In this document: one piece after another, positions 1 to 64,000 of the stretch
Layout of the letters: the number at the start of each line of letters is the position of its first letter
Position numbering within the stretch: position 1 is the stretch's first letter
Source: Squalus acanthias
Taxonomy: Eukaryota
Assembly (NCBI GenBank): GCA_030390025.1
Contig: JASTWF010000048.1
Coordinates: 1,798,001-1,862,000 of the forward strand
Direction: 5' to 3'
DNA length: 64,000 bases
The notes under the pieces: model-generated
The model's input: the letters and a program-made list of their open reading frames with translations, nothing else
Told to the model about the DNA's origin: nothing
The model's database searches: none
Translations under genes and position numbers: made by a program

Positions 1-71
1 CAGCCGCCAATGGTAGTTAACATCTGTATCACAAAATGCAAATTTGACTGGTGCAAGTTGTATGACTCGTC

Positions 72-690
72 GCTCATTTGGTAGCTCTCACGACTCTGAG
101 TCAGAGGGTCGTGGGTTCAGGGCCCGCTCTAGGCACATAAGAACAAATATCTAGGCTGACACTCCTAGTGAGGTATTCAGGGGGCGCTACACTGTCGGAG
201 GGGCAGTACTTCGGGAGCACTACACTGTCTGAGGGACTGTACTGATGGAGCGCTGCATTGTGGGAGGGGGCGTACTGAGAGAGTGCTGCACTGTTGGAGG
301 GGCGATTCAGAGGGAGCGCTGCACTGTCGTAGGGGCAGTACTGAGGGAGCTCCGCACTGTCGGATGGGTAGTACTGAGGGAGGGCTGCACTGTCGAAGGG
401 TCATTATTGAGCGAAAGCTGCACTGTGGGAGGGGCAGTACTGTGGGAGCGCTGCACTGTCGGAGGCGCAGTTTTGGTCAACATTTATCGCTCAACCAATA
501 TCACTAAAACACTTTATCTGGTCTTTATCACATTGCTGTTTGTTGCAGGTGCTGTGCAAAGATTGGTTGCCGTCTTTTAAACAATACAACGGTGAGCAGA
601 CTTCAAAGAACGTACTTCGATGGATGATATGTGTTTTGGGACGTCCTGAAGTCGTGAAAGACGCCGTAGAGATGCAAATTAGTTCGCTCC
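72..690 (+). mobile_element. tRNA-derived Deu-type SINE (SacSINE1-like) with internal 33-bp minisatellite
   Basis: A/B-box-like head (GGTAGC..GGGTTCAGGGCCC), unit CACTGTCGGAGGGGCAGTACTGAGGGAGCGCTG, L2-like tail. Paralog at ~51670-52285. Confidence 0.75.
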
Positions 691-756
691 TTTAGTGAGC
701 TGCCTAGAGGGTGCTGGATCACAGCTGGCGATAAGCGCACGTTGAGAGGGTGTCAA

Positions 757-795
757 GGTTTTTGTATCAGTCTGCGGCAAGTTTGTGTCGCTGTG
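757..795 (-). other. 23-RSS of V1
   Basis: Heptamer CACAGCG (789-795), 23-bp spacer, nonamer ACAAAAACC (757-765). Confidence 0.95.
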
Positions 796-1443
796 CAATA
801 CTCGCCGCACAGTAATAGGTCGCAGAGTCTGTCAGCTCGGAGCCTTCCAGCTGCAGACTGAACTGGTTCTTTGCTGGGTCGAGTTTCACTTTGAATCGAT
901 TCTCGAAAACCGGCTCGCAGCTGCCGAACTCATTGCACATCCACTGTATTGCCTCTCCCACTTGCCTCCACCAGTGCATGGCATGGCTGCCCATGCTCGC
1001 TCCCTCCAAACTGCACATGAAAGTGAACGGCTTTCCCTGGGGAATAGCGGCCGCGGCTGGAGACTGGATCACAGTGGGTGCAGCCCGAACCCCTAGATGA
1101 GGTTTAAACAAAGAAAATATGTTAGAATCATAGAAGGAAGATCGTAGCATAAAATCGTCGAATTTTACTGCACAGAAGCAGACCATTCCGCTACTTTGAA
1201 AGAGCTCTCCAGTTATTCCCACTTCCCTACAGCCCTTCAAATACCCCCACCAATCCCAGCACTCAAGTATTGATCCAATTCCATTTTGGAAGTTATCATT
1301 GAATTTGGTTCCACTCGTATATCAATGCAATTTCTTTCTTTTACTGTTTGCAATTGATATGTCAATGCATTTTACTTACAACAGATCAAATGTCCGAGTG
1401 ATAAGGTGACCACGATTAAGAACATTCTCGCTGAGAAACACAT
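796..1443 (-). CDS. V1: TCR V segment, Vdelta2-like, apparently functional (leader 1380-1443, V exon 796-1092)
   Basis: Leader MCFSARMFLIVVTLSLGHLIC with GTAAGT donor; phase-1 acceptor; open V exon ..FMCSLEGASMGSHAMHWWRQ..DSATYYCAASI; 23-RSS follows. Confidence 0.9.
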
Positions 1444-2909
1444 CGCCCTTCCCCGGGGATGACAGGCAGCGTTACTTAGCGACAACGTGTCAGCTGTACA
1501 ATTGCTCTCCTCAACGGTGCTGCCACCGGTGGTGATGAATTACGCGGGAGGACTGAGCAGCCAATCGTCTGCTTGGACCACCCATGTCAACAGTATGAAC
1601 AAATGAGAAGCATTTCCTTTGATAGCATTGTTTATGCCAAATTATGTACGTAGGTGGAAGATCGTAGCGTCAAATCGTAGCATCTTACAGCGCAGAAGGA
1701 GACCATTCGGCCCATCGTGCCTGTGCAGGGTCTTTGAAAGAGCTGGCCAATTAGGCCCACTCCCCTGCTCTTTCCGCATAGACCTGAAACATTTATGTTT
1801 GGTAATACTAGGGAAATGGGCTGGGTTATAAAATCACTCTTTCTTACTGACTTGTCTGGCCTTCTGTCTTTCCCACTTTGCATTCCTTCTTTCTTTCTTT
1901 CCTTCTTTGCTTCTTCTTTCTATTCGACGTTTCTTTATGTCTGCTTTTCATCGGTCTTTCCTTCGTTCTGTCCCTTCCATTCGTTCTGTTCCATGTAGTC
2001 AGCTCCGATCTCATACTATGATGGACTTGAAGTTACAGCACCCATACCTTGAACGCGAGAGGGACGTGCAGGAGAGTGTATAACATCACAGAGTGTTAGA
2101 ATAGTACAGTACAGGAGCAGGCCGTTCGTAATATTGACTATGCGCCGGTTCATACGAAGGGCACTCACCCGCTCTGGCCCCGTCATCCTGCAATGTTTTC
2201 TCCTACAAGGATTTATCCAACTCCCTTTCGAAAGCTAACATTGCATCTTTATCCACCACCCAATCAGGCTGTGTATTCTAAATACTGAGCACTCGTTGCA
2301 TAAAAAAGATATTCCTCATGTCGCCTCCTGTTGTTTGGCCAATCACCTTAGATCTGTGCCCTCTGGTTATCGACCCTTCAGCCTTTGGAAACAATTTCTC
2401 CCGATTTACAATTCTAAAATTCTTCATGATTTTAAACACCTCTGTCAAACCTCCTCTCGGCCTTCTCGGCTCCAAGGAGAACAACAACAGCGTGCCCAGG
2501 CTATCCACGTAACCGGATCCCTGGAACAATTCTTGTCAATCTCTTCTGTGCCCTCTCCAAAGTATTCACGTTTTTCCTAAAGTGTTGTGACCAGAATTGT
2601 GCATAATACTCCACATGGGGCCGAACTGTTGTTGTATATGGGGTTAGCCTAACTTGAAGGCTTTTGTACTATATGACTCTATTTATAAAGCCCAGGATAC
2701 CATCTGCTTTATTTTACTGCTTTGTTAACTGGCATGTTCTGTCCTGTCTCCTTCAAAGATTTGTCCCAAAACACCTCCAGGTCTATATCTCCTTGCACCC
2801 CCTTTAAATTTATATTATACAGCAGGTATTTAGCATGTAATATAACGGTAAAACATGCTTCACAATACTGACATTAGTATTAATGTCTTTGTAATATGAG
2901 CATCTATCC

Positions 2910-3575
2910 TAACATAAGCACGAACATCCGAATTAGGAGCAGAAAGGAGGCCACTCGTCCCCTCGAGCCTGCTTCGCCATTCAATAAGATCATTGCTGAT
3001 CCGATTACTCCACGTTCCCGCCTACCCCGATATCTTTTCACCCCCTTTCTTAACAAGAATTTATCTACCTCTGCCTTAAAAATATTTAAAGACTCTGCTT
3101 CCACCGCCCTCTGAGGAAGAGAATTCCAAAGACTCACGACCCTCTGTGAGAAAAACATTCTCCTCATCTCTGTCTTATGTGGGCGACCCCTTATTTTTAA
3201 ACATTGACGCCTAGTTCTAGCTTCTCCCACAAGAGGAAACATCCTCTCCACATCCACTCTGTCCAGACCCCTTAGGATCTTATATGTTTCAATCAAGTCA
3301 CCTCTTACTCTTCTAAACTCCAGCTGATAGAAGCCTAGCCTATTCAAACTTTCCTCATAAGACAACCCGCCCATTCCAAGTATTAGTCTTGTAAAACTTC
3401 TCTGAACTGCTTCCAGCGCATTTACACCCTTCCTTTAATAAGGAGACCAATACTGTACACAGTACTACAGATGTGGTCTCACCAATGCCCTGTATAACTG
3501 AAGCATAACCTCCCTACATTTGTATTCAATTACCCTCACAATAAACGATCACATTCTATTAGCTTTCCTAATTAC
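2910..3575 (-). mobile_element. CR1 LINE 3' fragment
   Basis: ORF LSYEESLNRLGFYQLEFRRVRGDLIETYKI..FFSQRVVSLWNSLP. Paralog at ~54510-55175. Confidence 0.85.
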
Positions 3576-3832
3576 TGTGTGCTAGAGGCTGACAGATTAG
3601 TTTCGGACTTTAGGATTCCACAGTCCAAAGCTGAGCAAGCAGGAGGCATCACGTATGACACTATAGAAGAATCAATGTATTTGTGTAAAGAATTATAGCC
3701 AAGTTTGGAGAGAGCATGTTTACATTTCAACTGTTAGTTACCTGGTCAAATTTGATATGTATAACATTTTGCTAAATTATCTCATCTTCCATTGAAAAAT
3801 CCAGTGAGACTGGAATAGACGTAGTGCAACCT

Positions 3833-3847
3833 CGCCATCTACTGGCG
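3833..3847 (-). promoter_or_regulatory. CTCF-like site
   Basis: CGCCAGTAGATGGCG; identical in the duplicate at 55408-55422. Confidence 0.65.
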
Positions 3848-5074
3848 TGATAGCATATGAAACTTAAGGATCACATGACAGTAATCCGAAATTGATAGGT
3901 TCAGGACAAGTAATCTGACCGCTTCGCATCTGTCTTTAAGGTGTATAAATCTGTATTGTTTTCATCAATACTTTGGTATTCTGTGCTGAGAACTCCCCTG
4001 GGTTGGTTAGGAGTTCGAAGTCCCCGATGGATAGCCTACTTGTAAGTGTATAGACGTCTAACCTTACTTCTACTTTCTGTCGCTATTAAGAAAAACAACA
4101 AGTTGTTTTATTACTGGCATGGGAACCGATATAATTACGATTAATCTGATTTTTTGATTTAACAGCGAAGCCCCTTTCCTCCAGGAAAGATGGATGATCG
4201 GGAGAAGCACTGCTGAATTTCCAGGATATTCCCCTCACTTTTCTGCAGTGGTGATACTTAAGACTAATATATCAGTTAGTAGGAATGCACACGGTGTCAT
4301 TTGCATTGAAATAGGCAGATAGAAAATGGAAGAATCAGCAGTAAATTATAAGTTTGTTGATTCTAATTCCGAGAGAAATGCGTTCCAATCCAGATGGACT
4401 CATGGGCGAATTCTCCTCTGTGTGTTGGTTGTAAGCTTCAGTGTGGATCGCTCTCAATCAATCAGAGAAAAATTCTCGAGCAATACATATTGAGTAGAAA
4501 GACTTGCCCAGTAATTTTGTTCGTTATTGTTCTTTCCTATCGACGCTTGCGCAGATAACTTTACAACAAAAACAATTTGCATTGATATAGCGCCTTTAAT
4601 GTAGAAAAACAACTTAACAGAACGAACTACAAAGTTATCACACAAAATTTGACAGCGAAACACATAAGGATAGATTAGAACAGATGACGTAAATCTTGGT
4701 CGAATAGGTAGGATTTAAGGAGTGTCTTAAAGTAGGAGAGAGAGGTAGAGAGGTTTAGGCATTCGATAATTTCATAGATTATGGCTTAGCCTGCTGAAGT
4801 CGCGGCCCCCAATGGTGGTGAGATGGAAATCGGGGATGCAAAAGAGGTCCGACTAGGAGGAGTGCAAAGATCTCGGGGGGTTGTAGAGCTGGAGAAGGTT
4901 ACACAGATAGGGAGGGGAGGGATTTGAACCCGAAGATGAGAATTTTATAGTGGAAGCGTTGCTCAACTGGGAGCCAAAATATATCGTCGAGCACCGAGGA
5001 GTTGGGGAGAATGGGACTTTATTCGATGGAGAATTTTCGCATAGATCCCCTGAATTCTTATAAAACTTTTTTAA

Positions 5075-5656
5075 AATTCGTTCATGGGATGCGGGCATCG
5101 CTGGCAAGGCCAGCATTTATTCTCCCTCCCTAATTGCCCTAGAGAAGGTGGTGGTGAGCCCCCTTCTTGAAACGCTGCAGTCCGTTTGGTGAAGGTGCTC
5201 CAACAGCGCTGTTAGGGAGGGAGTTCCAGGATTTTGACCCAGCGACGATGAAGGATCGGCGATATACTTCCAAGTCAGGATGGTGTGTGACTTGGAGGGG
5301 AACTTGGAGGTGGTGATGTTCATATGCGCCTGCTGCCCTTCTCTTTCTAGGTGGTAGAGGTCACGGGTTTGGGAGGTGCTGCCGAAGAAGCCTCGGCGAG
5401 TTGCTGCAGTGCATCTTGTAGATGGTACACACTGCAGCCACGGTACGCCGGTGGTGGAGTGAGTGAATGTTTAAGGTGGTGGATGGGGTGCCAATCAAGC
5501 GGGCTGCGTTGTCCTGGATGGTGTCGAGCTTTTGCAGTGTTGTTGGAGCTGCACTCATCCAGGCAAGTGGAGAATATTCCATCACCCTCCTCACTTGTGC
5601 CTTGTAGATGTTGGCATGGCTTTGGGGAGTCAGGAGGTGAGACAGTCGCCGCAGAA
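5075..5656 (-). mobile_element. 5'-truncated non-LTR retrotransposon (LINE RT C-terminus and 3' end)
   Basis: ORF tail LRRLSHLLTPQ..IYKAQVR..MEYSPLAW..HRRTVAAVCTIYK is a LINE ORF2 C-terminal motif. Paralog at ~56740-57322. Confidence 0.75.
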
Positions 5657-5663
5657 CACTGTG

Positions 5664-5963
5664 TGCATCCTCGCTGGCCCCACAGTAATATATTCCGCTC
5701 TTCTTGACCAGGGTGTTTTTCAGGGACAGCGTGAAAGTGTTATTTGTCGGGTCGTAATAGACTTCAGAACCTTTTTCTGTAGTTAGATGCAGGAAGTACA
5801 ACCGATCTTATCCAATCCAGGCGGTCACCGATCTGCACGTACCAGGACAACCAATAGTTACTCATGTTGCCCTGAACGATGCCGCAGTAGAACATGGCTT
5901 CCTCCCGTGGAACCGGGTTAGTGGCCGACGGGCTCTGGACGAAGAGTCGTTGGGAACGAACAT
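5664..5963 (-). pseudogene. V2: Vdelta2-like V pseudogene (+1 frameshift, RSS truncated by a LINE)
   Basis: VRSQRLFVQSP..FYCGIVQGNMSNYWLSWYVQ..RKRF* then shifted frame EVYYDPTNNTFTLSLK..GIYYCGASEDA. Heptamer CACAGTG 5657-5663, no nonamer at 23 bp. No convincing leader found. Confidence 0.85.
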
Positions 5964-6926
5964 CTGAAAGATTATTTAAAAAACAATAAGTCAGATCGAC
6001 CGTGAGAGGAAATTAGTGGGTGGTAGGGAGTATGAAATGGACTGAGGCAGGAGCAGAAGAGAGAGAAAAGGAAATAAACAAATTACTTTCCACAAATTGC
6101 GGTCCTAACTTCTCGCTTATATTTACTCTACAGGTTAAGTCTAATTATACGTCGGGTTTATTGAAGTGATAAAATTATAATGGCTTCAAACTAAAAAGTG
6201 AAAACGACAAATACAAGCTAGCTGAATCTGTACCTGAAAGATCTTCGAAGGAAACACATTAATGTAAGGTTCTAGAGAACGTAATAAAAACGTTGCTAAC
6301 GTGTGGAGAACGAGGTTCAGAACGAATTGTGAAATGAGGTAGAGAAAGGGAGAGAATGTGAGAGAGTGGGTGAGAGAGGCAGACAGAGAGGCAGGGAAAG
6401 ACAGACAGAGAGAGACAGAAAGACAGAGACAGCGAGAAACATAGATAGATACACAGAGAGAATGAGAGAGAGAGAGACGAGACACACAGAAATTGAGGTA
6501 GAAAAAATGAGAGCGACAGAGAGACAATGAGTGACTGAGAGAGACAGACTGAGTAAGACAGCTAGAGATTCAAGTTAGAGAGAAAGAGAGAAATACAGAC
6601 AGAGAGACAAGACAGAGATAAAGAGAGCGAGAGCGAGAGACAGATGGATGAAGAGAGAGACAGAGGCAAGAGAGAGTGAAAAGAAAGCAATTTTACAAAC
6701 AAAATGAAAGCTAATTTTTTTTTAAAATATCGATCAATTCTCAGCTACAATGGAAATATTGGACGTTAGACCAGAAGCGTTTTCTCCAGCTAAACATGTC
6801 CAGATTCACACAATGTTTACATGAAGTTAGCTTCTAGTGGATCAAATGGGAAACATCCCGATCTGCGCGGAATGAAAGAACGGTCGGGATGGACACTTCC
6901 GGCAGTTCGCGGGTGTCGCAGGGCCA

Positions 6927-6943
6927 CAGCGCCACCAACTGGC
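6927..6943 (-). promoter_or_regulatory. RSS-proximal CTCF-like site (V3); paralog at 58591-58607
   Basis: GCCAGTTGGTGGCGCTG, 38 bp 3' of the nonamer. Confidence 0.6.
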
Positions 6944-7020
6944 GGTTGAAACCATCGCATTCCTCTGGATCTGGTTCAGGGAGTTTTTGTCACAGAGAGG
7001 CTGTGTTTTCACACGCCTTG

Positions 7021-8104
7021 CATTACTGCACGCGCAGAAGTAGACGGCGGTGTCCGACTGAGAGGCTCCGGTGGGTTCCAGAGTAAACTCAGTGTCGCTG
7101 GGTCTCTGGGCTTTAAACGGTCTGGAGGTGTAATTTGAAACGTGGCCGGTTCCAGCTGAATGGAATAGAGCAACGAGTTCCCGGCTTGTCCCTTGTCGGT
7201 ACCAGTACATGTCACGATAATTAGTGTTCCTCAGGATACATCTCATTACGACCGATTTTCCTGAGCCAACCGACACAGTTCGCGGCGACTGGTCAACGAA
7301 CGAAGCAGTCACTTCTGTCAAATGGAGGATAGAGTCAAATTTGTTTTGATAGAATGATACAGTACAGAAGAAGGTCATTCTGTCTTTATTGCCTGTACCG
7401 GCTCTTTCAAAGAGCTATCCATTAGTCCCACGTCCACCAAGCTCTTTTCTCATAGTACAGCAATGTTTACCACCTTAAGTATGTACCCAATTCCCGTTTG
7501 AAACTTACTATTGAATCTTCTTCCACCACACTTTCAGGCTGTGCATTCCAGAAAACAACTCGCTTTGTAAAAGAAATTCTCCTCATCTCGCTTCTGGTTC
7601 TTTTGCCAGTCACCTTCAATCTGTGTCCTCTGGTTACCGACACTCCTGCCAGTGGAAACATTTTCTCCTTATTCACTCCATCGAAACCCCTCATAATTTT
7701 GAACACCTCTATTAAATCTCCCCTTAATCTTCTCTTCTCCATGGAGAAAAACTCCAGCTTCTCCAGTCTCTCCGTGTAACTGAAATCCCTCATTCCTGGT
7801 ACCATTCTAGTAAATCACCATTCATTGTCTCCAAGGCCTTGACATCCTTGGCCTTTGTGATGCCCAGAACTGAACACACTAGTTAATCTGATGCATAACC
7901 AGTGTTTTATAAAGGTTTCGCCTAAATTCATTGCTTCTGCACTCTATAAAAGTAGGAATCTATGTTTTCGTGGATTAACCCAGCCTAATCATAGAAACTA
8001 TTGTTAAATATGCATTGTGTTCCGACGTTCAAATTGGCGCATTGTTTAAACTTACCTGAAGTTAAAGCTATCGACAAGATTAAATATGACACTTCACGAA
8101 GCAT
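7021..8104 (-). CDS. TRBV: V3: TRBV segment (Trbv1-like); ORF intact but heptamer defective (leader 8056-8104, V exon 7021-7314)
   Basis: Leader MLREVSYLILSIALTS; V ..MRCILRNTNYRDMYWYRQ..DTAVYFCACS. RSS CAAGGCG (7014-7020)-23-ACAAAAACT (6982-6990). Confidence 0.85.
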
Positions 8105-8186
8105 GTTTAGTTCCTGTACAAGGACAGAATGGTCCTTTCTCCGCCGGAGTGTCGGATTATATTTGAAGTGTCATATACTGAAGTCA

Positions 8187-9745
8187 CGTGTCAGCCGTGG
8201 CTCAGGTAGTGCTCTCGACACTGAACCAGAAAGCTGGGGGTTCGAGCCCCACACAAGAGACACAAACACATAACTCAGGACGGCACTGCACGCACCCGAT
8301 TGAGCGAGCGCTGCTCTGCCAGAGGGGCAGTACAGAGGAAGCGCTGCACCGTAAGAGGGGCAGTACTGAGGGAGCTCTGCACTGTCGGAGGGACAGTACT
8401 GAGGGAGCGCTGCACTGTCGGAGGGGCTGTACAGAGGAAGCGCTGCACCGTAAGAGGGGCAGTACTGAGGGAGCTCTGCACTGTCAGAGAGGCAGTACTG
8501 AGGAAACGCTGCACTGTCAGAGGGGCAATACTGAGGGAGCGCTGCACTCTCAGACGGGCTGTACTGAGTGAGCGCTGCACTGTCGCAGGGGAAGTACTGG
8601 GGGAGCGCTCCACTCTCGGAGGGGCAGTACTGAGATAGCGTTGCACTGTCGGTAGTGCAGTACTGAGGGAGCGCTGCACTGTCGGAGTTGCAGTACTTAG
8701 GATGGGCTGCACTGTCAGAGGGGCAGTACTGCGGGAGCGCTGCGCTGTCAGAGGAGCACTACTGAGTGAGCGTTTCACTATCGGAGGAGCAGTACTGAGG
8801 GGGCGCTGCACTGTCGCGGGGAAGTACTGAGGGAGTTTTGCACTGTCAGAGGGGCAGTACTGAGGGATCGTTGCATTGTCGGAGGGGCAGTACTGCGGGA
8901 GCGTTGCAATCTCGGAGGTGCAGTACTGAGGGAGCGCTGCACTCTCGGAGAGGCAGTACTGAGGGAGGGCAGCACTGTTGTAGGGGCAGTAATGAGGTAG
9001 CGCTGCGCTCTCGGAGGCGCAGTACTGAGGGAGCGTTGCACTGTCCGAGGGGCAGTACTGAGGGATAGCTGAACTGTCGTAGTTGCAATACTTAGTGAGC
9101 GTTTCACTGTCGGCGGGGCAGTACTGAGGGAGCGTTGCACTGTCGGACGGGCAGTACTCAGGGATCGCTGCATTGTTGGACGGGCAGTACTGAGGTTGCG
9201 CTGAAGTGTCGGAGGGGCAGGTTTGTGCGAGCGCTGCTCTGTCAGAGGGGCAGTGCTGAGGGACAGCTGCACTGTCGGAGGGGCAGTACTGAGGGAGCGC
9301 TGCACTGTTAGAAGGGCAGTACTGAGCGAGCGCTGCTCTCTCGGAGGGGCAGTCCTGAGTGAGCTTTGCACGATCAGAGGCGCAGTATTGAGTGTGCGTG
9401 CACTGTCAAATGGGTAGTACTGTGTGAGCGCTGTATTGTCGGAGGTGCCTTCTTTCGAAAGAGACGTAAAACAAGGCCCCGTCTGCCCACGGACACTATT
9501 GAAAGATGTGCAGGGGCATTCATCCCGATTTCTTGTGCCAATATATATCCTCAACCAACATCACTAAAAAGATTGACTAATCATATATCTAATTGCTGTT
9601 TGTGGGAGCTTGCTGTGCACAAATTGGCTGCAACGTGTCCTACGTTACAACAGACTATACTTCAAATGTCCTTCATTCGCTGTAAAGCGCTTTGTGACGT
9701 AATGTAGTCTTGAATAGTACAATAGAACTGCAAGTCTTTCTTTCA
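8187..9745 (+). mobile_element. Deu-type SINE with ~1.15-kb expanded 33-bp minisatellite (~8290-9450)
   Basis: SINE head, tandem 33-mers, SINE body and tail. Confidence 0.8.
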
Positions 9746-10842
9746 TTCTTCTTTTGTGTTCACCCGAGAGGGCAGACGGTTTTAAGACGGCTCCTCTGAC
9801 CGTGCAGCACTCCTTCAGTACAGCCCTTCCGACAGTGCGACACTGCCTTAGTACAGGCACTGAAGTGTCATCCTGGATGATTGGCACACGCCGATGGCGT
9901 TTAACTTCAAGCCCCGGCCTTCTAACTCAGAGAGGAAAGTGCTACCCACTGAGCCAACGCTGATACTGTGCAACGTAAGCTGAGTCTTGCAATGTGTTGA
10001 AATCTGTTCTGCCTCAATTCCTTCATCCAATGGCGCCGATTAAAAAGGCCGCGAGCGTCGATACAGAAGGGCCGACCGTATAACAACTTTGTCAAGGTGC
10101 GCATGACACAAGTGCTGCCAACCTGTGGCGGAAATAAGCACTGACCATCTATCTCGAGCTGGCAGCTGGTGGCGAAACGTCAGCACTGAAGATCCATATC
10201 GAGCTGTCAATTTGCAATATAAACTAAACGGAGCCAAGTTAATGTCAAATCCTCAGAGAGTGCGCAGAAGAGATTCACTCGACTGCCACCAGGAATGCAG
10301 AAGTTAAGATAGGTGGAGAGAGTGCATAAGTTGAATTTGTTCTCCTTAGACCAGAGAACCATACGCGAAAATTTGACACAGGTGTTCAAAATCATATAAG
10401 CTTTGATTAGATTAAATAAGGAGAAACTGTTTGCAGTGGCAGAAGGGACGGTAAACAAAGGGCACAGGTTTAAAGTAATTGGCAAACGAATCAGAGGGGA
10501 AGATGAGGAGATGTTTTATTTATGCAGCGAGTTGATATAATCGTGAATACTTTGTCTGAAAGAGTGGTGAAAGCAGATTCAAAAATAACTTTAAAAAGTG
10601 TATTGAATATATACGTGACGAGGAAGATTTTGCAATTTGGCGAAAGAGCAGGGGGAAGTGGGACTAATTGGATAGCTCTTTCAAAGAGCCATTATAGGCA
10701 CGATGGTCCGAATGGCCTCCTTCCGTACTGGATCATTCTATGATGCTATGATCTGGTATGCAGAAAATTTGCACTGAACTTTCATCTACTGCTGCCACCA
10801 GGTGGCGGAAAATGAGCACTGAAATCCCATTCATCCGGTGCA

Positions 10843-10881
10843 GGTTTTTGTAGCTGGGGAGCCGCTTTCTCAAACGCTGTG
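10843..10881 (-). other. 23-RSS of V4
   Basis: CACAGCG (10875-10881)-23-ACAAAAACC (10843-10851). Confidence 0.95.
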
Positions 10882-11767
10882 CGATACTACAAGCACAGTA
10901 ATAGACAGCGGTGTGAGACGGAGAGGCGGTGCTCAGTTCCAAAGTAAACAGCGTATCGCTGCTTCTTTCGGCCTTAAAAGACTCGGACGTGTGTTTCCTA
11001 GCATCACCTTCGCCAGCAGAAGAGAAAAGAGCTTCTAATGCCCGGTCGGGTTGTTGTCTGTACCAATACATTTGGGGATAAGCAGTATTCGTCAGCGTGC
11101 ATCTGAGCGTCGTCGACTCTCCGGCTCCAATCGATATGCTAAAAGGCGACTGCTCCACGTACGAGGCGAGAATTCCTGTCGAAAGAAACATCGATTAGGT
11201 TGTTATTTCCATCAATAATTGAATAGAGAAGGGACTACATATAAATAAATAATTTGCATTTGTACAGTGTAAACTTCGCGATCCCAGAAACTAGCAAAGC
11301 GCTTTGCAACCAAGAAAGAACGTTTTGAAGTGTGGTCATTCATGTCATGTAGTAATCGCTGCAGCCAATTTTCACACAGCAAGATCCCACAATTAGTAAT
11401 ATGAAACTGGATATTTTTAGGTGCTGGTTGCGGAATAAATATTGGATAACATACGTCCATCTGAGCAGCTTTAATAAACATCCGAAAGCTGCCATCTCCG
11501 ACGGTGCAGCACACCCTCAGTACTGCCCCTCCGACAGTGCAGCACTCCCTTATTACTGGCACTGGGAGCGCCAGTCTTGCTTTTTTGCTCAAGTTTCTGT
11601 AATAAGTGAGAGTGAGACGCGAACCGCGACCTTCTGACTCGGTGACAAGACAGCAATCAACTGAATCTCGGCTGATATTATAATACATTATTCTATCAAG
11701 TAAGGTACATTGACTTACGTGGGATTAATGCAGCCATCAAGATTAGATAATGAGCTTCATGAAACAT
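10882..11767 (-). CDS. TRBV: V4: TRBV segment (Trbv1-like), apparently functional (leader 11719-11767, V exon 10882-11175)
   Basis: Leader MFHEAHYLILMAALIP; V ..LRCTLTNTAYPQMYWYRQ..HTAVYYCACSI. Confidence 0.9.
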
Positions 11768-14031
11768 GATTTATTCATTCGATGCTGGCTCGCTGTGTGA
11801 ATGAGTGCAGCTTAATACCACCTCTGAAGGCCGTTTCTCTGTTGTATCTGTTTAAATAAGGAGCATCCGGTTATCATTGTTATATGCACGTCATTTCCTG
11901 AGAAACCCACCCACCATCCCATTACTTCGGCAGCTTAGCAACTTCACAGAATGATACAGCACAGACGATAATTTAAGTTTTAATAGAGGTGTTCAAATTT
12001 CTGAGTGGTTTTGATACATTTGCCAAGGAGAAATGGATTCCTCTGCGGGCAGGTTCAGTAAACAGAGAGGACAGATTTAAGGTAATTGGCAAAATATCCA
12101 ACTGGTAGATGAGGAGACAGCTTTTCATGCAGCTAGATGTTATGATCAGGAATGCACTTCCTGAAAGTGTGCTGGAAGCAGATTCATTGGTAACTTTCAC
12201 AAGGGAATTGGACATAAACTTTAAGAGGATAAAACCAGGGCTGTGGGGAATAAGCATGGGTGTTGGAATAATTGTATAGGAGAGGCCAAAACAAAGGGCC
12301 ATTAGTGTAAGATAGACATTAATAAGTCCAATAGGGAATTCAGGAGAAATGTCTTTACCCAGAGTGGTGAGAATGTGGAATTCGCTACCACAGGGAGTGG
12401 TTGAGGGAAATAACACAGATGCATTTAAGGGGAAGATCGATAAACACATGAGGGTAAAGGAATAGAAGGATTTGTTGACAGGGTGAGAGGAAGAAGGGTG
12501 GGAGGAGACTCGTGGGAGGCTAATTGAATCGCTCTTTCAAAGAGCCGGCACGGACTGGACTGACCGAGTGGTCTCCTTCTCTGCTGTAAGATTCTATCAT
12601 TCTGTAAAACACGCATCATTGTTGGTTCAAAGTTTTCTCTTGTTTCAGGCAGTGCAGATTTCAGTTCCCATGTGCTCAACGAAAATTAGAGGGTTAAATT
12701 CTTCGCTGGGCTGAACTTCTTGTTTCTTTGTAAAAACACTTCAAAAGGCACCTAGAGTCTGATACAGAAGTGGGTAAACGGTTTTCAACAGAGTATGTAA
12801 CCGCCGTCAGGAGGCAGGTGTCTCAGTGAAAAACATATCCGGGGAGGCATCTCGCCTTTGCACAGTGTGAAAAATTCGTGACACGTTTAAGGTTTCTAAG
12901 ATGAATTACATCCTTTGTGTACTGGGCTGTTCGCCTTTGTGAATGTTAAGAGGCGATTTACCAGAATGGTACCAGTGATGAGGGGCGTCAGTTATGGGAG
13001 ACTAGGAAAGCTGGGATTGCTCTCCTTAAAGCAGAGAATGTTAATGGGAGATGTAATCGAGCTTTATTTTTCATTCATGGGATGTGGGCGTCGTTGGCAA
13101 GGCGGGCATTTATTGACCATCTCTAATTGCCTTTAGGAAAGGTTGTGGTGAGCTGACTTCTTGATCCGCAAGAGGGCAGTTAATTGAAACAGATGGGTTT
13201 CAACAACAATCCACTAGCTTTTTAATTCCAGATTTGTTTACGAAACTGAATTGAAATTCCCCAGTTGCCGTGGTGGGATTTGAACTCAAGTCTCGGCATC
13301 TTTTGTACAGACTTACTGCATTACTCATTCAGCAGCATACCCACTATGCTACCATTCCCCTTGTTCAAGATAATAAAGGGTTTTGATCGAGTAAATGATA
13401 AGAAATTGCTTCCACTGGCAGGGGGTCGGTAACCAGAGGACACAGATATAAGGTAATTGGTAAAAGAACGATAGGAATACATAGAACATACTGCACAGAA
13501 AGAGGCCATTCGGCCCAACCTCTCCATGCAGAGGTTACATGCGGTGACATTTTTTTACACAGCAGTTTATTATGATCTCAAATGCTCATCCTGAAAGGGT
13601 AGTGAAAGCAGATTGAATGCTAACTTTCCAAAGGGAATTGGATACATATTTCCTGGGTGAAATTTTGCAGGTCTATAGGGGATAGAGCAGGGGAATGGGA
13701 CAAATTGGATAGCTTTTCCACAGAGCTGGCAGAGGCACGATGGATCGAAAGGCCTCCTTCTGTGAAGTATCATTCCATGATGCTGTGATAAGGAGCGCGT
13801 CTCTCGTCACTATTGGAATAGCGGAAATAACAGGAATAATTCACTGGCATATCGGAAGTTACGGGTATCGCCTGCATATATTCCGCCATCCAAACTTTCA
13901 CCACTGACGTTAACCCATTTACCCCACCGCATAACCTGTTGATTAAAATGTGGATAATTTGCTAACAAAGGACATTAGTTACATTGATATAGCATTTTAT
14001 AATGAATTAATAACAAGTTGTAATCATTCAA

Positions 14032-14306
14032 NNNNNNNNNNNNNNNNNNNNNNNNNNNNNNNNNNNNNNNNNNNNNNNNNNNNNNNNNNNNNNNNNNNNN
14101 NNNNNNNNNNNNNNNNNNNNNNNNNNNNNNNNNNNNNNNNNNNNNNNNNNNNNNNNNNNNNNNNNNNNNNNNNNNNNNNNNNNNNNNNNNNNNNNNNNNN
14201 NNNNNNNNNNNNNNNNNNNNNNNNNNNNNNNNNNNNNNNNNNNNNNNNNNNNNNNNNNNNNNNNNNNNNNNNNNNNNNNNNNNNNNNNNNNNNNNNNNNN
14301 NNNNNN
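14032..14306. other. Assembly gap (275 N)
   Basis: N run. Confidence 1.
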
Positions 14307-14454
14307 CCAATTTCCTGATTTGAAATCTTTAGTTGTGTGTTAATCTGTTCATTTGCTGCCGATGACCCGCTGTATTTTCCAGCTCTGTCTCACACAGGAA
14401 ACGCCACCTGAGAAAGGTTTTTGCAGCGAGTCGCGCCGTGTTCTTACCGCTGTG

Positions 14455-14752
14455 GTACTATCGCTAACGCAGTAATACACAGCCGTGTCACTGGGCTGCT
14501 GTTCGGTCAAGTTGAGGTGGTAGGAATTGTCCATTCCCCTGACTGCAGACACTCGCCCTTTGAACCCTTCGGATATCTCGGGTGTGTTCGTCCGATACGC
14601 GTAAATCAGGAGCTCCCAGACTAGGTTTGGAGTCTGTCGATAGCAGTAGGTTCTGGGATGGTCTTTGTGTACAAAACATGTCCCCATCATAGAGCCCGAT
14701 TGGAAACCGGTGAGGAATTTGGGCCTTTGGATACCCGTTTCGGACTGAGCTC
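14455..14752 (-). pseudogene. V5: TCR V exon, open but conserved Trp replaced by Cys; no leader seen
   Basis: AQSETGIQRPKF..GTCF..RTYCYRQ..DTAVYYCVSDST. RSS CACAGCG (14448-14454)-23-GCAAAAACC (14416-14424). Confidence 0.75.
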
Positions 14753-15131
14753 CTGTAAAAGACACCTGTGTTAATGGACATAACCTCATTTTACAACCAC
14801 TTGATAGATAGCGGGCGAATGACGAATAGTTAGCGGAAGTGATAGGGTGCGACGAGGAAGAGAGAAGAAGATGGATAGAGAGAGGGAGCGAGGGAGAACG
14901 AAGAAGATGGATAGAGAGAGGGAGCGAGGGAGAACGAAGAAGAGGGATAGAGAGCGGGAGCGAGGGTGAGAGAAGGAGACGGAGCGAGAGAGAGGGAGAG
15001 GGTGAGAGACAGGAGAGAGGCAGAGAGAGGGGAAGCGATGGCGAGAGCGACGCAGATATAGAGATTAAGACAGGGAAAGAGAGAGACTTAGAGATAGAGA
15101 GGACAGAGGGAAAGACGGAGGGAGAGCTTCC

Positions 15132-15333
15132 NNNNNNNNNNNNNNNNNNNNNNNNNNNNNNNNNNNNNNNNNNNNNNNNNNNNNNNNNNNNNNNNNNNNN
15201 NNNNNNNNNNNNNNNNNNNNNNNNNNNNNNNNNNNNNNNNNNNNNNNNNNNNNNNNNNNNNNNNNNNNNNNNNNNNNNNNNNNNNNNNNNNNNNNNNNNN
15301 NNNNNNNNNNNNNNNNNNNNNNNNNNNNNNNNN
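15132..15333. other. Assembly gap (202 N)
   Basis: N run. Confidence 1.
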
Positions 15334-15639
15334 ATAAAATCACTCACTGGTTTAAACAATACAGGAATAACCCTGTTCTCTATATGTCCATCCCGACTGT
15401 ATTTAACACAATTTGTCTTCTTTATTTGTCACTGATCAGATACAGTCTATTTATTCCCACAACGCTGTTCTCTCATTAACTTTCTTTTTTTCTCTCTTTT
15501 CTTCATTTTTTTTTCTTTCCTTCTTTCTTTCACCTTTTCCTTCTTTCTTTCTTTCTGTAATTATTGAACAATTGTTTTGTAGGATTTTAATACATGCCTG
15601 CGCCAGACCTGAGGCCTCTATGGGAAACCGGCCTCAGAA

Positions 15640-16940
15640 AGAGATATTCAAGGCAAAAGTGGATGGTAATGGGACAGGTTAAGAAACAAAGGATGGCTCT
15701 AGATGACGTGTAAATGGCACTGGCAGAAAGAAAAACAGCTGCCATGTGGGAGAGAAGAACAGAACAAAAGTGTGGATAAAAAATATATATATGTGTAGGG
15801 GCTGGGGTTATGATCTGAAATTGTTGAACTCTATGTTGAGTTCAGAAGGCTAAAAAGTGCCTTATCGAAAGATGAGGTGCTGTTCCTCGAGCTTACTCTG
15901 AGCTTCCGTGGAACAATGCAAGAGGACAAGGACGGTGAGGTCTGAGTGGGAGTGGAGCGGTGAATTAAAGTGACAGCGACTAGAAGCTCGGGGTCTCCCT
16001 TACGTACAGAACGGAGGTGTTCCCCAAAGCCGTCACCCAATCTGCGTTAGGTCTCCCCAGTGTAGAGGAGACCACATCGTAGGCAACGAATACAGTATAC
16101 TAAATTGCAAGAAGTACAAGTAAATCGCTGTTTCACCTGGAAGGTGTGTTTGGGGCCCTGGACAGTGGGAAGTGGGGAGGTATAAGTGCATGTTTTGCAT
16201 CTCCTGCGCTTGCAAGGGAAGGTGCGGGACGAAGGGGAACGGGTGTTTGGGGCGAAAGAGGAGTGGGCTAGGGTGTCGCGGAGGGAGCGGTCCCTATGGA
16301 ATGCTGAAAGGGGAGGTGAAGGGAAGATGCGTTTGGTGGTGGGATCACGCTGGAGGTGACGGAAATGGCGGAGGATGATCCATTGAAAGTGGAGGCTGGT
16401 GGTGTGAAAGGTGAGGACAAAGGGAACTCTATCATGGTTCCGGGACGATGGGGCAGTGGTGAGGGCAGAAGTGCGGGAGATAGAAGGTACACGGTTAAGG
16501 GCCGTGTCAAACAGTGTAGAGGGGAATCCACGGTTGAGGAAAAAGGAAGACATGTCGGAAGCGCTGGTATGGAAGGTGGCATCGTCAGTGCAGATGCGGT
16601 GGAGACGAAGAAACTGGGAGAATGGAATAGAGTCCTGACAGGAGTCGGGGTGGGAGGGATTATAGTCCAGGTAGCTGTGGGAGTCAGTGGGCTTGTAGTA
16701 AATGTTTGTCAATAACCTATCCCCAGAGATGGAGATGGAGAGGTCGAGGAAGGGAAGGGAAGAGTCGGAGATGGACCATGTGAAGGTGAGGGAAGTGTGG
16801 AAATTGGAAGCTAAGTGAATGAAATTATCTAGTTCAGGGCGAGAGCAGGAAATTACACCGATACAGTCATCAATGTACTGGAAAAAGAGGTGAGGGAGGG
16901 GACCTGAGTAGGACTGGAAAAAATAGTGTTCCACATATCT
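15640..16940 (-). mobile_element. Penelope-like retroelement fragment (RT plus GIY-YIG endonuclease)
   Basis: ORF 16047-16997: YIDDC, LPFLD, IYYKPTD, FTCTS.NLVYCI.C..C..LYTGET. Downstream frame has FGEHLRSV. Confidence 0.9.
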
Positions 16941-19387
16941 CACAGAGATACTGCGAGGACCAAGGAACAGACTTAAGATGACGTCATCTGTGGCCAAGCG
17001 GTTCCAAAGACCAAGGGCCGCGAGAAACTCGTTAAAACTATCGCCTAATGTTCAGTATTCATGACGCTGTAAGCTTAATAAATCTTGATCTATCGCTCAA
17101 ACATACTGGCTGCTGCCTATTGGTGTCATGTCCAAGAACTCAGTGATCGTTTAAGATCTTACAAGGAATTGGACATAAACTTGAAGAGGAAAAAAACGGG
17201 GCTGTGGGGAATGAGCAGGGGTGTGGGAATAATTGGATAGGAGAGGCCAAAACTAGGGACCATAAGTATAAGATCGATACTAATAAATCCAATAGGGATC
17301 TCAGGAGAAACCTCTTTACCCAGAGAGTGGTGAGAATGTGGAACTCGCTACCACAAGGCGTGGTTGAGGGAAGTAATATAGATGCGTTTAAGGGGAAGCG
17401 AGATAAACACATGAGGGAGAAAGGAATACAAGGATATGTTGACAGGGTGAGATGAAGGAGGTTGGGAGATGTCTCGTGGGGGACTAATTGGATCGCTCTT
17501 TCAAAAAGCCGGCACGGACTGGACTGACTGAGTAGCCTCCCTCTGTGCTGTACGATTCCATGATTCTGTAAAACGCGGATCATTTTTGGGTCAAGGTTCA
17601 GCTTTCAGTTCCCATCTGCACAACGAGAATTAAAGGGTTAAGTTCTTCGCTGAGCTGAACTTCAAGTTTCTTTGAAAAAAACACTTCAAAAGGCGCCAAG
17701 ATGCTGACAGAGAAGTGGGTAAACGGTTTTCAACAGATGTTGTACCCGCCGTCAGGGGGCAGGTGTCTCAGTGAAAAACATATCTGGGGAGGCATCTCGC
17801 CTTTGTACAGCATGAAACATTCGTGACACGTTTAAGGGTTCGAAGATGAATTACATCCTATGTGTATGGGGCTGTTCGCCTCAGTGAAGGCTGAGAGGAG
17901 ATTTACCAGAATGGTACCAGGGATGAGGGACGTCAGTTATGAGAGACTAGGGAAGCTGGGATTGTTCTCCTTAAAGCAGAGAAGGTGATTGGAGATAATA
18001 TTGAGATTTGTTTTTAATTTATGGGATGTTGCCGTCGCCGGCAAGGTCGGTATTTATTGCTCATCCATAATTGACATTGAGAAGGTGGTGGCGAGAAGCA
18101 TTCTTGAACCGCAAGAGGGCAGGTAAGTGAACCAGATGTTTTTTTTCGACAGTCCGGTAGTTTCATGGTCATTATCACTGACTCTAGCTTATTAATTCTA
18201 GATTTACTCAATTAACTGGAATTAACTTCCCCAGCTGCCGTGGTGGGATTTGAATTCATGCGTCTGCAACATTCTCTATCCCTCGCTCCCTCTCTCGATC
18301 CCTCTTCTTCTCTTTTCCTCGCTCCCAATCTATCCCGCTATTTATCCTTCACGCTCCCGCTATCTGGTAAGCAGATGTAAAATGACTAGTAATCTCTGAC
18401 AACTCCTCAAACCCTCTGATTGCCAGCGCCACCCCTCACTCTCTGATTCCGAGCCCTGCCGCGCCGTCTCTGATTGACAGGTCCGCCCCGCCCCTCTCTG
18501 ATTGACAGCTTCAGCCGACCTATCTGATTGAAAGCTCCACCCTCGCTCTCTGATTGACAGCCCAGCAACGCGCTCTCTGATTCGCAGCCCTGACTCTCTC
18601 TCGCTGTTTGACAGTCCCACCCATCCCTCTCTGGTTGGCAGTGAGTAGCGCAGACGAGGACAGGAAGTTGCAAAGGGGACAGAGAGAGATTAATTGAGTG
18701 AGCAAAACAGTGACAGATGGATTCATAGTGGGAAAGAGTGTCGTCATCCACCTGGGACCGAATAAGGATAAATCAGATTATTTCTATACGGAGAGGAACT
18801 TGAAACGGAGGTATTTTAGCAATTTCATAGACTGATGAGGGACGTCAGTTATCAGAGATTAGGGAAGTTGGGATTGTTGCCCGTAAAGCAGAGAATGTTA
18901 ATCGGACATTTTCTCCTTTTACATCTGCTTACCAGATATCGGGAGCGTGAAGGATAAATAGCGGGAGGGATTGGGAGCGAGGAAAATAGAAGAAGAGGGA
19001 TCGAGAGAGAGAGTGAGGGATAGAGAGAAGAAGAGGGATAGTGAGAGGGAGCTAGGGAGAGAGAGAAGAAGAGGGATAGAGAGGGAGCGAGGGAGAGAGA
19101 GAAGAAGAGGGATAGAGAGAGGGAGAGAGGGAGAAGAGGGATAGAGAGGGATCGAGGGAGAGAGAAGAAGAGGATAGAAAGAGGGAGCGACAGAGAGAGA
19201 AGGAGACGGAGTGACAGAGAGGAAAGGCGTTGAGGGTGAGAGGCGGATGAGAGGCAGAGAGATAGGGAGAGATGTGACGCGAAAACGAGAGCAGGCAGGT
19301 TTAGAGAGTGACCGGGAAAGAGACCGACTGAGAGATAGAGTTGACGAAGGGAGAGACGGAGTGAGAGATTTACAACGATTTATGCAT

Positions 19388-19388
19388 G

Positions 19389-19452
<64 letters not shown>
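19388..19452. repeat. (TATC)n microsatellite
   Basis: Direct observation. Related (GATA)n tracts at ~24390-24475 and ~30990-31060. Confidence 0.95.
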
Positions 19453-19456
<4 letters not shown>

Positions 19457-19540
19457 GATCTTTCAGTAGAACTAGTTGGGGGTTGGTGTCTGAGACGGGT
19501 TGGTTTTTGTCGCACGGTTCAGTCTGAGTGTGTCTTTGTG

Positions 19541-20863
19541 CATCACTGCAGGCGCAGAAATACCTCGCCGTGTCGTTCGGCCGCACCATCGATATCTTCA
19601 GATCGAAGGAGTTATCTGCAGTTTTCTTGGCCCAAAATCGATCCGAGATCCCGTCGGACCTGCTCGGGTCACTTCTCTCCAACGCCGGCAGGATGTGCTG
19701 GAGTCCCAGGCCCGGGAGCTGACGGTACCAATACATGTAAGAATCAGTGCCGCGTTGGGTACACGGGATAGTCACAGAGTCGCCCTCTCTCACCGTCACA
19801 AACTCCCGGGACTGCAATATCTTCTGAGACTCGCCAACACCTCGAAGCAAAACAGGAATGAACAGCAAAGAGAGACAGTTATTTCCCCAGAAATAAGACA
19901 CACTAACCTGGTTATTTATTTACTGTCCCGTGACTGCTATTCCTCTGTCTCTCACTCGCTTACTTTTGATTTAAATCGATTTATTTTCTGTATTTTTCAC
20001 CTATATCTAATTGAACTGATTAAAGGAGTGGACAGGGCAGAGAGAGAGAAATAATTTCCTCTGGTGGGGGGAGACCAGAACAAGGGGAGAATAACCTTAC
20101 AGATAGAGATAGGCCGGTTAGGGGTGATGCGATGCAGCACTTCTTCACACAAAGGGTAGTGGAAATCAGCAACTCTCTCCCCAAAGAGCTGTTGAGGCTG
20201 GGGGTCAACTGAAAATTTCAAAACAGAGCTTGAAAGATTTTTGTTCGGTAAGGTTATTAAAGGTTACGGAACCAAGGCGGGTAACTTGAATTAAGAAACA
20301 GATCAGCCGTGATCCAATTGAATGGCTCGAGGGCCTGAATGGCCTCCTCCTGTTCCTATGTTCCTTAACATACACTTTTATCTATTCGACCGCGCGCCAT
20401 TCTGCTTTTCGTCGATTTGTCAAAACCAGATTAATATTCTAAACCTGCAGGCTCTTGTAGTTATTTGGGAGCCCGTTGTTTTAGCGGAGCTCTCTTTGTA
20501 AAAGGGGCAATTGTCAGGGATTGACGTGGAAAAATTACTCACTGGTTTAAACAATACAGGAATAACCCTGTTCTCTATATGTCCATCCCGACTGTATTTA
20601 ACACAATTTGACTTCATTATTTGTCACTGATCAGATACAGTCTATTTATTGCCACAACGCAGTTCTCTCATTAACTTTCTGTCTTTCTAGCTTTCTTTCT
20701 TGTATTCCTTCTTTCTTTCCCTAATTATTGAACTCTTGATTGCTAGGATTTTAAAACATTCCTGCACCAGACCCAAAGGCCTCCTATGGGACACCGGCCT
20801 CTCGCTTTACTTACCCGCCAATAGGAATAGCGGCAAAGTGCAGGACAGGAGGCAAGTCCGCAT
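19541..20863 (-). CDS. TRBV: V6: TRBV segment (leader 20815-20863, V exon 19541-19840)
   Basis: Leader MRTCLLSCTLPLFLLA; V ..VTIPCTQRGTDSYMYWYRQLPG..DTARYFCACSD. RSS CACAAAG (19534-19540)-23-ACAAAAACC (19502-19510). The acceptor is an atypical GAG. Confidence 0.85.
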
Positions 20864-21014
20864 GGTCCGTGACTGAGGGTCTGAGAGCGGGACTCTCACG
20901 GCCAATAAGCAGCCCAGAAACCAGAGCTATGAGACTGTTGTTTGCAAGGCGTGACTGCCCCGTGAAAGTGCCTCAATCTCTATCATTCATAAGAAAAAAC
21001 TGAATATACAATAC

Positions 21015-22140
21015 CCCGCCCATCACTGTCTGATTGACAGCCCTGCCCCGCCCTCTCTGATTGACAGCCCTGCCCCGCCCTCTCTGATTGACAGCCCTGC
21101 CCCCGCCCTCTCCTACTGACAGCACCGCCCCTGCCCCCTCTGATTCCACAGGGACTGGTTTAAGCGAATAGCATGGATACATTTAAGGGGAGGCAAGGCA
21201 AGCATATGAGGGAAAAGGAAATAGAGGGTTATGCTGATAGATTTAGATGAGGAAAGACGGGAGGAGGCTCGTGTGGATTAAAAACGCCAGCATGGACTGG
21301 TTGGACCGAATGGCCTGTTTCTGTGCCGTATATCCTATGTAATCCTATGTAATAATTCACAGCTTTTCCACTCCCCTCTCTGATTTACAGCAGTGCACGA
21401 CACCACTCTGATTGACAGCTCAGCGCCTCCCCTCCCTGAGTGACATCACCACCCCTCCCTTCTCTGAAAACTCGTCACCTACTCTGATTGATAGCGCCAC
21501 GCCTCAATCTCTGATAGCGAATCCTGCCTCGCCCTCTCTGATTGACTGTTCCGCCCTGCCAGTCTCTGAATGACAGCTCCGCCCCTCTCTCTGATTGACA
21601 ACCCTGCCGCGCCCTCTATGATTTACAGCTCCGCCCCTCCACTCTCTGATTGACAACTCCGCCCCTCCCCTCTCTGATTGTCAGCTTCGCCGCGCCCTCT
21701 CTGCTTGAAAGCTCCGCCCCTCCCATCTCTGAATGACAGCTCTGCAACGCGCTCTCTGATTCGCAGCCCTGACTCTCTCTCCCTTGTTGACAGACCCACC
21801 CATCTCTCTCTGATTGGCAGTGAGCAGATCAGACTTAGGTCGTTGAGGCCAAGTGATTAAATATATTCACGAATGAGTTAGAAATATTTTTTAAAGCTAA
21901 AGGGATCAAGGGATATGGGGAGAAAGCAGGGACAGGGTACTGAGTGTGGATGATCAGCCATGATCTCATCGAATGGCAGAGCAGGCTCGAGGGGCCAAAT
22001 GGCATCCTCCTGCTCCTATCTTCTGTGTTTCTATGTTTCCTCCCTGTTTGACAGTACGACCCATCTCTCTGATTCGCAGCCCTGACTCTCTCTCCCTGGT
22101 TCACAGTCCCACCCATCTCTCTCTGATTGGCAGTGAGCAG
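21015..22140. repeat. CTCTGATTGACAG/CCGCCC satellite interrupted by CR1 fragments; related block at 18390-18650
   Basis: Recurrent TGATTGACAG and GC-box units. Confidence 0.8.
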
Positions 22141-24475
22141 TGCAGACTGGGACAGTCTGCTTCAAAGGGGACAGAGAGAGATTAAGTGAGTGAGCAAAAC
22201 AGTGACAGTGGGATTCATTGTGTGCAAGTGTGACGTCATCCACTTGGAATCGAAGAAGGATATATCAGAGTATTTCTATCTGGTGAGAAGTAGTTTAGCA
22301 ATTTCATAAAATTATACATCACAGACGATATGGGGAGAGTTAATAGAGTTGTTAAAATTTCAGAGCGGTTGTGATAGAATAGACAAGGAGTAATTGATTC
22401 CTCTGCCAGCAGGGCCGGTGACCAAAAGGCACAGAATTAAAGTAATTGGCAAACTATCCAACAGGTAGATGAGGAGACAGTTTTTCATGCAGCAAGATTT
22501 TATGATCGGGAATGCAGTTCCTGAAATTGTGCTGGAGACAGATTCATTGGTAAATTTCACAAGGGAATTGGACATAAACTAGAAGAGGATAAAAAGAAGG
22601 GCTGTGGGGAATGAACAGGGCTGTGGGAATAATTGGATAGCAGAGTCCAAAACTAGTGGCCATAAGTATAAGATAGACACTTAGAAGTCCAATAGCGAAT
22701 TCAGGAGAAACCACTTTACCCAGAGAGTGGTGAGAATATGGAACTCGCTACCACAAGGCGTGGTTTAGGGAAATAACATAGATGCATTTAAGGGGAAGCT
22801 AGATAAATACACGAGGTAGAAAGGAACAGAAGGATATGTTGTCAGGGTAAGATTAAGGTTGGTGGGAGGAGACCCGTGTGGGACTATTTGGATCGCTCTT
22901 TCAAAGAGCTGGCACGGACTGGACTGACCGAGTGGCCTCCTTCTGTGCTTTAGGATTCTATGATTCTGTAAAACACGGATCATTGTTGGGTCAAAGTTCA
23001 CTCTTGTTTCAGGCAGTGCATCTTTCAGTTCCAATGTGCTCAACGAGAATTAAAGGGTTAAATTCTTTGCTGGGCTGACCTTCTAGTTTCTTTGAAAAAA
23101 CACATCAAAAGGCTCCTAGATAGAAGAGGATAAACGGTTTTCAACGGATTTTGTACCCGCCGTCAAGAAGCAGATGTCTCAGTGAAAAGCATGTCTGGGG
23201 AGGCATCTCGCTTTTGCACAGTGTGAAACATTCGAGACATATTTAAGGGTTCTAAGATGAATTATCTCCTCTGTGTATGGGGTTGTTCGGCTTCGTGATG
23301 ATTTACCAGAATTGTACCAGGGACGTCAGTTCTGAGAGACAAGAGAAGCTGGTATTGCTATCCTGAAAGCAGAGATTATTAATGGGAGATGTAACAGAGA
23401 TTTTTTTGTTATTCATGGGATGTGGGCGTCGCTGGCAAGGCCGGCATTTATTACCCATCCCGAATTGCACTTGAGAATGGTGTTTGTGAGATGCATTCTT
23501 GATCCGCAAGTGGCAAGTTAATTGAACCAGATGGGTTTCATTATTGCCAATACTAGCTTTTTAATTCCAGATGCATTTAAATTTACTGAATTTAAATTCT
23601 CCAACTGCCGTGGTGAGATTTGAACTCATGTCTACACATTATTCGTCCAGAACTATTGGATTATGAACTCAGTAACATCACCAATATGCTTCCGTAGCCT
23701 TTATTCAAGATAGTAAAGGGTTTTGTTCAGGTAAACAAGGAGAAATTGCTCCACTCGCAGGAGAGTCTATATCCAGAGTACACAGATATAAGAAAGTTGG
23801 TACAAGAGCCAGTGCCGACATGCGGCGATTTATTTTACAAAACGGTTTGTTATGATCTCAAATGCTCATCCTGAAAGGGTGGTGGAAGCATACTCAATAG
23901 TAACTTTCGAAAGGGAATTGGATAAATATTTCATGTGGGACAATTTGCCAGTCTGTAGGGGATAGGGCAAGGGAATGGACCTAATTTGACAGCTTTTCAC
24001 AGTGCCGGCACAGGCGCGATGGGTCGAATGGACTCCTTCTGTGGAGTATCATTCCATGGTGCTGTGATAAGGAGCGCGTCTCCCGTCGCTATTGCAATAG
24101 GGGAAATAACAGGAATAATTCACTGATATATGGAAAGCTACGTGTATATACTGCACATACTCCACCATCCAATCTTTCACCACTGACGATAACCGATTTA
24201 CGGTACCGCATAATCTGCTGTTTGAATGCAGATAATTTGTTAAAAAAGGGAATTGGAAACATCGATATAGCATTTCATAATTAATTAATAATAATTTGTA
24301 ATTAGCCAAAGATAAACAGGTAAAAAGATGAACAGATAGAAAGACTGACAGACAGACTGATAGACAGAGAGATAGCCAGATGGATTAACAGTTAGATAGA
24401 TAGGTAGATAGATAGATAGATGGATAGATAGATAGATAGACAGATAGACAGATAGATAGATAGACAGATAGACTG

Positions 24476-25032
24476 TATCTAATCAGTGAGTGAGGGTCTT
24501 TACTGTGTATCTAATCAGTGTGTGAGGGTCTTAACTCTGTGTCTACTCAGTCAGTGAGGGTCGTTACGCTGTATCTAATCAGTGAGTGAGCGTCGTTACT
24601 CTGTATCTAATCAGTGTGTGAGGGTCTTTACTCTGTATCTAATTAGTCAGTGAGGGTCTTTACTGTGTATCTAATCAGTGAGTGAGGATCTTTACTCCGT
24701 ATCTAATCAGTGAGTGAGGGTCTATACTCTGTATCTAATCAGTGTGTGAGGGTCTTTACTCTGTATCTAATCAGTGAGTGAGGGTCTTTACTCCGTATCT
24801 AATCAGTGAGTGAGGGTCTTTACTCTGTATCTAATCAGTGAGTGAGTGTCTTTACTCTGTATCTAATCAGTCAGTGAGGGTCTTTACTGTGTATCTAATC
24901 AGTGAGTGAGGATCTTTACTCCGTATCTAATCAGAGAGTGAGGGTCTTTACTCTGTATCTAATCAGTGTGTGAGGGTCTTTACTTTGTATCTAATCAGTG
25001 AGTGAGGTTCTTTACCCTGTATCTAATCAGTG
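24476..25032. repeat. 32-bp minisatellite (~17 copies), preceded by (GATA)n
   Basis: Unit TCTTTACTCTGTATCTAATCAGTGAGTGAGGG. Confidence 0.95.
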
Positions 25033-25242
25033 ATGGAGGATCTTCATTATGTATCACAACAGTGTATGATGGGCTTTACACTGTATCTAACCTATGCTGC
25101 CGCAACACAACTACCCACCCCACCTCTGCACCTCTCGGGCTGAACACCGCAATCAGCAATACAGCGACTGGTGCGGTCCTCAGGCTCGTTCTCTGCTGCA
25201 CCGCGTTTTTGTTTCACCGCCCCGCCACCTTGTGTCACTGTG

Positions 25243-25670
25243 GAGTCGCCAGGCGCAGTGATACACCCCCGAGTGGTTCGCTCGCAGGCTGGCCGTTTGC
25301 AGGTGGAAGGTGGAGCCGTCGGGTCGAGAGGCGGTGAAGCCGTCCAGCTCTCCCGCCGTGTCGATGCGCACGGTATTTCGAGAGTTGAAGAGTAACAACA
25401 GCTCTCCGTCTGGGAGCTGGCGGTACCAGGAAAACACTGTACCGACGGAGCCCTCTGCATAACAGCGGATCTGCAATGGGGATTGCAGGGATTTGGAGAT
25501 TACAGGCGGAATTTGCTGAACATTACCGCTAGCTACAGCTGCGAATAGGAGAAAAATTGGATTAAACTACAGGAGGCGCTCACATTCGGAACCCGACTAA
25601 GCATTGGCATTGCAGAGGCTGACTTACTGTGCAGCAGCAGCGCAGACACCAGACACCAGATTACATGCAT
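25243..25670 (-). CDS. TRBV: V7: TRBV30-like segment (leader 25628-25670, V exon 25243-25538)
   Basis: Leader MHVIWCLVSALLLH, 89-nt intron; V ..SPLQIRCYAEG..WYRQ..FTASRPDGSTFHL..SGVYHCAWRL. RSS CACAGTG (25236-25242)-23-ACAAAAACG (25204-25212). Confidence 0.9.
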
Positions 25671-26389
25671 TGTGCTTAATAGTTTGCACAAGAGAAATGA
25701 ACTAGATTTTGTAACAAGAATCTGCTCTCCCGGCAGCTGCGTCGCAGTTTTTTCGAAATGCAGTTCTGTTTGATTGACAGCTGCAGCCCGCTCACTACAA
25801 GCCCCTGCTCCTTGCAGTCTGATAGACAACTGATGATCCATCGCCTCCACCTCGACCCTCCCGGTTTCTCTTCTCTAACGAGGTCGCTCAACCCTGGTAA
25901 CATTCTGATAAATCGCCCCTTCACCTCATCTGCTCAAAGGAGAACAATACCAGCTTCTCTGATCTCGCGACACAACTGATATCCCTCGATCCTGGTAACA
26001 TTCCGCAACATCTCTTCGGAACCCTCTTTGAGGCCTTGACATCCTTTCTAAACTGTGTTTGGATACAACACTTCATCTGGGTTTGGGGGAAATTGTTTCT
26101 CAATGCTTAATCATTAAAACAAATCGAACGTTGTTATCAGAACGTTGTTGCTCAATTAAATTCTTGCACAGCACCAGAAATAAAGCAGCAAGTTGGAGAA
26201 TGTTGTAAAGCATTGTGGCTGTGAGATGCACTCTGGTGGGTGCTGTTTTTTGAAACAAAGTATCACAAGGTATTTACAGCACAGAAGCAGGACATTCGGC
26301 TCAACCGGTCCATGCCGGTGTTTATGCTGCACACGCGCCTCCTCCCAACCCCCTTCACCTGACCACATCAACATACCGTTCTATTCATA

Positions 26390-28345
26390 AGAACATAAGA
26401 AATAGGAGCAGGAGTAGGCCATTTGGCCCTTCGAACCTACTCCGCCATTCAATAAGATCATGGCTGATCATCTACCTCATCTCCACTTTCCTGCACAATC
26501 CCCATATCCCTGGATTACTTTAATATTCAAAAATCTATCGATCTCTGTCTTCAATATACTCAACAACTGAGCCTCCACAGACCTCTGGGGTAGAGAATTC
26601 CAAAGATTCACCACCCTCAGCGTGATGAAATTTCTCCCCATCTCAGTTCTCAATGGCCGATCCCTTATTCTGAGACTGTGACCCCTGGTTCAAACTTCCC
26701 TGCCAGGGGAAACATCCTCCCTGCATTTAACCTGTCAAGCCCTGAAATAATTTTGTATGTTTAAAATCCTTCTCCTTGTGCTTATCTTGCTTCCCCTTGA
26801 AAGTGTCTACGCTATTCACCTCGATTACTCCCTGTGGCAGCGAACTCCACATTCTAATCAATCTATAGGTAAATAAGATTCTCCTGAATTTCCTATTGGA
26901 TCTATTAGCGACTATCTTATATTTATGGGCCCTAGTGCTGGTCTCCCCAGCAAGTGGAAACATCTTCTCTATCTCTACCCCATCAAACCCTTTCATAATA
27001 TAAACAATCTCTATCATTTAACCCCTCAGTCTTCTCGCTTCTAGAGAAAAGTGACCCAGCATGTCCAATCTTTCCTGATAGGTATAAGCTCTCAGTTCTG
27101 ATATCATTCTAATAAATATATTTTGCACCTGCTCCAGTGTCTCTACAACCTTTATATAACACAGAGACCAGAACTGTTCACAGTATTCCAAGTGTGGTCT
27201 AACCAAGGGTCTATACAATTTTCACATAACTTCTCTGCTTTTAAATGATATCCCTGTAGAAATGAACCCCAGTGTTTTGTTTGCTTTTTTATGAGATTAT
27301 TAACCTGTGTCGCTACTTTTAGTGATCTGTGTATCTGTGCGACCAGATCGCTCTGTTCCTCAACCTTATTTAGAAACTTATTTTCTCAGGAGTGTGTGGC
27401 TTCCTTATTCTTCCTACCAAAATTTATTACCTCGAACCTCTCTATATTGAAGTTCATTTGCCAATTACAAGCCCATTCTGCCAGTGTATTAATGTCTTCC
27501 TGTATTTGTTGCAGTCCTCCGCTGTATTAACTACATCCCCCAATTGGTGTCATTCGCAAGTTTTAAAATTGGACTTCCGATTCCCGAGTCCAAATCGTTT
27601 ATGTTAATGGTGAACAACTGTGGACACAGCACCGAGCATTGTGGAACACCACTTCTCGCCATTTGCCAATCTGAATAACTACCTTTAACCCCAACTCTCT
27701 GTTCCTGTTTGTAGCAAGCTTGCTCTCCATTCTGCTACTTGTCTCCTGACTCCAAATGTTCTGACCTTAGTCATGAGTCTAATATGAGGTTCTTAATCGA
27801 ATGCTGTTTGGAAATCCAAATAGATTACTTTTACATCATTACCCATATCTACCCTTTCAGTTACTTCTTCAAAGAATTCAATAAGGTTGGTCAAGCATGA
27901 CCTTCCCTTTTGTAATCTTCTTTATCATAGACTCTTAGATGCTCTTTATTATATTTTCAGCTTCTAGATTTTTTTTATTCCATCTTTGAGCAAGGATTCC
28001 ATTTGCTTACCTATCACCGACGTTAAGCTAATTGAGCTATAGCTTCCTGGACTTGTTCTATCTCCCTTTCTAAATATAACAATTACATTGGCAGCCCGAC
28101 AGTCCTCTGGCACTATCCCCTATTATAATGATTTTTTATATATATTTATGTAATAGTAGCTCTGCTATCTCTTACCTAAATTCTTTATGTTTGCGCAGAT
28201 GCAATCCATCCGGGCCAGGGGGTTTATCCTCTCTAGGTTCGAATAGTTTGTCAATTATCTCCCCTCGTTCTATCTCAAATGTCTTTATATCCTTTTTGAT
28301 ATCTGCTTCTAATGTCATGAGCACCAAGTTAGTTTCCCTGGTAAT
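26390..28345 (-). mobile_element. Stacked CR1 LINE fragments
   Basis: LVRPHLEYCEQFWS, RRLRG and WSSLPQ motifs; CR1 3' end at ~26390. Confidence 0.75.
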
Positions 28346-28518
28346 TACGGACCAGATCAGGTTCAGTCTTAAATTCAGGTCAGTTTCATTAGCATAGCGT
28401 CAGAGCCGGAAGTCGCATCAAACAGTTGCAAGCGCCTCTACATTAACTCAACACAATTCACAGCTAAAGAAAATACTGGGCCGGAGAATTTAGCATCTGA
28501 TTTCGATGGTGCTTCAAT

Positions 28519-28670
28519 NNNNNNNNNNNNNNNNNNNNNNNNNNNNNNNNNNNNNNNNNNNNNNNNNNNNNNNNNNNNNNNNNNNNNNNNNNNNNNNNNN
28601 NNNNNNNNNNNNNNNNNNNNNNNNNNNNNNNNNNNNNNNNNNNNNNNNNNNNNNNNNNNNNNNNNNNNNN
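28519..28670. other. Assembly gap (152 N)
   Basis: N run. Confidence 1.
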
Positions 28671-29077
28671 TTTTCTCTCTTTCTTTCCTGCTTCCTCTGC
28701 TTCTCTCTCTCTCTCATTTTTTCTCTTTTTCTTTCTTTCTCTCTCTCATTTATTTCTTTCATTGTCGGGAAATGGAAAGGATACAGAACCAGCGGATTGG
28801 ACCATTAAGGGGAACTTTAGTTCAGCGGCGGCATTGCTCATTCGGTGCCAAATCATAGAGTGGCGTTGGATTCAATGGAGTTACAGCTCCATTTAGTGGC
28901 TACATCGTGCAACTACAAGCACCTGGGACTTGGGTTTTTTCCCAGTGTAACCGGTAACGTAAGTTTTCTCAAGTCAAATCTTGAAATAGATCCGCCTTCC
29001 AACTTCCTCCACTGCTTCAGATACTGATGTGAGAAGTTGCACAACACCAGGTTATAGTCCAACAGCTTTATTTGAAA

Positions 29078-29114
29078 TCACAAGCTTTCGGAGCGCTGCT
29101 CCTTCGTCACGTGA
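29078..29114 (-). ncRNA. Hammerhead ribozyme copy with a core mutation (CUGA to GUGA), probably inactive
   Basis: TCAC-GTGACGA-A-GGAGC(AGC)GCTCC-GAAA-GC-TT-GTGA. Confidence 0.7.
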
Positions 29115-29574
29115 AGTCAGATACTGACATTTGTTTTATGGAATTACATAGAATATGCCGTTTGGCTCAACGGGTCTGTGCAGGTGTTTATGCTCCACAC
29201 GACCCTGCTCCCACACCTCTTCAACTCACCCTTTCAGCATATACTTATGTTCCTTTCTCCCTCGTATGTTTAACAAGATTCCCCTTAAGTGCATCTCTGC
29301 TATTTGCCTCAACCTTTCCCCGTGGTAGCGAGTTCCACACACTCTGTGTAAAGAAGTATCTCCTGAATTCCTTTTTGGATTTATCAGTGACTATCATCTT
29401 GCTCCTTGATTTTGTCTCCCACACAAAGGGAAAGATCTTCTCATCGTCTACCCTATCAAATATTTCATAATTGTAAAGACATCTATTAATTCATCCTTCA
29501 GTCTTCTCTCTTCTAGAGAAAAGAACCCCAACCTGTTCAGATTTTGCTGGCAGATATAACCACAACGTACACTT

Positions 29575-29975
29575 AAAGTGAGGTCTAACCAAGGCATATG
29601 GAGACCAGAACTGTGTACAGTGCTCCAAGTGTGGTCTAACCAGGGTATATGGAGACCGGATTTGTGCACCGTGCTCCATAAGTGGTTTAACCAAGGTATA
29701 TGGAGACCAGAACTGTGCACAGTACTCCAAGTGTGGTCTAACCAAGGTATATGGAGACCAGAACTGTGCACAGTGCTCCAAGTGTGGTCCAACCAAGGTA
29801 TATGGAAAGCTGAACTGTGCACAGTGCTCTGAGTGTGGTGTAACCAAGGTTTATGGAGACCAGAACTGTGCACAGTTCTCCAAGTGTGGTCTAACCAAGG
29901 TATGTGGAGACCAGAACTGTGCACAGTGCTCAAAGTGTGGTCTAACCATGCTGTATGGAGTCCATAACTGTGCAC
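29575..29975. repeat. 51-bp minisatellite derived from a CR1 ORF2 motif
   Basis: Minus frame repeats TLVRPHLEHCAQFWSPY about 8 times. Confidence 0.9.
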
Positions 29976-30026
29976 GGGGCGCTGTTCCCTGTAAATTTAC
30001 AGGAGTTTGAGAGCATGTTGTATAAG

Positions 30027-30240
30027 GTTATTTGTCTCAGCGGCGCCTGACTCTGAACCGCTATATCTGCACAGAAATACAACACCATATCCGTGCGTTT
30101 AACGCTTTCGATCATCAGGGAAGATTTCTTATTTTCCCTAGTCCTCTTAGTAGCAAATCGGCTCATAAAACACTGAAGATACTGAGCTTCACTTCATCAA
30201 TGAATGGATCTGATTAACACGATTAGCCGGCAGGCTTCCC
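30027..30240 (-). pseudogene. V8: 5'-truncated TRBV relic with decayed RSS
   Basis: LIVLIRSIH**SEAQY..FMSRF..SSLMIESVKRTDMVLYFCA. Decayed RSS TATAGCG (30059-30065)-23-ACAAATAAC (30027-30035). Confidence 0.75.
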
Positions 30241-30539
30241 ATAGTTCTAAGAGACCTTTCTTTCTTTCCTTCTGTCTTTCCTTCTTTCTTTACTTTTTCC
30301 TTGTGTCATTCTTTCCTTCTTTCGTTGTTTCTTTCTTTCTGTCACTCATTTCCTCGCACCTTATCTTATTTCCTGTCATTCTGCTCTTGTTAAACGTGCA
30401 AGAATCGTGTGTAACCAGGTGGAAATAGCCGGTGAATCGTACAGACATTAGCCATTGTCACGGCTCTTGTTATTCAGTGAGTTCTGTTGTTCGCTCTGCT
30501 GGTTTTTGTACTGGCACTCGCGCACTCTGCAGCGCTGTG

Positions 30540-30988
30540 CTCACTGGCTGCACAGTAATACACGGCTGTATCCGCCGCCTTCACCTTGAAGATCTTCAGG
30601 GTGCACTTTTTCTTCTCGGGCCTTACAATCTCGAACACCTTCTCAAAGTTTTCTTCAAAAGTGGCTGGAGTTCCAGTAATAGAATAGCCTATAAGGTTGA
30701 GGTTCTGACCGGCGTACTGCCGATACCACAGCATGACATTCTTGCTGCTGTCGTTCTGGTAACAGTTTAATTCTGCTGGTTCACCTTTATTCATTGTTAC
30801 TGTACTTGGCCATTGGTGTATCACCTCTGCTAATGTTTTACCTTAAAAATAAGGAGAACGTTTACATAGTTCAGTGTATCATGTAACATAGGATCGATCG
30901 ATAGATAGTTAGATAGATAGATAGAGAGAGAGAGAGAAAGAGAGTGAGATAGAGAAAAAGAGAGTGAAATAGAGAAAGAGACAAAGAG

Positions 30989-31051
<63 letters not shown>

Positions 31052-31403
31052 TAGATAGATAGAAAGGCTTAAGACGGACAAGCTGACCTCGAATTAATTC
31101 AAATTAACCATTAAATGGCAATACTATATTAGAGTTACGAAAATATAGGTAATAAAACTATTAAGTCAAAAAATTCATTTTGCCAAAATTATTCACAATC
31201 ATATTCCGTACAATTATCAAGTTAAAATACACAGTTTAAGCCACAGTTAATAAGTTTTGCTGTGGCATGAGTATACCATTGTTAGAAAGAGTTACTAGTG
31301 AATGAAAATAAAAATAACATTTTAACGCCAGTGTCGTTATAAACGAAGAATACGTACATGGAAACAGCGGCCAGAGGATAATGAAGAGAATGTCTAACTG
31401 CAT
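30540..31403 (-). CDS. TRBV: V9: TRBV segment (TRBV20/29-like), apparently functional (leader 31358-31403, V exon 30540-30841)
   Basis: Leader MQLDILFIILWPLFP; V ..HQWP..ELNCYQND..MLWYRQ..FEIVRPEKKKCTLKI..DTAVYYCAASE. RSS CACAGCG (30533-30539)-23-ACAAAAACC (30501-30509). Confidence 0.92.
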
Positions 31404-31470
31404 CCTACAGGCTGGGGGCTGAATCTGCGACTGGACAAATTGCAGACAGCAGAAGTTAAAACTGACAGCC

Positions 31471-31520
31471 GGAAATGACATCACGCAAAGTTATGTTCCC
31501 TTTCGACTCGTCACTTCCTG
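31471..31520. promoter_or_regulatory. ETS-CRE elements, V9 promoter
   Basis: GGAAATGACATCA (31471-31483) and CGTCACTTCCTG (31509-31520). Confidence 0.65.
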
Positions 31521-32980
31521 AATGACATAATATTCAGACGACCTGGTCGAAAGCGAATGAGACAGCAGCGATTTCCGGTCCTTGCGGGTGATATTGTATG
31601 TGTCTGACTGGTGTTGCATTGGGCGAGTTGGGCAACTGTCTCAGTTGGCTAGACGATTGGTTCGATTTAAGGTCGAGGTCGAGCGGTCTGTTTGCTATGC
31701 AGCGCTTCTAGTTCTTTATAGGATGCAGGACGAGAGGGCGAGTAAATGCGATGCGAACTATTTTTTGACGTGGACGGTGAATTAAACGGGGCGGCTCCTT
31801 GGAACGACTAGTTTCCCTGGTGTAATCTCTATGCCTCAATGGAAGTGGTTTGGTCCAGTGGGACTTCCACTGTGGGGTTCCCCGAGCTTTAGAAATCAGT
31901 GTCTAAGCTTTAAGATCCCAACATGGCAGCAGATCCCATGGAAACACCATCACTCCAAGTCCCCCTCCAGGTCAAGCATACACCGTCCCAATTTGGACAT
32001 AAATCGGCCGTTCCTTCAGCGACGCTTGGTCAACATCATGGAACCCCCTTCCGAACAACGCCGTTGGGGCACTTTCATCACACGGGACAGCAGCAGTTCA
32101 AGAGAAGACCCACCACCACCTTCTCAAGGGGCAACTAGGGATGGGTATCAATCCCGGTCTTGCCAGCGACGTCCACATCCCGAGAATGATTACAAAGAAA
32201 ATAATCTTTATTTATCTCACACTTTCTCATATTTTTTGATACTAGCGCTGTTTTGTACTTTAGCCCTTGCACCTTCACCTAACTTCGGCATAAAACGTTG
32301 GGTGTTGAAGTTTGATAAAAAGGGTTTGATAGGGTAGATGGAGAGAAATTATTTCTTCCGCTGGGAAAGTCTACAAAAATGGAAAATAAACTTAGAGCTC
32401 GGCTGTCCAGGGATGATGTCAGGAAGCAGTTATACAAACAAAGTTAAGTGGAAATCTGAAACGGTCTCCCCCAAACAGCTGTTGAGACTGGGGGTCAATT
32501 GAAAATGTCAAAACCGAAATGAATAGATTTTTGTTAGGCAAAGGTATTAAGGGTTTTGAAAACAAGGCGAGGAGATGCAGTTAGGATACAGATCAGCTGT
32601 GATCGAATTAAATAGCGGAACAGGCTCGAGGGGCCAACTGGTCTACTCTTGTTCCAATATTGCTATGAGTCTGCAAGTTTCAATGTTGGCTTCCTCTTGT
32701 TAGACCAGAGCTCCCCCTAACGGTGCCTGATAGAAAATGATTGAATTGAAATGACAGCCGCGTTGGTAAAGGCAAACTCGTATCCCCCAAGTATAATGAT
32801 ATCCTATCGTCTGTTTTCAGGAAGGAATTAACTGGTTCAACACAAATGAACATTATAAGAGCGGATAGAGCAATGTCGTGCGCGTCAGTCGTGCGAGGGT
32901 AGGTCTGGGGGTCCCGGCATCTTTCTGTTCGGTGTTACAGTGAGTTTTGAACCGGCTCTGCGCTTGTTTGAATCGCTGTG

Positions 32981-33901
32981 CTGTGCTAGTAGCGCAGTAA
33001 TAGGCCGCCGTGTCAGTCGGCTCAGCGCTCAGTATTTTCAGGCTGCAGGACTTAGGATCAGGTCTCTTTACTTCAAACCTTTCCTTGAATCCATCCTCGT
33101 GTGTTGGCTCGCTGCCGGATACCGAGGTCGCTACGAGCTGCAACCCTGCCCCGCTGTACTGCCGGTACCAGTACATCTTTGCATTGCTGGTATCGTTCTG
33201 GTAACAGTGCATTTCCACCTCTTGACCCTTTCCAACGGACAACCATCTCCCCCACTGGTGGACGATGGAACTTCTAGATGGCGCTGAAGAACAAAAATGA
33301 ATGCGGATAGAAAAGAAGGGCCAAGTTTAAATCAGAAATGTGGGACAATTGTTTCCTTAAATCCGAGAAAAGCTCCCTTAACAATGGGTGCTGGATTTAA
33401 TCCATGGCCCGGTTTGGCACCGATCCATTCAGATCAGGAAAACTCCAGGATCAACTTCGGCCTGCCCTGGGCAAATATGTATCCCTCAACCACTATCACT
33501 AAACAAAACCAGATGATCTGGTCATTATCACATTGCTGTTTGTGTGAGCTTGCTGTGCGCAAGTTGGCTCGCCGCGTTTCCTACATTATAACAGTGACAA
33601 CACTTTAAAAGTTGTAAAGCACTTTGGAACATCCTGAGTTCGTGAAGGGCACTATAGAATTGCAAGTTACTTCTTTCCTTTATTTCGATCTGTCCTGAGT
33701 TAGAGGTGGGACTGGGGCGAGATGCTCCCTGTTCTTATTAGAATCCGGACTGCTATCAAACTACAGCAGAGTAACCGCGTGAGGAACGACTACAATTTGA
33801 TATATCACAAGTAAGTTGACAACTGAAAGTACTCCGCCACAGAGAATATACTAACTTAAGAGAAGCAGGAACTGGGATCACACCAAAGCGGTAAAAGTCA
33901 T
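32981..33901 (-). pseudogene. TRBV: V10: TRBV segment, intact V exon (32981-33283) but in-frame TGA in leader (33856-33901)
   Basis: Leader MTFTALV*SQFLLLL; V ..EMHCYQNDTSNAKMYWYRQ..DTAAYYCATST. RSS CACAGCG (32974-32980)-23-TCAAAACTC (32942-32950). Confidence 0.8.
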
Positions 33902-34000
33902 GCTGTCAGGCGTTCAGCAGATGATCTGTTCTCGTATTTACTCTCCTGGCATCTACCCCAAGTTGCTACTTCCGCTTCCGTTTCTTTTGTCTGGCAATCA

Positions 34001-34013
34001 GGAAGTGACATCA
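34001..34013. promoter_or_regulatory. ETS plus CRE-like Vbeta decamer, V10 promoter
   Basis: GGAAGTGACATCA, 100 bp upstream of the leader ATG. Confidence 0.7.
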
Positions 34014-35004
34014 CCACGCAGCGGAAGGCGCTATCTTTGTCCTTGTATGTTTTTTGCGGCTTGGTGCGGTAACGCGAGACAACAGAAGGTACATAAGATT
34101 TAATTAATTTCCTCTCAGCCTCGGTACACTTTATACATCTATGAATTAGTTCATTTCCTACATTTCCACCCGACGATTGTGTTGAAGAAATAAAACTGTA
34201 AAAGTACAATTAAGATAAAATTGATATTATTATAATTATATTAATGTATATACCAAAGATGGGGCCTGACATGTTGAGTGTTTTGTTTTTACAACAACGA
34301 TTTGCTACTGTGCAAAGAATTACATAGTATTTGTGAATGGGACACAAAATCAAGCCTTTCGGCACAGCAGGTCCATACCGGTGTGTATGCTCCACACGAG
34401 CCTCCTCATCTCACCCTATCAATATATCCTTCTATTCCTTTCTCCCTAAAGTGTTCATCTAGGTTTCCTGATAGCTATACCCTCTCAGTTATGCTATCAT
34501 TCCAGTAAATCTTTTATGTACATTCTCCAGTTCCTCAATGTCATTTTATAATATGGAGACCAGAGCTGTGCACTGTAACTGCTTCTCATAACGAGTTCCA
34601 CATTCTAAACACTCTCTGAGTAAAGTGGTTACTCCTGGATTCCCAGCTGGATTTATTAGCGACTATCTTATATTGATGGACCCTAGTTTCGGTCTCCCCA
34701 CAAGTGGAAAGTTCCTTTCTACGTCTACCCTCTCAAAACCTTTCATAATCTTAAAGAACTCTGTCAGGTCACCCCTCAGCCTTCTCTTTTCTTGAGAAAA
34801 GAGACCCAGCCAGTTCAGTCTATCCTGATTGTTAAAACTCTCTCGGTTTCTGAAGTCATCCTTGAAATCTTTTCCTAGCACCTTCTCCAGTGCTTCTATA
34901 TCACTTTTTATAATATGTAGACCAGATGTGTGCACAGTCAACCGAACAATGGCTGTCTTTTGTCCTGGGTTATCACAGCAGGAATGGACTTCAGCCTTTA
35001 TATC

Positions 35005-35390
35005 AGGGATCTAACTGCCCGCTGACTGGTGTCTCATCCTCCCCTCTCCGTCAGGGAGGTATCTGTATATTGACTGGTGTCTCTCAGTCCCTCACTCTCA
35101 GTGAGATATCTCTACATTGACTGGTGTATCTCAGTCCCTCTCTCTCAGGGAGAAATCTGTCCGCTGACTGGTGTCTCTTCCTCCCCTCTCCGTAAGGGAG
35201 ATATCTGTACACTGACTGGTGTCTCTCAGTCGCTCTCCCTCAGGGAGACATCTGTACACTGACTGGTGTCTCTTCCTCCCCTCTCTCTCCGGGAGATATA
35301 TGTACACAGACTGGTGACTCTCAGTCCCTCTCTCTCCGGGAGATATCTGTACACTGACTGGTGTTTCTCAGTCCCTCTCCTCAGGGACAT
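35005..35390. repeat. ~47-48-bp minisatellite (~8 copies)
   Basis: TGACTGGTG recurs at 35023, 35071, 35118, 35165, 35213 and 35260. Confidence 0.9.
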
Positions 35391-35503
35391 TATTCTGACG
35401 AACAACCTGCTTCATTGCCGTGATTGCCTCATCCTGTTTTCCACGTTTGCACGGCATGAAGAAAAGAAAGAGTGAAAGAAATAAAGAGTGAAAGAAAGAA
35501 GGA

Positions 35504-35542
<39 letters not shown>

Positions 35543-35549
35543 TGAAAGA

Positions 35550-37020
35550 AAGAACTAGCATTTCTTTAGCGCCTTCCACTTCCCCATGACGTCTCAAAGC
35601 AAATTATATAGTTTTGAAGTGTAGTCGTTATTGTAATGTAAGAAATGCGGCAGCCAATGTATGCACAGCAAGCTCCCAATAACGGAAGTGAAATAAGTGA
35701 ATACAAATGCTGTATTGGTGATGATGGTTGAGGGATAAACATTGGCCAGAACTCGTCTGCTCTTCTTTAAAATAGTGCCAGGGAATATTTTACGTTCACA
35801 GGCGGGGACTGCATCTCAGACACTGCAGAGATCCCTCAGTACTGCAATTCCGACACTGCAGAGCTCCCTCAGTACTGCCCATCCGACTGTGCAGCACACC
35901 CTCAGTACTGCCCCTCCAACAGTGCAGCGCTCCCTCAGTACTGCCACTCCGACAGTGCAGCGCTCTCTCAGTACTGCCCCTCCGACAGTGCAGCACTCCC
36001 TCAGTACTGCCCCTCCGACTGTGTAGCGCTCCTTAAGTACTGCCCCTCCGACAGTGCAGCACTCCCTCAGTACTGACCCTCCGACAGTGCAGCACACCCT
36101 CAGTACTGCGCCTCCGACAGTGCAGCACTCCCTCAGTACTGCCCCTCCGACAGTGTAGCGCTCCCTCAATACTGCCCCTCCGACAGTGCAACACTCCCTC
36201 AATACTTCCCCTCCGACAGCGCAGCACTCCCTCAGTACAGCCCTCCCGAGAGTGCAACGCTCCTGTATCTCCCAGAGTACTGCTCATCTTCAGTACTGCC
36301 CCTCCGTCAATGCAGCGCTCCCTCAGTACAGCACCTCCGACAGTGCAGCAGTCCCTCAGTACTGCCCCTCCGACGGTGCAGCAATCCCTCAGTACTGCCC
36401 CCTCCGACAGTGCAGCACTCCCTTAGGACTGCCCCTCTGGCAGTGCACCACTTCCTCAGTACTGCCCCACCGATACTGCAGCGCTGCCGCAGAACTGCCC
36501 CTCAGATAATGCAGCACTCCCTCAGTACTGCTCCTCCGACAGTGCAGCGCTCCCTCAGTACAGCCACTCCGACAGTGCAGCACTCCCTCAGTACTGACCC
36601 ATCCACAGTGCATTCAGTCCCTCAGTACAGCCCTCCCGAGAGTGCAACGCTCCCTGTATCTCCCAGAGTACAGCTCATCTTCAGTACTGCCCCCTCCGAC
36701 AGTGCAGCGCTTCAACACTGCCCCTTCCGTCAATGCAGCGCTCACTCAGTACTGCCGCTCCGTCAATGCAGCGCTTCCTCAGTGCAGCCCCTCCGACAGT
36801 GCAGCAGTCGCTCAGTACTGCCTCTCCGACGGTGCAACAGTCCCTCAGTACTGCCCCTCCAGCAATGCCGCGCTCCTTCAATACAGCTCTTCCGACAGTG
36901 CAACCTTCTCTCAGTATTGGCAACTGGGAAGTGTCAGCTGGATGTTGGCGCTCACTTGACTGAAGTGGGACTTGAACCCACGATCCATTGACTCAGTGGC
37001 CGAGCATGTTATTCTGATTG
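35550..37020 (-). mobile_element. Deu-type SINE with expanded 33-bp minisatellite (~35820-36920)
   Basis: Reverse-complement of the same head, array and tail. Confidence 0.8.
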
Positions 37021-37429
37021 GTGACTGCAGCTCAGCAAAGAAAACGCATATCCCAACATGCATTCTTTGACATTTATATAACCTTTGCTCGTATGCCTAA
37101 GAAGATATCGGTCCACCAATCTGTAAATGAGAACAGATGCACTGTTTATTGTTTCTTGTCCAACTATTGGTACGTTCACTAGGAATTCAGGACGAAAATT
37201 GAAGGATGGAAGAAAAGGTCCTTTTTTTCTGCAAATCTTATCTCGTCCAGTCATGTCGCCAAACGTTTCGTCACGTGACCTGAAGTTTACATATTCCACG
37301 GCCAATATTGGAAATCGAGCAGGAGAGACCTCCCTGGTCTCCTGGCCAATATTTATCTATCAACCAACATCACCGAATAAACAGATAACCTGGTCATTCA
37401 TCGCATTGCTGTTTGTTGGATCTTGCTGT

Positions 37430-38730
37430 GCTCTGATTGGCTACCGCCCCTCATAATATGATTGCTCCATCACAGTCTGATTGACAACCTCCGCCTCCTC
37501 AGAGTCTGACAGACAACACCACATCCTCACATTCTGATTGACATCCCCGCATCCTCACATTCTGAATGACAGCCCCGCCTCCTCAGAGTCTGAATGACAG
37601 CCCCGCCTCCTCAAAGTCTGAATGACAGCCCCGCCTGCTCACAGTCTGATTGACAGCATCGCCCTTTCACAATCTGAGTGACAGCCCCGCCTCCGTAATG
37701 TTTGTTGTGTCAGCCCCAGCACTTCAAAGTCTGATTGAAGCCCTGATCTGCATCAGTCTGATGGGCAGCCCGTCCCCGCGCCTTTCGAGCCTCACGGACA
37801 GCCACGGGCTCACTCGCAGTATGCTAAACAGCCTCGCTCCTCATAATCTGATTAAAAGTGCCGCCCCCTCCAATCTGATTGCCAGCCATGTCCAGTCATC
37901 GTCTGATTGAATGCTCCACCCCTCAGTCTGAAGATAGCCCCGCATCCTCAGGGTCTTATTGGAAACATCCCGTCCCCGCACCTCCCTCCCTCAAAGTCTG
38001 CTTGACAGCATTGGCTCTCTCACAGTCTGATTGACAACCTCCGCCTCCTCAGAGTCTGACAGACAACACCACATCCTCACATTCTGATTGACATCCCCGC
38101 ATCCTCACATTCTGAATGACAGCCCCGCCTCCTCAGAGTCTGAATGACAGCCCCGCCTCCTCAAAGTCTGAATGACAGCCCCGCCTGCTCACAGTCTGAT
38201 TGACAGCATCGCCCTTTCACAATCTGAGTGACAGCCCCGCCTCCGTAATGTTTGTTGTGTCAGCCCCAGCACTTCAAAGTCTGATTGAAGCCCTGATCTG
38301 CATCAGTCTGATGGGCAGCCCGTCCCCGCGCCTTTCGAGCCTCACGGACAGCCACGGGCTCACTCGCAGTATGCTAAACAGCCCCGCTCCTCATAATCTG
38401 ATTAAAAGTGCCGCCCCCTCCAATCTGATTGCCAGCCATGTCCAGTCATCGTCTGATTGAATGCTCCACCCCTCAGTCTGAAGATAGCCCCGCATCCTCA
38501 GGGTCTTATTGGAAACATCCCGTCCCCGCACCTCCCTCCCTCAAAGTCTGCTTGACAGCATTGGCTCTCTCACAGTCAGATTGACAGTGCCTCCCCCGCA
38601 CAATCTGGATGAAAACTTTGACTCTCTCAGTCTAATTGAGAGCCCCGCCCCCTCACACTCTCATTGATATCTTCGGCTTTCTCACAGTCTGATTGACAGA
38701 CCCGCGCCCAATCCATCTGATTGAAAGCCC
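37430..38730. repeat. Degenerate ~25-bp TCTGATTGACAGCCCCGCC satellite containing a near-perfect 550-bp tandem duplication
   Basis: ORFs 37650-37910 and 38200-38460 are offset by 550 and differ at one residue. Confidence 0.9.
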
Positions 38731-38829
38731 CGGACTCCCTGAACGGTTCAGGTGTTTGAGACGAAAAGCGATGGTTACTTCATTGACGGGGGTTGTTGTC
38801 ACGGCGCTGGACGTTTGTGAAACGCTGCG

Positions 38830-39783
38830 CTCCATCACCAGCCGCACAGAAATAAACCGCCGCGTCTGCCGCTTTGACTCCGTCTATCTGCAGCCCGGAT
38901 TTCTTATTGTCCACACTCCGGGTGATGGTAAACCCAGAGTAACAACCTTCTTCTTAGTTAGCTTGGCTCCCCATCACACTGTACCCGATCAGTGCCAGGC
39001 CCTCTCTGGGGTACTGCCGATACCAGAGCATGGTACAGCGGGCGGTTCCGTTCTGCTAAAAGTTCAATTCGGCGGCTCCTCGCTGCGTCACGGCGAGCGT
39101 GCCGGGCCACTGATGCACCACGTCTCCCGAGGAACCGGCTGCAAAACATTCGGAGGATTAGAAAAACTGGTTAGACCTTGTGAGCACAAGGGCTGAAATC
39201 ATGTTTGTGAATAGTTTGCATGATCAGCAAGAATGTAAATGACAGTCAACCTTGAAGTTACCCAAAGGAAAGAAATCCTTTACGGTAAAACAGGCCATAC
39301 TGAACAAAATACAGAAAATAAGACATTTAACTTGCATCAAGGACAGCCATAGTTAGATTAATTCACACGTTTAGATGGTAAGGATGTATTAATTGCACCA
39401 CTATCAAAGAAGAAGCTAACCAATTAGTCCCACTCCCCTGCGGTGGCCCAGAGCCTTAAAAAAAATGTTTTTTTCAAATATGTATCTAATTTCCTTTTGA
39501 AAGTTAATATTGAATCTGCTTCCACCAGACTTGCAGTCAGTGCATTCCGGATCGTAACAATTTGCTGCATAAAACACAATTCTCCTCATCTCGCCCTCTG
39601 CTTCATTTGTCGATTACCATTATCACATGTTACTATGTTAATCCCACGATATGTTTCATTTTAATATATATCTTAACAAGAGACATTATGTCGAAAAATA
39701 TAATTCTACAGTGGTTTCAATAAGTCACCCTGCTTACACTGCACCAGAAGGACAAAAGTGAGGGCGAGAGAATCTAAACGCAT
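38830..39783 (-). pseudogene. TRBV: V11: TRBV pseudogene (leader 39738-39783, V exon 38830-39138)
   Basis: Leader MRLDSLALTFVLLVQ; V ..HQWPGTL..ELNF*QNG..MLWYRQYP..AN*EEG..DAAVYFCAAGDG (first Cys lost, two stops). RSS CGCAGCG-23-ACAACAACC (38791-38829). Confidence 0.9.
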
Positions 39784-41899
39784 TTTAGTACAAAACATAA
39801 TTCAGAGCCCGCCAGCTTCTGGGTCGCCCAGGGAGCTGCTATGGTCCTTAATTGTCGCTTCCTGCGACCGGTTGTGACGTCCAGGCAACGTTAATTCTAC
39901 CTCTTGCAAAACGATGAGGAGGAGAGAGGCTCGAAGGGCCGAATGACCTACTGCTGCTTCTATTTTTCTATGTTTCTATGTTGGTACAATCCACCACCCG
40001 TCTGAATTTTGGCTTTGCATTTGTATCTATGTGAGATGACAAAGCGAATCTAGTTCTAATCCCCCTCCATTTATTGACTCATCCCCTCACTCCCCTGACT
40101 TTGGCGAATTCGTCGGATAAAGTGGGCGGCAGTGCATTGACAGCCCAATATAGACATCCGCCCAATTTCCCCTCTATTGACTTCAATGGTCGAGGCGAAC
40201 ACCATAGCTGGATTTAAGGTGAAGCTACATACGTACATGAGCGAGAAAGGAATAGAAAGATATGCTGATACGGTGAGATGGAGTCAGGTGGCAGAAGGCT
40301 CGTGTGGCGCATATACACTGGCAATGACCAGTTGGGCCGAGTGACCTGCTTCTGTGCTGTAAATTATATATAATTTTAAGTAATCTGGAATTTAATCTAA
40401 TGCAGCGTCGTTATACAAGTGCAAGTTGTTGTTGTTGCATGATGCAGCGGTTACAAATCCATGAATGTATCTGAAGGTTTCGGATACGTCAGCTGTTTTA
40501 CAACACAACAACTTGTATTTATATAGCGCCATTAAAGTCGTAAAGCGTCTCAAGGCGCTTCACAGGAGTATTATAAGACAGTAAATTGACACCGGGCCAC
40601 ATAAAGTGAAATTAGGGCAGGTGACCAAAAGCTTGGGTGATGAGTAGGTTTTAAGGAGCATCTTAAAGGATGATAGAGAGGTAGAAAGGCGGAGAGGTTT
40701 AGACAGGGAAGTCCAGAGCTTAGGGACTAGTCTAACAGAAGACATGGCCACCAATGGTTGAGCGATTATAATCATGGATGATCAAGAAGGCAGAATTAGA
40801 GGAGCGCAGATATCTCGGGGTGTTGTGGGGCTGGAGGAGATTACAGAGATAGGGAGGGGGAGAGGCCATGCAGGGTTTTGATAACAAGAATGAGAATTTT
40901 GAAATCGAGGCGTTGCTTATACGGGAACCAAGATACGTCAAAGGGCACAGGGATGATGAGTGAACAGGACTTGGAACGAGTCAGAACACGGGGCAGCCGA
41001 GTTCTGGATGATCTCAAGTTTACCTTGAAGCCAGCCAAGAGAGCGTTTTATGTACTGATTGCATGACGACCGACTCATCTGATGCTTTCTTTAGTTGCAC
41101 AAGAGCTCCCTCTGCCGGCGATGGATTCACACAGCTAAAATTCTGAACATTCAACTGTATCGCCCACAAAGAGCAATGAGGTGAATGGCCAGATAATCAG
41201 TTTTTCAGTTAAGCATTAATTATTATTGTCCACCTTTAGTTGCCCTGAGGTTATGCAAAGTCAACCTTGCAGTGGGGGAATAGTTTCATCCATGCCTTTA
41301 TTACCTCCAGGCTCGACTACTCCAATGCTATTCCTGCTCGACCTCCCATCTTGCACCCTCCCTAAACACGAGCTCCTACAAAATTCTGCTGGTCGTTTCC
41401 TGACTCGGACCGGCTCCCGTTCACCAATTCACCCACTGTTCTCCCTGACCTACATTGGGTCGAGATCCGACACGCCACGATTCAAAGATTCTCATCCTCG
41501 CATTCAAATCCCTTCAAGGCCTCGTCCCCATCCTATCTCGGTTACCAACTCCAGTCCTTCTTCCTTCCGAGATATCTGGGCTCATCCAATTCGCACCTTG
41601 TGCGCATCCCCGATTTTAATCGTTCCACCATTGGCGGCCGTGCCTTCAGCTGCCTAGGCCCTGAGCTCTAAAATGCCCTCCCTAAATATGCACACCCCTC
41701 CAGCTCTCTCTTCTACTTTGACGTTCCTTAAATCCTAACTATGCCACCAAGAGTTTGGTCACCGGCTCTAAAAAGCGCCTTGGGAAAATATTTTACGTTA
41801 AAGGCGTTATATAATTGTAGTTTATTGTTGCTGTTGTTTTTTGGCGATGCAGGTTAATTTCCCTGAAAGACAGTAGTGAATATGTGATTTCTGAAAACA

Positions 41900-42910
41900 G
41901 CAATCGGGGATCTAGCTCTGGAGAGATGTTTGTGGGTTCGAGCCCTACTCCAGAGACTTGAACAATTAACGTAGGCTGACATTTTCGCACTGTCAGCGGG
42001 GCAGTACTGAGGGAGCGCTGCACTCACAGAGGGGTAGTACTGAGGGAGTGCTGAACTGTCGGAGGGGAAAATATTGAGGGAGTACCGCACTGTCGGAGGG
42101 GCAGTACTGAGGGAGCGCTGCAATTTCGGAGGGACAGTAATGAGGGAGTGCTGCACTGTCGGAGGGGCAGTACTGAGGGAGCGTTGGACTGTCGGAGAGG
42201 CAGTACGGAAGGAGTGCTGCGCTGTCGGAGAGGTAGTACAGAGTGAGTGTTGCACTGTCGCAGGGGAAATACTGAGGGAGTACTGCACTGTCGGAGAGGT
42301 AGTACTGAGGGAGTGCCGCACTGTTGGAGAGGCATTACTGCGTGAGCGCTGCACTGTCGGAGAGATAGTACTGATGGAGTGCCGCACTGTCGGAGGGGCA
42401 GTACTGAGGGAGTGCTGCACTGATGGAGAGGTAGTTCTGAGGGAGCGCTGCACTGTCGGAGGGGAAATACTGAGGGAGTGCCGCACAGTTGGAGGGGCAG
42501 TACTGAGGGAGCGCTGCACTGTCAGAGAGGTAGTACTGAGGGAGTGCTGCATTGTCGGAGGGACAGTACTGAGTGAGAGCTGCACTGTCAGAGGTGCCAT
42601 TTTGCATGTGATGTCAAACCGAGGCCTCGTCTTCTATCACAGCTGGAAGTAAAACATCCAACTGACACTATTGGAAGAAGAGCAGGTGAGTTTTTCCTCG
42701 TGACAATGAAACATCAATAAAACAACAGAATATCTGGTCATGACCGCATTGCAGTTTCTTGTGATCTTCCTGTGGGAAAATTGACGGCCCCGTTTCCTCA
42801 GATTAAAAGAGTGACCAGACTTTGAATAACGTGCTTCATTGGCTGGGAAGCGCTTCGTGAAGCCCTGAGGTCGTAAAAGGCGCTATAGAAATGCAAGTTA
42901 TTTCTTTCCT
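41900..42910 (+). mobile_element. Deu-type SINE with 33-bp minisatellite (~41990-42600)
   Basis: Same head, array and tail; ends just before the V12 nonamer. Confidence 0.8.
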
Positions 42911-42971
42911 TCTTCAGGCTTCGAGCCGGCTGGGTTTTTGACAGGGCGCTCAACCAGTCTGCAACGCTGTG

Positions 42972-44546
42972 CGTCAGTCGTCGCACAGTAATAGACCGCC
43001 GTGTCTGCAGGTGCGGCCCTGGGGAGCTTCAGATTGGAGTTTCTATCGCCGTTTCCTGTAATTTCAAAACGGGTTTTATCCTTCTCTTCGTAATGAACCG
43101 TTCCTCCGATTTGAATGTATCCGATCAACGTGAGACCCTGGCCAGCCGATTGGCGGTACCAGAGCATGGATTGAGGTGTCGAATCCTGTTCATAGCAACT
43201 TATTGTTGCATGTTTGTCTTCTTCAATCACCAGCGTGGGTGGACTTTGAAGAGGCCTCAATCCGTGTGTTAAATCTAAAAAACAAAACAAATTAAGAGAA
43301 TTCATTAAATCGGTCAGCACAGAATGAGGCCATTCGGACTATAGTGTCTGTGCCGGATCTTTTTGTAAAGCTATCCAATTAATCCCACTCACCTGCTCTT
43401 TCCACATAGCCGTGCAATGTTCTCCCTTTCAAGTCTTCAACAAATTCCCTTTCGAAAGTTACTGTTCAAACTACTTCCATCGCCCTTTCAGGCAGTGGAT
43501 TCCAGGTCATCATAACTCGCTGAGATGAAAAAAATAGCAATTTCTCCTCATCTCCCTCTGTTTCTTTTGTCAACTGTCTTAAATCGATGCCGAATTTGGT
43601 TGTAAACTGGACTGGGTCCGCGACTAGAGCAAGTCATTTGCAGGTGTAGTATTTCCCAACAACATCATATGTCATTATCATCCTATTTCACAATAAATCC
43701 CGCTCACGTATCACCCCTGCAGCACAGACTCACTGACCTACACTGGTTCCTGGTGCTGCAGTGCCTCGATTTTAAAATTCTCAACCTTTGTTTTAAAATG
43801 CCGCCGTGGCCTCTCGCCCCTTCCCTATCTTTGTAGCCTCCTTCAGCCCCATAAGTCACGAGAGCGTTGCACTCCTCCAATTCTGGACTCTCGTGCATAC
43901 CCTCCTCCCTTTGCCCAACCATTGGCCGCCGTGCCTCCAGCAAACCGAGACCACAAGCTTTGTATTTCACCCCATAAACATCTCCAACGCTCTACCGCTC
44001 TCTCCTCCTTTCAGTGGCTGCTTAAAACGTACCTTTTTTCCCTGTCATAATAGCTCCCTATGTGGTTTGGATCAAATTTTGCCTGAATAACTCTCCTGTG
44101 AAGCACCATGGGACAGTTTACTATGATAAAGATGCTATATAAATGAAACGTGTTGTTATTATACAAATATCCGTCTCAAAATGACACTTACAGATGAGTT
44201 CTAGTGAACCTGTTTCTACATTGTTCCTAAATAAACAAATGATCCCCAATTCATAATTTAACGATGTAAATATTAAACAGTGGGTTAGAAATTCGACGGG
44301 CGATAGCGCAAAACGGGCGCTAATCTATTGGCCGCCCGTTATTCGCTTTGCGCCTGATATTCAACTCCGTTAATGTGGTGTAGCCCAAGACGCGATTGTA
44401 CCCACTCTGCCGCATATCTAACGCTGCTAGTTTAGTGAAATCTTGTGTCTAATGGAACACAACGCTCTAAAAAAATATTATTTGAACGCACGATACTTAC
44501 CCGGCAGGAAAAGAGGAAAAGTAAATAAAATTATATCTATTTGCAT
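42972..44546 (-). CDS. TRBV: V12: TRBV segment, apparently functional (leader 44501-44546, V exon 42972-43274)
   Basis: Leader MQIDIILFTFPLFLP; V ..ATISCYEQDSTPQSMLWYRQ..DTAVYYCATTD. RSS CACAGCG (42965-42971)-23-TCAAAAACC (42933-42941). Confidence 0.9.
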
Positions 44547-44656
44547 TATTGGATCGAAGTGGCCGGTTTGATTGCTGCAATGATCGTGATCTCACACCGA
44601 CTGCCTCCGATTCTGACTGACCGGCCCTCCAGGTGCGCACCTGAAACCGAGCCCCC

Positions 44657-44674
44657 GGAAGTGACATCATTTCC
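44657..44674. promoter_or_regulatory. ETS-CRE-ETS element, V12 promoter
   Basis: GGAAGTGACATCATTTCC, ~110 bp upstream of the ATG. Confidence 0.7.
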
Positions 44675-45282
44675 CAGACGACGCAGCCACGTTCAACTGA
44701 TATCTGCCGGACAGAATGTGAGTTCGAGCATCCGTCTTCTCCTGCTATGTTAAAACATACTGAAATTCGTCTTTGGCAGGGGCACAAAATAGTCGGTAGA
44801 TAAGAATTAGTCTTTAACAACAACAACACCAACATCCATCTATATAGCACCTTTGACGTCGTAAAGCGTCCCAATGCGCTTCACAGGAGCGTTGTCAAAC
44901 TGCATGAGCAATGTCGTGATGCGATAGCGAGAGCAAATAGGCTCTTGGGCTGTATGCATAGGGTAACTGATTATAAGACGAGGCATACTTATCCATTAGT
45001 CAGGACGCACTCGGAATACTGTGTCCAGATTTGGTCTGCTCACATGGTGGCAGATATTGAGGCTTTGGAATAGATGCAGAGGAGGGCCTCTCGACTAATT
45101 CCCAGTTTAAAGCATCTTAGTTCACAAGATTGGCTATAAGGGTTGGGCCTCTATACTTCAGAGATGCGTAGACTTACAGGTGATCTGATTGAGGTGTATA
45201 AGATAATAAACGGAATAGATTGTTTTCCAGTTGACAGTTTGTTTCAATTAATAGGTTAGGGAGGACCAGCAGTCATAATTAT

Positions 45283-46090
45283 AGTTGTATCAGGCTATAT
45301 CTAGTATATTGTAGTCTGTGTTGTATGTCGACTTGAATCGGTTCGTGATCTGTAGTCCTTTCGGCATCTTGTCTGCTTTCTTGCATCTCTGTAGAAACGA
45401 TGACGACGAACACCTCGCTAAGGCCTTCCCCACGCCCCCACTACTCGCCTTCAAACAGCCGCCTACCCTCAAACAGACCATCGTTCGCAGCAGATTACCC
45501 AACTTTCAGGAGAACAGCGACCACGACACCACACAACCCTGCACGGCAACCTATGCAAGACATGCCAGATCATTAACACAGATACCATCATCACAGTCGG
45601 GGAACACTTCAGCAGTCAAGGACAGTAAGCCTCCGATCTTCGGGTAAGCGTTCTCCAAGGCGGCCTTCGAGACAGACGACAACGCAAAATCGTCGAGCAG
45701 AAACTGATAGCCAAGTTCTGCACCCATGAGGGCGGCCTCAAACGGGATCTTGGGTTCATGTCGCGCTACATGTAACCTCATCTGACGTAAAGTCATCCAG
45801 ACTCGAGTCGTCGTTGGCTTGTTCTCTCTACAAAGATGCGGCCGGACCTGCTGTGATTTCCAGCAAAAAAAGCTTTTTGTTTCCCATACAGACTCCAGCA
45901 TCTTCCACATTTGACCCCTTGTAACCCCAATTCATTGTCTTTGATGTAATGTATTCCTGACCGAACCGTTTGGACACCATCCACACCTTTGATTGCCGTG
46001 ATTATCTCTCTGCCGATGTGTGATAAAGGGCAGTTAGAAAGATGAACTTAATCATCTGGCAGTGTTCTCTGACTATATATGCTGTGCCTG
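45283..46090 (+). mobile_element. Penelope-like element fragment, with an inverted 5' piece; continues after the CR1 at 50801-50940
   Basis: Minus-frame CKKADKMPKGLQITN next to plus-frame FPTPPLLAFKQPPTLKQTIVRS; a hammerhead-bearing tail resumes at 50801. Confidence 0.7.
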
Positions 46091-49000
46091 AGTGCGAAGT
46101 AGCAGAGAGTGCTGAGTTTGGGTAAGTGTGAGAGTTCTTTAATTGTTAGTTCTCTTTAAATCATTCTTGATAAGAGTACTTAAGCAGTTTAATGAAGGGG
46201 AAAAGTTAAATATTTGGGATTCTATTGGTTTAAGAAGAGTAAAACAAGGTTAAATTGCAGTAGGAGTAAATTGGCACAGCAGGCAGTGGAAACCAGTTTT
46301 CTAATCAATCAGCAGGGGTGACCCATTTGACTGCAAACAAACAAAATTATAAAAAGACCAGTGCTAGTGCGAGCAAGCACTAAGTGCAAGTCAGCAGAGA
46401 GTGCTGAGTTTGGGTAAGTGTGAGTTCGGGTGAGTGGGGTGTAGGGTGCTCTTTTCAAACTTTAACTCTGTGGGTTGTAGTTAATAAGGCCTTTCTGGTG
46501 CAGAGTGACTGTTGGTAAACCATTTCGCTGATGTGATTTAGAGGGATTGATTTAATTTAAATCCAATTAATTAGAGGGGATACTAGCATCTATAATAGGG
46601 CAGAGAGTGTCCACAACTAACAATAAAACAATTTAATTACTAACATAGAAGGAAGCAGGGGATGTCATACTGTTGCGAGATGTGGGAGCCGGTGGAACCC
46701 ATTGAGGCTCACGGTGATTACATCTGTGACAAGTGTCTGCTGCTACAGGAACTCCAGGTCCGTGTTGATGAGCTGGAGTCTCAGCTTCAGACACTGCGAC
46801 ACTTCAGGGAGGGGGAGAAATACCTGGACTCTGTGTTTCTGGAGGTGGTCACACCTATGAAGTTAATTAATTCAGATGAAGCCCATGGTGAGGGAAAGGA
46901 CGGTGTGACTACGAGTGAGGCAGGTACGGGGATCCAGGAGGTAGTATTGTAGGAGCCGCAGCCCTTGCTCTTGTCCAACAGGTTCGAGGTTCTTACTCCC
47001 TGTGGGGACAGGAGCAGGGACTGCAGGGAGGATGAGCAACCTGGCCACCGCACCGTGGAACGGGGGGCCATTCAAGAGGTGGGAGTAAATAGAAATGTTG
47101 TAGTGGTAGGGGATAGTATTATTAGGGGGAATAGATAGAGTTATCTGCAGCCGAGTGCGAGAGTCCCGTAGGCTGTGTTGCCTGCCGGCGCCAGGGTTAA
47201 GGACATCTCCTCTGGGCTGGAAAGAAACTTGCAGTGTGAGGGGGTGGATCCAGTTGTCGTGGTCCATGTTTGTACAAACGACGTAGATAGGACAAGGAAG
47301 CCGGTTCTGTGAAAGGTGAATGAGCAGCTAGCGGTCAAATTAAAAAAACAAAACCTCAAGGGTAATAATCTCTGGATTATTACCTAAGCCACGAGCGAAT
47401 TTGGCTAGGACAAATAAAATTAGAGAGTTAAATGAGTGCCTCAAAGACTGGTGTGGGAGAAATGGGTTTTGCTTCCTGTGACACTGGCACCAGTACTGGG
47501 GCAGGAGGGAGCTGTTCCTTTGCGACGGACTTCACTTGGCCAGTGCTGGGACTAGAGTCCTGGCGGATCATATAACTAGGGCTGTAGAGAGGGCTTTCAA
47601 CTTACTAGTGGGGGGGGGGGTTCCTAGAGTGTAAATAATAAAAATGACAACAGAGAAGGTCATAGACTTAGGTAACAGTGGGGTAAGTAAAAACCAGAGT
47701 GTGTCAGGAAGGGGCAGAAGGTATGGAGTAAAAGGTAAAGTAATAAAAAGTGCAAAAGCAGGAACTAAGTGTCACAAAACATATTTGAAAGTTCTCTATC
47801 TGAATGCACGTAGCATTCGTAACAAAATAGACGAGTTAATGGCACAAATAACTACATATGGGTATGATCTTGTGTCCATTACAGAAACATGGCTGCAGGG
47901 TGACAATGCCTGGGAATTAAACATACCAGGTTATTTAACGATCAGGAAGGACAGGCAGGAAGGAAGGGGAGGTGGGGTGGCTATGTTAATAATGGAAGGA
48001 ATAACTGTAATGCAGACAAATGATATTGGGTCAGAAGATCAGGGTAATGAAACAGTTTGGGTGGAGATAAGGAATAATAAGGGAAAAAAAACTAGTGGGC
48101 GTAGTCTATAGGCCTCCGAACATTTGCAACTCTGTTGGATGGAGTATCAAACAGGAAATAGTTGAGGCTTGTAATAAGGGAACAACTATAATTATGGGGG
48201 ATTTTAACTATCATATTAATTGGACAAATCAAATCGGGCAGGGCAGCCTTGAGTGTATTAGGTGTGGGTTTCTTGAGCAGTATGTAACTGAATCGACCAG
48301 GGGGCAAGCAACCTTAGATCTGGTCCTGTGTAACGAGACAGCATTAATTAAAAATGTCCTAGTAAAGGATCCCCTTGGAATGAGTGACCATAACATGGTT
48401 GAATTCCATATTCAAATAGAGGATGAGAAGGTTGTGTCTCACGCATGTGTGCTAAGCTTGAATAAAGGAGACTGTGAAGGTATGCGAGCGGAATTGAGTA
48501 GAGTGGATTGGGAAAATAGATTAAAGGGTAAGCCGATACATGATCAGTGGTGTACATTTAAGGAGCTTATTTTACAAATTCCAAAAAATATATATTCCAC
48601 TGAGAAGAAAAGGGTGTAAAAGAAACGACAGTCATCCGTGGCAAAGTAAAGAGATTTAGGATAGTCTTCGACTAAAAACAAGGACTTATAAGGTAGCCAA
48701 ATCTAGTGGGAGGATAGAGGATTGGGAAAACATTAAAAGACAGCAAAAAATAACAAAAAGATTGATGAAGAAAGGGAAGATAGATTATGGAAGTAAATTA
48801 GCAAACAATATAAAAACAGTTAGTAAGAGTTTTTATAGTTATATAAAAAGAAAAAGGGTGGCTAAAGTAAATGTTGGTCCCTTAGAGGGTGAGACCGGGA
48901 AATTAATGGTGGGAAATATGGAGATGGCAAATACACTGAATGAATATTTTGTATCAGTCTTTACAGTAGAGGATACTAAGAATATCCCAGCACTAGACAA

Positions 49001-50800
49001 ACAGGGGTCTATAGGGGGAGGAGCTAAACACGATCAAAATCACTAAGGAAGTGGTACTCGGTAAAATAATGGCACTCAAGGCGCATAAATCACCCGGACC
49101 TGATGGCTTACATCCTATGGTCTTGAGGGAAGTGGCGGTAGGGATTGTGGATGCATTGGTAATAATTTTCCAAAACTCCCTGGACTCAGCAAAGATCCCG
49201 GCAGACTGGAAAAATGCTAATAAAGCACCCTTATTTAAAAAGGGCAGTAGACAGACGGCTGGAAACTATAGACCGGTTAGCCAAACATCTGTGGTAGGTA
49301 CAATTTTGGAGTCCATTATTAAGGAGACAGTAACGGGACATTTGCTTAATCATAATTGAATTGGACAAAGTCAGCATGGTTTTATGAAAGGGAAGTCATG
49401 TTTGACAAATTTGCTGGAGTTCTTTGAGGAAGTAACCTACTGGGTGGATAAAGGTGAACCAGTGGATGTGGTGTATTTAGACTTCCAAAAGGCATTTGAC
49501 AAGATGCCACACAAAAGATTATTGCTTAAGATAAAAAATCACGGGATTGCGGGTAATATTTTGGCATGGATAGAGGATTGGCTATCTAACAGAAGGCAGA
49601 GAGTTGGGATAAATGGTTCATTCTCAGACTGGCAATCAGTAACTAGTGGTGTTCCGCAGGGGTCAGAGCTGGGTTCCCCAACTCTTTACAATCTATATTA
49701 ACGATTTGGAGGAGGGAACCGAGTGTAACATATCAAAGTTTGCAGCTGATACTAAGATGTGAGGGAAAGTAGTGCGTGAGGAGGACATAAAAAATATGCA
49801 CGGGGACATAGACAGGCTAAGTAAGTGGGCAGAGATTTGGCAGATGGGATACAATACTTGAAAGTGTGAGGTTATGCACTTTGGTAGGAAAAATAGTAGA
49901 GCAAGTTATTATCTTAATGGCAAGAAACTGGAAAGTACTGAAGTACAAAGGGATCTGGGGGTCCTGGTGCACGAAACTCAAATCGTTAGTATGCAGGTGC
50001 AGCAAGTGATTTAGAAGGCCAACGGAATGTTGGCTTTCATTGCTAGGGAAATAGAATATTAAAATAGGGAGGTATTGCTTCAGTTGTACAAGGCCACACC
50101 TGGAATACTGCATACAGTTTTGGTGTCCATACTTAAGAAAATACATACTTGCTCTCGAGTCAGTACAAGGAAGATTCACTCGGTTAATCCCGGGGATGAG
50201 GGGATGGACATATGAGGAGAGTTTGGGTAGATTGGGACTCTACTCATTGGAGTTCAGAAGAATGAGAGGCGATCTTATTGAAACATATAAGATTGTGAAG
50301 GGGTTGGATCGGGTGCATCCGGGGAGGATGTTCCCGATGATGGGTGAAACTAGAACTAGGGAGCATAGTCTTAGAATAAGGGGCTGCTCTTTCAAAACTG
50401 AGATGAGAAGGAACTACTTTACTCAGAGGGTGGTAGGTCCATGGAATATGCTGCCCCAAAAAGATGTAGAAGCTACATTATTACATAAATTTAAAACAGA
50501 AATTGACAGTTTCCTGGAAGTAAAGGGAATTAAGGGTTACGGGGAGCGGGCAGGAATTTGGACATGAGTCAAGGTTCGGATCGGTCATGGCCCTGTGGGT
50601 AGCGGAGCGGGCCCAGGGGCCGTGTAGCCTGATCCTGCTCCGATTTCGTGTGTCCAATTCTGTTAGGTTCAGGAGATGGTTCTGTGATAGTAGTTTGGCG
50701 GTTAGGATCAGATCAGCCATGATCTTATTGAACGGCGGAGCAGGCTCGAGGGGCGAATTGGTCTACTCCTGCTCCTATTTCTTATGTTGTTATGTTCTTA
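46091..50800 (+). mobile_element. Near full-length degenerate CR1 LINE (ORF1 Cys-rich/coiled-coil/esterase; ORF2 APE endonuclease plus RT)
   Basis: ORF1 pieces C.MWE..ICDKC and VVGDSII; ORF2 pieces YLNARSI, ITETWL, VYRPP, MGDFN, KSPGPDG, NYRPVS, LDFQKAFD, GVPQGS; CR1 3' end ..GCTCCTATTTCTTATGTT. Several frameshifts and stops. Confidence 0.92.
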
Positions 50801-50814
50801 TACATCTCTTCACT

Positions 50815-50851
50815 TCACCTGACGAAGGAGCAGCGCTCCGAAAGCTTGTGA
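50815..50851 (+). ncRNA. Minimal type I hammerhead ribozyme (Penelope-type)
   Basis: TCAC-CTGACGA-A-GGAGC(AGC)GCTCC-GAAA-GC-TT-GTGA: intact core, stem II, stem I pairing TCAC/GTGA. Confidence 0.85.
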
Positions 50852-52393
50852 TTTCAAATAAAAATGTTGGACTACAACCTGGTGTTGTGCGACTTCTCAC
50901 ATTTGTACACCCCAGTCCAACACCGGCATCTCCACATCATATAGATTTACAGCACAGAAGGTGGCAACCTGGCACATCTTGTGCGTGCCGGCCGACGAAG
51001 AGCTATCCACCCAAATGCCACTTTCCAGCACTTGGTCCACAGCCTTGTAGGTTACGGCACTTCAAGTGCATATCCAAGTACTTTTCAAATGTGACGATGG
51101 TTTCTGCATCTACCACCCTTTCAGGCAGTGAGTTGCCAGAACCACACCACCCTCTGGGTGAAAATAAATTCTCCTAAAATCCCCTCTAAAACCTGCTACC
51201 AATTACTTTAAATGTATGTCCCCTTGTTATCGGCCCTTCTGCTAATGGAAACAGGTCCTCCCTATCCACTCTATCTCGGCGCCTCATAATTTTATACACC
51301 TCAATTAGGACTCCCCTCAGCCTCCTCTTTCCCACAGAAAACAATCCCAGCCTTTCCAATGATTCCTCATAACTAAAATTCCCCAGCCACATCCTCGTAA
51401 ATATCTCTAGTGCAATCACATCCTTCCTGTAATGTGCTGACCAGCACTGCACGCAGGATCTAGCTACGGCCTAACTAGTGTTTTATAAAGTTCAGGTGGC
51501 CAAAAGTTTGATGAAAGAGGTACGTTATAAGGAGGAGAGATTGTGGGATTCGTTGAAAGCGAGAATTCCAGATCTCAGGGCTTAGCCAGCTGAAAGCACA
51601 GCCGCCAATGGTAGTTAACATCTTAATCACAAAATGCAAATTTGACTGGTGCAAGTTGTATGACTCGTCGCTCATTTGGTAGCTCTCACGACTCTGAGTC
51701 AGAGGGTCGTGGGTTCAGGGCCCGCTCTAGGCACATAAGAACAAATATCTAGGCTGACACTCCTAGTGAGGTATTGAGGGAGCGCTACACTGTCGGAGGG
51801 GCAGTACTTCCGGAGCACTGCACTGTCTGAGGGACTGTACAGATGGAGCGCTGCATTGTGGGAGGGGGCTTACTGAGAGAGTGCTGCACTGTTGGAGGGG
51901 CGATTCAGAGGGAGCGCTGCACTGTCGTAGGGGCAGTACTGAGGGAGCTCTGCACTGTCGGATGGGTAGTACTGAGGGAGGGCTGCACTGTCGGAGGGTC
52001 ATTATTGAGCGAAAGCTGCACTGTGGGAGGGGCAGTACTGTGGGAGCGCTGCACTGTCGGAGGCGCAGTATAGGTCAACATTTATCGCTCAACCAATATC
52101 ACTAAAACAGTTTATCTGGTCTTTATCACATTGCTGTTTGTTGCAGGTGCTGTGCAAAGATTGGTTGCCGTCTTTTAAACAATACAACGGTGAGCAGACT
52201 TCAAAGAACGTACTTCGATGGATGATAAGTGTTTTGGGACGTCCTGAAGTCGTGAAAGACGCCGTAGAGATGCAAATTAGTTCGCTCCAAAAGTGAGCTG
52301 CCCAGAGGGTGCTGGATCACAGCTGGCGATGAGCGCACGTTGAGAGGGTGTCAAGGTTTTTGTATCAGTCTGCGGCAGCTTTGTGTCGCTGTG

Positions 52394-53041
52394 CGATACT
52401 CGCCGCACAGTAATAGGTCGCAGAGTCTGTCAGCTCGGAGCCTTTCAGCTGCAGACTGAACTGGTTCTTTGCTAGGTCGAGTTTCACTTTGAATCGATTC
52501 TCGAAAACCGGCTCGCAGCTGCCGAACTCATTGCAAATCCACTGTATTGCCTCTCCCACTTGCCTCCACCAGTGCATGGCATGGCTGCCCATGCTCGCTC
52601 CCTCCAAACTGCACATGAAAGTGAACGGCTTTCCCTGGGGAATAGAGGCCACGGCTGGAGACTGGATCACAGTGGGTGCAGCCCGAACCCCTGGATGAGG
52701 TTTAAACAAAGAAAATAAGTTAGAATCATAGAAGGAAGATCGTAGCATAAAATCGTCGAATTTTACTGCACAGAAGCAGACCATTCCGCTACTTTGAAAG
52801 AGCTCTCCAGTTATTCCCACTTCCCTACAGCCCTTCAAATACCCACACCAATCCCAGCACTCAAGCATTGATCCAATTCCATTTTGGAAGTTATTATTCA
52901 ATCTATTTCCACTCGTATATCAATGCAATTTCTTTCTTTTACTGTTTGCAATTGATATGTCAATGCATAGTACTTACAACAGATCAAATGTCCGAGTGAT
53001 AAGGTGACCAAGATTAAGAACATTCTCGCTGAGAAACACAT
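52394..53041 (-). CDS. V1': paralog of V1, apparently functional (leader 52978-53041, V exon 52394-52690)
   Basis: Open V exon ending YYCAASI. RSS CACAGCG (52387-52393)-23-ACAAAAACC (52355-52363). Confidence 0.9.
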
Positions 53042-55737
53042 CGCCCTTCCCCGGGGATGACAGGCAGCTTTACTTAGCGACAACGTGTCAGCTGCACAAT
53101 TGCTCTCCTCAACGGTGCTGCCACCGGTGGTGATGAATTACGCGGGAGGACTGAGCAGCCAATCGTCTGCTTGGACCACCCATGTCAACAGTATGAACAA
53201 ATGAGAAGCATTTCCTTTGATAGCATTGTTTCTGCTAAATTATGTACGTAGGTGGAAGATCGTAGCGTCAAATCGTTGCATCTTACCGCGCAGAAGGAGA
53301 CCATTCGGCCCATCGTGCCTGTGCAGGGTCTTTGAAAGAGCTGTCCAATTAGTCCCACTCCCCTGCTCTTTCCGCATAGACCTGAAACAATTATGTTTGG
53401 TAATACTAGGGAAATGGGCTGGGTTATGAAATCAGTCTTTCTTACTGACTTGTTTTGCCTTCTTTTTTTCCCACTTTGCATTCCTTCTTTCTTTCTTTCC
53501 TTCTTTTTTTCCTTCTTTCTATTCGACGTTTCTTTCTGTCTTATATTCATCGGTCTTTCCTTCGTTCTGTCCCTTCCATTCTTTCTGTTGCTTGTAGTCA
53601 GCTCCGATCTCATACTATGATGGACTTGAAGTTACACCACCCTTTCCCACCATAACTTGAACGCGAGAGGGACGTGCAGGAGAGTGTATAACATCACAGA
53701 GTGTTAGAATAGCACAGTGCAGGAGAACGCCGTTCGGAATATTGAGTATGCGCCGGTTCATACGAAGGGCACTCCCTCGCTTTTTCCCCGTAACCCTGCA
53801 ATTTTTTCTACAACAAGCATTTATGCAACTCCCTTTCGAAAACGACCATTGCATCTTTATCCACCACCCAATCAGGTGGTGTATTCTAAATACTAAGCAC
53901 TCGTTGCGTAAAAAAGATATTCCTCATGTCGCCTCTGGTTGTTTGGCCAATCACCTTACATCTGGGCCCTCTGATTATCGACCCTTCAGACATTGGAAAC
54001 AATTTCTCCCGATTTACTCTTCGAAAATTCTTCATGATTTTAAACACCTCTGTCAAACCTGCTCTCGGCCTTCTCTGCTCTAAGGAGAACAACAACAGCG
54101 TGCACAGGCTATCCACGTAACCTTATCCCTAGAACCATTCTTGCCAATCTCTTCTGTGCCCTCTCCAAAGTATTCACGTCCTTCCTAAAGTGTTGTGCCG
54201 AGAATTGGGCATAATACTCTACATGGGGCCGAACTGTTGGTGTATATGGGATTAGCCTAACTTGATGGCTTTTGTACTGTATGACTCTATTTATAAAGCC
54301 ATCTGCTTTATTGACTGCTTTGTTAACTGTCATGTTGTGTCCTGTCTCTTTCAAAGATTTGTCCCAAAACACCTCCAGGTCTATATCTCCTTGCACCCCC
54401 TTTAAATTTATATTATACAGCAGGTATTTAGCATGTAATATAACGGTAAAACATGCTTCACAATACTGACATTAGTATTAATGTCTTTGTAATATGAGCA
54501 TCTATCCTAACATAAGCACGAACATCCGAATTAGGAGCAGAAGGAGGCCACTCGGCCCTTCGAGCCAGCTCCGCCATTCAATAAGATCATTGCTGATCCG
54601 ATTACTCCACATTCCCGCCTACCCCGATATCTTTTCACCCCCTTGCTTAACAAGAATCTATCGACCTCTGCCTTAAAAATATTTAAAGACTCTGCTTCCA
54701 CCGCCCTCTGAGGAAGAGAATTCCAAATACTCACGGCACTCTGTGAGAAGAAAATTCCCCTCATCTCTGTCTTATGTGGGCGACCCCTTATTTTGAAACA
54801 TTGACGCCTCGTTCTAGCTTCTCCCACAAGAGGAAACATCCACTCCACATCGACTCTGTCCAGACCCCGCAGGATCTTATATGTTTCAATCAAGTCACCT
54901 CTTACTCTTCTAAACTCCAGCTGATAGAAGCCTAGCCTATTCAAACTTTCCTCATAAGACAACCTGCCCATTACAAGTATTAGTCTAGTAAACCTTCTCT
55001 GAGCTGCGTCCAGCACATTTACATGCATCTTTAAATAAGGAGACCAATACTGTACACAGTACTCCAGATGTGGTCTCACCAATGCCCTGTATAACTGAAG
55101 CATAACCTCCCTACATTTGTATTCAATTATCCTCGCAATAAACGATAATATTCTATTAGCTTTCCTAATTACTGTGTTATAGAGGCTAACAGATAGATTA
55201 GATTTGGACTTTAGCATTCCACAGTCCAAAGCTAAGCAAGCAGGAGGCATCGCGCATGACACTGTATTTGTGTAAAGAATTATAGCCAAGTTTGGAGAGA
55301 GCATGTTTACATTTCAACTGTTAGTTACCTGGTCAAATTTGATATGTATAACATTTTGCTAAATTATTGAAAAATCCAGTGAGACTGGAATAGACGTAGT
55401 GCAACCTCGCCATCTACTGGCGTGATAGCATATGAAACTTAAGGATCACATGACAGTAATCCGAAATTGATAGGTTCAGGACAAGTAATCTGACCGCTTC
55501 GCATCTGTCTTTAAGGTGTATAAATTTGTATTGTTTTCATCAATACTTTGGTATTCTGTGCTGAGAACTCCCCTGGATTGGTTCGGAGTTCGTAGTCCCC
55601 GATGGATAGCCTACTTGTAAGTGTAAAGACGTCTAACCTTGCTTCTACTTTCTGTCGCTATTAATAAAAACAACAAGTTGTTTTATTACTGAGAAGTCGC
55701 ACAACACCAGGTTATAGTCCAACAGATTTATTTAATT

Positions 55738-55775
55738 TTACAAGCTTTCGGAGCTGTCGCTCCTTCGTCAGGTAA
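55738..55775 (-). ncRNA. Minimal type I hammerhead ribozyme within a 95-bp insert
   Basis: TTAC-CTGACGA-A-GGAGC(GACA)GCTCC-GAAA-GC-TT-GTAA. Confidence 0.85.
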
Positions 55776-57329
55776 TCTCCACATCATGTTTTATTACTGG
55801 CATGGGAACCGATATAAATAGGATTAATCTGCTTATTTAATTTAACAGCGAAGCCCCTTTCCTCGGGGAAGGATGGATGATCAGGAGAAGCACTGCTGAA
55901 TTTCCAGGATATTCCCCTCACTTTTTGCAGTGGTGATACTAAAGACTAATGTATCAATTAGTAGGAATGTACACGGTGCCATTTGCATTGAAATAGGCAG
56001 ATAGAAAATGGAAGAATCTGCTGTAAATTACAAGTTTGTTGATTCTAATTCCAAGAGAAGTGCGTGCGATTCAAGATGGACTCACGGGGCGGATTCTCCT
56101 CTGTATTTTGGTTGTAAACTTCAGTGTGGATGGCTATCAATCAATCACAGAACAACTCTCGAGTAATCTGCTTTGAGTAGACAGACTTGCTCAGTAATTT
56201 TAATGGTTATTGTTCTTTCCTATAGACGCTTGCGGAGATGACTTTACAACAAAAACAATTTGCATTTATATAGCGCCTTTAATGCAGAAAACCCAACTAA
56301 CACAACCAACTACACAGCTATCAGACAACATCTGACAGCGAAACACAAGGATAGATTAGGACAGGTTACGTAAATGTTGCTTGAATAGGTAGGATTTAAG
56401 GAGTATCTTAAAGGAGGAAAGAAAGGTCGAGAGGTTTAGTGATTAGAGAATTTCATAGATTATGGCTGAGCCAGATGAAGTCACGGCCGTCAATGGTGGA
56501 GAAATGGAAATCGGGGTCCGCGTAGGAGGAGTGCAGAGATCTCGGAGGGTTGTAGAGTTGGAGAAGGTTACACAGATAAGGAGGGCAGGGATTTGAACAC
56601 AAGGATGAGCATTTTAAAATGGTAGCGCTGCTCAACTGGGAGCCAAAGTATATCAGCGAGCACCGAGGAGTTGGGGAGAACGGGACTTTATTCGATGGAG
56701 AGTTTTCACACAGATCCCCGGAATTCTTATGACACATTTTTAAAATTCGTTCATGGGATGTGGGCATCGCTGGCAAGGCCAGCATTTATGGTCCCTTCCT
56801 GATTGCCCTTGAGAAGGTAGTGGTGTGCCCTCTTCTTGAAGCGCTGCAGTCTGTATGTTGAAGATGCTCCCACAGTGCTGTTAGGGAGGGAGTTCCAGGA
56901 TTTTGATCCAGTGGCGATGAAGGATCGGCGATCTACTTCTAAGTCAGGATGGTGCGTGACTTGGAGGGGAACTTGGAGGTGGTGGTGTTCCCATGCGCCT
57001 GCTGCCATTCTTCTAGATGGCAGACGTCGTGGGTTTGGGAGGTGCTGCCGAAGAAACCTCGGCGAGTTGGTGCATTGCATCTTGTAGATGGTACACACTG
57101 CAGCCACTGTGCGCCGGTGGTGGAGGGAGTGAATGATTAAGGTGGTGTAATGGGTGCCAATCAAGCGGGCTGCTTTGTCTTGGATGGTGTCGAGATTTTT
57201 CAGTGCTGTTGGTACTGCACTCATCCAGGCAAGTGGAGAGTGTTCCATCGCGCTCCTTACTTGTGCCTTGTAGATGGTGGAAAGACTTTGGGGAGTCAGG
57301 AGGTGAGACACTCGGCGCAGAACACTGTA

Positions 57330-57629
57330 CGCATCCTCGCTGGCCCCACAGTAATATATTCCGCTGTTCAAGACCAGGGTGTTTATCAGGTACAACGTGA
57401 AAGTGTTATTTTTAGGCTCGTAATAGACCTCAGTACCTTTTTCTGTAGTTAGATGCAGGAAGTACAACGGATCTGATCCAATCCAGGCGTTCCACGATCT
57501 GCACGTACCAGGCCAACCAATAGTTACTCATGTTGCCCTGCCCGATGCCGCAGTAGAACACGGCTTCCTCCCCTGGGACCTGGATGATGTCTGACGGGAT
57601 CTGGACGAGGAGTCGTTGGGAACGGACAT
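57330..57629 (-). pseudogene. V2': paralog of V2 pseudogene
   Basis: Same frameshift (RKRY*) and same LINE in the RSS; heptamer further decayed to TACAGTG (57323-57329). Confidence 0.85.
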
Positions 57630-58684
57630 CTGAATGATTATTTAAAAAACATTCAGGCAGATCGATCGTGACAGGACAATAGGGGGTGGCAGGCAGTATG
57701 AAATGGACTGCGGCAGGAGAAGAAGAGAGGGAAAAGGAAAGAAACAATTTACTTTCCTCAAGTTGCGGTGCTAACTTCTCGCTTATATTAACTCTACAGG
57801 TTAAGTCCAATTATACGTCGGGTTTATTGAACTGATAAAATTATAATGGCGTCAAACTAATAAGGGAAAACTAGAAATACATGCTAACTGAATCTGGATC
57901 TGAAAGATCTTAGAAGGAAACTAATTAATGTAAGATTCTAGAGACCGTAATATAACCGCTGCTACCGTGAGGTGATCGAGGTGCAGAACGAAATGTGAAA
58001 TGAGGTAGAGAAATGAAGAGAATGTGAGAGAGTGAGTGATAGAGGCAGAGAGAGAGGCAGGGAGAGACAGACAGATAGAGACAGAAAGACAGACACAGCG
58101 ATAAACATAGCTAGAAACACAGAGAGAGAATGAGAGAGAGAGTCGAGACACACAGAAATGGTGGTAGAAAAAAATGAGAGCGACAGAAAGACAATGAGTG
58201 AGTGGGAGAGACAGACTGAGCAAGACAGCTATAGAGACAAGATAGAGTGAAAGAGAGAAATACAGACAGAGTGGTAAGGCAGAGATAAGGAGAGCGAGAG
58301 CGAGAGAGAGATGGTTAGAGAGAGAAAGAAAGGCAAGAGAGAGAGAGAGAAAGCAATTTTACAAACAAAATGAAAGCTAACTATTTTTAAAATATCGATC
58401 AATTCTCGGCTACATTAGAAATATTGGAAGTTAGAGCAGAAGCGTTTTCTCCACCTAACAACGTCGAGATTCTCACAATGTTTACGTGAAGTTAGCATCT
58501 AGTGGATCAAATGGGAAACATCGCGATCTGCGCGGAATGAATGAACGGTCGGGAGGAAACTTCTGGGTGTTCGCGGGTGTCGAAGGGCCACAGCGCCACC
58601 ATCTGGCTGTTGAAACCATAGCATGCCGTTGGTTCTGGTTCAGGGAGTTTTTGTCACAGAGAGGCGGTGTTTTCACTCGCCGTG

Positions 58685-59767
58685 CATCACTGCACGCGCA
58701 GAAGTACACGGCGGTGTCGGACTGAGAGGCTCCGGTGAGTTCCAGAGTAAACTCGGTGTCGCTGTGTCTCAGGGCTTTAAACGCTCCGGAGGTGTAATTT
58801 GAAACGTGGTCGGTCCCAGCTGAATGGAATAGAGCAACGAGTTCCCGGCTTGTCCCTTGTCGGTACCAGTACATGTCGCGATAGTTACTGTTCCTCAGGA
58901 TACATCTCATTACGACCGATTTTCCTGAGCCAACGGACACAGTTTGCGGCGACTGGTCAACGAACGAAGCAGACACTTCTGTCAAATGGAGGAAAGAGTC
59001 AGATTTGTTTTGATAGAATGATACAGTACAGAAGAAGGCCATTTTATCCATATTGCCTGTACCGGCTCCTTCAAAGAGCTTTCCATTTGACCCACTTCCA
59101 ATAACTTCTTTCCTCATAGTACAGCAATGTTTACCATCTTAGGTATGTACCCAATTCCCGTTTGAAACTTACTATTGAATCTCCTACCACCACACTTTCA
59201 GGCTGTGCATTCCAAAAAACAACTCGCTGTGCAAAAGAAATTCTCCTCATCTCCCGACTGGTTCTTTTGCCAGACACCTATAATCTGTGTCCTCTGGTTA
59301 CCGACACTCCTGCCAGTGGAAACATTATCTCCTTATTTACTCCATAGAAAGCCCTCATAATTTTGAACACCTCTATTAAATCTCCCCTTAATCTTCTCTT
59401 CTCCAAGGAGAAAAAATCCAGCTTCTCCAGTCTCTCCGTGTAACTGAACTCTCTCATTCCTGGTACCATTCCAGTAAATCTGATTTCATTGCCTCCAAGG
59501 CCTTGACATCCTTGGCCTGTGTGATGCCCAGAACTGAACACACTAGTTGATCTGATGCATCACCAGTGTTTTATAAAGGTTTAGCATAACTTCATTGCTT
59601 CTGTACTCTATAAAAGTAGGAATTATAGTTTCGTGGATTAAACCAGCCTAATCATAGAAACTATTGTTAAATATGCATTGTGTTCCGACGTTCTGATTGG
59701 CGCATTGTTTAAACTTACCTGAAATTAAAGCAAGCGACAAAATTAAATATGGCACTTCAGGAAACAT
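58685..59767 (-). CDS. TRBV: V3': paralog of V3, apparently functional (leader 59719-59767, V exon 58685-58978)
   Basis: Leader MFPEVPYLILSLALIS; V ends YFCACSD. RSS CACGGCG (58678-58684)-23-ACAAAAACT (58646-58654). Confidence 0.88.
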
Positions 59768-59849
59768 GTTTAGTTCCGCTACAAGGACAGAATGGTCCTT
59801 TCTCCGCCGGAGTGTCGGATTATATTTGAAGCGTCATATACTGATGTCA

Positions 59850-61680
59850 CGTGTCAGCCGTGGCTCAGATAGTGCTGTCGACACTGAATCAGAAGGCTGG
59901 GGGTTCGAGCCCCACACAAGAGACACAAACACATAATTCAGGTCGACACTGCGCGCACCCGTACTGAGGGAGCTCAGCATTGTCAGAGGGGCAGTACTAA
60001 GGATGCGCGGCACTGTCAGAGGGGCAGTACTGAGGTAAGACTGCACTGTCAGAGGGGAAGTACTGAGGAAACGCTGCACTGTCAGAGGGGCAGTAATGAG
60101 GGAGCTCTGCACTGTCAGAGGGGCAATACTGAGGGAGCGCTACACAGTCGGAGGGGCACTACTGAGGGATCGCTGCACCGTTGGAGGGGCATTACAGAGG
60201 GAGCGCTAAACTGTCGGAGGGGCAGTAGTCAGGGAGCACTGCACTGTCAGAGGGGCATTACTGAGTGCACGCTGCACTGTCAGAAGGGCAATACTGCGGA
60301 AGCGCTGCACTATCAGACGGGCTGTACTGAGGGAGCGCTGCACTGTCGCAGGGGAACTACTGAGGGAGCATTACACTGATTGAGGGGCAGTACTGTGGGA
60401 GCTTTGCACTATCTGAGATGCAGGACTGAGGGAGCGCTGCACTGTCGGAGGTGCATTAATGAGCGAGCACTGTACTGTCGGAGGGCAGTACTGAGGGAGC
60501 GCTACACAGTCGGAGGGGCACTACTGAGGGATCGCTGCACCGTTGGAGGGGCATTACAGAGGGAGCGCTAAACTGTCGGAGGGGCAGTAGTCAGGGAGCA
60601 CTGCACTGTCAGAGGGGCATTACTGAGTGCACGCTGCACTGTCAGAAGGGCAATACTGCGGAAGCGCTGCACTATCAGACGAGCTGTACTGAGGGAGCGC
60701 TGCACTGTCGCAGGGGAACTACTGAGGGAGCATTACACTGATGGAGGGGCAGTACTGTGGGAGCTTTGCACTATCTGAGATGCAGGACTGAGGGAGCGCT
60801 GCACTGTCGGAGCTGCATCAATGAGCGAGCACTGTACTGTCGGAGGGGCAGTACTGAGGGAGCGCTGCACTGTCGGAGGGGCAGTACTGAGGGAGTGCTG
60901 CATTGTGGAAGCGGCAATACTGAGTGAGCGTTTCACGGTCGGAGGAGCAGTACTGAGGGAGCGCTGCACTGTCGGAGGGGCAGTTCTGCGGGATCGCTTT
61001 ACTATCGAAGGGGCACCACTGAGGGAGCGTTGCACCGTCGGACATGCAGTACTAAGGGAGCGCTGCACTGTCACAGGGGATGGACTGAGGGAGTGCTGCA
61101 CTGTCAGAAGGGCAGTAGCGAGGGTGCGCTGCACTGTCGGAGGGGCAGTTCTGAGGGAGCATTGCACTGTCGGAGGCGCATTATTGAGTTTGCGTGCACT
61201 GTCAGATGGGTAGTACTGAGGGAGCGCTGCACTGTCGGAGGGGCAGTATTGAGTGTGCGTGCACTGTCAGATGGGCAGTACTGAGGGAGCGCTGCACTGT
61301 CGGAGGGGCTGTTGTGAGGGAGTGCTGCACTGTCGGAGGCGCAGTATTGAGTGTGCATGCACTGTCAGATGGGTAGTACTGAGGGAGCGCTGTACTGTTG
61401 GAGGTGCCTTCTTTCGAAAGAGACGTAAAACAAGGCCCTGTCTGCCCACGGACACTATTGGAAGATGTGCAGGGGCATTCTCCCCGATTTCGTGTAACAA
61501 TATATTGACTAATCATGTATCTTATTGCTGTTTGTGGGAGCTTCCTGTGCAAAAACTGTCTGCAAAGTGTCCTACGTTACAACAGACTATACTTCAAATG
61601 TTTTTCTTTGGCCGTAATGCGCTTTGGGACGTCCTGTCGTCTTGAACTGTGCTATAGAAATGCAAGTCTTTCTTTCATTC
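59850..61680 (+). mobile_element. Deu-type SINE with ~1.45-kb 33-bp minisatellite, including a ~362-bp higher-order duplication
   Basis: Variant-unit order starting at 60141 is repeated from 60503. Confidence 0.8.
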
Positions 61681-62720
61681 TTCTTTTTTGTTCACCCGAG
61701 AGGGCAGATGATTTTAAGATGGCTCCTCCGACCGTGCAACACTCCTTCAGTACTGCCCGTCCAACAGTGCGACACTGCATTAGTACAAGCACTGAAGTGT
61801 CATCCTGAATGATTGGCTCAAGCCGATGGCGTTTAACTTCAAGCCACGACCTTCTAACTCAGGGAGGAAAGTGCTACCCTCTGAGCCAACGCTGATACTG
61901 TGCAACGTGAGCTGAGTCTTGCTCTGTATTGAAACCTGTTCTGCCTCAATCCCTCCAGCCAATGACGACGATTAAAAAGGCCGCGAGCGTCCATACAGAA
62001 GGGCCGACCGTGTAACAAATTTGTCAAGTTGCGCATGACACAAGTGCTGCCAACTAGTGGCGTAAATAAGCACTGAACATCTATCTCGAGCTGGCACCTG
62101 CTGGCGAAACTTCAGCACTGAAGTTCCATATCGAGCTGTCAATTTGCAATTTAATCTGAATGGAGCAAAGTTAATGTCAAGTCCTCAGAGAGGGCGCAGA
62201 AGAGATTCACTCGACTGCCACCAGGAATGCAGAGATTAAGTTACGTGGAGAGAGTGGATAAGTTGAGTTTGTTCTCCATAGAGCAGAGAACCATGCGCGA
62301 AAATTTGACAGAGGTGTTCAAAATCATATATGCTTTGATTAGATTAAATCAGGAGAAACTGTTTGCAGTGGCAGAAGGGACGGTAAACAAAGGGCACAGA
62401 TTGAAAGTAATTGGCAAACGAATCAGAGGGGAAGATGAGGAGATGTTTTATTTATGCAGCGAGTTGTTATTATCGTGAATACATTGTCTGAAAGAGCGGT
62501 GGAAGCAGATTCAAAAATAACTTCCCAAAGCGTATTGAATATATACGTAAAGGGGAAGAATTTGCTATATGGGGAAAGAGCAGGGGGGAGTAGTAGTAAT
62601 TGGATAGCTCTTTCAAAGAGCCGGTACAGTCACGGTGGTCCGAATGGCCTCCTTCCGTACTGGATCATTCTGTGGTGCGATGATCTGGTCGGCAGAAACT
62701 TTGCACTGAACTTTCATCTA

Positions 62721-62738
62721 GTGCTGCCACCTGGTGGC
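62721..62738 (-). promoter_or_regulatory. RSS-proximal CTCF-like site (V4'); paralog at 10791-10806
   Basis: GCCACCAGGTGGCAGCAC, 36 bp 3' of the nonamer. Confidence 0.7.
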
Positions 62739-62813
62739 AGAAAGTGATCACTGAACTCCCATTCATCCGCTGCAGGTTTTTGTAGCTGGGGAGCCGCTTT
62801 CTCAAACGCTGTG

Positions 62814-63821
62814 CGATACTACAGCACAGTAATAGACAGCGGTGTGAGACGGAGAGGCGGTGCTCAGTTCCAAAGTAAACAGCGTATTGCTGATTCTTTT
62901 GGCCGTAACAGACTCGGACGTGTATTTCCTAGTATCACCTTCGCCAGCAGAAGAGAAAAGAGCTTCTAATGGCCGGTCGGGTTGTTGTCTGTACCAGAAC
63001 ATGGTATAGCCAGTATTCGTCAACGTGCATCTGAGTGTGGTCGACTCTCCTGCTCCAATCGATAGGATAGTTGGCGACTGCTCCACGTACGAGGCGAGTA
63101 TTCCTGTCGAAAGGAACATCGATTAGATTCTTATTCCCATCAATAATTGAATAGGCAGGGATTACATCTAAAAAATAACTTGCATTTCTACAGTCCGTTT
63201 CGCGACCCCAGGACGTCCCAAAGCGCTTCAAACCAAGGAAGAACTTTTAGAAGTGTGGTCACTGTTGTAATGTAGTCATCGCTGTCGCCAAATTTCCCAC
63301 AGCAAGATCCCACACTGAGCAAGATGAAAACTTGGTGTTTATAGGTGCTCGATGCGGGATAGATATTTGATAATCTACGTCCACCTGAGAGGGCAGCTTT
63401 AATTAATTTCCGAAAGATGCCACCTGCGACGGTGCAGCACACCCTCAGTACTGCCCATCCGACACTCCAGCGCTCCCACAGTACTGCCCCCTACGATATT
63501 GCAGCGCTCCCTCAGTACTGCCCGCTCCGACATTGCAGCGCTCTCTCAGTACTGCCACTCCGATGGTGCAGCGCTCCCTCAGTACTGTCCAGTCCGACAG
63601 TGCAGAACTCCCTTATTACTGGCACTGGTAGCGTCAGCCTTGATTTTGTGCTCAAGTTTCTGTAATGAGACGCGATCCCGCGACCTTCTGACTCGGTAAC
63701 AAGAAGGCAATCATCTGAACTACAGCTGACATTATAGTACATTATTCGATAAAGTTTGTTACTTTGACTTACGTGGGATCAATGAAGCCATCAAGATTAG
63801 ATAATGAGTTTTAAGAAACAT
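62814..63821 (-). CDS. TRBV: V4': paralog of V4 (leader 63773-63821, V exon 62814-63103)
   Basis: Leader MFLKTHYLILMASLIP; CDR1 one codon shorter than V4; 1-nt deletion after YYCA. RSS CACAGCG (62807-62813)-23-ACAAAAACC (62775-62783). Confidence 0.88.
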
Positions 63822-63938
63822 GATTTATTCATTCGACGCTGGCTCGCTGTGTGAACGAGTGCACCTCTATACCACGTCTAAAAGCCGTTTCTCTGTTGCA
63901 TCTGTTTAAGTAAGGAGCATCCGGTTATTATTGTTATA

Positions 63939-63953
63939 TGACGTCACTTCCTG
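63939..63953 (-). promoter_or_regulatory. ETS-CRE decamer, V4' promoter
   Basis: Minus strand CAGGAAGTGACGTCA. The V4 copy reads CAGGAAATGACGTG (11887-11900). Confidence 0.7.
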
Positions 63954-64000
63954 CGAAACCCACCCATCATCCCATTACTTCGGTCGTTTAGCATCTTCAT

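What the first reader, a model, noticed from the sequence alone, without database searches (positions are those of the whole stretch)
1..64000. Co-oriented CTCF-like sites, several 36-38 bp from V RSSs
Seen: matches to CCASYAGRKGGCR on the minus strand at 3833-3847/55408-55422, 6927-6943/58591-58607, 62721-62738, 62044-62062, 62090-62106, 26225-26239, 28884-28900, 32708-32723 and 41103-41118. Several have 1-2 mismatches. The paralog at 10791-10806 is near-palindromic. The three sites near V4' have TTCAGTG just upstream, resembling the CTCF upstream module. All point toward the presumed D-J-C. The V3 and V4 sites sit 36-38 bp past the nonamer. Known: RSS-proximal CBEs of mouse proximal VH genes stall cohesin-driven RAG scanning. 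Inference: CBE-guided loop extrusion may already have organised TCR loci in cartilaginous fish.
Basis: partly seen in the sequence, partly recalled or inferred. Interest (0 to 1): 0.72.

Follow-up and report, generated by a model that had tools for sequence, protein, structure and literature searches.

The report
CTCF-type sites in shark TCR-beta array
This stretch of a shark T-cell-receptor beta locus carries strong DNA motifs for the genome-folding protein CTCF, mostly facing the same way as the variable gene pieces and, in one old gene family, sitting 37-39 bases behind the cutting signal, so they likely help fold the locus for gene assembly as in mice, though binding and function are untested.

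Summary
Real motifs, narrower than claimed. The window holds 15 shark TCR-beta V segments, all on the minus strand; 1-12 kb is duplicated at 51.6-64 kb. Strong CTCF matrix hits number 10 minus and 2 plus, against about 0.5 per strand in shuffles. The upstream CTCF module lies at the right spacing before 5 of 18 minus-strand cores and 0 of 10 plus-strand cores. RSS-proximal sites occur in only 4 of 15 segments, all one family (V3/V4), at 37 or 39 bp, and were inherited from one ancestor. Behind V4 and V4' lie four 45-bp CTCF units split by a repeat. The site is kept in related organisms and is inferred in sawshark and whale shark orthologues. Against: independent sites give 5:1 (p = 0.11); cores diverge between duplicates like the flanks; D-J-C is not in the window; binding is untested. 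Closest known: co-oriented V-region CTCF sites of mouse Tcrb and Igh. The scan noted the same theme in other windows of this genome. I found no paper on it in sharks.

The parts
62722..62755 (-). V4' unit 1: upstream module, 12-nt linker, CTCF core starting 37 nt past the nonamer; score 23.2, best site in the window
   Evidence: kept in organisms A, C, D, E
62680..62710 (-). V4' unit 2: upstream module 45 nt after that of unit 1, core decayed next to the repeat insertion
   Evidence: single contigs of organisms A and D show a better core in this register (loose ends)
62267..62676 (.). high-copy interspersed repeat splitting the array (LINE-type 3' end by recall)
   Evidence: depth up to 1.3 million against 30-300 on the flanks
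62089..62122 (-). V4' unit 3: upstream module, 12-nt linker, core; score 13.5
62045..62077 (-). V4' unit 4: upstream module, 11-nt linker, core; score 14.3
10790..10823 (-). V4 unit 1, 37 nt past the nonamer; near-palindromic, core scores 17.6 minus and 22.2 plus; upstream module only on the minus side
10113..10190 (-). V4 units 3 and 4 (scores 6.8 and 10.2), weaker copies of the V4' units
58591..58609 (-). V3' RSS-proximal CTCF-type core, 39 nt past the nonamer; score 15.7; upstream hexamer with 2 mismatches
6927..6945 (-). V3 RSS-proximal core, 39 nt past the nonamer; score 17.3; the V3 heptamer reads CAAGGCG
3830..3848 (-). intergenic core between V2 and V1, score 14.9, no upstream module
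55405..55423 (-). identical duplicate of the 3830 site
41103..41121 (-). intergenic core 1.8 kb past the V11 RSS, score 16.8
28884..28920 (-). intergenic core 1.6 kb past the V8 RSS, score 12.2, upstream hexamer with 1 mismatch at 12 nt
32708..32726 (-). weak core 218 nt past the V9 RSS, score 8.8, chance level
26224..26242 (-). weak match, score 6.7, chance level
62775..63107 (-). V4' exon and 23-RSS (CACAGCG / ACAAAAACC)
58646..58988 (-). V3' exon and 23-RSS (heptamer CACGGCG)
10843..11179 (-). V4 exon and 23-RSS; 72% identical to the V of a sawshark TCR beta chain
6982..7324 (-). V3 exon and 23-RSS with a CAA heptamer start
757..1099 (-). V1 exon and 23-RSS, no proximal site
5626..5990 (-). 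V2 pseudogene, frameshifted, nonamer missing behind the heptamer (start approximate)
14416..43275 (-). V5-V11 (exon ends near 14469, 19554, 25255, 30552, 32994, 38846, 42985), none with a site within 100 nt of the nonamer; V10 has stops
52355..57636 (-). V1' (52355-52697) and V2' pseudogene (about 57292-57636), duplicates of V1 and V2

Best explanation
These are CTCF-type motifs lined up with the direction of V transcription in a shark TCR-beta V array, and they likely bind CTCF in thymocytes and likely act as one-way anchors for cohesin loops that would bring V segments near the D-J-C end, as in mouse Tcrb. Shown: the motifs, their strand, the upstream module at 11-12 nt, the 37-39 nt distance in the V3/V4 family, the 45-bp tandem array, and retention of the V4-type site in other organisms. 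Inferred: binding, a convergent partner at D-J-C, the side on which D-J-C lies, and any effect on V choice. The RSS-proximal site arose once, in the ancestor of the V3/V4 family, and spread with V duplication; the V4 branch amplified it into a tandem array that a repeat later split.
For: Minus-strand excess at p<1e-5: 10 vs 0.47 in 150 shuffles, and 5 vs 0.45 without the duplicate; 0 of 500 permuted matrices match it. Upstream hexamer with at most 1 mismatch at 11 or 12 nt: 5 of 18 minus cores, 0 of 10 plus cores, background 1.6%; collapsed to 11 origins 2 of 11 (p = 0.013), and 5 of 11 at 2 mismatches (p = 0.002); for minus-strand cores, spacings 5-10 and 13-24 gave none and spacing 4 gave 2. 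Proximal sites in 2 of 11 non-duplicated V segments; 0 of 300 permuted matrices gave 2. Contigs of organisms A, C, D and one of E cover unit 1 with no length change listed and no change in the 3' nine core bases. Read-through peptides of the only two V3/V4-family orthologues peak at 37 nt (sawshark) and 38 nt (whale shark); 1 of 79 other tails peaks at 36-40 nt with a score of 6 or more (p = 0.0009). Mouse Tcrb has 18 bound V-region sites, all facing D-J, 2 near an RSS (PMC5859386, PMC10772921; passages). Skate has a CTCF orientation code (PMC10115646; passages).
Against: Independent strong sites give 5:1, p = 0.11, and at p<1e-4 without the duplicate 12:8, p = 0.25; up to 2 consensus mismatches the strands are equal, 22:20. 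Cores differ between the duplicates at 6 of 70 bases, other non-coding DNA at 216 of 2567: no sign of extra constraint (p = 0.46). The V4 copy scores better backwards (22.2 vs 17.6), and a minority of contigs in related organisms carry the same kind of change. 11 of 15 V segments, including V1, V7, V8 and V11 with near-consensus RSSs, have no proximal site, while V3 keeps its site with a CAA heptamer. No D, J or C segment was identified in the window. The matrix is recalled.
Confidence: 0.5

Rival explanations
1. The sites bind CTCF but serve as local insulators or barriers between V transcription units and the many repeats, without steering V choice.
For: Sites with the upstream module, and 2-4 tandem copies, are typical of enhancer-blocking and barrier elements (PMC12885311, passages); the V4 array has both traits. 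Six of the 12 listed sites lie 0.7-2.7 kb and the rest 2.8-3.7 kb ahead of the next V exon, as do the 'upstream' class of mouse Igh sites (PMC6746451, section 7).
Against: A barrier does not need a distance to the nonamer held at 37-39 nt while the V3 and V4 spacers diverge, nor one strand.
Confidence: 0.2
2. Igh-type scanning stall: the RSS-proximal site halts loop extrusion so that RAG bound at D-J captures the adjacent RSS.
For: Fixed distance past the nonamer, same strand as the V, restricted to one V clade: as for mouse (17-19 bp) and human (19 or 48 bp) RSS-associated Igh sites (PMC6746451, section 7). The VH81X result (Jain 2018) is recalled, not read.
Against: At mouse Tcrb an inverted RSS still joins, which rules out scanning as the only mode (PMC10772921, passages). 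The distance 37-39 matches neither mammalian class. Mouse sites of this class are D-proximal; an unchecked scan note places TCR-beta V genes 1.49 Mb before this window, so this window may be distal.
Confidence: 0.13
3. Relic hitch-hikers: a few ancestral CTCF-type sites were copied along with V duplications and now drift, at least in this pair of copies.
For: Four proximal sites share one origin (flank alignment score 49 vs at most 29 in 100 shuffles; tree). Cores diverge between duplicates at the background rate. The left copy is weaker at all three V4 units (17.6/6.8/10.2 vs 23.2/13.5/14.3) and unit 2 is decayed in both.
Against: Retention in register in sawshark, whale shark and organisms A, C, D, E; neutral sites would not be expected to last across shark orders (divergence depth recalled, not measured).
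Confidence: 0.12
4. The functional element is an E-box for E2A/HEB-type factors that overlaps the motif, not a CTCF site.
For: 6 of 13 sites checked hold CANNTG, including all four RSS-proximal ones; in V3 and V3' the base that varies lies in the free middle of the E-box, and both copies break a conserved A of the CTCF core.
Against: The CTCF consensus itself often contains CAGRTG; the E-box lies in a different register in V3, V4 and V4'; it does not explain the upstream module at 11-12 nt or the 7 sites without an E-box.
Confidence: 0.05

Closest known systems
V-region CTCF-binding elements of mouse Tcrb (PMC5859386, PMC10772921, 10.1101/2024.10.13.618029; passages read)
   Same: Same locus type; sparse sites among V segments, one orientation; a few near an RSS and several V segments with none (mouse: 18 bound sites for 33 V genes, 2 near an RSS).
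   Different: Mouse sites are shown bound and convergent with three sites at the D-J end; here neither is shown. No tandem array at an RSS appeared in the passages I read on mouse Tcrb.
RSS-associated CTCF sites of mouse and human IGH V genes (PMC6746451; passages, section 7, 3 of 4 supplement files searched)
   Same: Fixed distance past the nonamer, one orientation relative to V transcription, presence follows the V family tree; human VH also has clusters of several sites within 100 bp.
   Different: Distance 37-39 nt, not 17-19 (mouse) or 19/48 (human); a TCR-beta locus; cores here are not more conserved than flanks between the two duplicates; species analysed there were mouse, human, chimpanzee and rabbit.
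Bipartite CTCF insulator sites with the upstream (zinc finger 9-11) module, e.g. the human IL3 insulator (PMC12885311; passages)
   Same: Hexamer like TGCAGT 11 nt before the core (counted from that paper's oligo) or 12 nt (recalled); tandem copies.
   Different: The shark hexamer is mostly TTCAGT; insulator activity is untested.
Convergent CTCF code of the little skate and lamprey genomes (PMC10115646; 10.64898/2026.10.19.759930; passages)
   Same: Shows that oriented CTCF motifs and loop extrusion signatures exist in cartilaginous fish and earlier.
   Different: Concerns domain borders and developmental loci; the preprint has 0 occurrences of 'antigen receptor'.

Membership tests
TCR beta V array | V exons closest to TCR beta chains, each with a 23-bp-spacer RSS | tested here: met
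   V4 72% identical to sawshark TCR beta V; V3/V4 group with nurse shark and sawfish TCR beta chains; 13 of 15 segments have a 23-spacer RSS reading, V2 and V2' lack the nonamer. V1 and V2 are not assigned.
CTCF-binding element | core motif far above chance | tested here: met
   10 minus-strand hits at p<1e-5 vs 0.47; 11 vs 1.59 by consensus. Not met for 26225 and 32708.
CTCF-binding element | upstream module at 11-12 nt (present in a minority of sites) | tested here: met
   5 of 18 minus cores vs 1.6% background; 2 of 11 after collapsing to origins
CTCF-binding element | CTCF occupancy in vitro or in vivo | not testable with these tools
   no library type is on record for the 16 runs listed
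co-oriented V-region CBEs (mouse Tcrb, Igh) | one orientation along the V array | tested here: inconclusive
   10:2 overall (p = 0.019), 5:1 for independent origins (p = 0.11), 12:8 for weak hits without the duplicate
co-oriented V-region CBEs (mouse Tcrb, Igh) | convergent partner sites at D-J-C | not testable with these tools
   no D-J-C identified in the window; no genome held
RSS-associated CBEs of IGH | distance 17-19 bp (mouse) or 19/48 bp (human) from the nonamer | tested here: not met
   37 and 39 nt
RSS-associated CBEs of IGH | distance kept across family members and species | tested here: met
   37, 37, 39, 39 in the window; 37 and 38 inferred from sawshark and whale shark peptides; no length change listed in four laid runs
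RSS-associated CBEs of IGH | site more conserved than the spacer | tested here: inconclusive
   not so between duplicates, 6 of 70 vs 216 of 2567; across organisms the 12-nt linker varies at 7 positions (3 in most contigs), the 15-nt core at 5 (none in most contigs of A, C or D), the upstream hexamer at 1 of 6
RSS-associated CBEs of IGH | found on functional, D-proximal V genes and predicts usage | not testable with these tools
   no repertoire data; V3 keeps the site with a CAA heptamer

The most novel reading that the evidence does not exclude
An RSS-coupled CTCF site, with its upstream module, has been held 37-39 bp behind the nonamer of one ancient TCR-beta V family since before sawsharks and whale sharks parted, and in the V4 branch grew into a tandem multi-site barrier; it selects these V segments by stopping cohesin, so CTCF-guided V(D)J assembly dates from the first jawed vertebrates and is not a mammalian Igh refinement.
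Probability: 0.3. Interest if true: 0.7.

Novelty: new member of a known kind. Interest (0 to 1): 0.42.

Why it matters
How V segments spread over megabases reach the recombination centre has been worked out in mice; my searches found no such work in cartilaginous fish. If these shark sites are bound and face partner sites at D-J-C, the folding logic is as old as V(D)J recombination in living vertebrates. The window also offers a natural test: paralogues with and without the site, and a strong (V4') and a weakened, near-palindromic (V4) copy with the same RSS. The result would extend a known mechanism, not reveal a new one, and oriented CTCF use is already reported for skate.

Tried and rejected
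No whole genome is held, so D-J-C could not be located; scan notes near the window were empty and genome-wide look-ups gave no D-J-C position. No RNA holder listed; run X6 covered V4' exon pieces but not the sites, which says nothing on expression. A protein search with V8 alone at near length found nothing. Rfam: 0 matches in the window. That the sites are cargo of a mobile element was considered and set aside: none lies in a within-window repeat other than the large duplication, and the V4' units are at low depth while the insert between them is at very high depth; only the V4' array was tested this way. Common origin of the V8, V9 and V11 intergenic sites: V9 vs V11 scored 34 against a shuffle maximum of 37, not accepted. 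The identical stretch around 3830/55405 looked like constraint, but its longest run (160 nt) is matched by another of 191 nt without a site. The hit in the V7 RSS spacer (25220, score 13.2) is likely chance: no upstream module, and related V7-type peptides score at most 3. A best-of-tail score alone is not evidence: 12 of 81 read-through tails reach 6.9 somewhere; only the position counts. The newt V4-clade tail peaks at 73 nt, not 37-39; the alligator and turtle peptides stop before the RSS. Literature searches listed no paper on CTCF sites in shark antigen-receptor loci; PMC13433984 and PMC12227049 have 0 occurrences of CTCF. The library lacks most subscription papers, and one supplement file of PMC6746451 could not be searched.
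Full report
What the window is. A search with V exons from the window finds 15 V segments, all on the minus strand. Thirteen have a 23-spacer RSS reading; V2 and V2' keep a heptamer but lack the nonamer. V2, V2' and V10 are broken. Bases 1-11.9 kb are duplicated at 51.6-64 kb at 85-95% identity, giving V1-V4 and V1'-V4'. V4 is 72% identical to the V of a protein named T cell receptor beta chain in the sawshark Pristiophorus japonicus, V8 is 63-70% identical to horn shark proteins, and V3/V4 group with nurse shark and sawfish TCR beta chains. So this is a shark TCR-beta V array. I identified no D, J or C segment in it, and no genome is held.

Noticed in passing
window 5100-5660 and 56800-57325: In V2 and V2' the RSS breaks off a few bases after the heptamer into an interspersed-repeat-like sequence (LINE 3' end by recall); the insertion is older than the duplication.
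   Followed up: partly
window 757-1099 and 52355-52697: V1/V1' are far from the other V segments (about 24-26 of 89 residues shared with V3/V4) and carry two extra cysteines; the 60 best solved-structure hits of V1' are antibody fragments, none named TCR beta, though multi-domain constructs inflate that list.
   Followed up: partly
window 30040-30110: A decayed V 3' end with an RSS-like tail lies about 400 nt past the V8 RSS (seen).
   Followed up: no
window 25220-25238: A CTCF-like match (13.2) overlaps the V7 heptamer and spacer; not kept in related peptides.
   Followed up: yes
window 31356-31628: The region ahead of V8 matches horn shark predicted-protein stretches at 36-41%, probably the leader exon and conserved promoter flank.
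   Followed up: no
protein P0012: The sawshark gene model joins ALDH3B1 exons to a V4-type exon, which suggests that ALDH3B1 lies upstream of such a V on the same strand in that species.
   Followed up: no
window 1-4116 vs 51599-55691 and 4104-11900 vs 55787-64000: The duplicate is 94.5% identical around V1 but 85-87% around V2-V4, a mosaic that may reflect gene conversion or two events.
   Followed up: partly
window 179-471, 8301-9433, 35819-36860, 41987-42594, 51775-52070, 59961-61398, 63418-63605: A 33-bp minisatellite recurs at seven places in both orientations; the copies at 399 and 51997 hold a perfect RSS heptamer with a poor nonamer at 13 nt.
   Followed up: no
window 62814-62826: V4' lacks two bases after the final cysteine codon relative to V4, in the part trimmed at joining, and one codon in the exon.
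   Followed up: no
protein P0006: A lizard IgH-V read-through peptide peaks 16 nt past the inferred nonamer (8.4 bits), close to the mouse RSS-associated distance; may be chance.
   Followed up: no

Follow-up and report, generated by a model that had tools for sequence, protein, structure and literature searches.

The 95-nt insert designated c55, which lies between two TSD copies near the right end of a 64-kb stretch of Squalus acanthias DNA (the window), is a pair of head-to-head pieces of an abundant Penelope-like element (PLE) 3′ end, probably twin-primed on an uncut RNA and dead on arrival. Its layout is that of the published inverted pLTR with a one-sided tail and TSD, at minimal size, and the insert displays the features of an EN+ PLE insertion: a pLTR end with a minimal hammerhead, a one-sided tail, an inverted 5′-truncated arm and a TSD. 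An earlier note had described a TSD-flanked insertion by Penelope-like machinery carrying a textbook minimal hammerhead, a description to which the TSD, the two arms and the hammerhead parse all conform.

Insertion site and anatomy of the insert

The TSD is a 13-mer, TGTTTTATTACTG, with three occurrences in the 64-kb window (55679–55691, 55787–55799 and 4104–4116), while 13-mers repeating at a 108-nt offset are found at two positions across the whole window. Flanks on both sides are paralogous, at 94.5% identity on the left (1–4116 versus 51599–55691) and 86.8% on the right (4104–9443 versus 55787–61108), and the single copy at 4104–4116 confirms that the insert is missing from the paralogous site. 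Contigs from related organisms in sequencing runs X1 and X2 also skip the 108 nt, an empty joint at this place. The further claim that the insertion is young is plausible, but the comparison with the paralogue is by itself insufficient to show this, because the right flank is 12–13% diverged. Placement of the TSD edges is ambiguous, by 2 nt at the left and 1 nt at the right, since the TSD overlaps element sequence.

Table 1. Coordinates of the insert, its target site, its sister copies and the PLE coding fragment in the window
Feature	Position	Strand	Remarks
Left TSD copy	55679..55691	+	final 2 nt (TG) match the element too, likely priming microhomology
Right TSD copy	55787..55799	+	
Empty paralogous target site	4104..4116	+	13-mer in single copy
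Inverted arm	55692..55775	-	PLE pLTR end; 5′ end at hammerhead stem I (55775), 3′ end that of the pLTR (55692); corresponds to c50 50815-50897
Direct arm	55775..55786	+	last 12 nt of the element tail; corresponds to c50 50928-50939
Minimal type I hammerhead	55738..55775	-	stem I 55775-72/55741-38; core 55771-65; extra A 55764; stem II 55763-59/55754-50; GAAA 55749-46; palindromic AAGCUU; predicted cut between 55742 and 55741
Sister solo stub c29	29028..29116	-	89 nt, without tail; TCAC/GTGA type; core C3 mutated to G
TSD of c29	29017-29027 and 29117-29127		11 bp
Sister copy c50	50800..50940	+	pLTR end with full ~41-nt tail; TCAC/GTGA type; Inr-like TCACTTC at 50810-50816
Decayed Neptune-type PLE RT / CX4CxxC / GIY-YIG fragment	15810..16943	-	physically unlinked to the stubs

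Alignment to the sister copy c50 establishes the anatomy that had been proposed, an inverted hammerhead unit followed by a short direct tail, the 3′ ends of both arms pointing outward. Position 55775 is common to the direct and inverted arms and T55787 to the direct arm and the TSD, and at the three joints the shared sequence amounts to 2, 1 and 1 nt. Insert positions 1–82 match both other window copies at 87.8%. The match of the tail to the Penelope end, previously placed at about 50930–50940, is real but is more exactly ATCTCCACATCA(T), 12–13 nt, the direct tail with the first TSD base matching c50 50928–50940 over 13 nt. None of 20,000 random 14-mer draws from the window reached this length (best 11 nt), where draws that fell within N runs or within any of the three copies were left unscored. 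Examination of sequence and structure found no palindrome at the central joint. Selection for structure over the full 95 nt was rejected (z −0.44, against −2.81 for the hammerhead part alone).

The hammerhead and its stem I swap

Read on the minus strand, the c55 hammerhead parses as TTAC-CTGACGA-A-GGAGC-GACA-GCTCC-GAAA-GC-T-T-GTAA, with an intact core, an extra nucleotide at 9/10.1, a G10.1–C11.1 pair and a palindromic 15.2–16.2, features of the minimal PLE form taken from the available part of PMC4209133. An Rfam search returned no hammerhead match at E values up to 1, and the minimal form may fall outside the Rfam models; the sole weak match (26350–26465, E 0.31) is unrelated. Cofolding two c55 copies predicts an intermolecular AAGCUU duplex (−25.1 kcal/mol, versus −22.8 for two monomers) with stem I open.

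The two sister copies differ from c55 in stem I, TCAC/GTGA instead of TTAC/GTAA, and in a stem II loop of 3 nt. Parses of c55, c50 and c29 thus uphold the reported swap of a U-A for a C-G pair; the companion statement, that the stem II loop differs while the core is intact, is correct for c55 but fails for c29, in which the core is broken (C3 to G), so that two of the three window copies retain an intact core. The swap is one event among three sequences, reached in 159 of 500 shuffles, and 7–10 randomly placed substitutions left core and pairing unbroken while creating a compensated pair in only ~0.5% of 200,000 trials per setting. That it is a junction artefact was rejected, because the parents match through 55775. 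Hammerhead cleavage was likewise rejected as the source of either insert end. The predicted cleavage site lies inside the insert, a monomer, 45 nt from one end; since the insert spans this site, the RNA template would have been uncut. The hammerhead is likely a passenger from the TTAC/GTAA subfamily, predicted to cut only as an AAGCUU dimer, if at all. Cleavage of minimal monomers was undetectable (PMC4209133, in the part available), and eight of nine Xenopus dimers showed none (10.64898/2026.07.22.740005, available in part).

Sister copies and candidate parents

No two of the three window copies share a structure; each is single rather than part of a tandem array, and their tails range from ~41 nt in c50 through the last 12 nt in c55 to none in c29. 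Recurrence of ~90-nt stubs, another earlier claim, is corroborated by c29, which is 89 nt long with an 11-bp TSD; around c50 the search for a TSD gave nothing clear, and nothing beyond a 6-mer. The PLE coding fragment at 15.8–16.9 kb of the window, for which Pfam and NCBIfam supplied no name, was rejected as the parent of c55 because no pLTR match lies beside it.

The pLTR-end pattern was found in 0 viral and 0 metagenome contigs, and the hammerhead pattern in two metagenome contigs and 0 viral ones. One of these (L002) has a c55-like hammerhead ~750 nt downstream of a CX3CxxC and GIY-YIG frame, which matches the window PLE fragment (E 5e-07) and has no match in Pfam or NCBIfam. The other (L001) has such a hammerhead beside an inverted RT piece (RVT_1, E 1.5e-05, below the cut-off) that gave no match to the window fragment. 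In both contigs the hammerhead closely resembles that of the shark pLTR and the remainder only loosely, and no open reading frame is tied directly to the shark pLTR. By visual inspection, L002 and the PLE fragment of the window, neither of them an established parent of c55, both appear to have the Neptune/Nematis CX2-5CxxC linker preceding GIY-YIG.

The subfamily in related sequencing runs

Family comparisons draw on contigs from related organisms' runs rather than the Squalus acanthias genome (best word share 0.21); five of 21 candidate runs were examined (X1, X2, X6, X9 and X21, with X1 covered at 55%), and run contigs drop rare variants. In these runs TTAC/GTAA is an abundant PLE-end subfamily. 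Contigs in which the TTAC parent extends further upstream number 20 in X2, 11 in X1 and six in X6, 30 letters of the upstream sequence being displayed, and linkage of the TTAC and GTAA arms within single contigs not being displayed. Because subfamily sequence continues upstream, the stem I and loop II variant appears inherited rather than selected within a mini-element.

The joint between hammerhead and 12-nt tail behaves otherwise. Summed depth in the bin containing it (55780–55789) is 43, 31 and 0 in X2, X1 and X6, respectively, against 278,987, 226,031 and 9,802 in the preceding bin. Amplification of the joint was accordingly not found in these three runs, and it is absent among the 18 loose-end rows listed of 135. 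Loose 3′ ends of X1 contigs on c50 fall at 50899 (24 contigs), 50904 (24), 50909 (21) and 50940 (94), two tiers ~41 nt apart among the 19 rows listed (195 further), of which the inner one (50899–50909) may include subfamilies diverging there. In two X1 contigs position 50812 is joined to 50909 on opposite strands, the c55 layout with a 32-nt tail, at a summed depth of 166 compared with roughly 10–70 for X1 flank contigs; judging from such depths, some opposite-strand joints may recur or be copied. Family contigs are also present in X9, guessed to be an RNA run but unable to reveal a discrete small RNA, and in the raw-read run X21 only 14 reads were placed, too few for end statistics.

The 5′ ends point to a possible further regularity. 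Position 50812 occurs in 3 of 13 joint rows, c29 starts at 50812/50813 and c55 at stem I, and upstream consensus rows of X1 and X9 (nine contigs each; agreement 0.68 and 0.72) show TATATATG at a distance of 30 nt upstream from the A in TCACTTC, evidence for a TATA/Inr-like start that comes from the TCAC subfamily, c55 itself being TTAC. Since the 5′ ends gather at stem I, beside this putative start, the ~90-nt stubs are perhaps fixed-length run-off cDNAs. Tentatively, the ~90-nt and ~130-nt shark PLE stubs could be strong-stop-like cDNAs of defined length, made from two internal RT starts with run-off at an RNA 5′ end whose position is fixed by a TATA box (−30) together with an initiator lying 3 nt ahead of stem I; c55 would then be the extreme of this class, a single RNA having been primed from both target ends. 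The earlier note had set its proposal against a continuum of random truncations, and here the result is divided: the joints do vary, but the 5′ ends seem clustered at stem I, so that a pure random continuum is perhaps not what the copies form.

Mechanism of insertion

According to the twin-priming model, a GIY-YIG endonuclease would make a staggered cut leaving 3′ overhangs of 12–13 nt. One overhang would prime RT at an inner start site (the pLTR end, c50 50897–50899) and be extended by ~84 nt to, or near, the RNA 5′ end, and the other would prime at an outer start site (the tail end, 50940) and stop after 12 nt. The two cDNAs would then be joined through the 1-nt overlap with loss of ~28–30 intervening tail bases, and the gaps filled. 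With less support, the ~90-nt size may recur because the RNA begins a few bases before stem I.

Precedents exist for the separate elements of this scheme. A PLE unit may consist of an inverted 5′-truncated copy, a one-sided 30–40-bp tail and an 8–10-bp TSD (PMC3846280 and PMC8557442, both available in part), its tail reaching from one internal RT start site to the other, with RT running to the template 5′ end and hammerhead cleavage dispensable (PMC11167929). Twin priming yields inverted arms with microhomologies at every joint (PMC2912911, in the part available). Against the model, microhomologies of 1–2 nt are weak and frequent by chance, the ~28–30 nt missing between the arms exceed what simple twin priming needs, and PMC3846280 prefers to explain head-to-head joints by self-priming on an antisense template.

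Alternative explanations

A chimera of inverted arm and tail might have been made elsewhere and its read-through RNA retroposed whole from the tail end, c55 being a second-generation copy. Sequence can be mobilised in trans by PLE pLTR ends (PMC3846280), one opposite-strand joint exceeds single-copy depth, and simple 5′ truncation at a 2-nt microhomology could have produced the left boundary. This is nonetheless unlikely, as that boundary falls on the inner 3′ end tier (50897–50899), which priming explains and truncation only through chance, and no joint-bearing contig occurs among the matches listed.

Another proposal is that the 95-bp unit belongs to a self-propagating, ribozyme-only non-autonomous family of ~90–95 nt, retrozyme- or SINE-like, transcribed, hammerhead-processed and re-inserted by PLE proteins. 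Two of the three window copies (89 and 95 nt) are indeed TSD-flanked and begin within 2–3 nt of stem I, c55 combines an intact core with a compensated pair, and non-LTR retrozymes have been proposed as PLE pLTR derivatives with dispersed monomers, a chondrichthyan case included (10.64898/2026.07.22.740005, as far as available). Against this, the unit does not run from cleavage site to cleavage site, the predicted cut being internal, nor is it tandem; its variant is common to longer parents and its joint unamplified in three related runs; the c29 core is dead; and a TATA box placed 30 nt ahead of the start would leave the stubs without their promoter. The cleavage reports cited above for monomers and Xenopus dimers weigh in the same direction. 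Retrozymes are tandem head-to-tail units, each with a type I hammerhead, whereas all three window copies are single, and a SINE-like family would comprise many copies with the same ends and joint, in place of which three copies show three structures. With an inherited variant, a joint unamplified in the related runs and a monomer straddling the cut, the proposed family is not borne out for c55 and must be judged very unlikely.

Scarcely probable, finally, is single priming at the tail end, after which RT, 12 nt on, would have jumped or folded back to an antisense or already copied pLTR strand; the same holds for a free ~84-nt cDNA captured while the cut was repaired. Head-to-head joints of PLEs have been ascribed to self-priming and template jumps (PMC3846280), and the very short 12-nt arm resembles an aborted start, but the joint lacks a palindrome, and priming from both ends fits the clean 12–13-bp TSD, where bases matching the element stand at either target end.

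Relation to known systems

The nearest relatives of c55 in layout are Pen2a_Av/Pen2_Av of Adineta (PMC3846280; scheme in PMC8557442, Fig. 2; each available in part), with which it shares head-to-head arms, a one-sided tail, a TSD, a small joint overlap and a pLTR hammerhead. It differs from the Adineta unit, as far as those sources go, in having neither open reading frame nor direct pLTR between the arms, the direct side being reduced to the 12-nt tail, in its longer TSD (12–13 versus 8–10 bp) and in a joint without palindrome. The putative hammerhead itself has a helix II of 5 bp, compared with 7–8 bp in the Schistosoma minimal hammerhead, and U as H17.

PAc, a Poseidon element of Anolis (Frangieh et al. 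2024, PMC11167929), likewise shows two 3′ end tiers one tail-length apart, an AT-rich target and an uncut RNA template. PAc, however, belongs to the Poseidon clade and its hammerhead overlaps the ORF start, whereas the CxxC linker read in the L002 frame and in the PLE fragment of the window points to Neptune/Nematis, and inverted products were not modelled in that paper. Non-LTR retrozymes (Cervera and De la Pena 2020, PMC7229834; Li et al. 2026, 10.64898/2026.07.22.740005) are, in the portions available, also non-coding, related to PLE pLTRs and equipped with a type I hammerhead, and dispersed monomers occur; they are tandem repeats, mostly of 150–450 bp, processed to circular RNA, in contrast to the single, internally inverted 95-bp piece described here. 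Outside PLEs, 5′-inverted L1 insertions made by twin priming (PMC2912911, partly available) share with c55 the inverted 5′ arm, the direct 3′ arm, outer and inner microhomology and the TSD, but c55 has no poly(A), both its priming points are apparently element-defined, and RT and endonuclease are different.

Implications

Solo minimal hammerheads, inverted pLTRs and one-sided tails have all been published already for Penelope-like elements; c55 is a clean test case because it combines an empty site with three readable joints. A self-propagating ~90-nt ribozyme unit, if real, would stand near the short end of published retrozyme-like units (consensus 51–972 bp in the part of the literature available), and the evidence points away from it. 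Were the stubs instead of defined length, these very abundant pieces would be a genomic read-out of the PLE integration cycle, and if transcription begins where stub 5′ ends lie and RT begins at their two 3′ end tiers, joint counts in shark genomes would test twin priming against self-priming without cloning.

Architecture of the insertion and its target site

The 13-mer TGTTTTATTACTG occurs in identical copies at 55679 and 55787, either side of the 95 nt of the insertion c55, and a third time at 4104. Since the flanks align and the 13-mer is single there, 4104–4116 represents the empty paralogous site, confirming the TSD and single-copy site proposed in the earlier note, which had also rightly described an inverted hammerhead followed by a direct tail. 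Insert positions 1–82 match the two other window copies, c29 and c50, at 87.8%, and the last 12 nt with the following T reproduce the end of c50, a match length unreached in 20,000 random draws. The 5' ends of the two arms abut centrally and both 3' ends point to the target. The final two bases of the left TSD extend the element sequence, the first base of the right TSD extends the tail, and base 55775 is common to both arms. On the minus strand the hammerhead parses cleanly, with TTAC/GTAA in stem I and a loop II of 4 nt, whereas c50 and c29 carry TCAC/GTGA and a 3-nt loop II, the same contrasts to which the earlier note had drawn attention. The predicted cut, between 55742 and 55741, lies within the long arm, so that the template RNA would have been uncut there. 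PLE hammerheads are reportedly cleaved as dimers, according to a 2017 study.

c55 targeted the right arm of an AT-rich inverted repeat that is itself weak (55662–55688 and 4087–4113; −3.4 and −2.9 kcal/mol predicted from RNA parameters), and the TSD of c29 is itself near-palindromic (TCAG-ATA-CTGA); near-palindromic targets under both TSD-bearing stubs (n=2) may be chance. c50 is flanked (50780–50965) by two facing 3' tails, apparently of other repeats, which we take to be of CR1/SINE type.

Arms of c55 and sister copies of the Penelope-like element (PLE) end
Feature	Window position	Matching c50 positions	Orientation	TSD	Remarks
c55 long arm		50815–50897	inverted		sequence match
c55 short arm		50928–50939	direct		sequence match
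c29	29017–29127 incl. TSDs			11 bp	89-nt solo stub without tail; core C3 mutated
c50	50800–50940			no clear TSD found	full tail of ~41 nt

Related organisms

No sequencing run shares half of the c55 locus words, and with a best share of 0.21 all runs are taken as relatives. Assembled contigs aligned to c50 in runs X1 (7,337), X6 (1,098) and X9 (2,235), with 14 raw reads from X21, and to the c55 locus in X2 (5,412), X1 (5,219) and X6 (452). Contig depths, when summed, do not measure copy number, and joint and end figures hold among the rows listed, making these comparisons coarse tests. X1 and X2 show an empty c55 site (a joint skipping 108 nt), although flank contigs with mixed letters imply several paralogs, so that orthology of this empty site is not certain. 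Among the rows listed, contigs leave c55 at 55775 into further upstream sequence (X2 20, X1 11, X6 6) and at 55773 into TCAC-type upstream sequence (X2 17, X1 10); both stem I types therefore occur as ends of longer sequence. The hammerhead-to-tail joint bin has depths of 43, 31 and 0, against 278,987, 226,031 and 9,802 in the preceding bin (X2, X1 and X6, respectively), and the joint is absent from the 18 loose-end rows listed of 135 in these runs.

On c50, the 3' ends listed in X1 fall at 50899, 50904, 50909 and 50940. An opposite-strand joint, 50812–50909 (two X1 contigs), has the same layout as c55 but a tail of 32 nt, and a second joins 50827 to 50865 (one contig); thus the layout recurs and the joint differs. 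X1 joints skipping 135–136 nt at c50 are a possible empty site. At c50 position 50847 (hammerhead position 17), C replaces U across 28% of the X1 depth, and the marine metagenome contigs L001 and L002 have A; the AGCU palindrome is kept, the behaviour expected of an H position.

Genomic setting and age

V exons of the immunoglobulin superfamily are arrayed on the minus strand of the window (10 of 13 tryptophan-motif rows; Pfam V-set matches in two of six frames scanned), and from these and the repeat types we infer a T-cell-receptor-like locus of cartilaginous fish. c55 is intergenic, on the 3' side of the V exon near 58.9 kb and ~3 kb from it. Between V genes run long minisatellite arrays of 33-bp units, some in each orientation (8200–9450, 35800–36920, 41990–42600, 59960–61410). 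An Rfam HDV-like ribozyme match over a repeat tail (26350–26465, minus strand; E 0.31, under the gathering score) is probably chance.

The left paralogous flank (1–4116 with 51599–55691) aligns at 94.5% and the right (4104–9443 with 55787–61108) at 86.8%, identity stepping from 91–99% left of the c55 site to 87–89% within ~20–100 nt to its right. Such a step suggests that the V-gene duplicons later underwent conversion or crossover over a tract ending near the site. Neither the paralog nor any joint listed for the relatives carries the insertion, and its two TSDs are identical, in keeping with the view that it postdates the duplication, but given such a tract that view is valid only for the older divergence. 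In the relatives' contigs no position listed inside the insert has an alternative letter in more than 48% of depth, against three c50 positions with one in 86–100%, a contrast that fits a younger c55.

Insertion mechanism and stub length

From the geometry, overlaps, empty site and two 3' tiers in relatives, we consider it likely that c55 arose by a staggered cut at the target, after which both overhangs would have primed on sense RNA, one at the inner and one at the outer start site, the second arm aborting at 12 nt and the arms joining through a 1-nt overlap. PMC11167929 describes PLE RT starting at two internal sites bounding the tail, products shortening as the template loses 5' sequence, and hammerhead mutants inserting normally in vitro; PMC2912911 attributes inverted arms with short microhomologies to twin priming. 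Against twin priming of c55, overlaps of such shortness are weak, ~28–30 nt are missing between the arms, and one X1 joint stands above single-copy depth. Self-priming on antisense RNA is an alternative for head-to-head PLE joints, and is preferred in PMC3846280.

The ~90-nt stub length could, tentatively, reflect stubs beginning at the RNA start, on a TATA/initiator basis taken from the TCAC type, c55 being of the TTAC type. The consensuses used were TATAWAWR and YYANWYY. The TCAC-type upstream consensus has TATATATG at 50782–50789 (X1 and X9, a run guessed to be RNA; agreement 0.68 and 0.72), and the window has TCACTTC at 50810–50816, its A, at 50812, being 30 nt downstream of the TATA start by hand count. 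c29 starts at 50812/50813 in c50 coordinates, at the predicted initiator A, and 50812 is present in 3 of the 13 joint rows listed. Published examples include a TATA and TCACT pair in an Adineta pLTR, the PLE terminal repeat (PMC3846280), and an internal promoter without TATA in D. virilis Penelope (PMC2377424).

Parent element and relation to known systems

The window holds a decayed, probably Neptune-type PLE RT/GIY-YIG fragment (15810–16943, minus strand), beside which no hammerhead pLTR was matched. A hammerhead scan of metagenome contigs returned L001 and L002. In L002 the hammerhead (1330–1362) follows, by ~750 nt, a frame (48–581) with a CX3CxxC linker and GIY-YIG-like domain that matches the decayed fragment (E 5e-07); in L001 (1–1050) the pLTR follows an inverted RT piece (RVT_1, E 1.5e-05). 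Their hammerhead is near-identical to the TCAC type and the remainder of the pLTR only loosely alike, so they show the kind of element, not the parent of c55; they may come from some other animal and belong to a related PLE family. The linker is of a CxxC type that marks Neptune/Nematis PLEs (PMC8557442) and would point to that group rather than to Poseidon.

c55 is a real insertion, of an already known PLE kind. Its layout is that of the EN+ PLE insertion unit as outlined in PMC3846280 and PMC8557442, of which it is the smallest form, and it differs from non-LTR retrozymes in lacking the tandem arrangement that marks them in PMC7229834 and preprint 10.64898/2026.07.22.740005. The joint, which varies in relatives, and the non-tandem structure speak against the proposed family of ~90-nt ribozyme-only units, which is considered unlikely. 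Top-ranked results from open-licence literature included no report of shark PLE stubs of comparable size.

Across the three window sequences, one of nine stem pairs, in stem I, has changed at both of its positions and no pair is disrupted; 159 of 500 shuffles equal the observed covariation, and under a substitution null ~0.5% of trials keep the core intact and compensate a pair. The compensated pair is uninformative on a stub-level life cycle. The covariation is probably due to hammerhead selection in parent lineages, as likewise published for PLE min-HHR families (PMC4209133).
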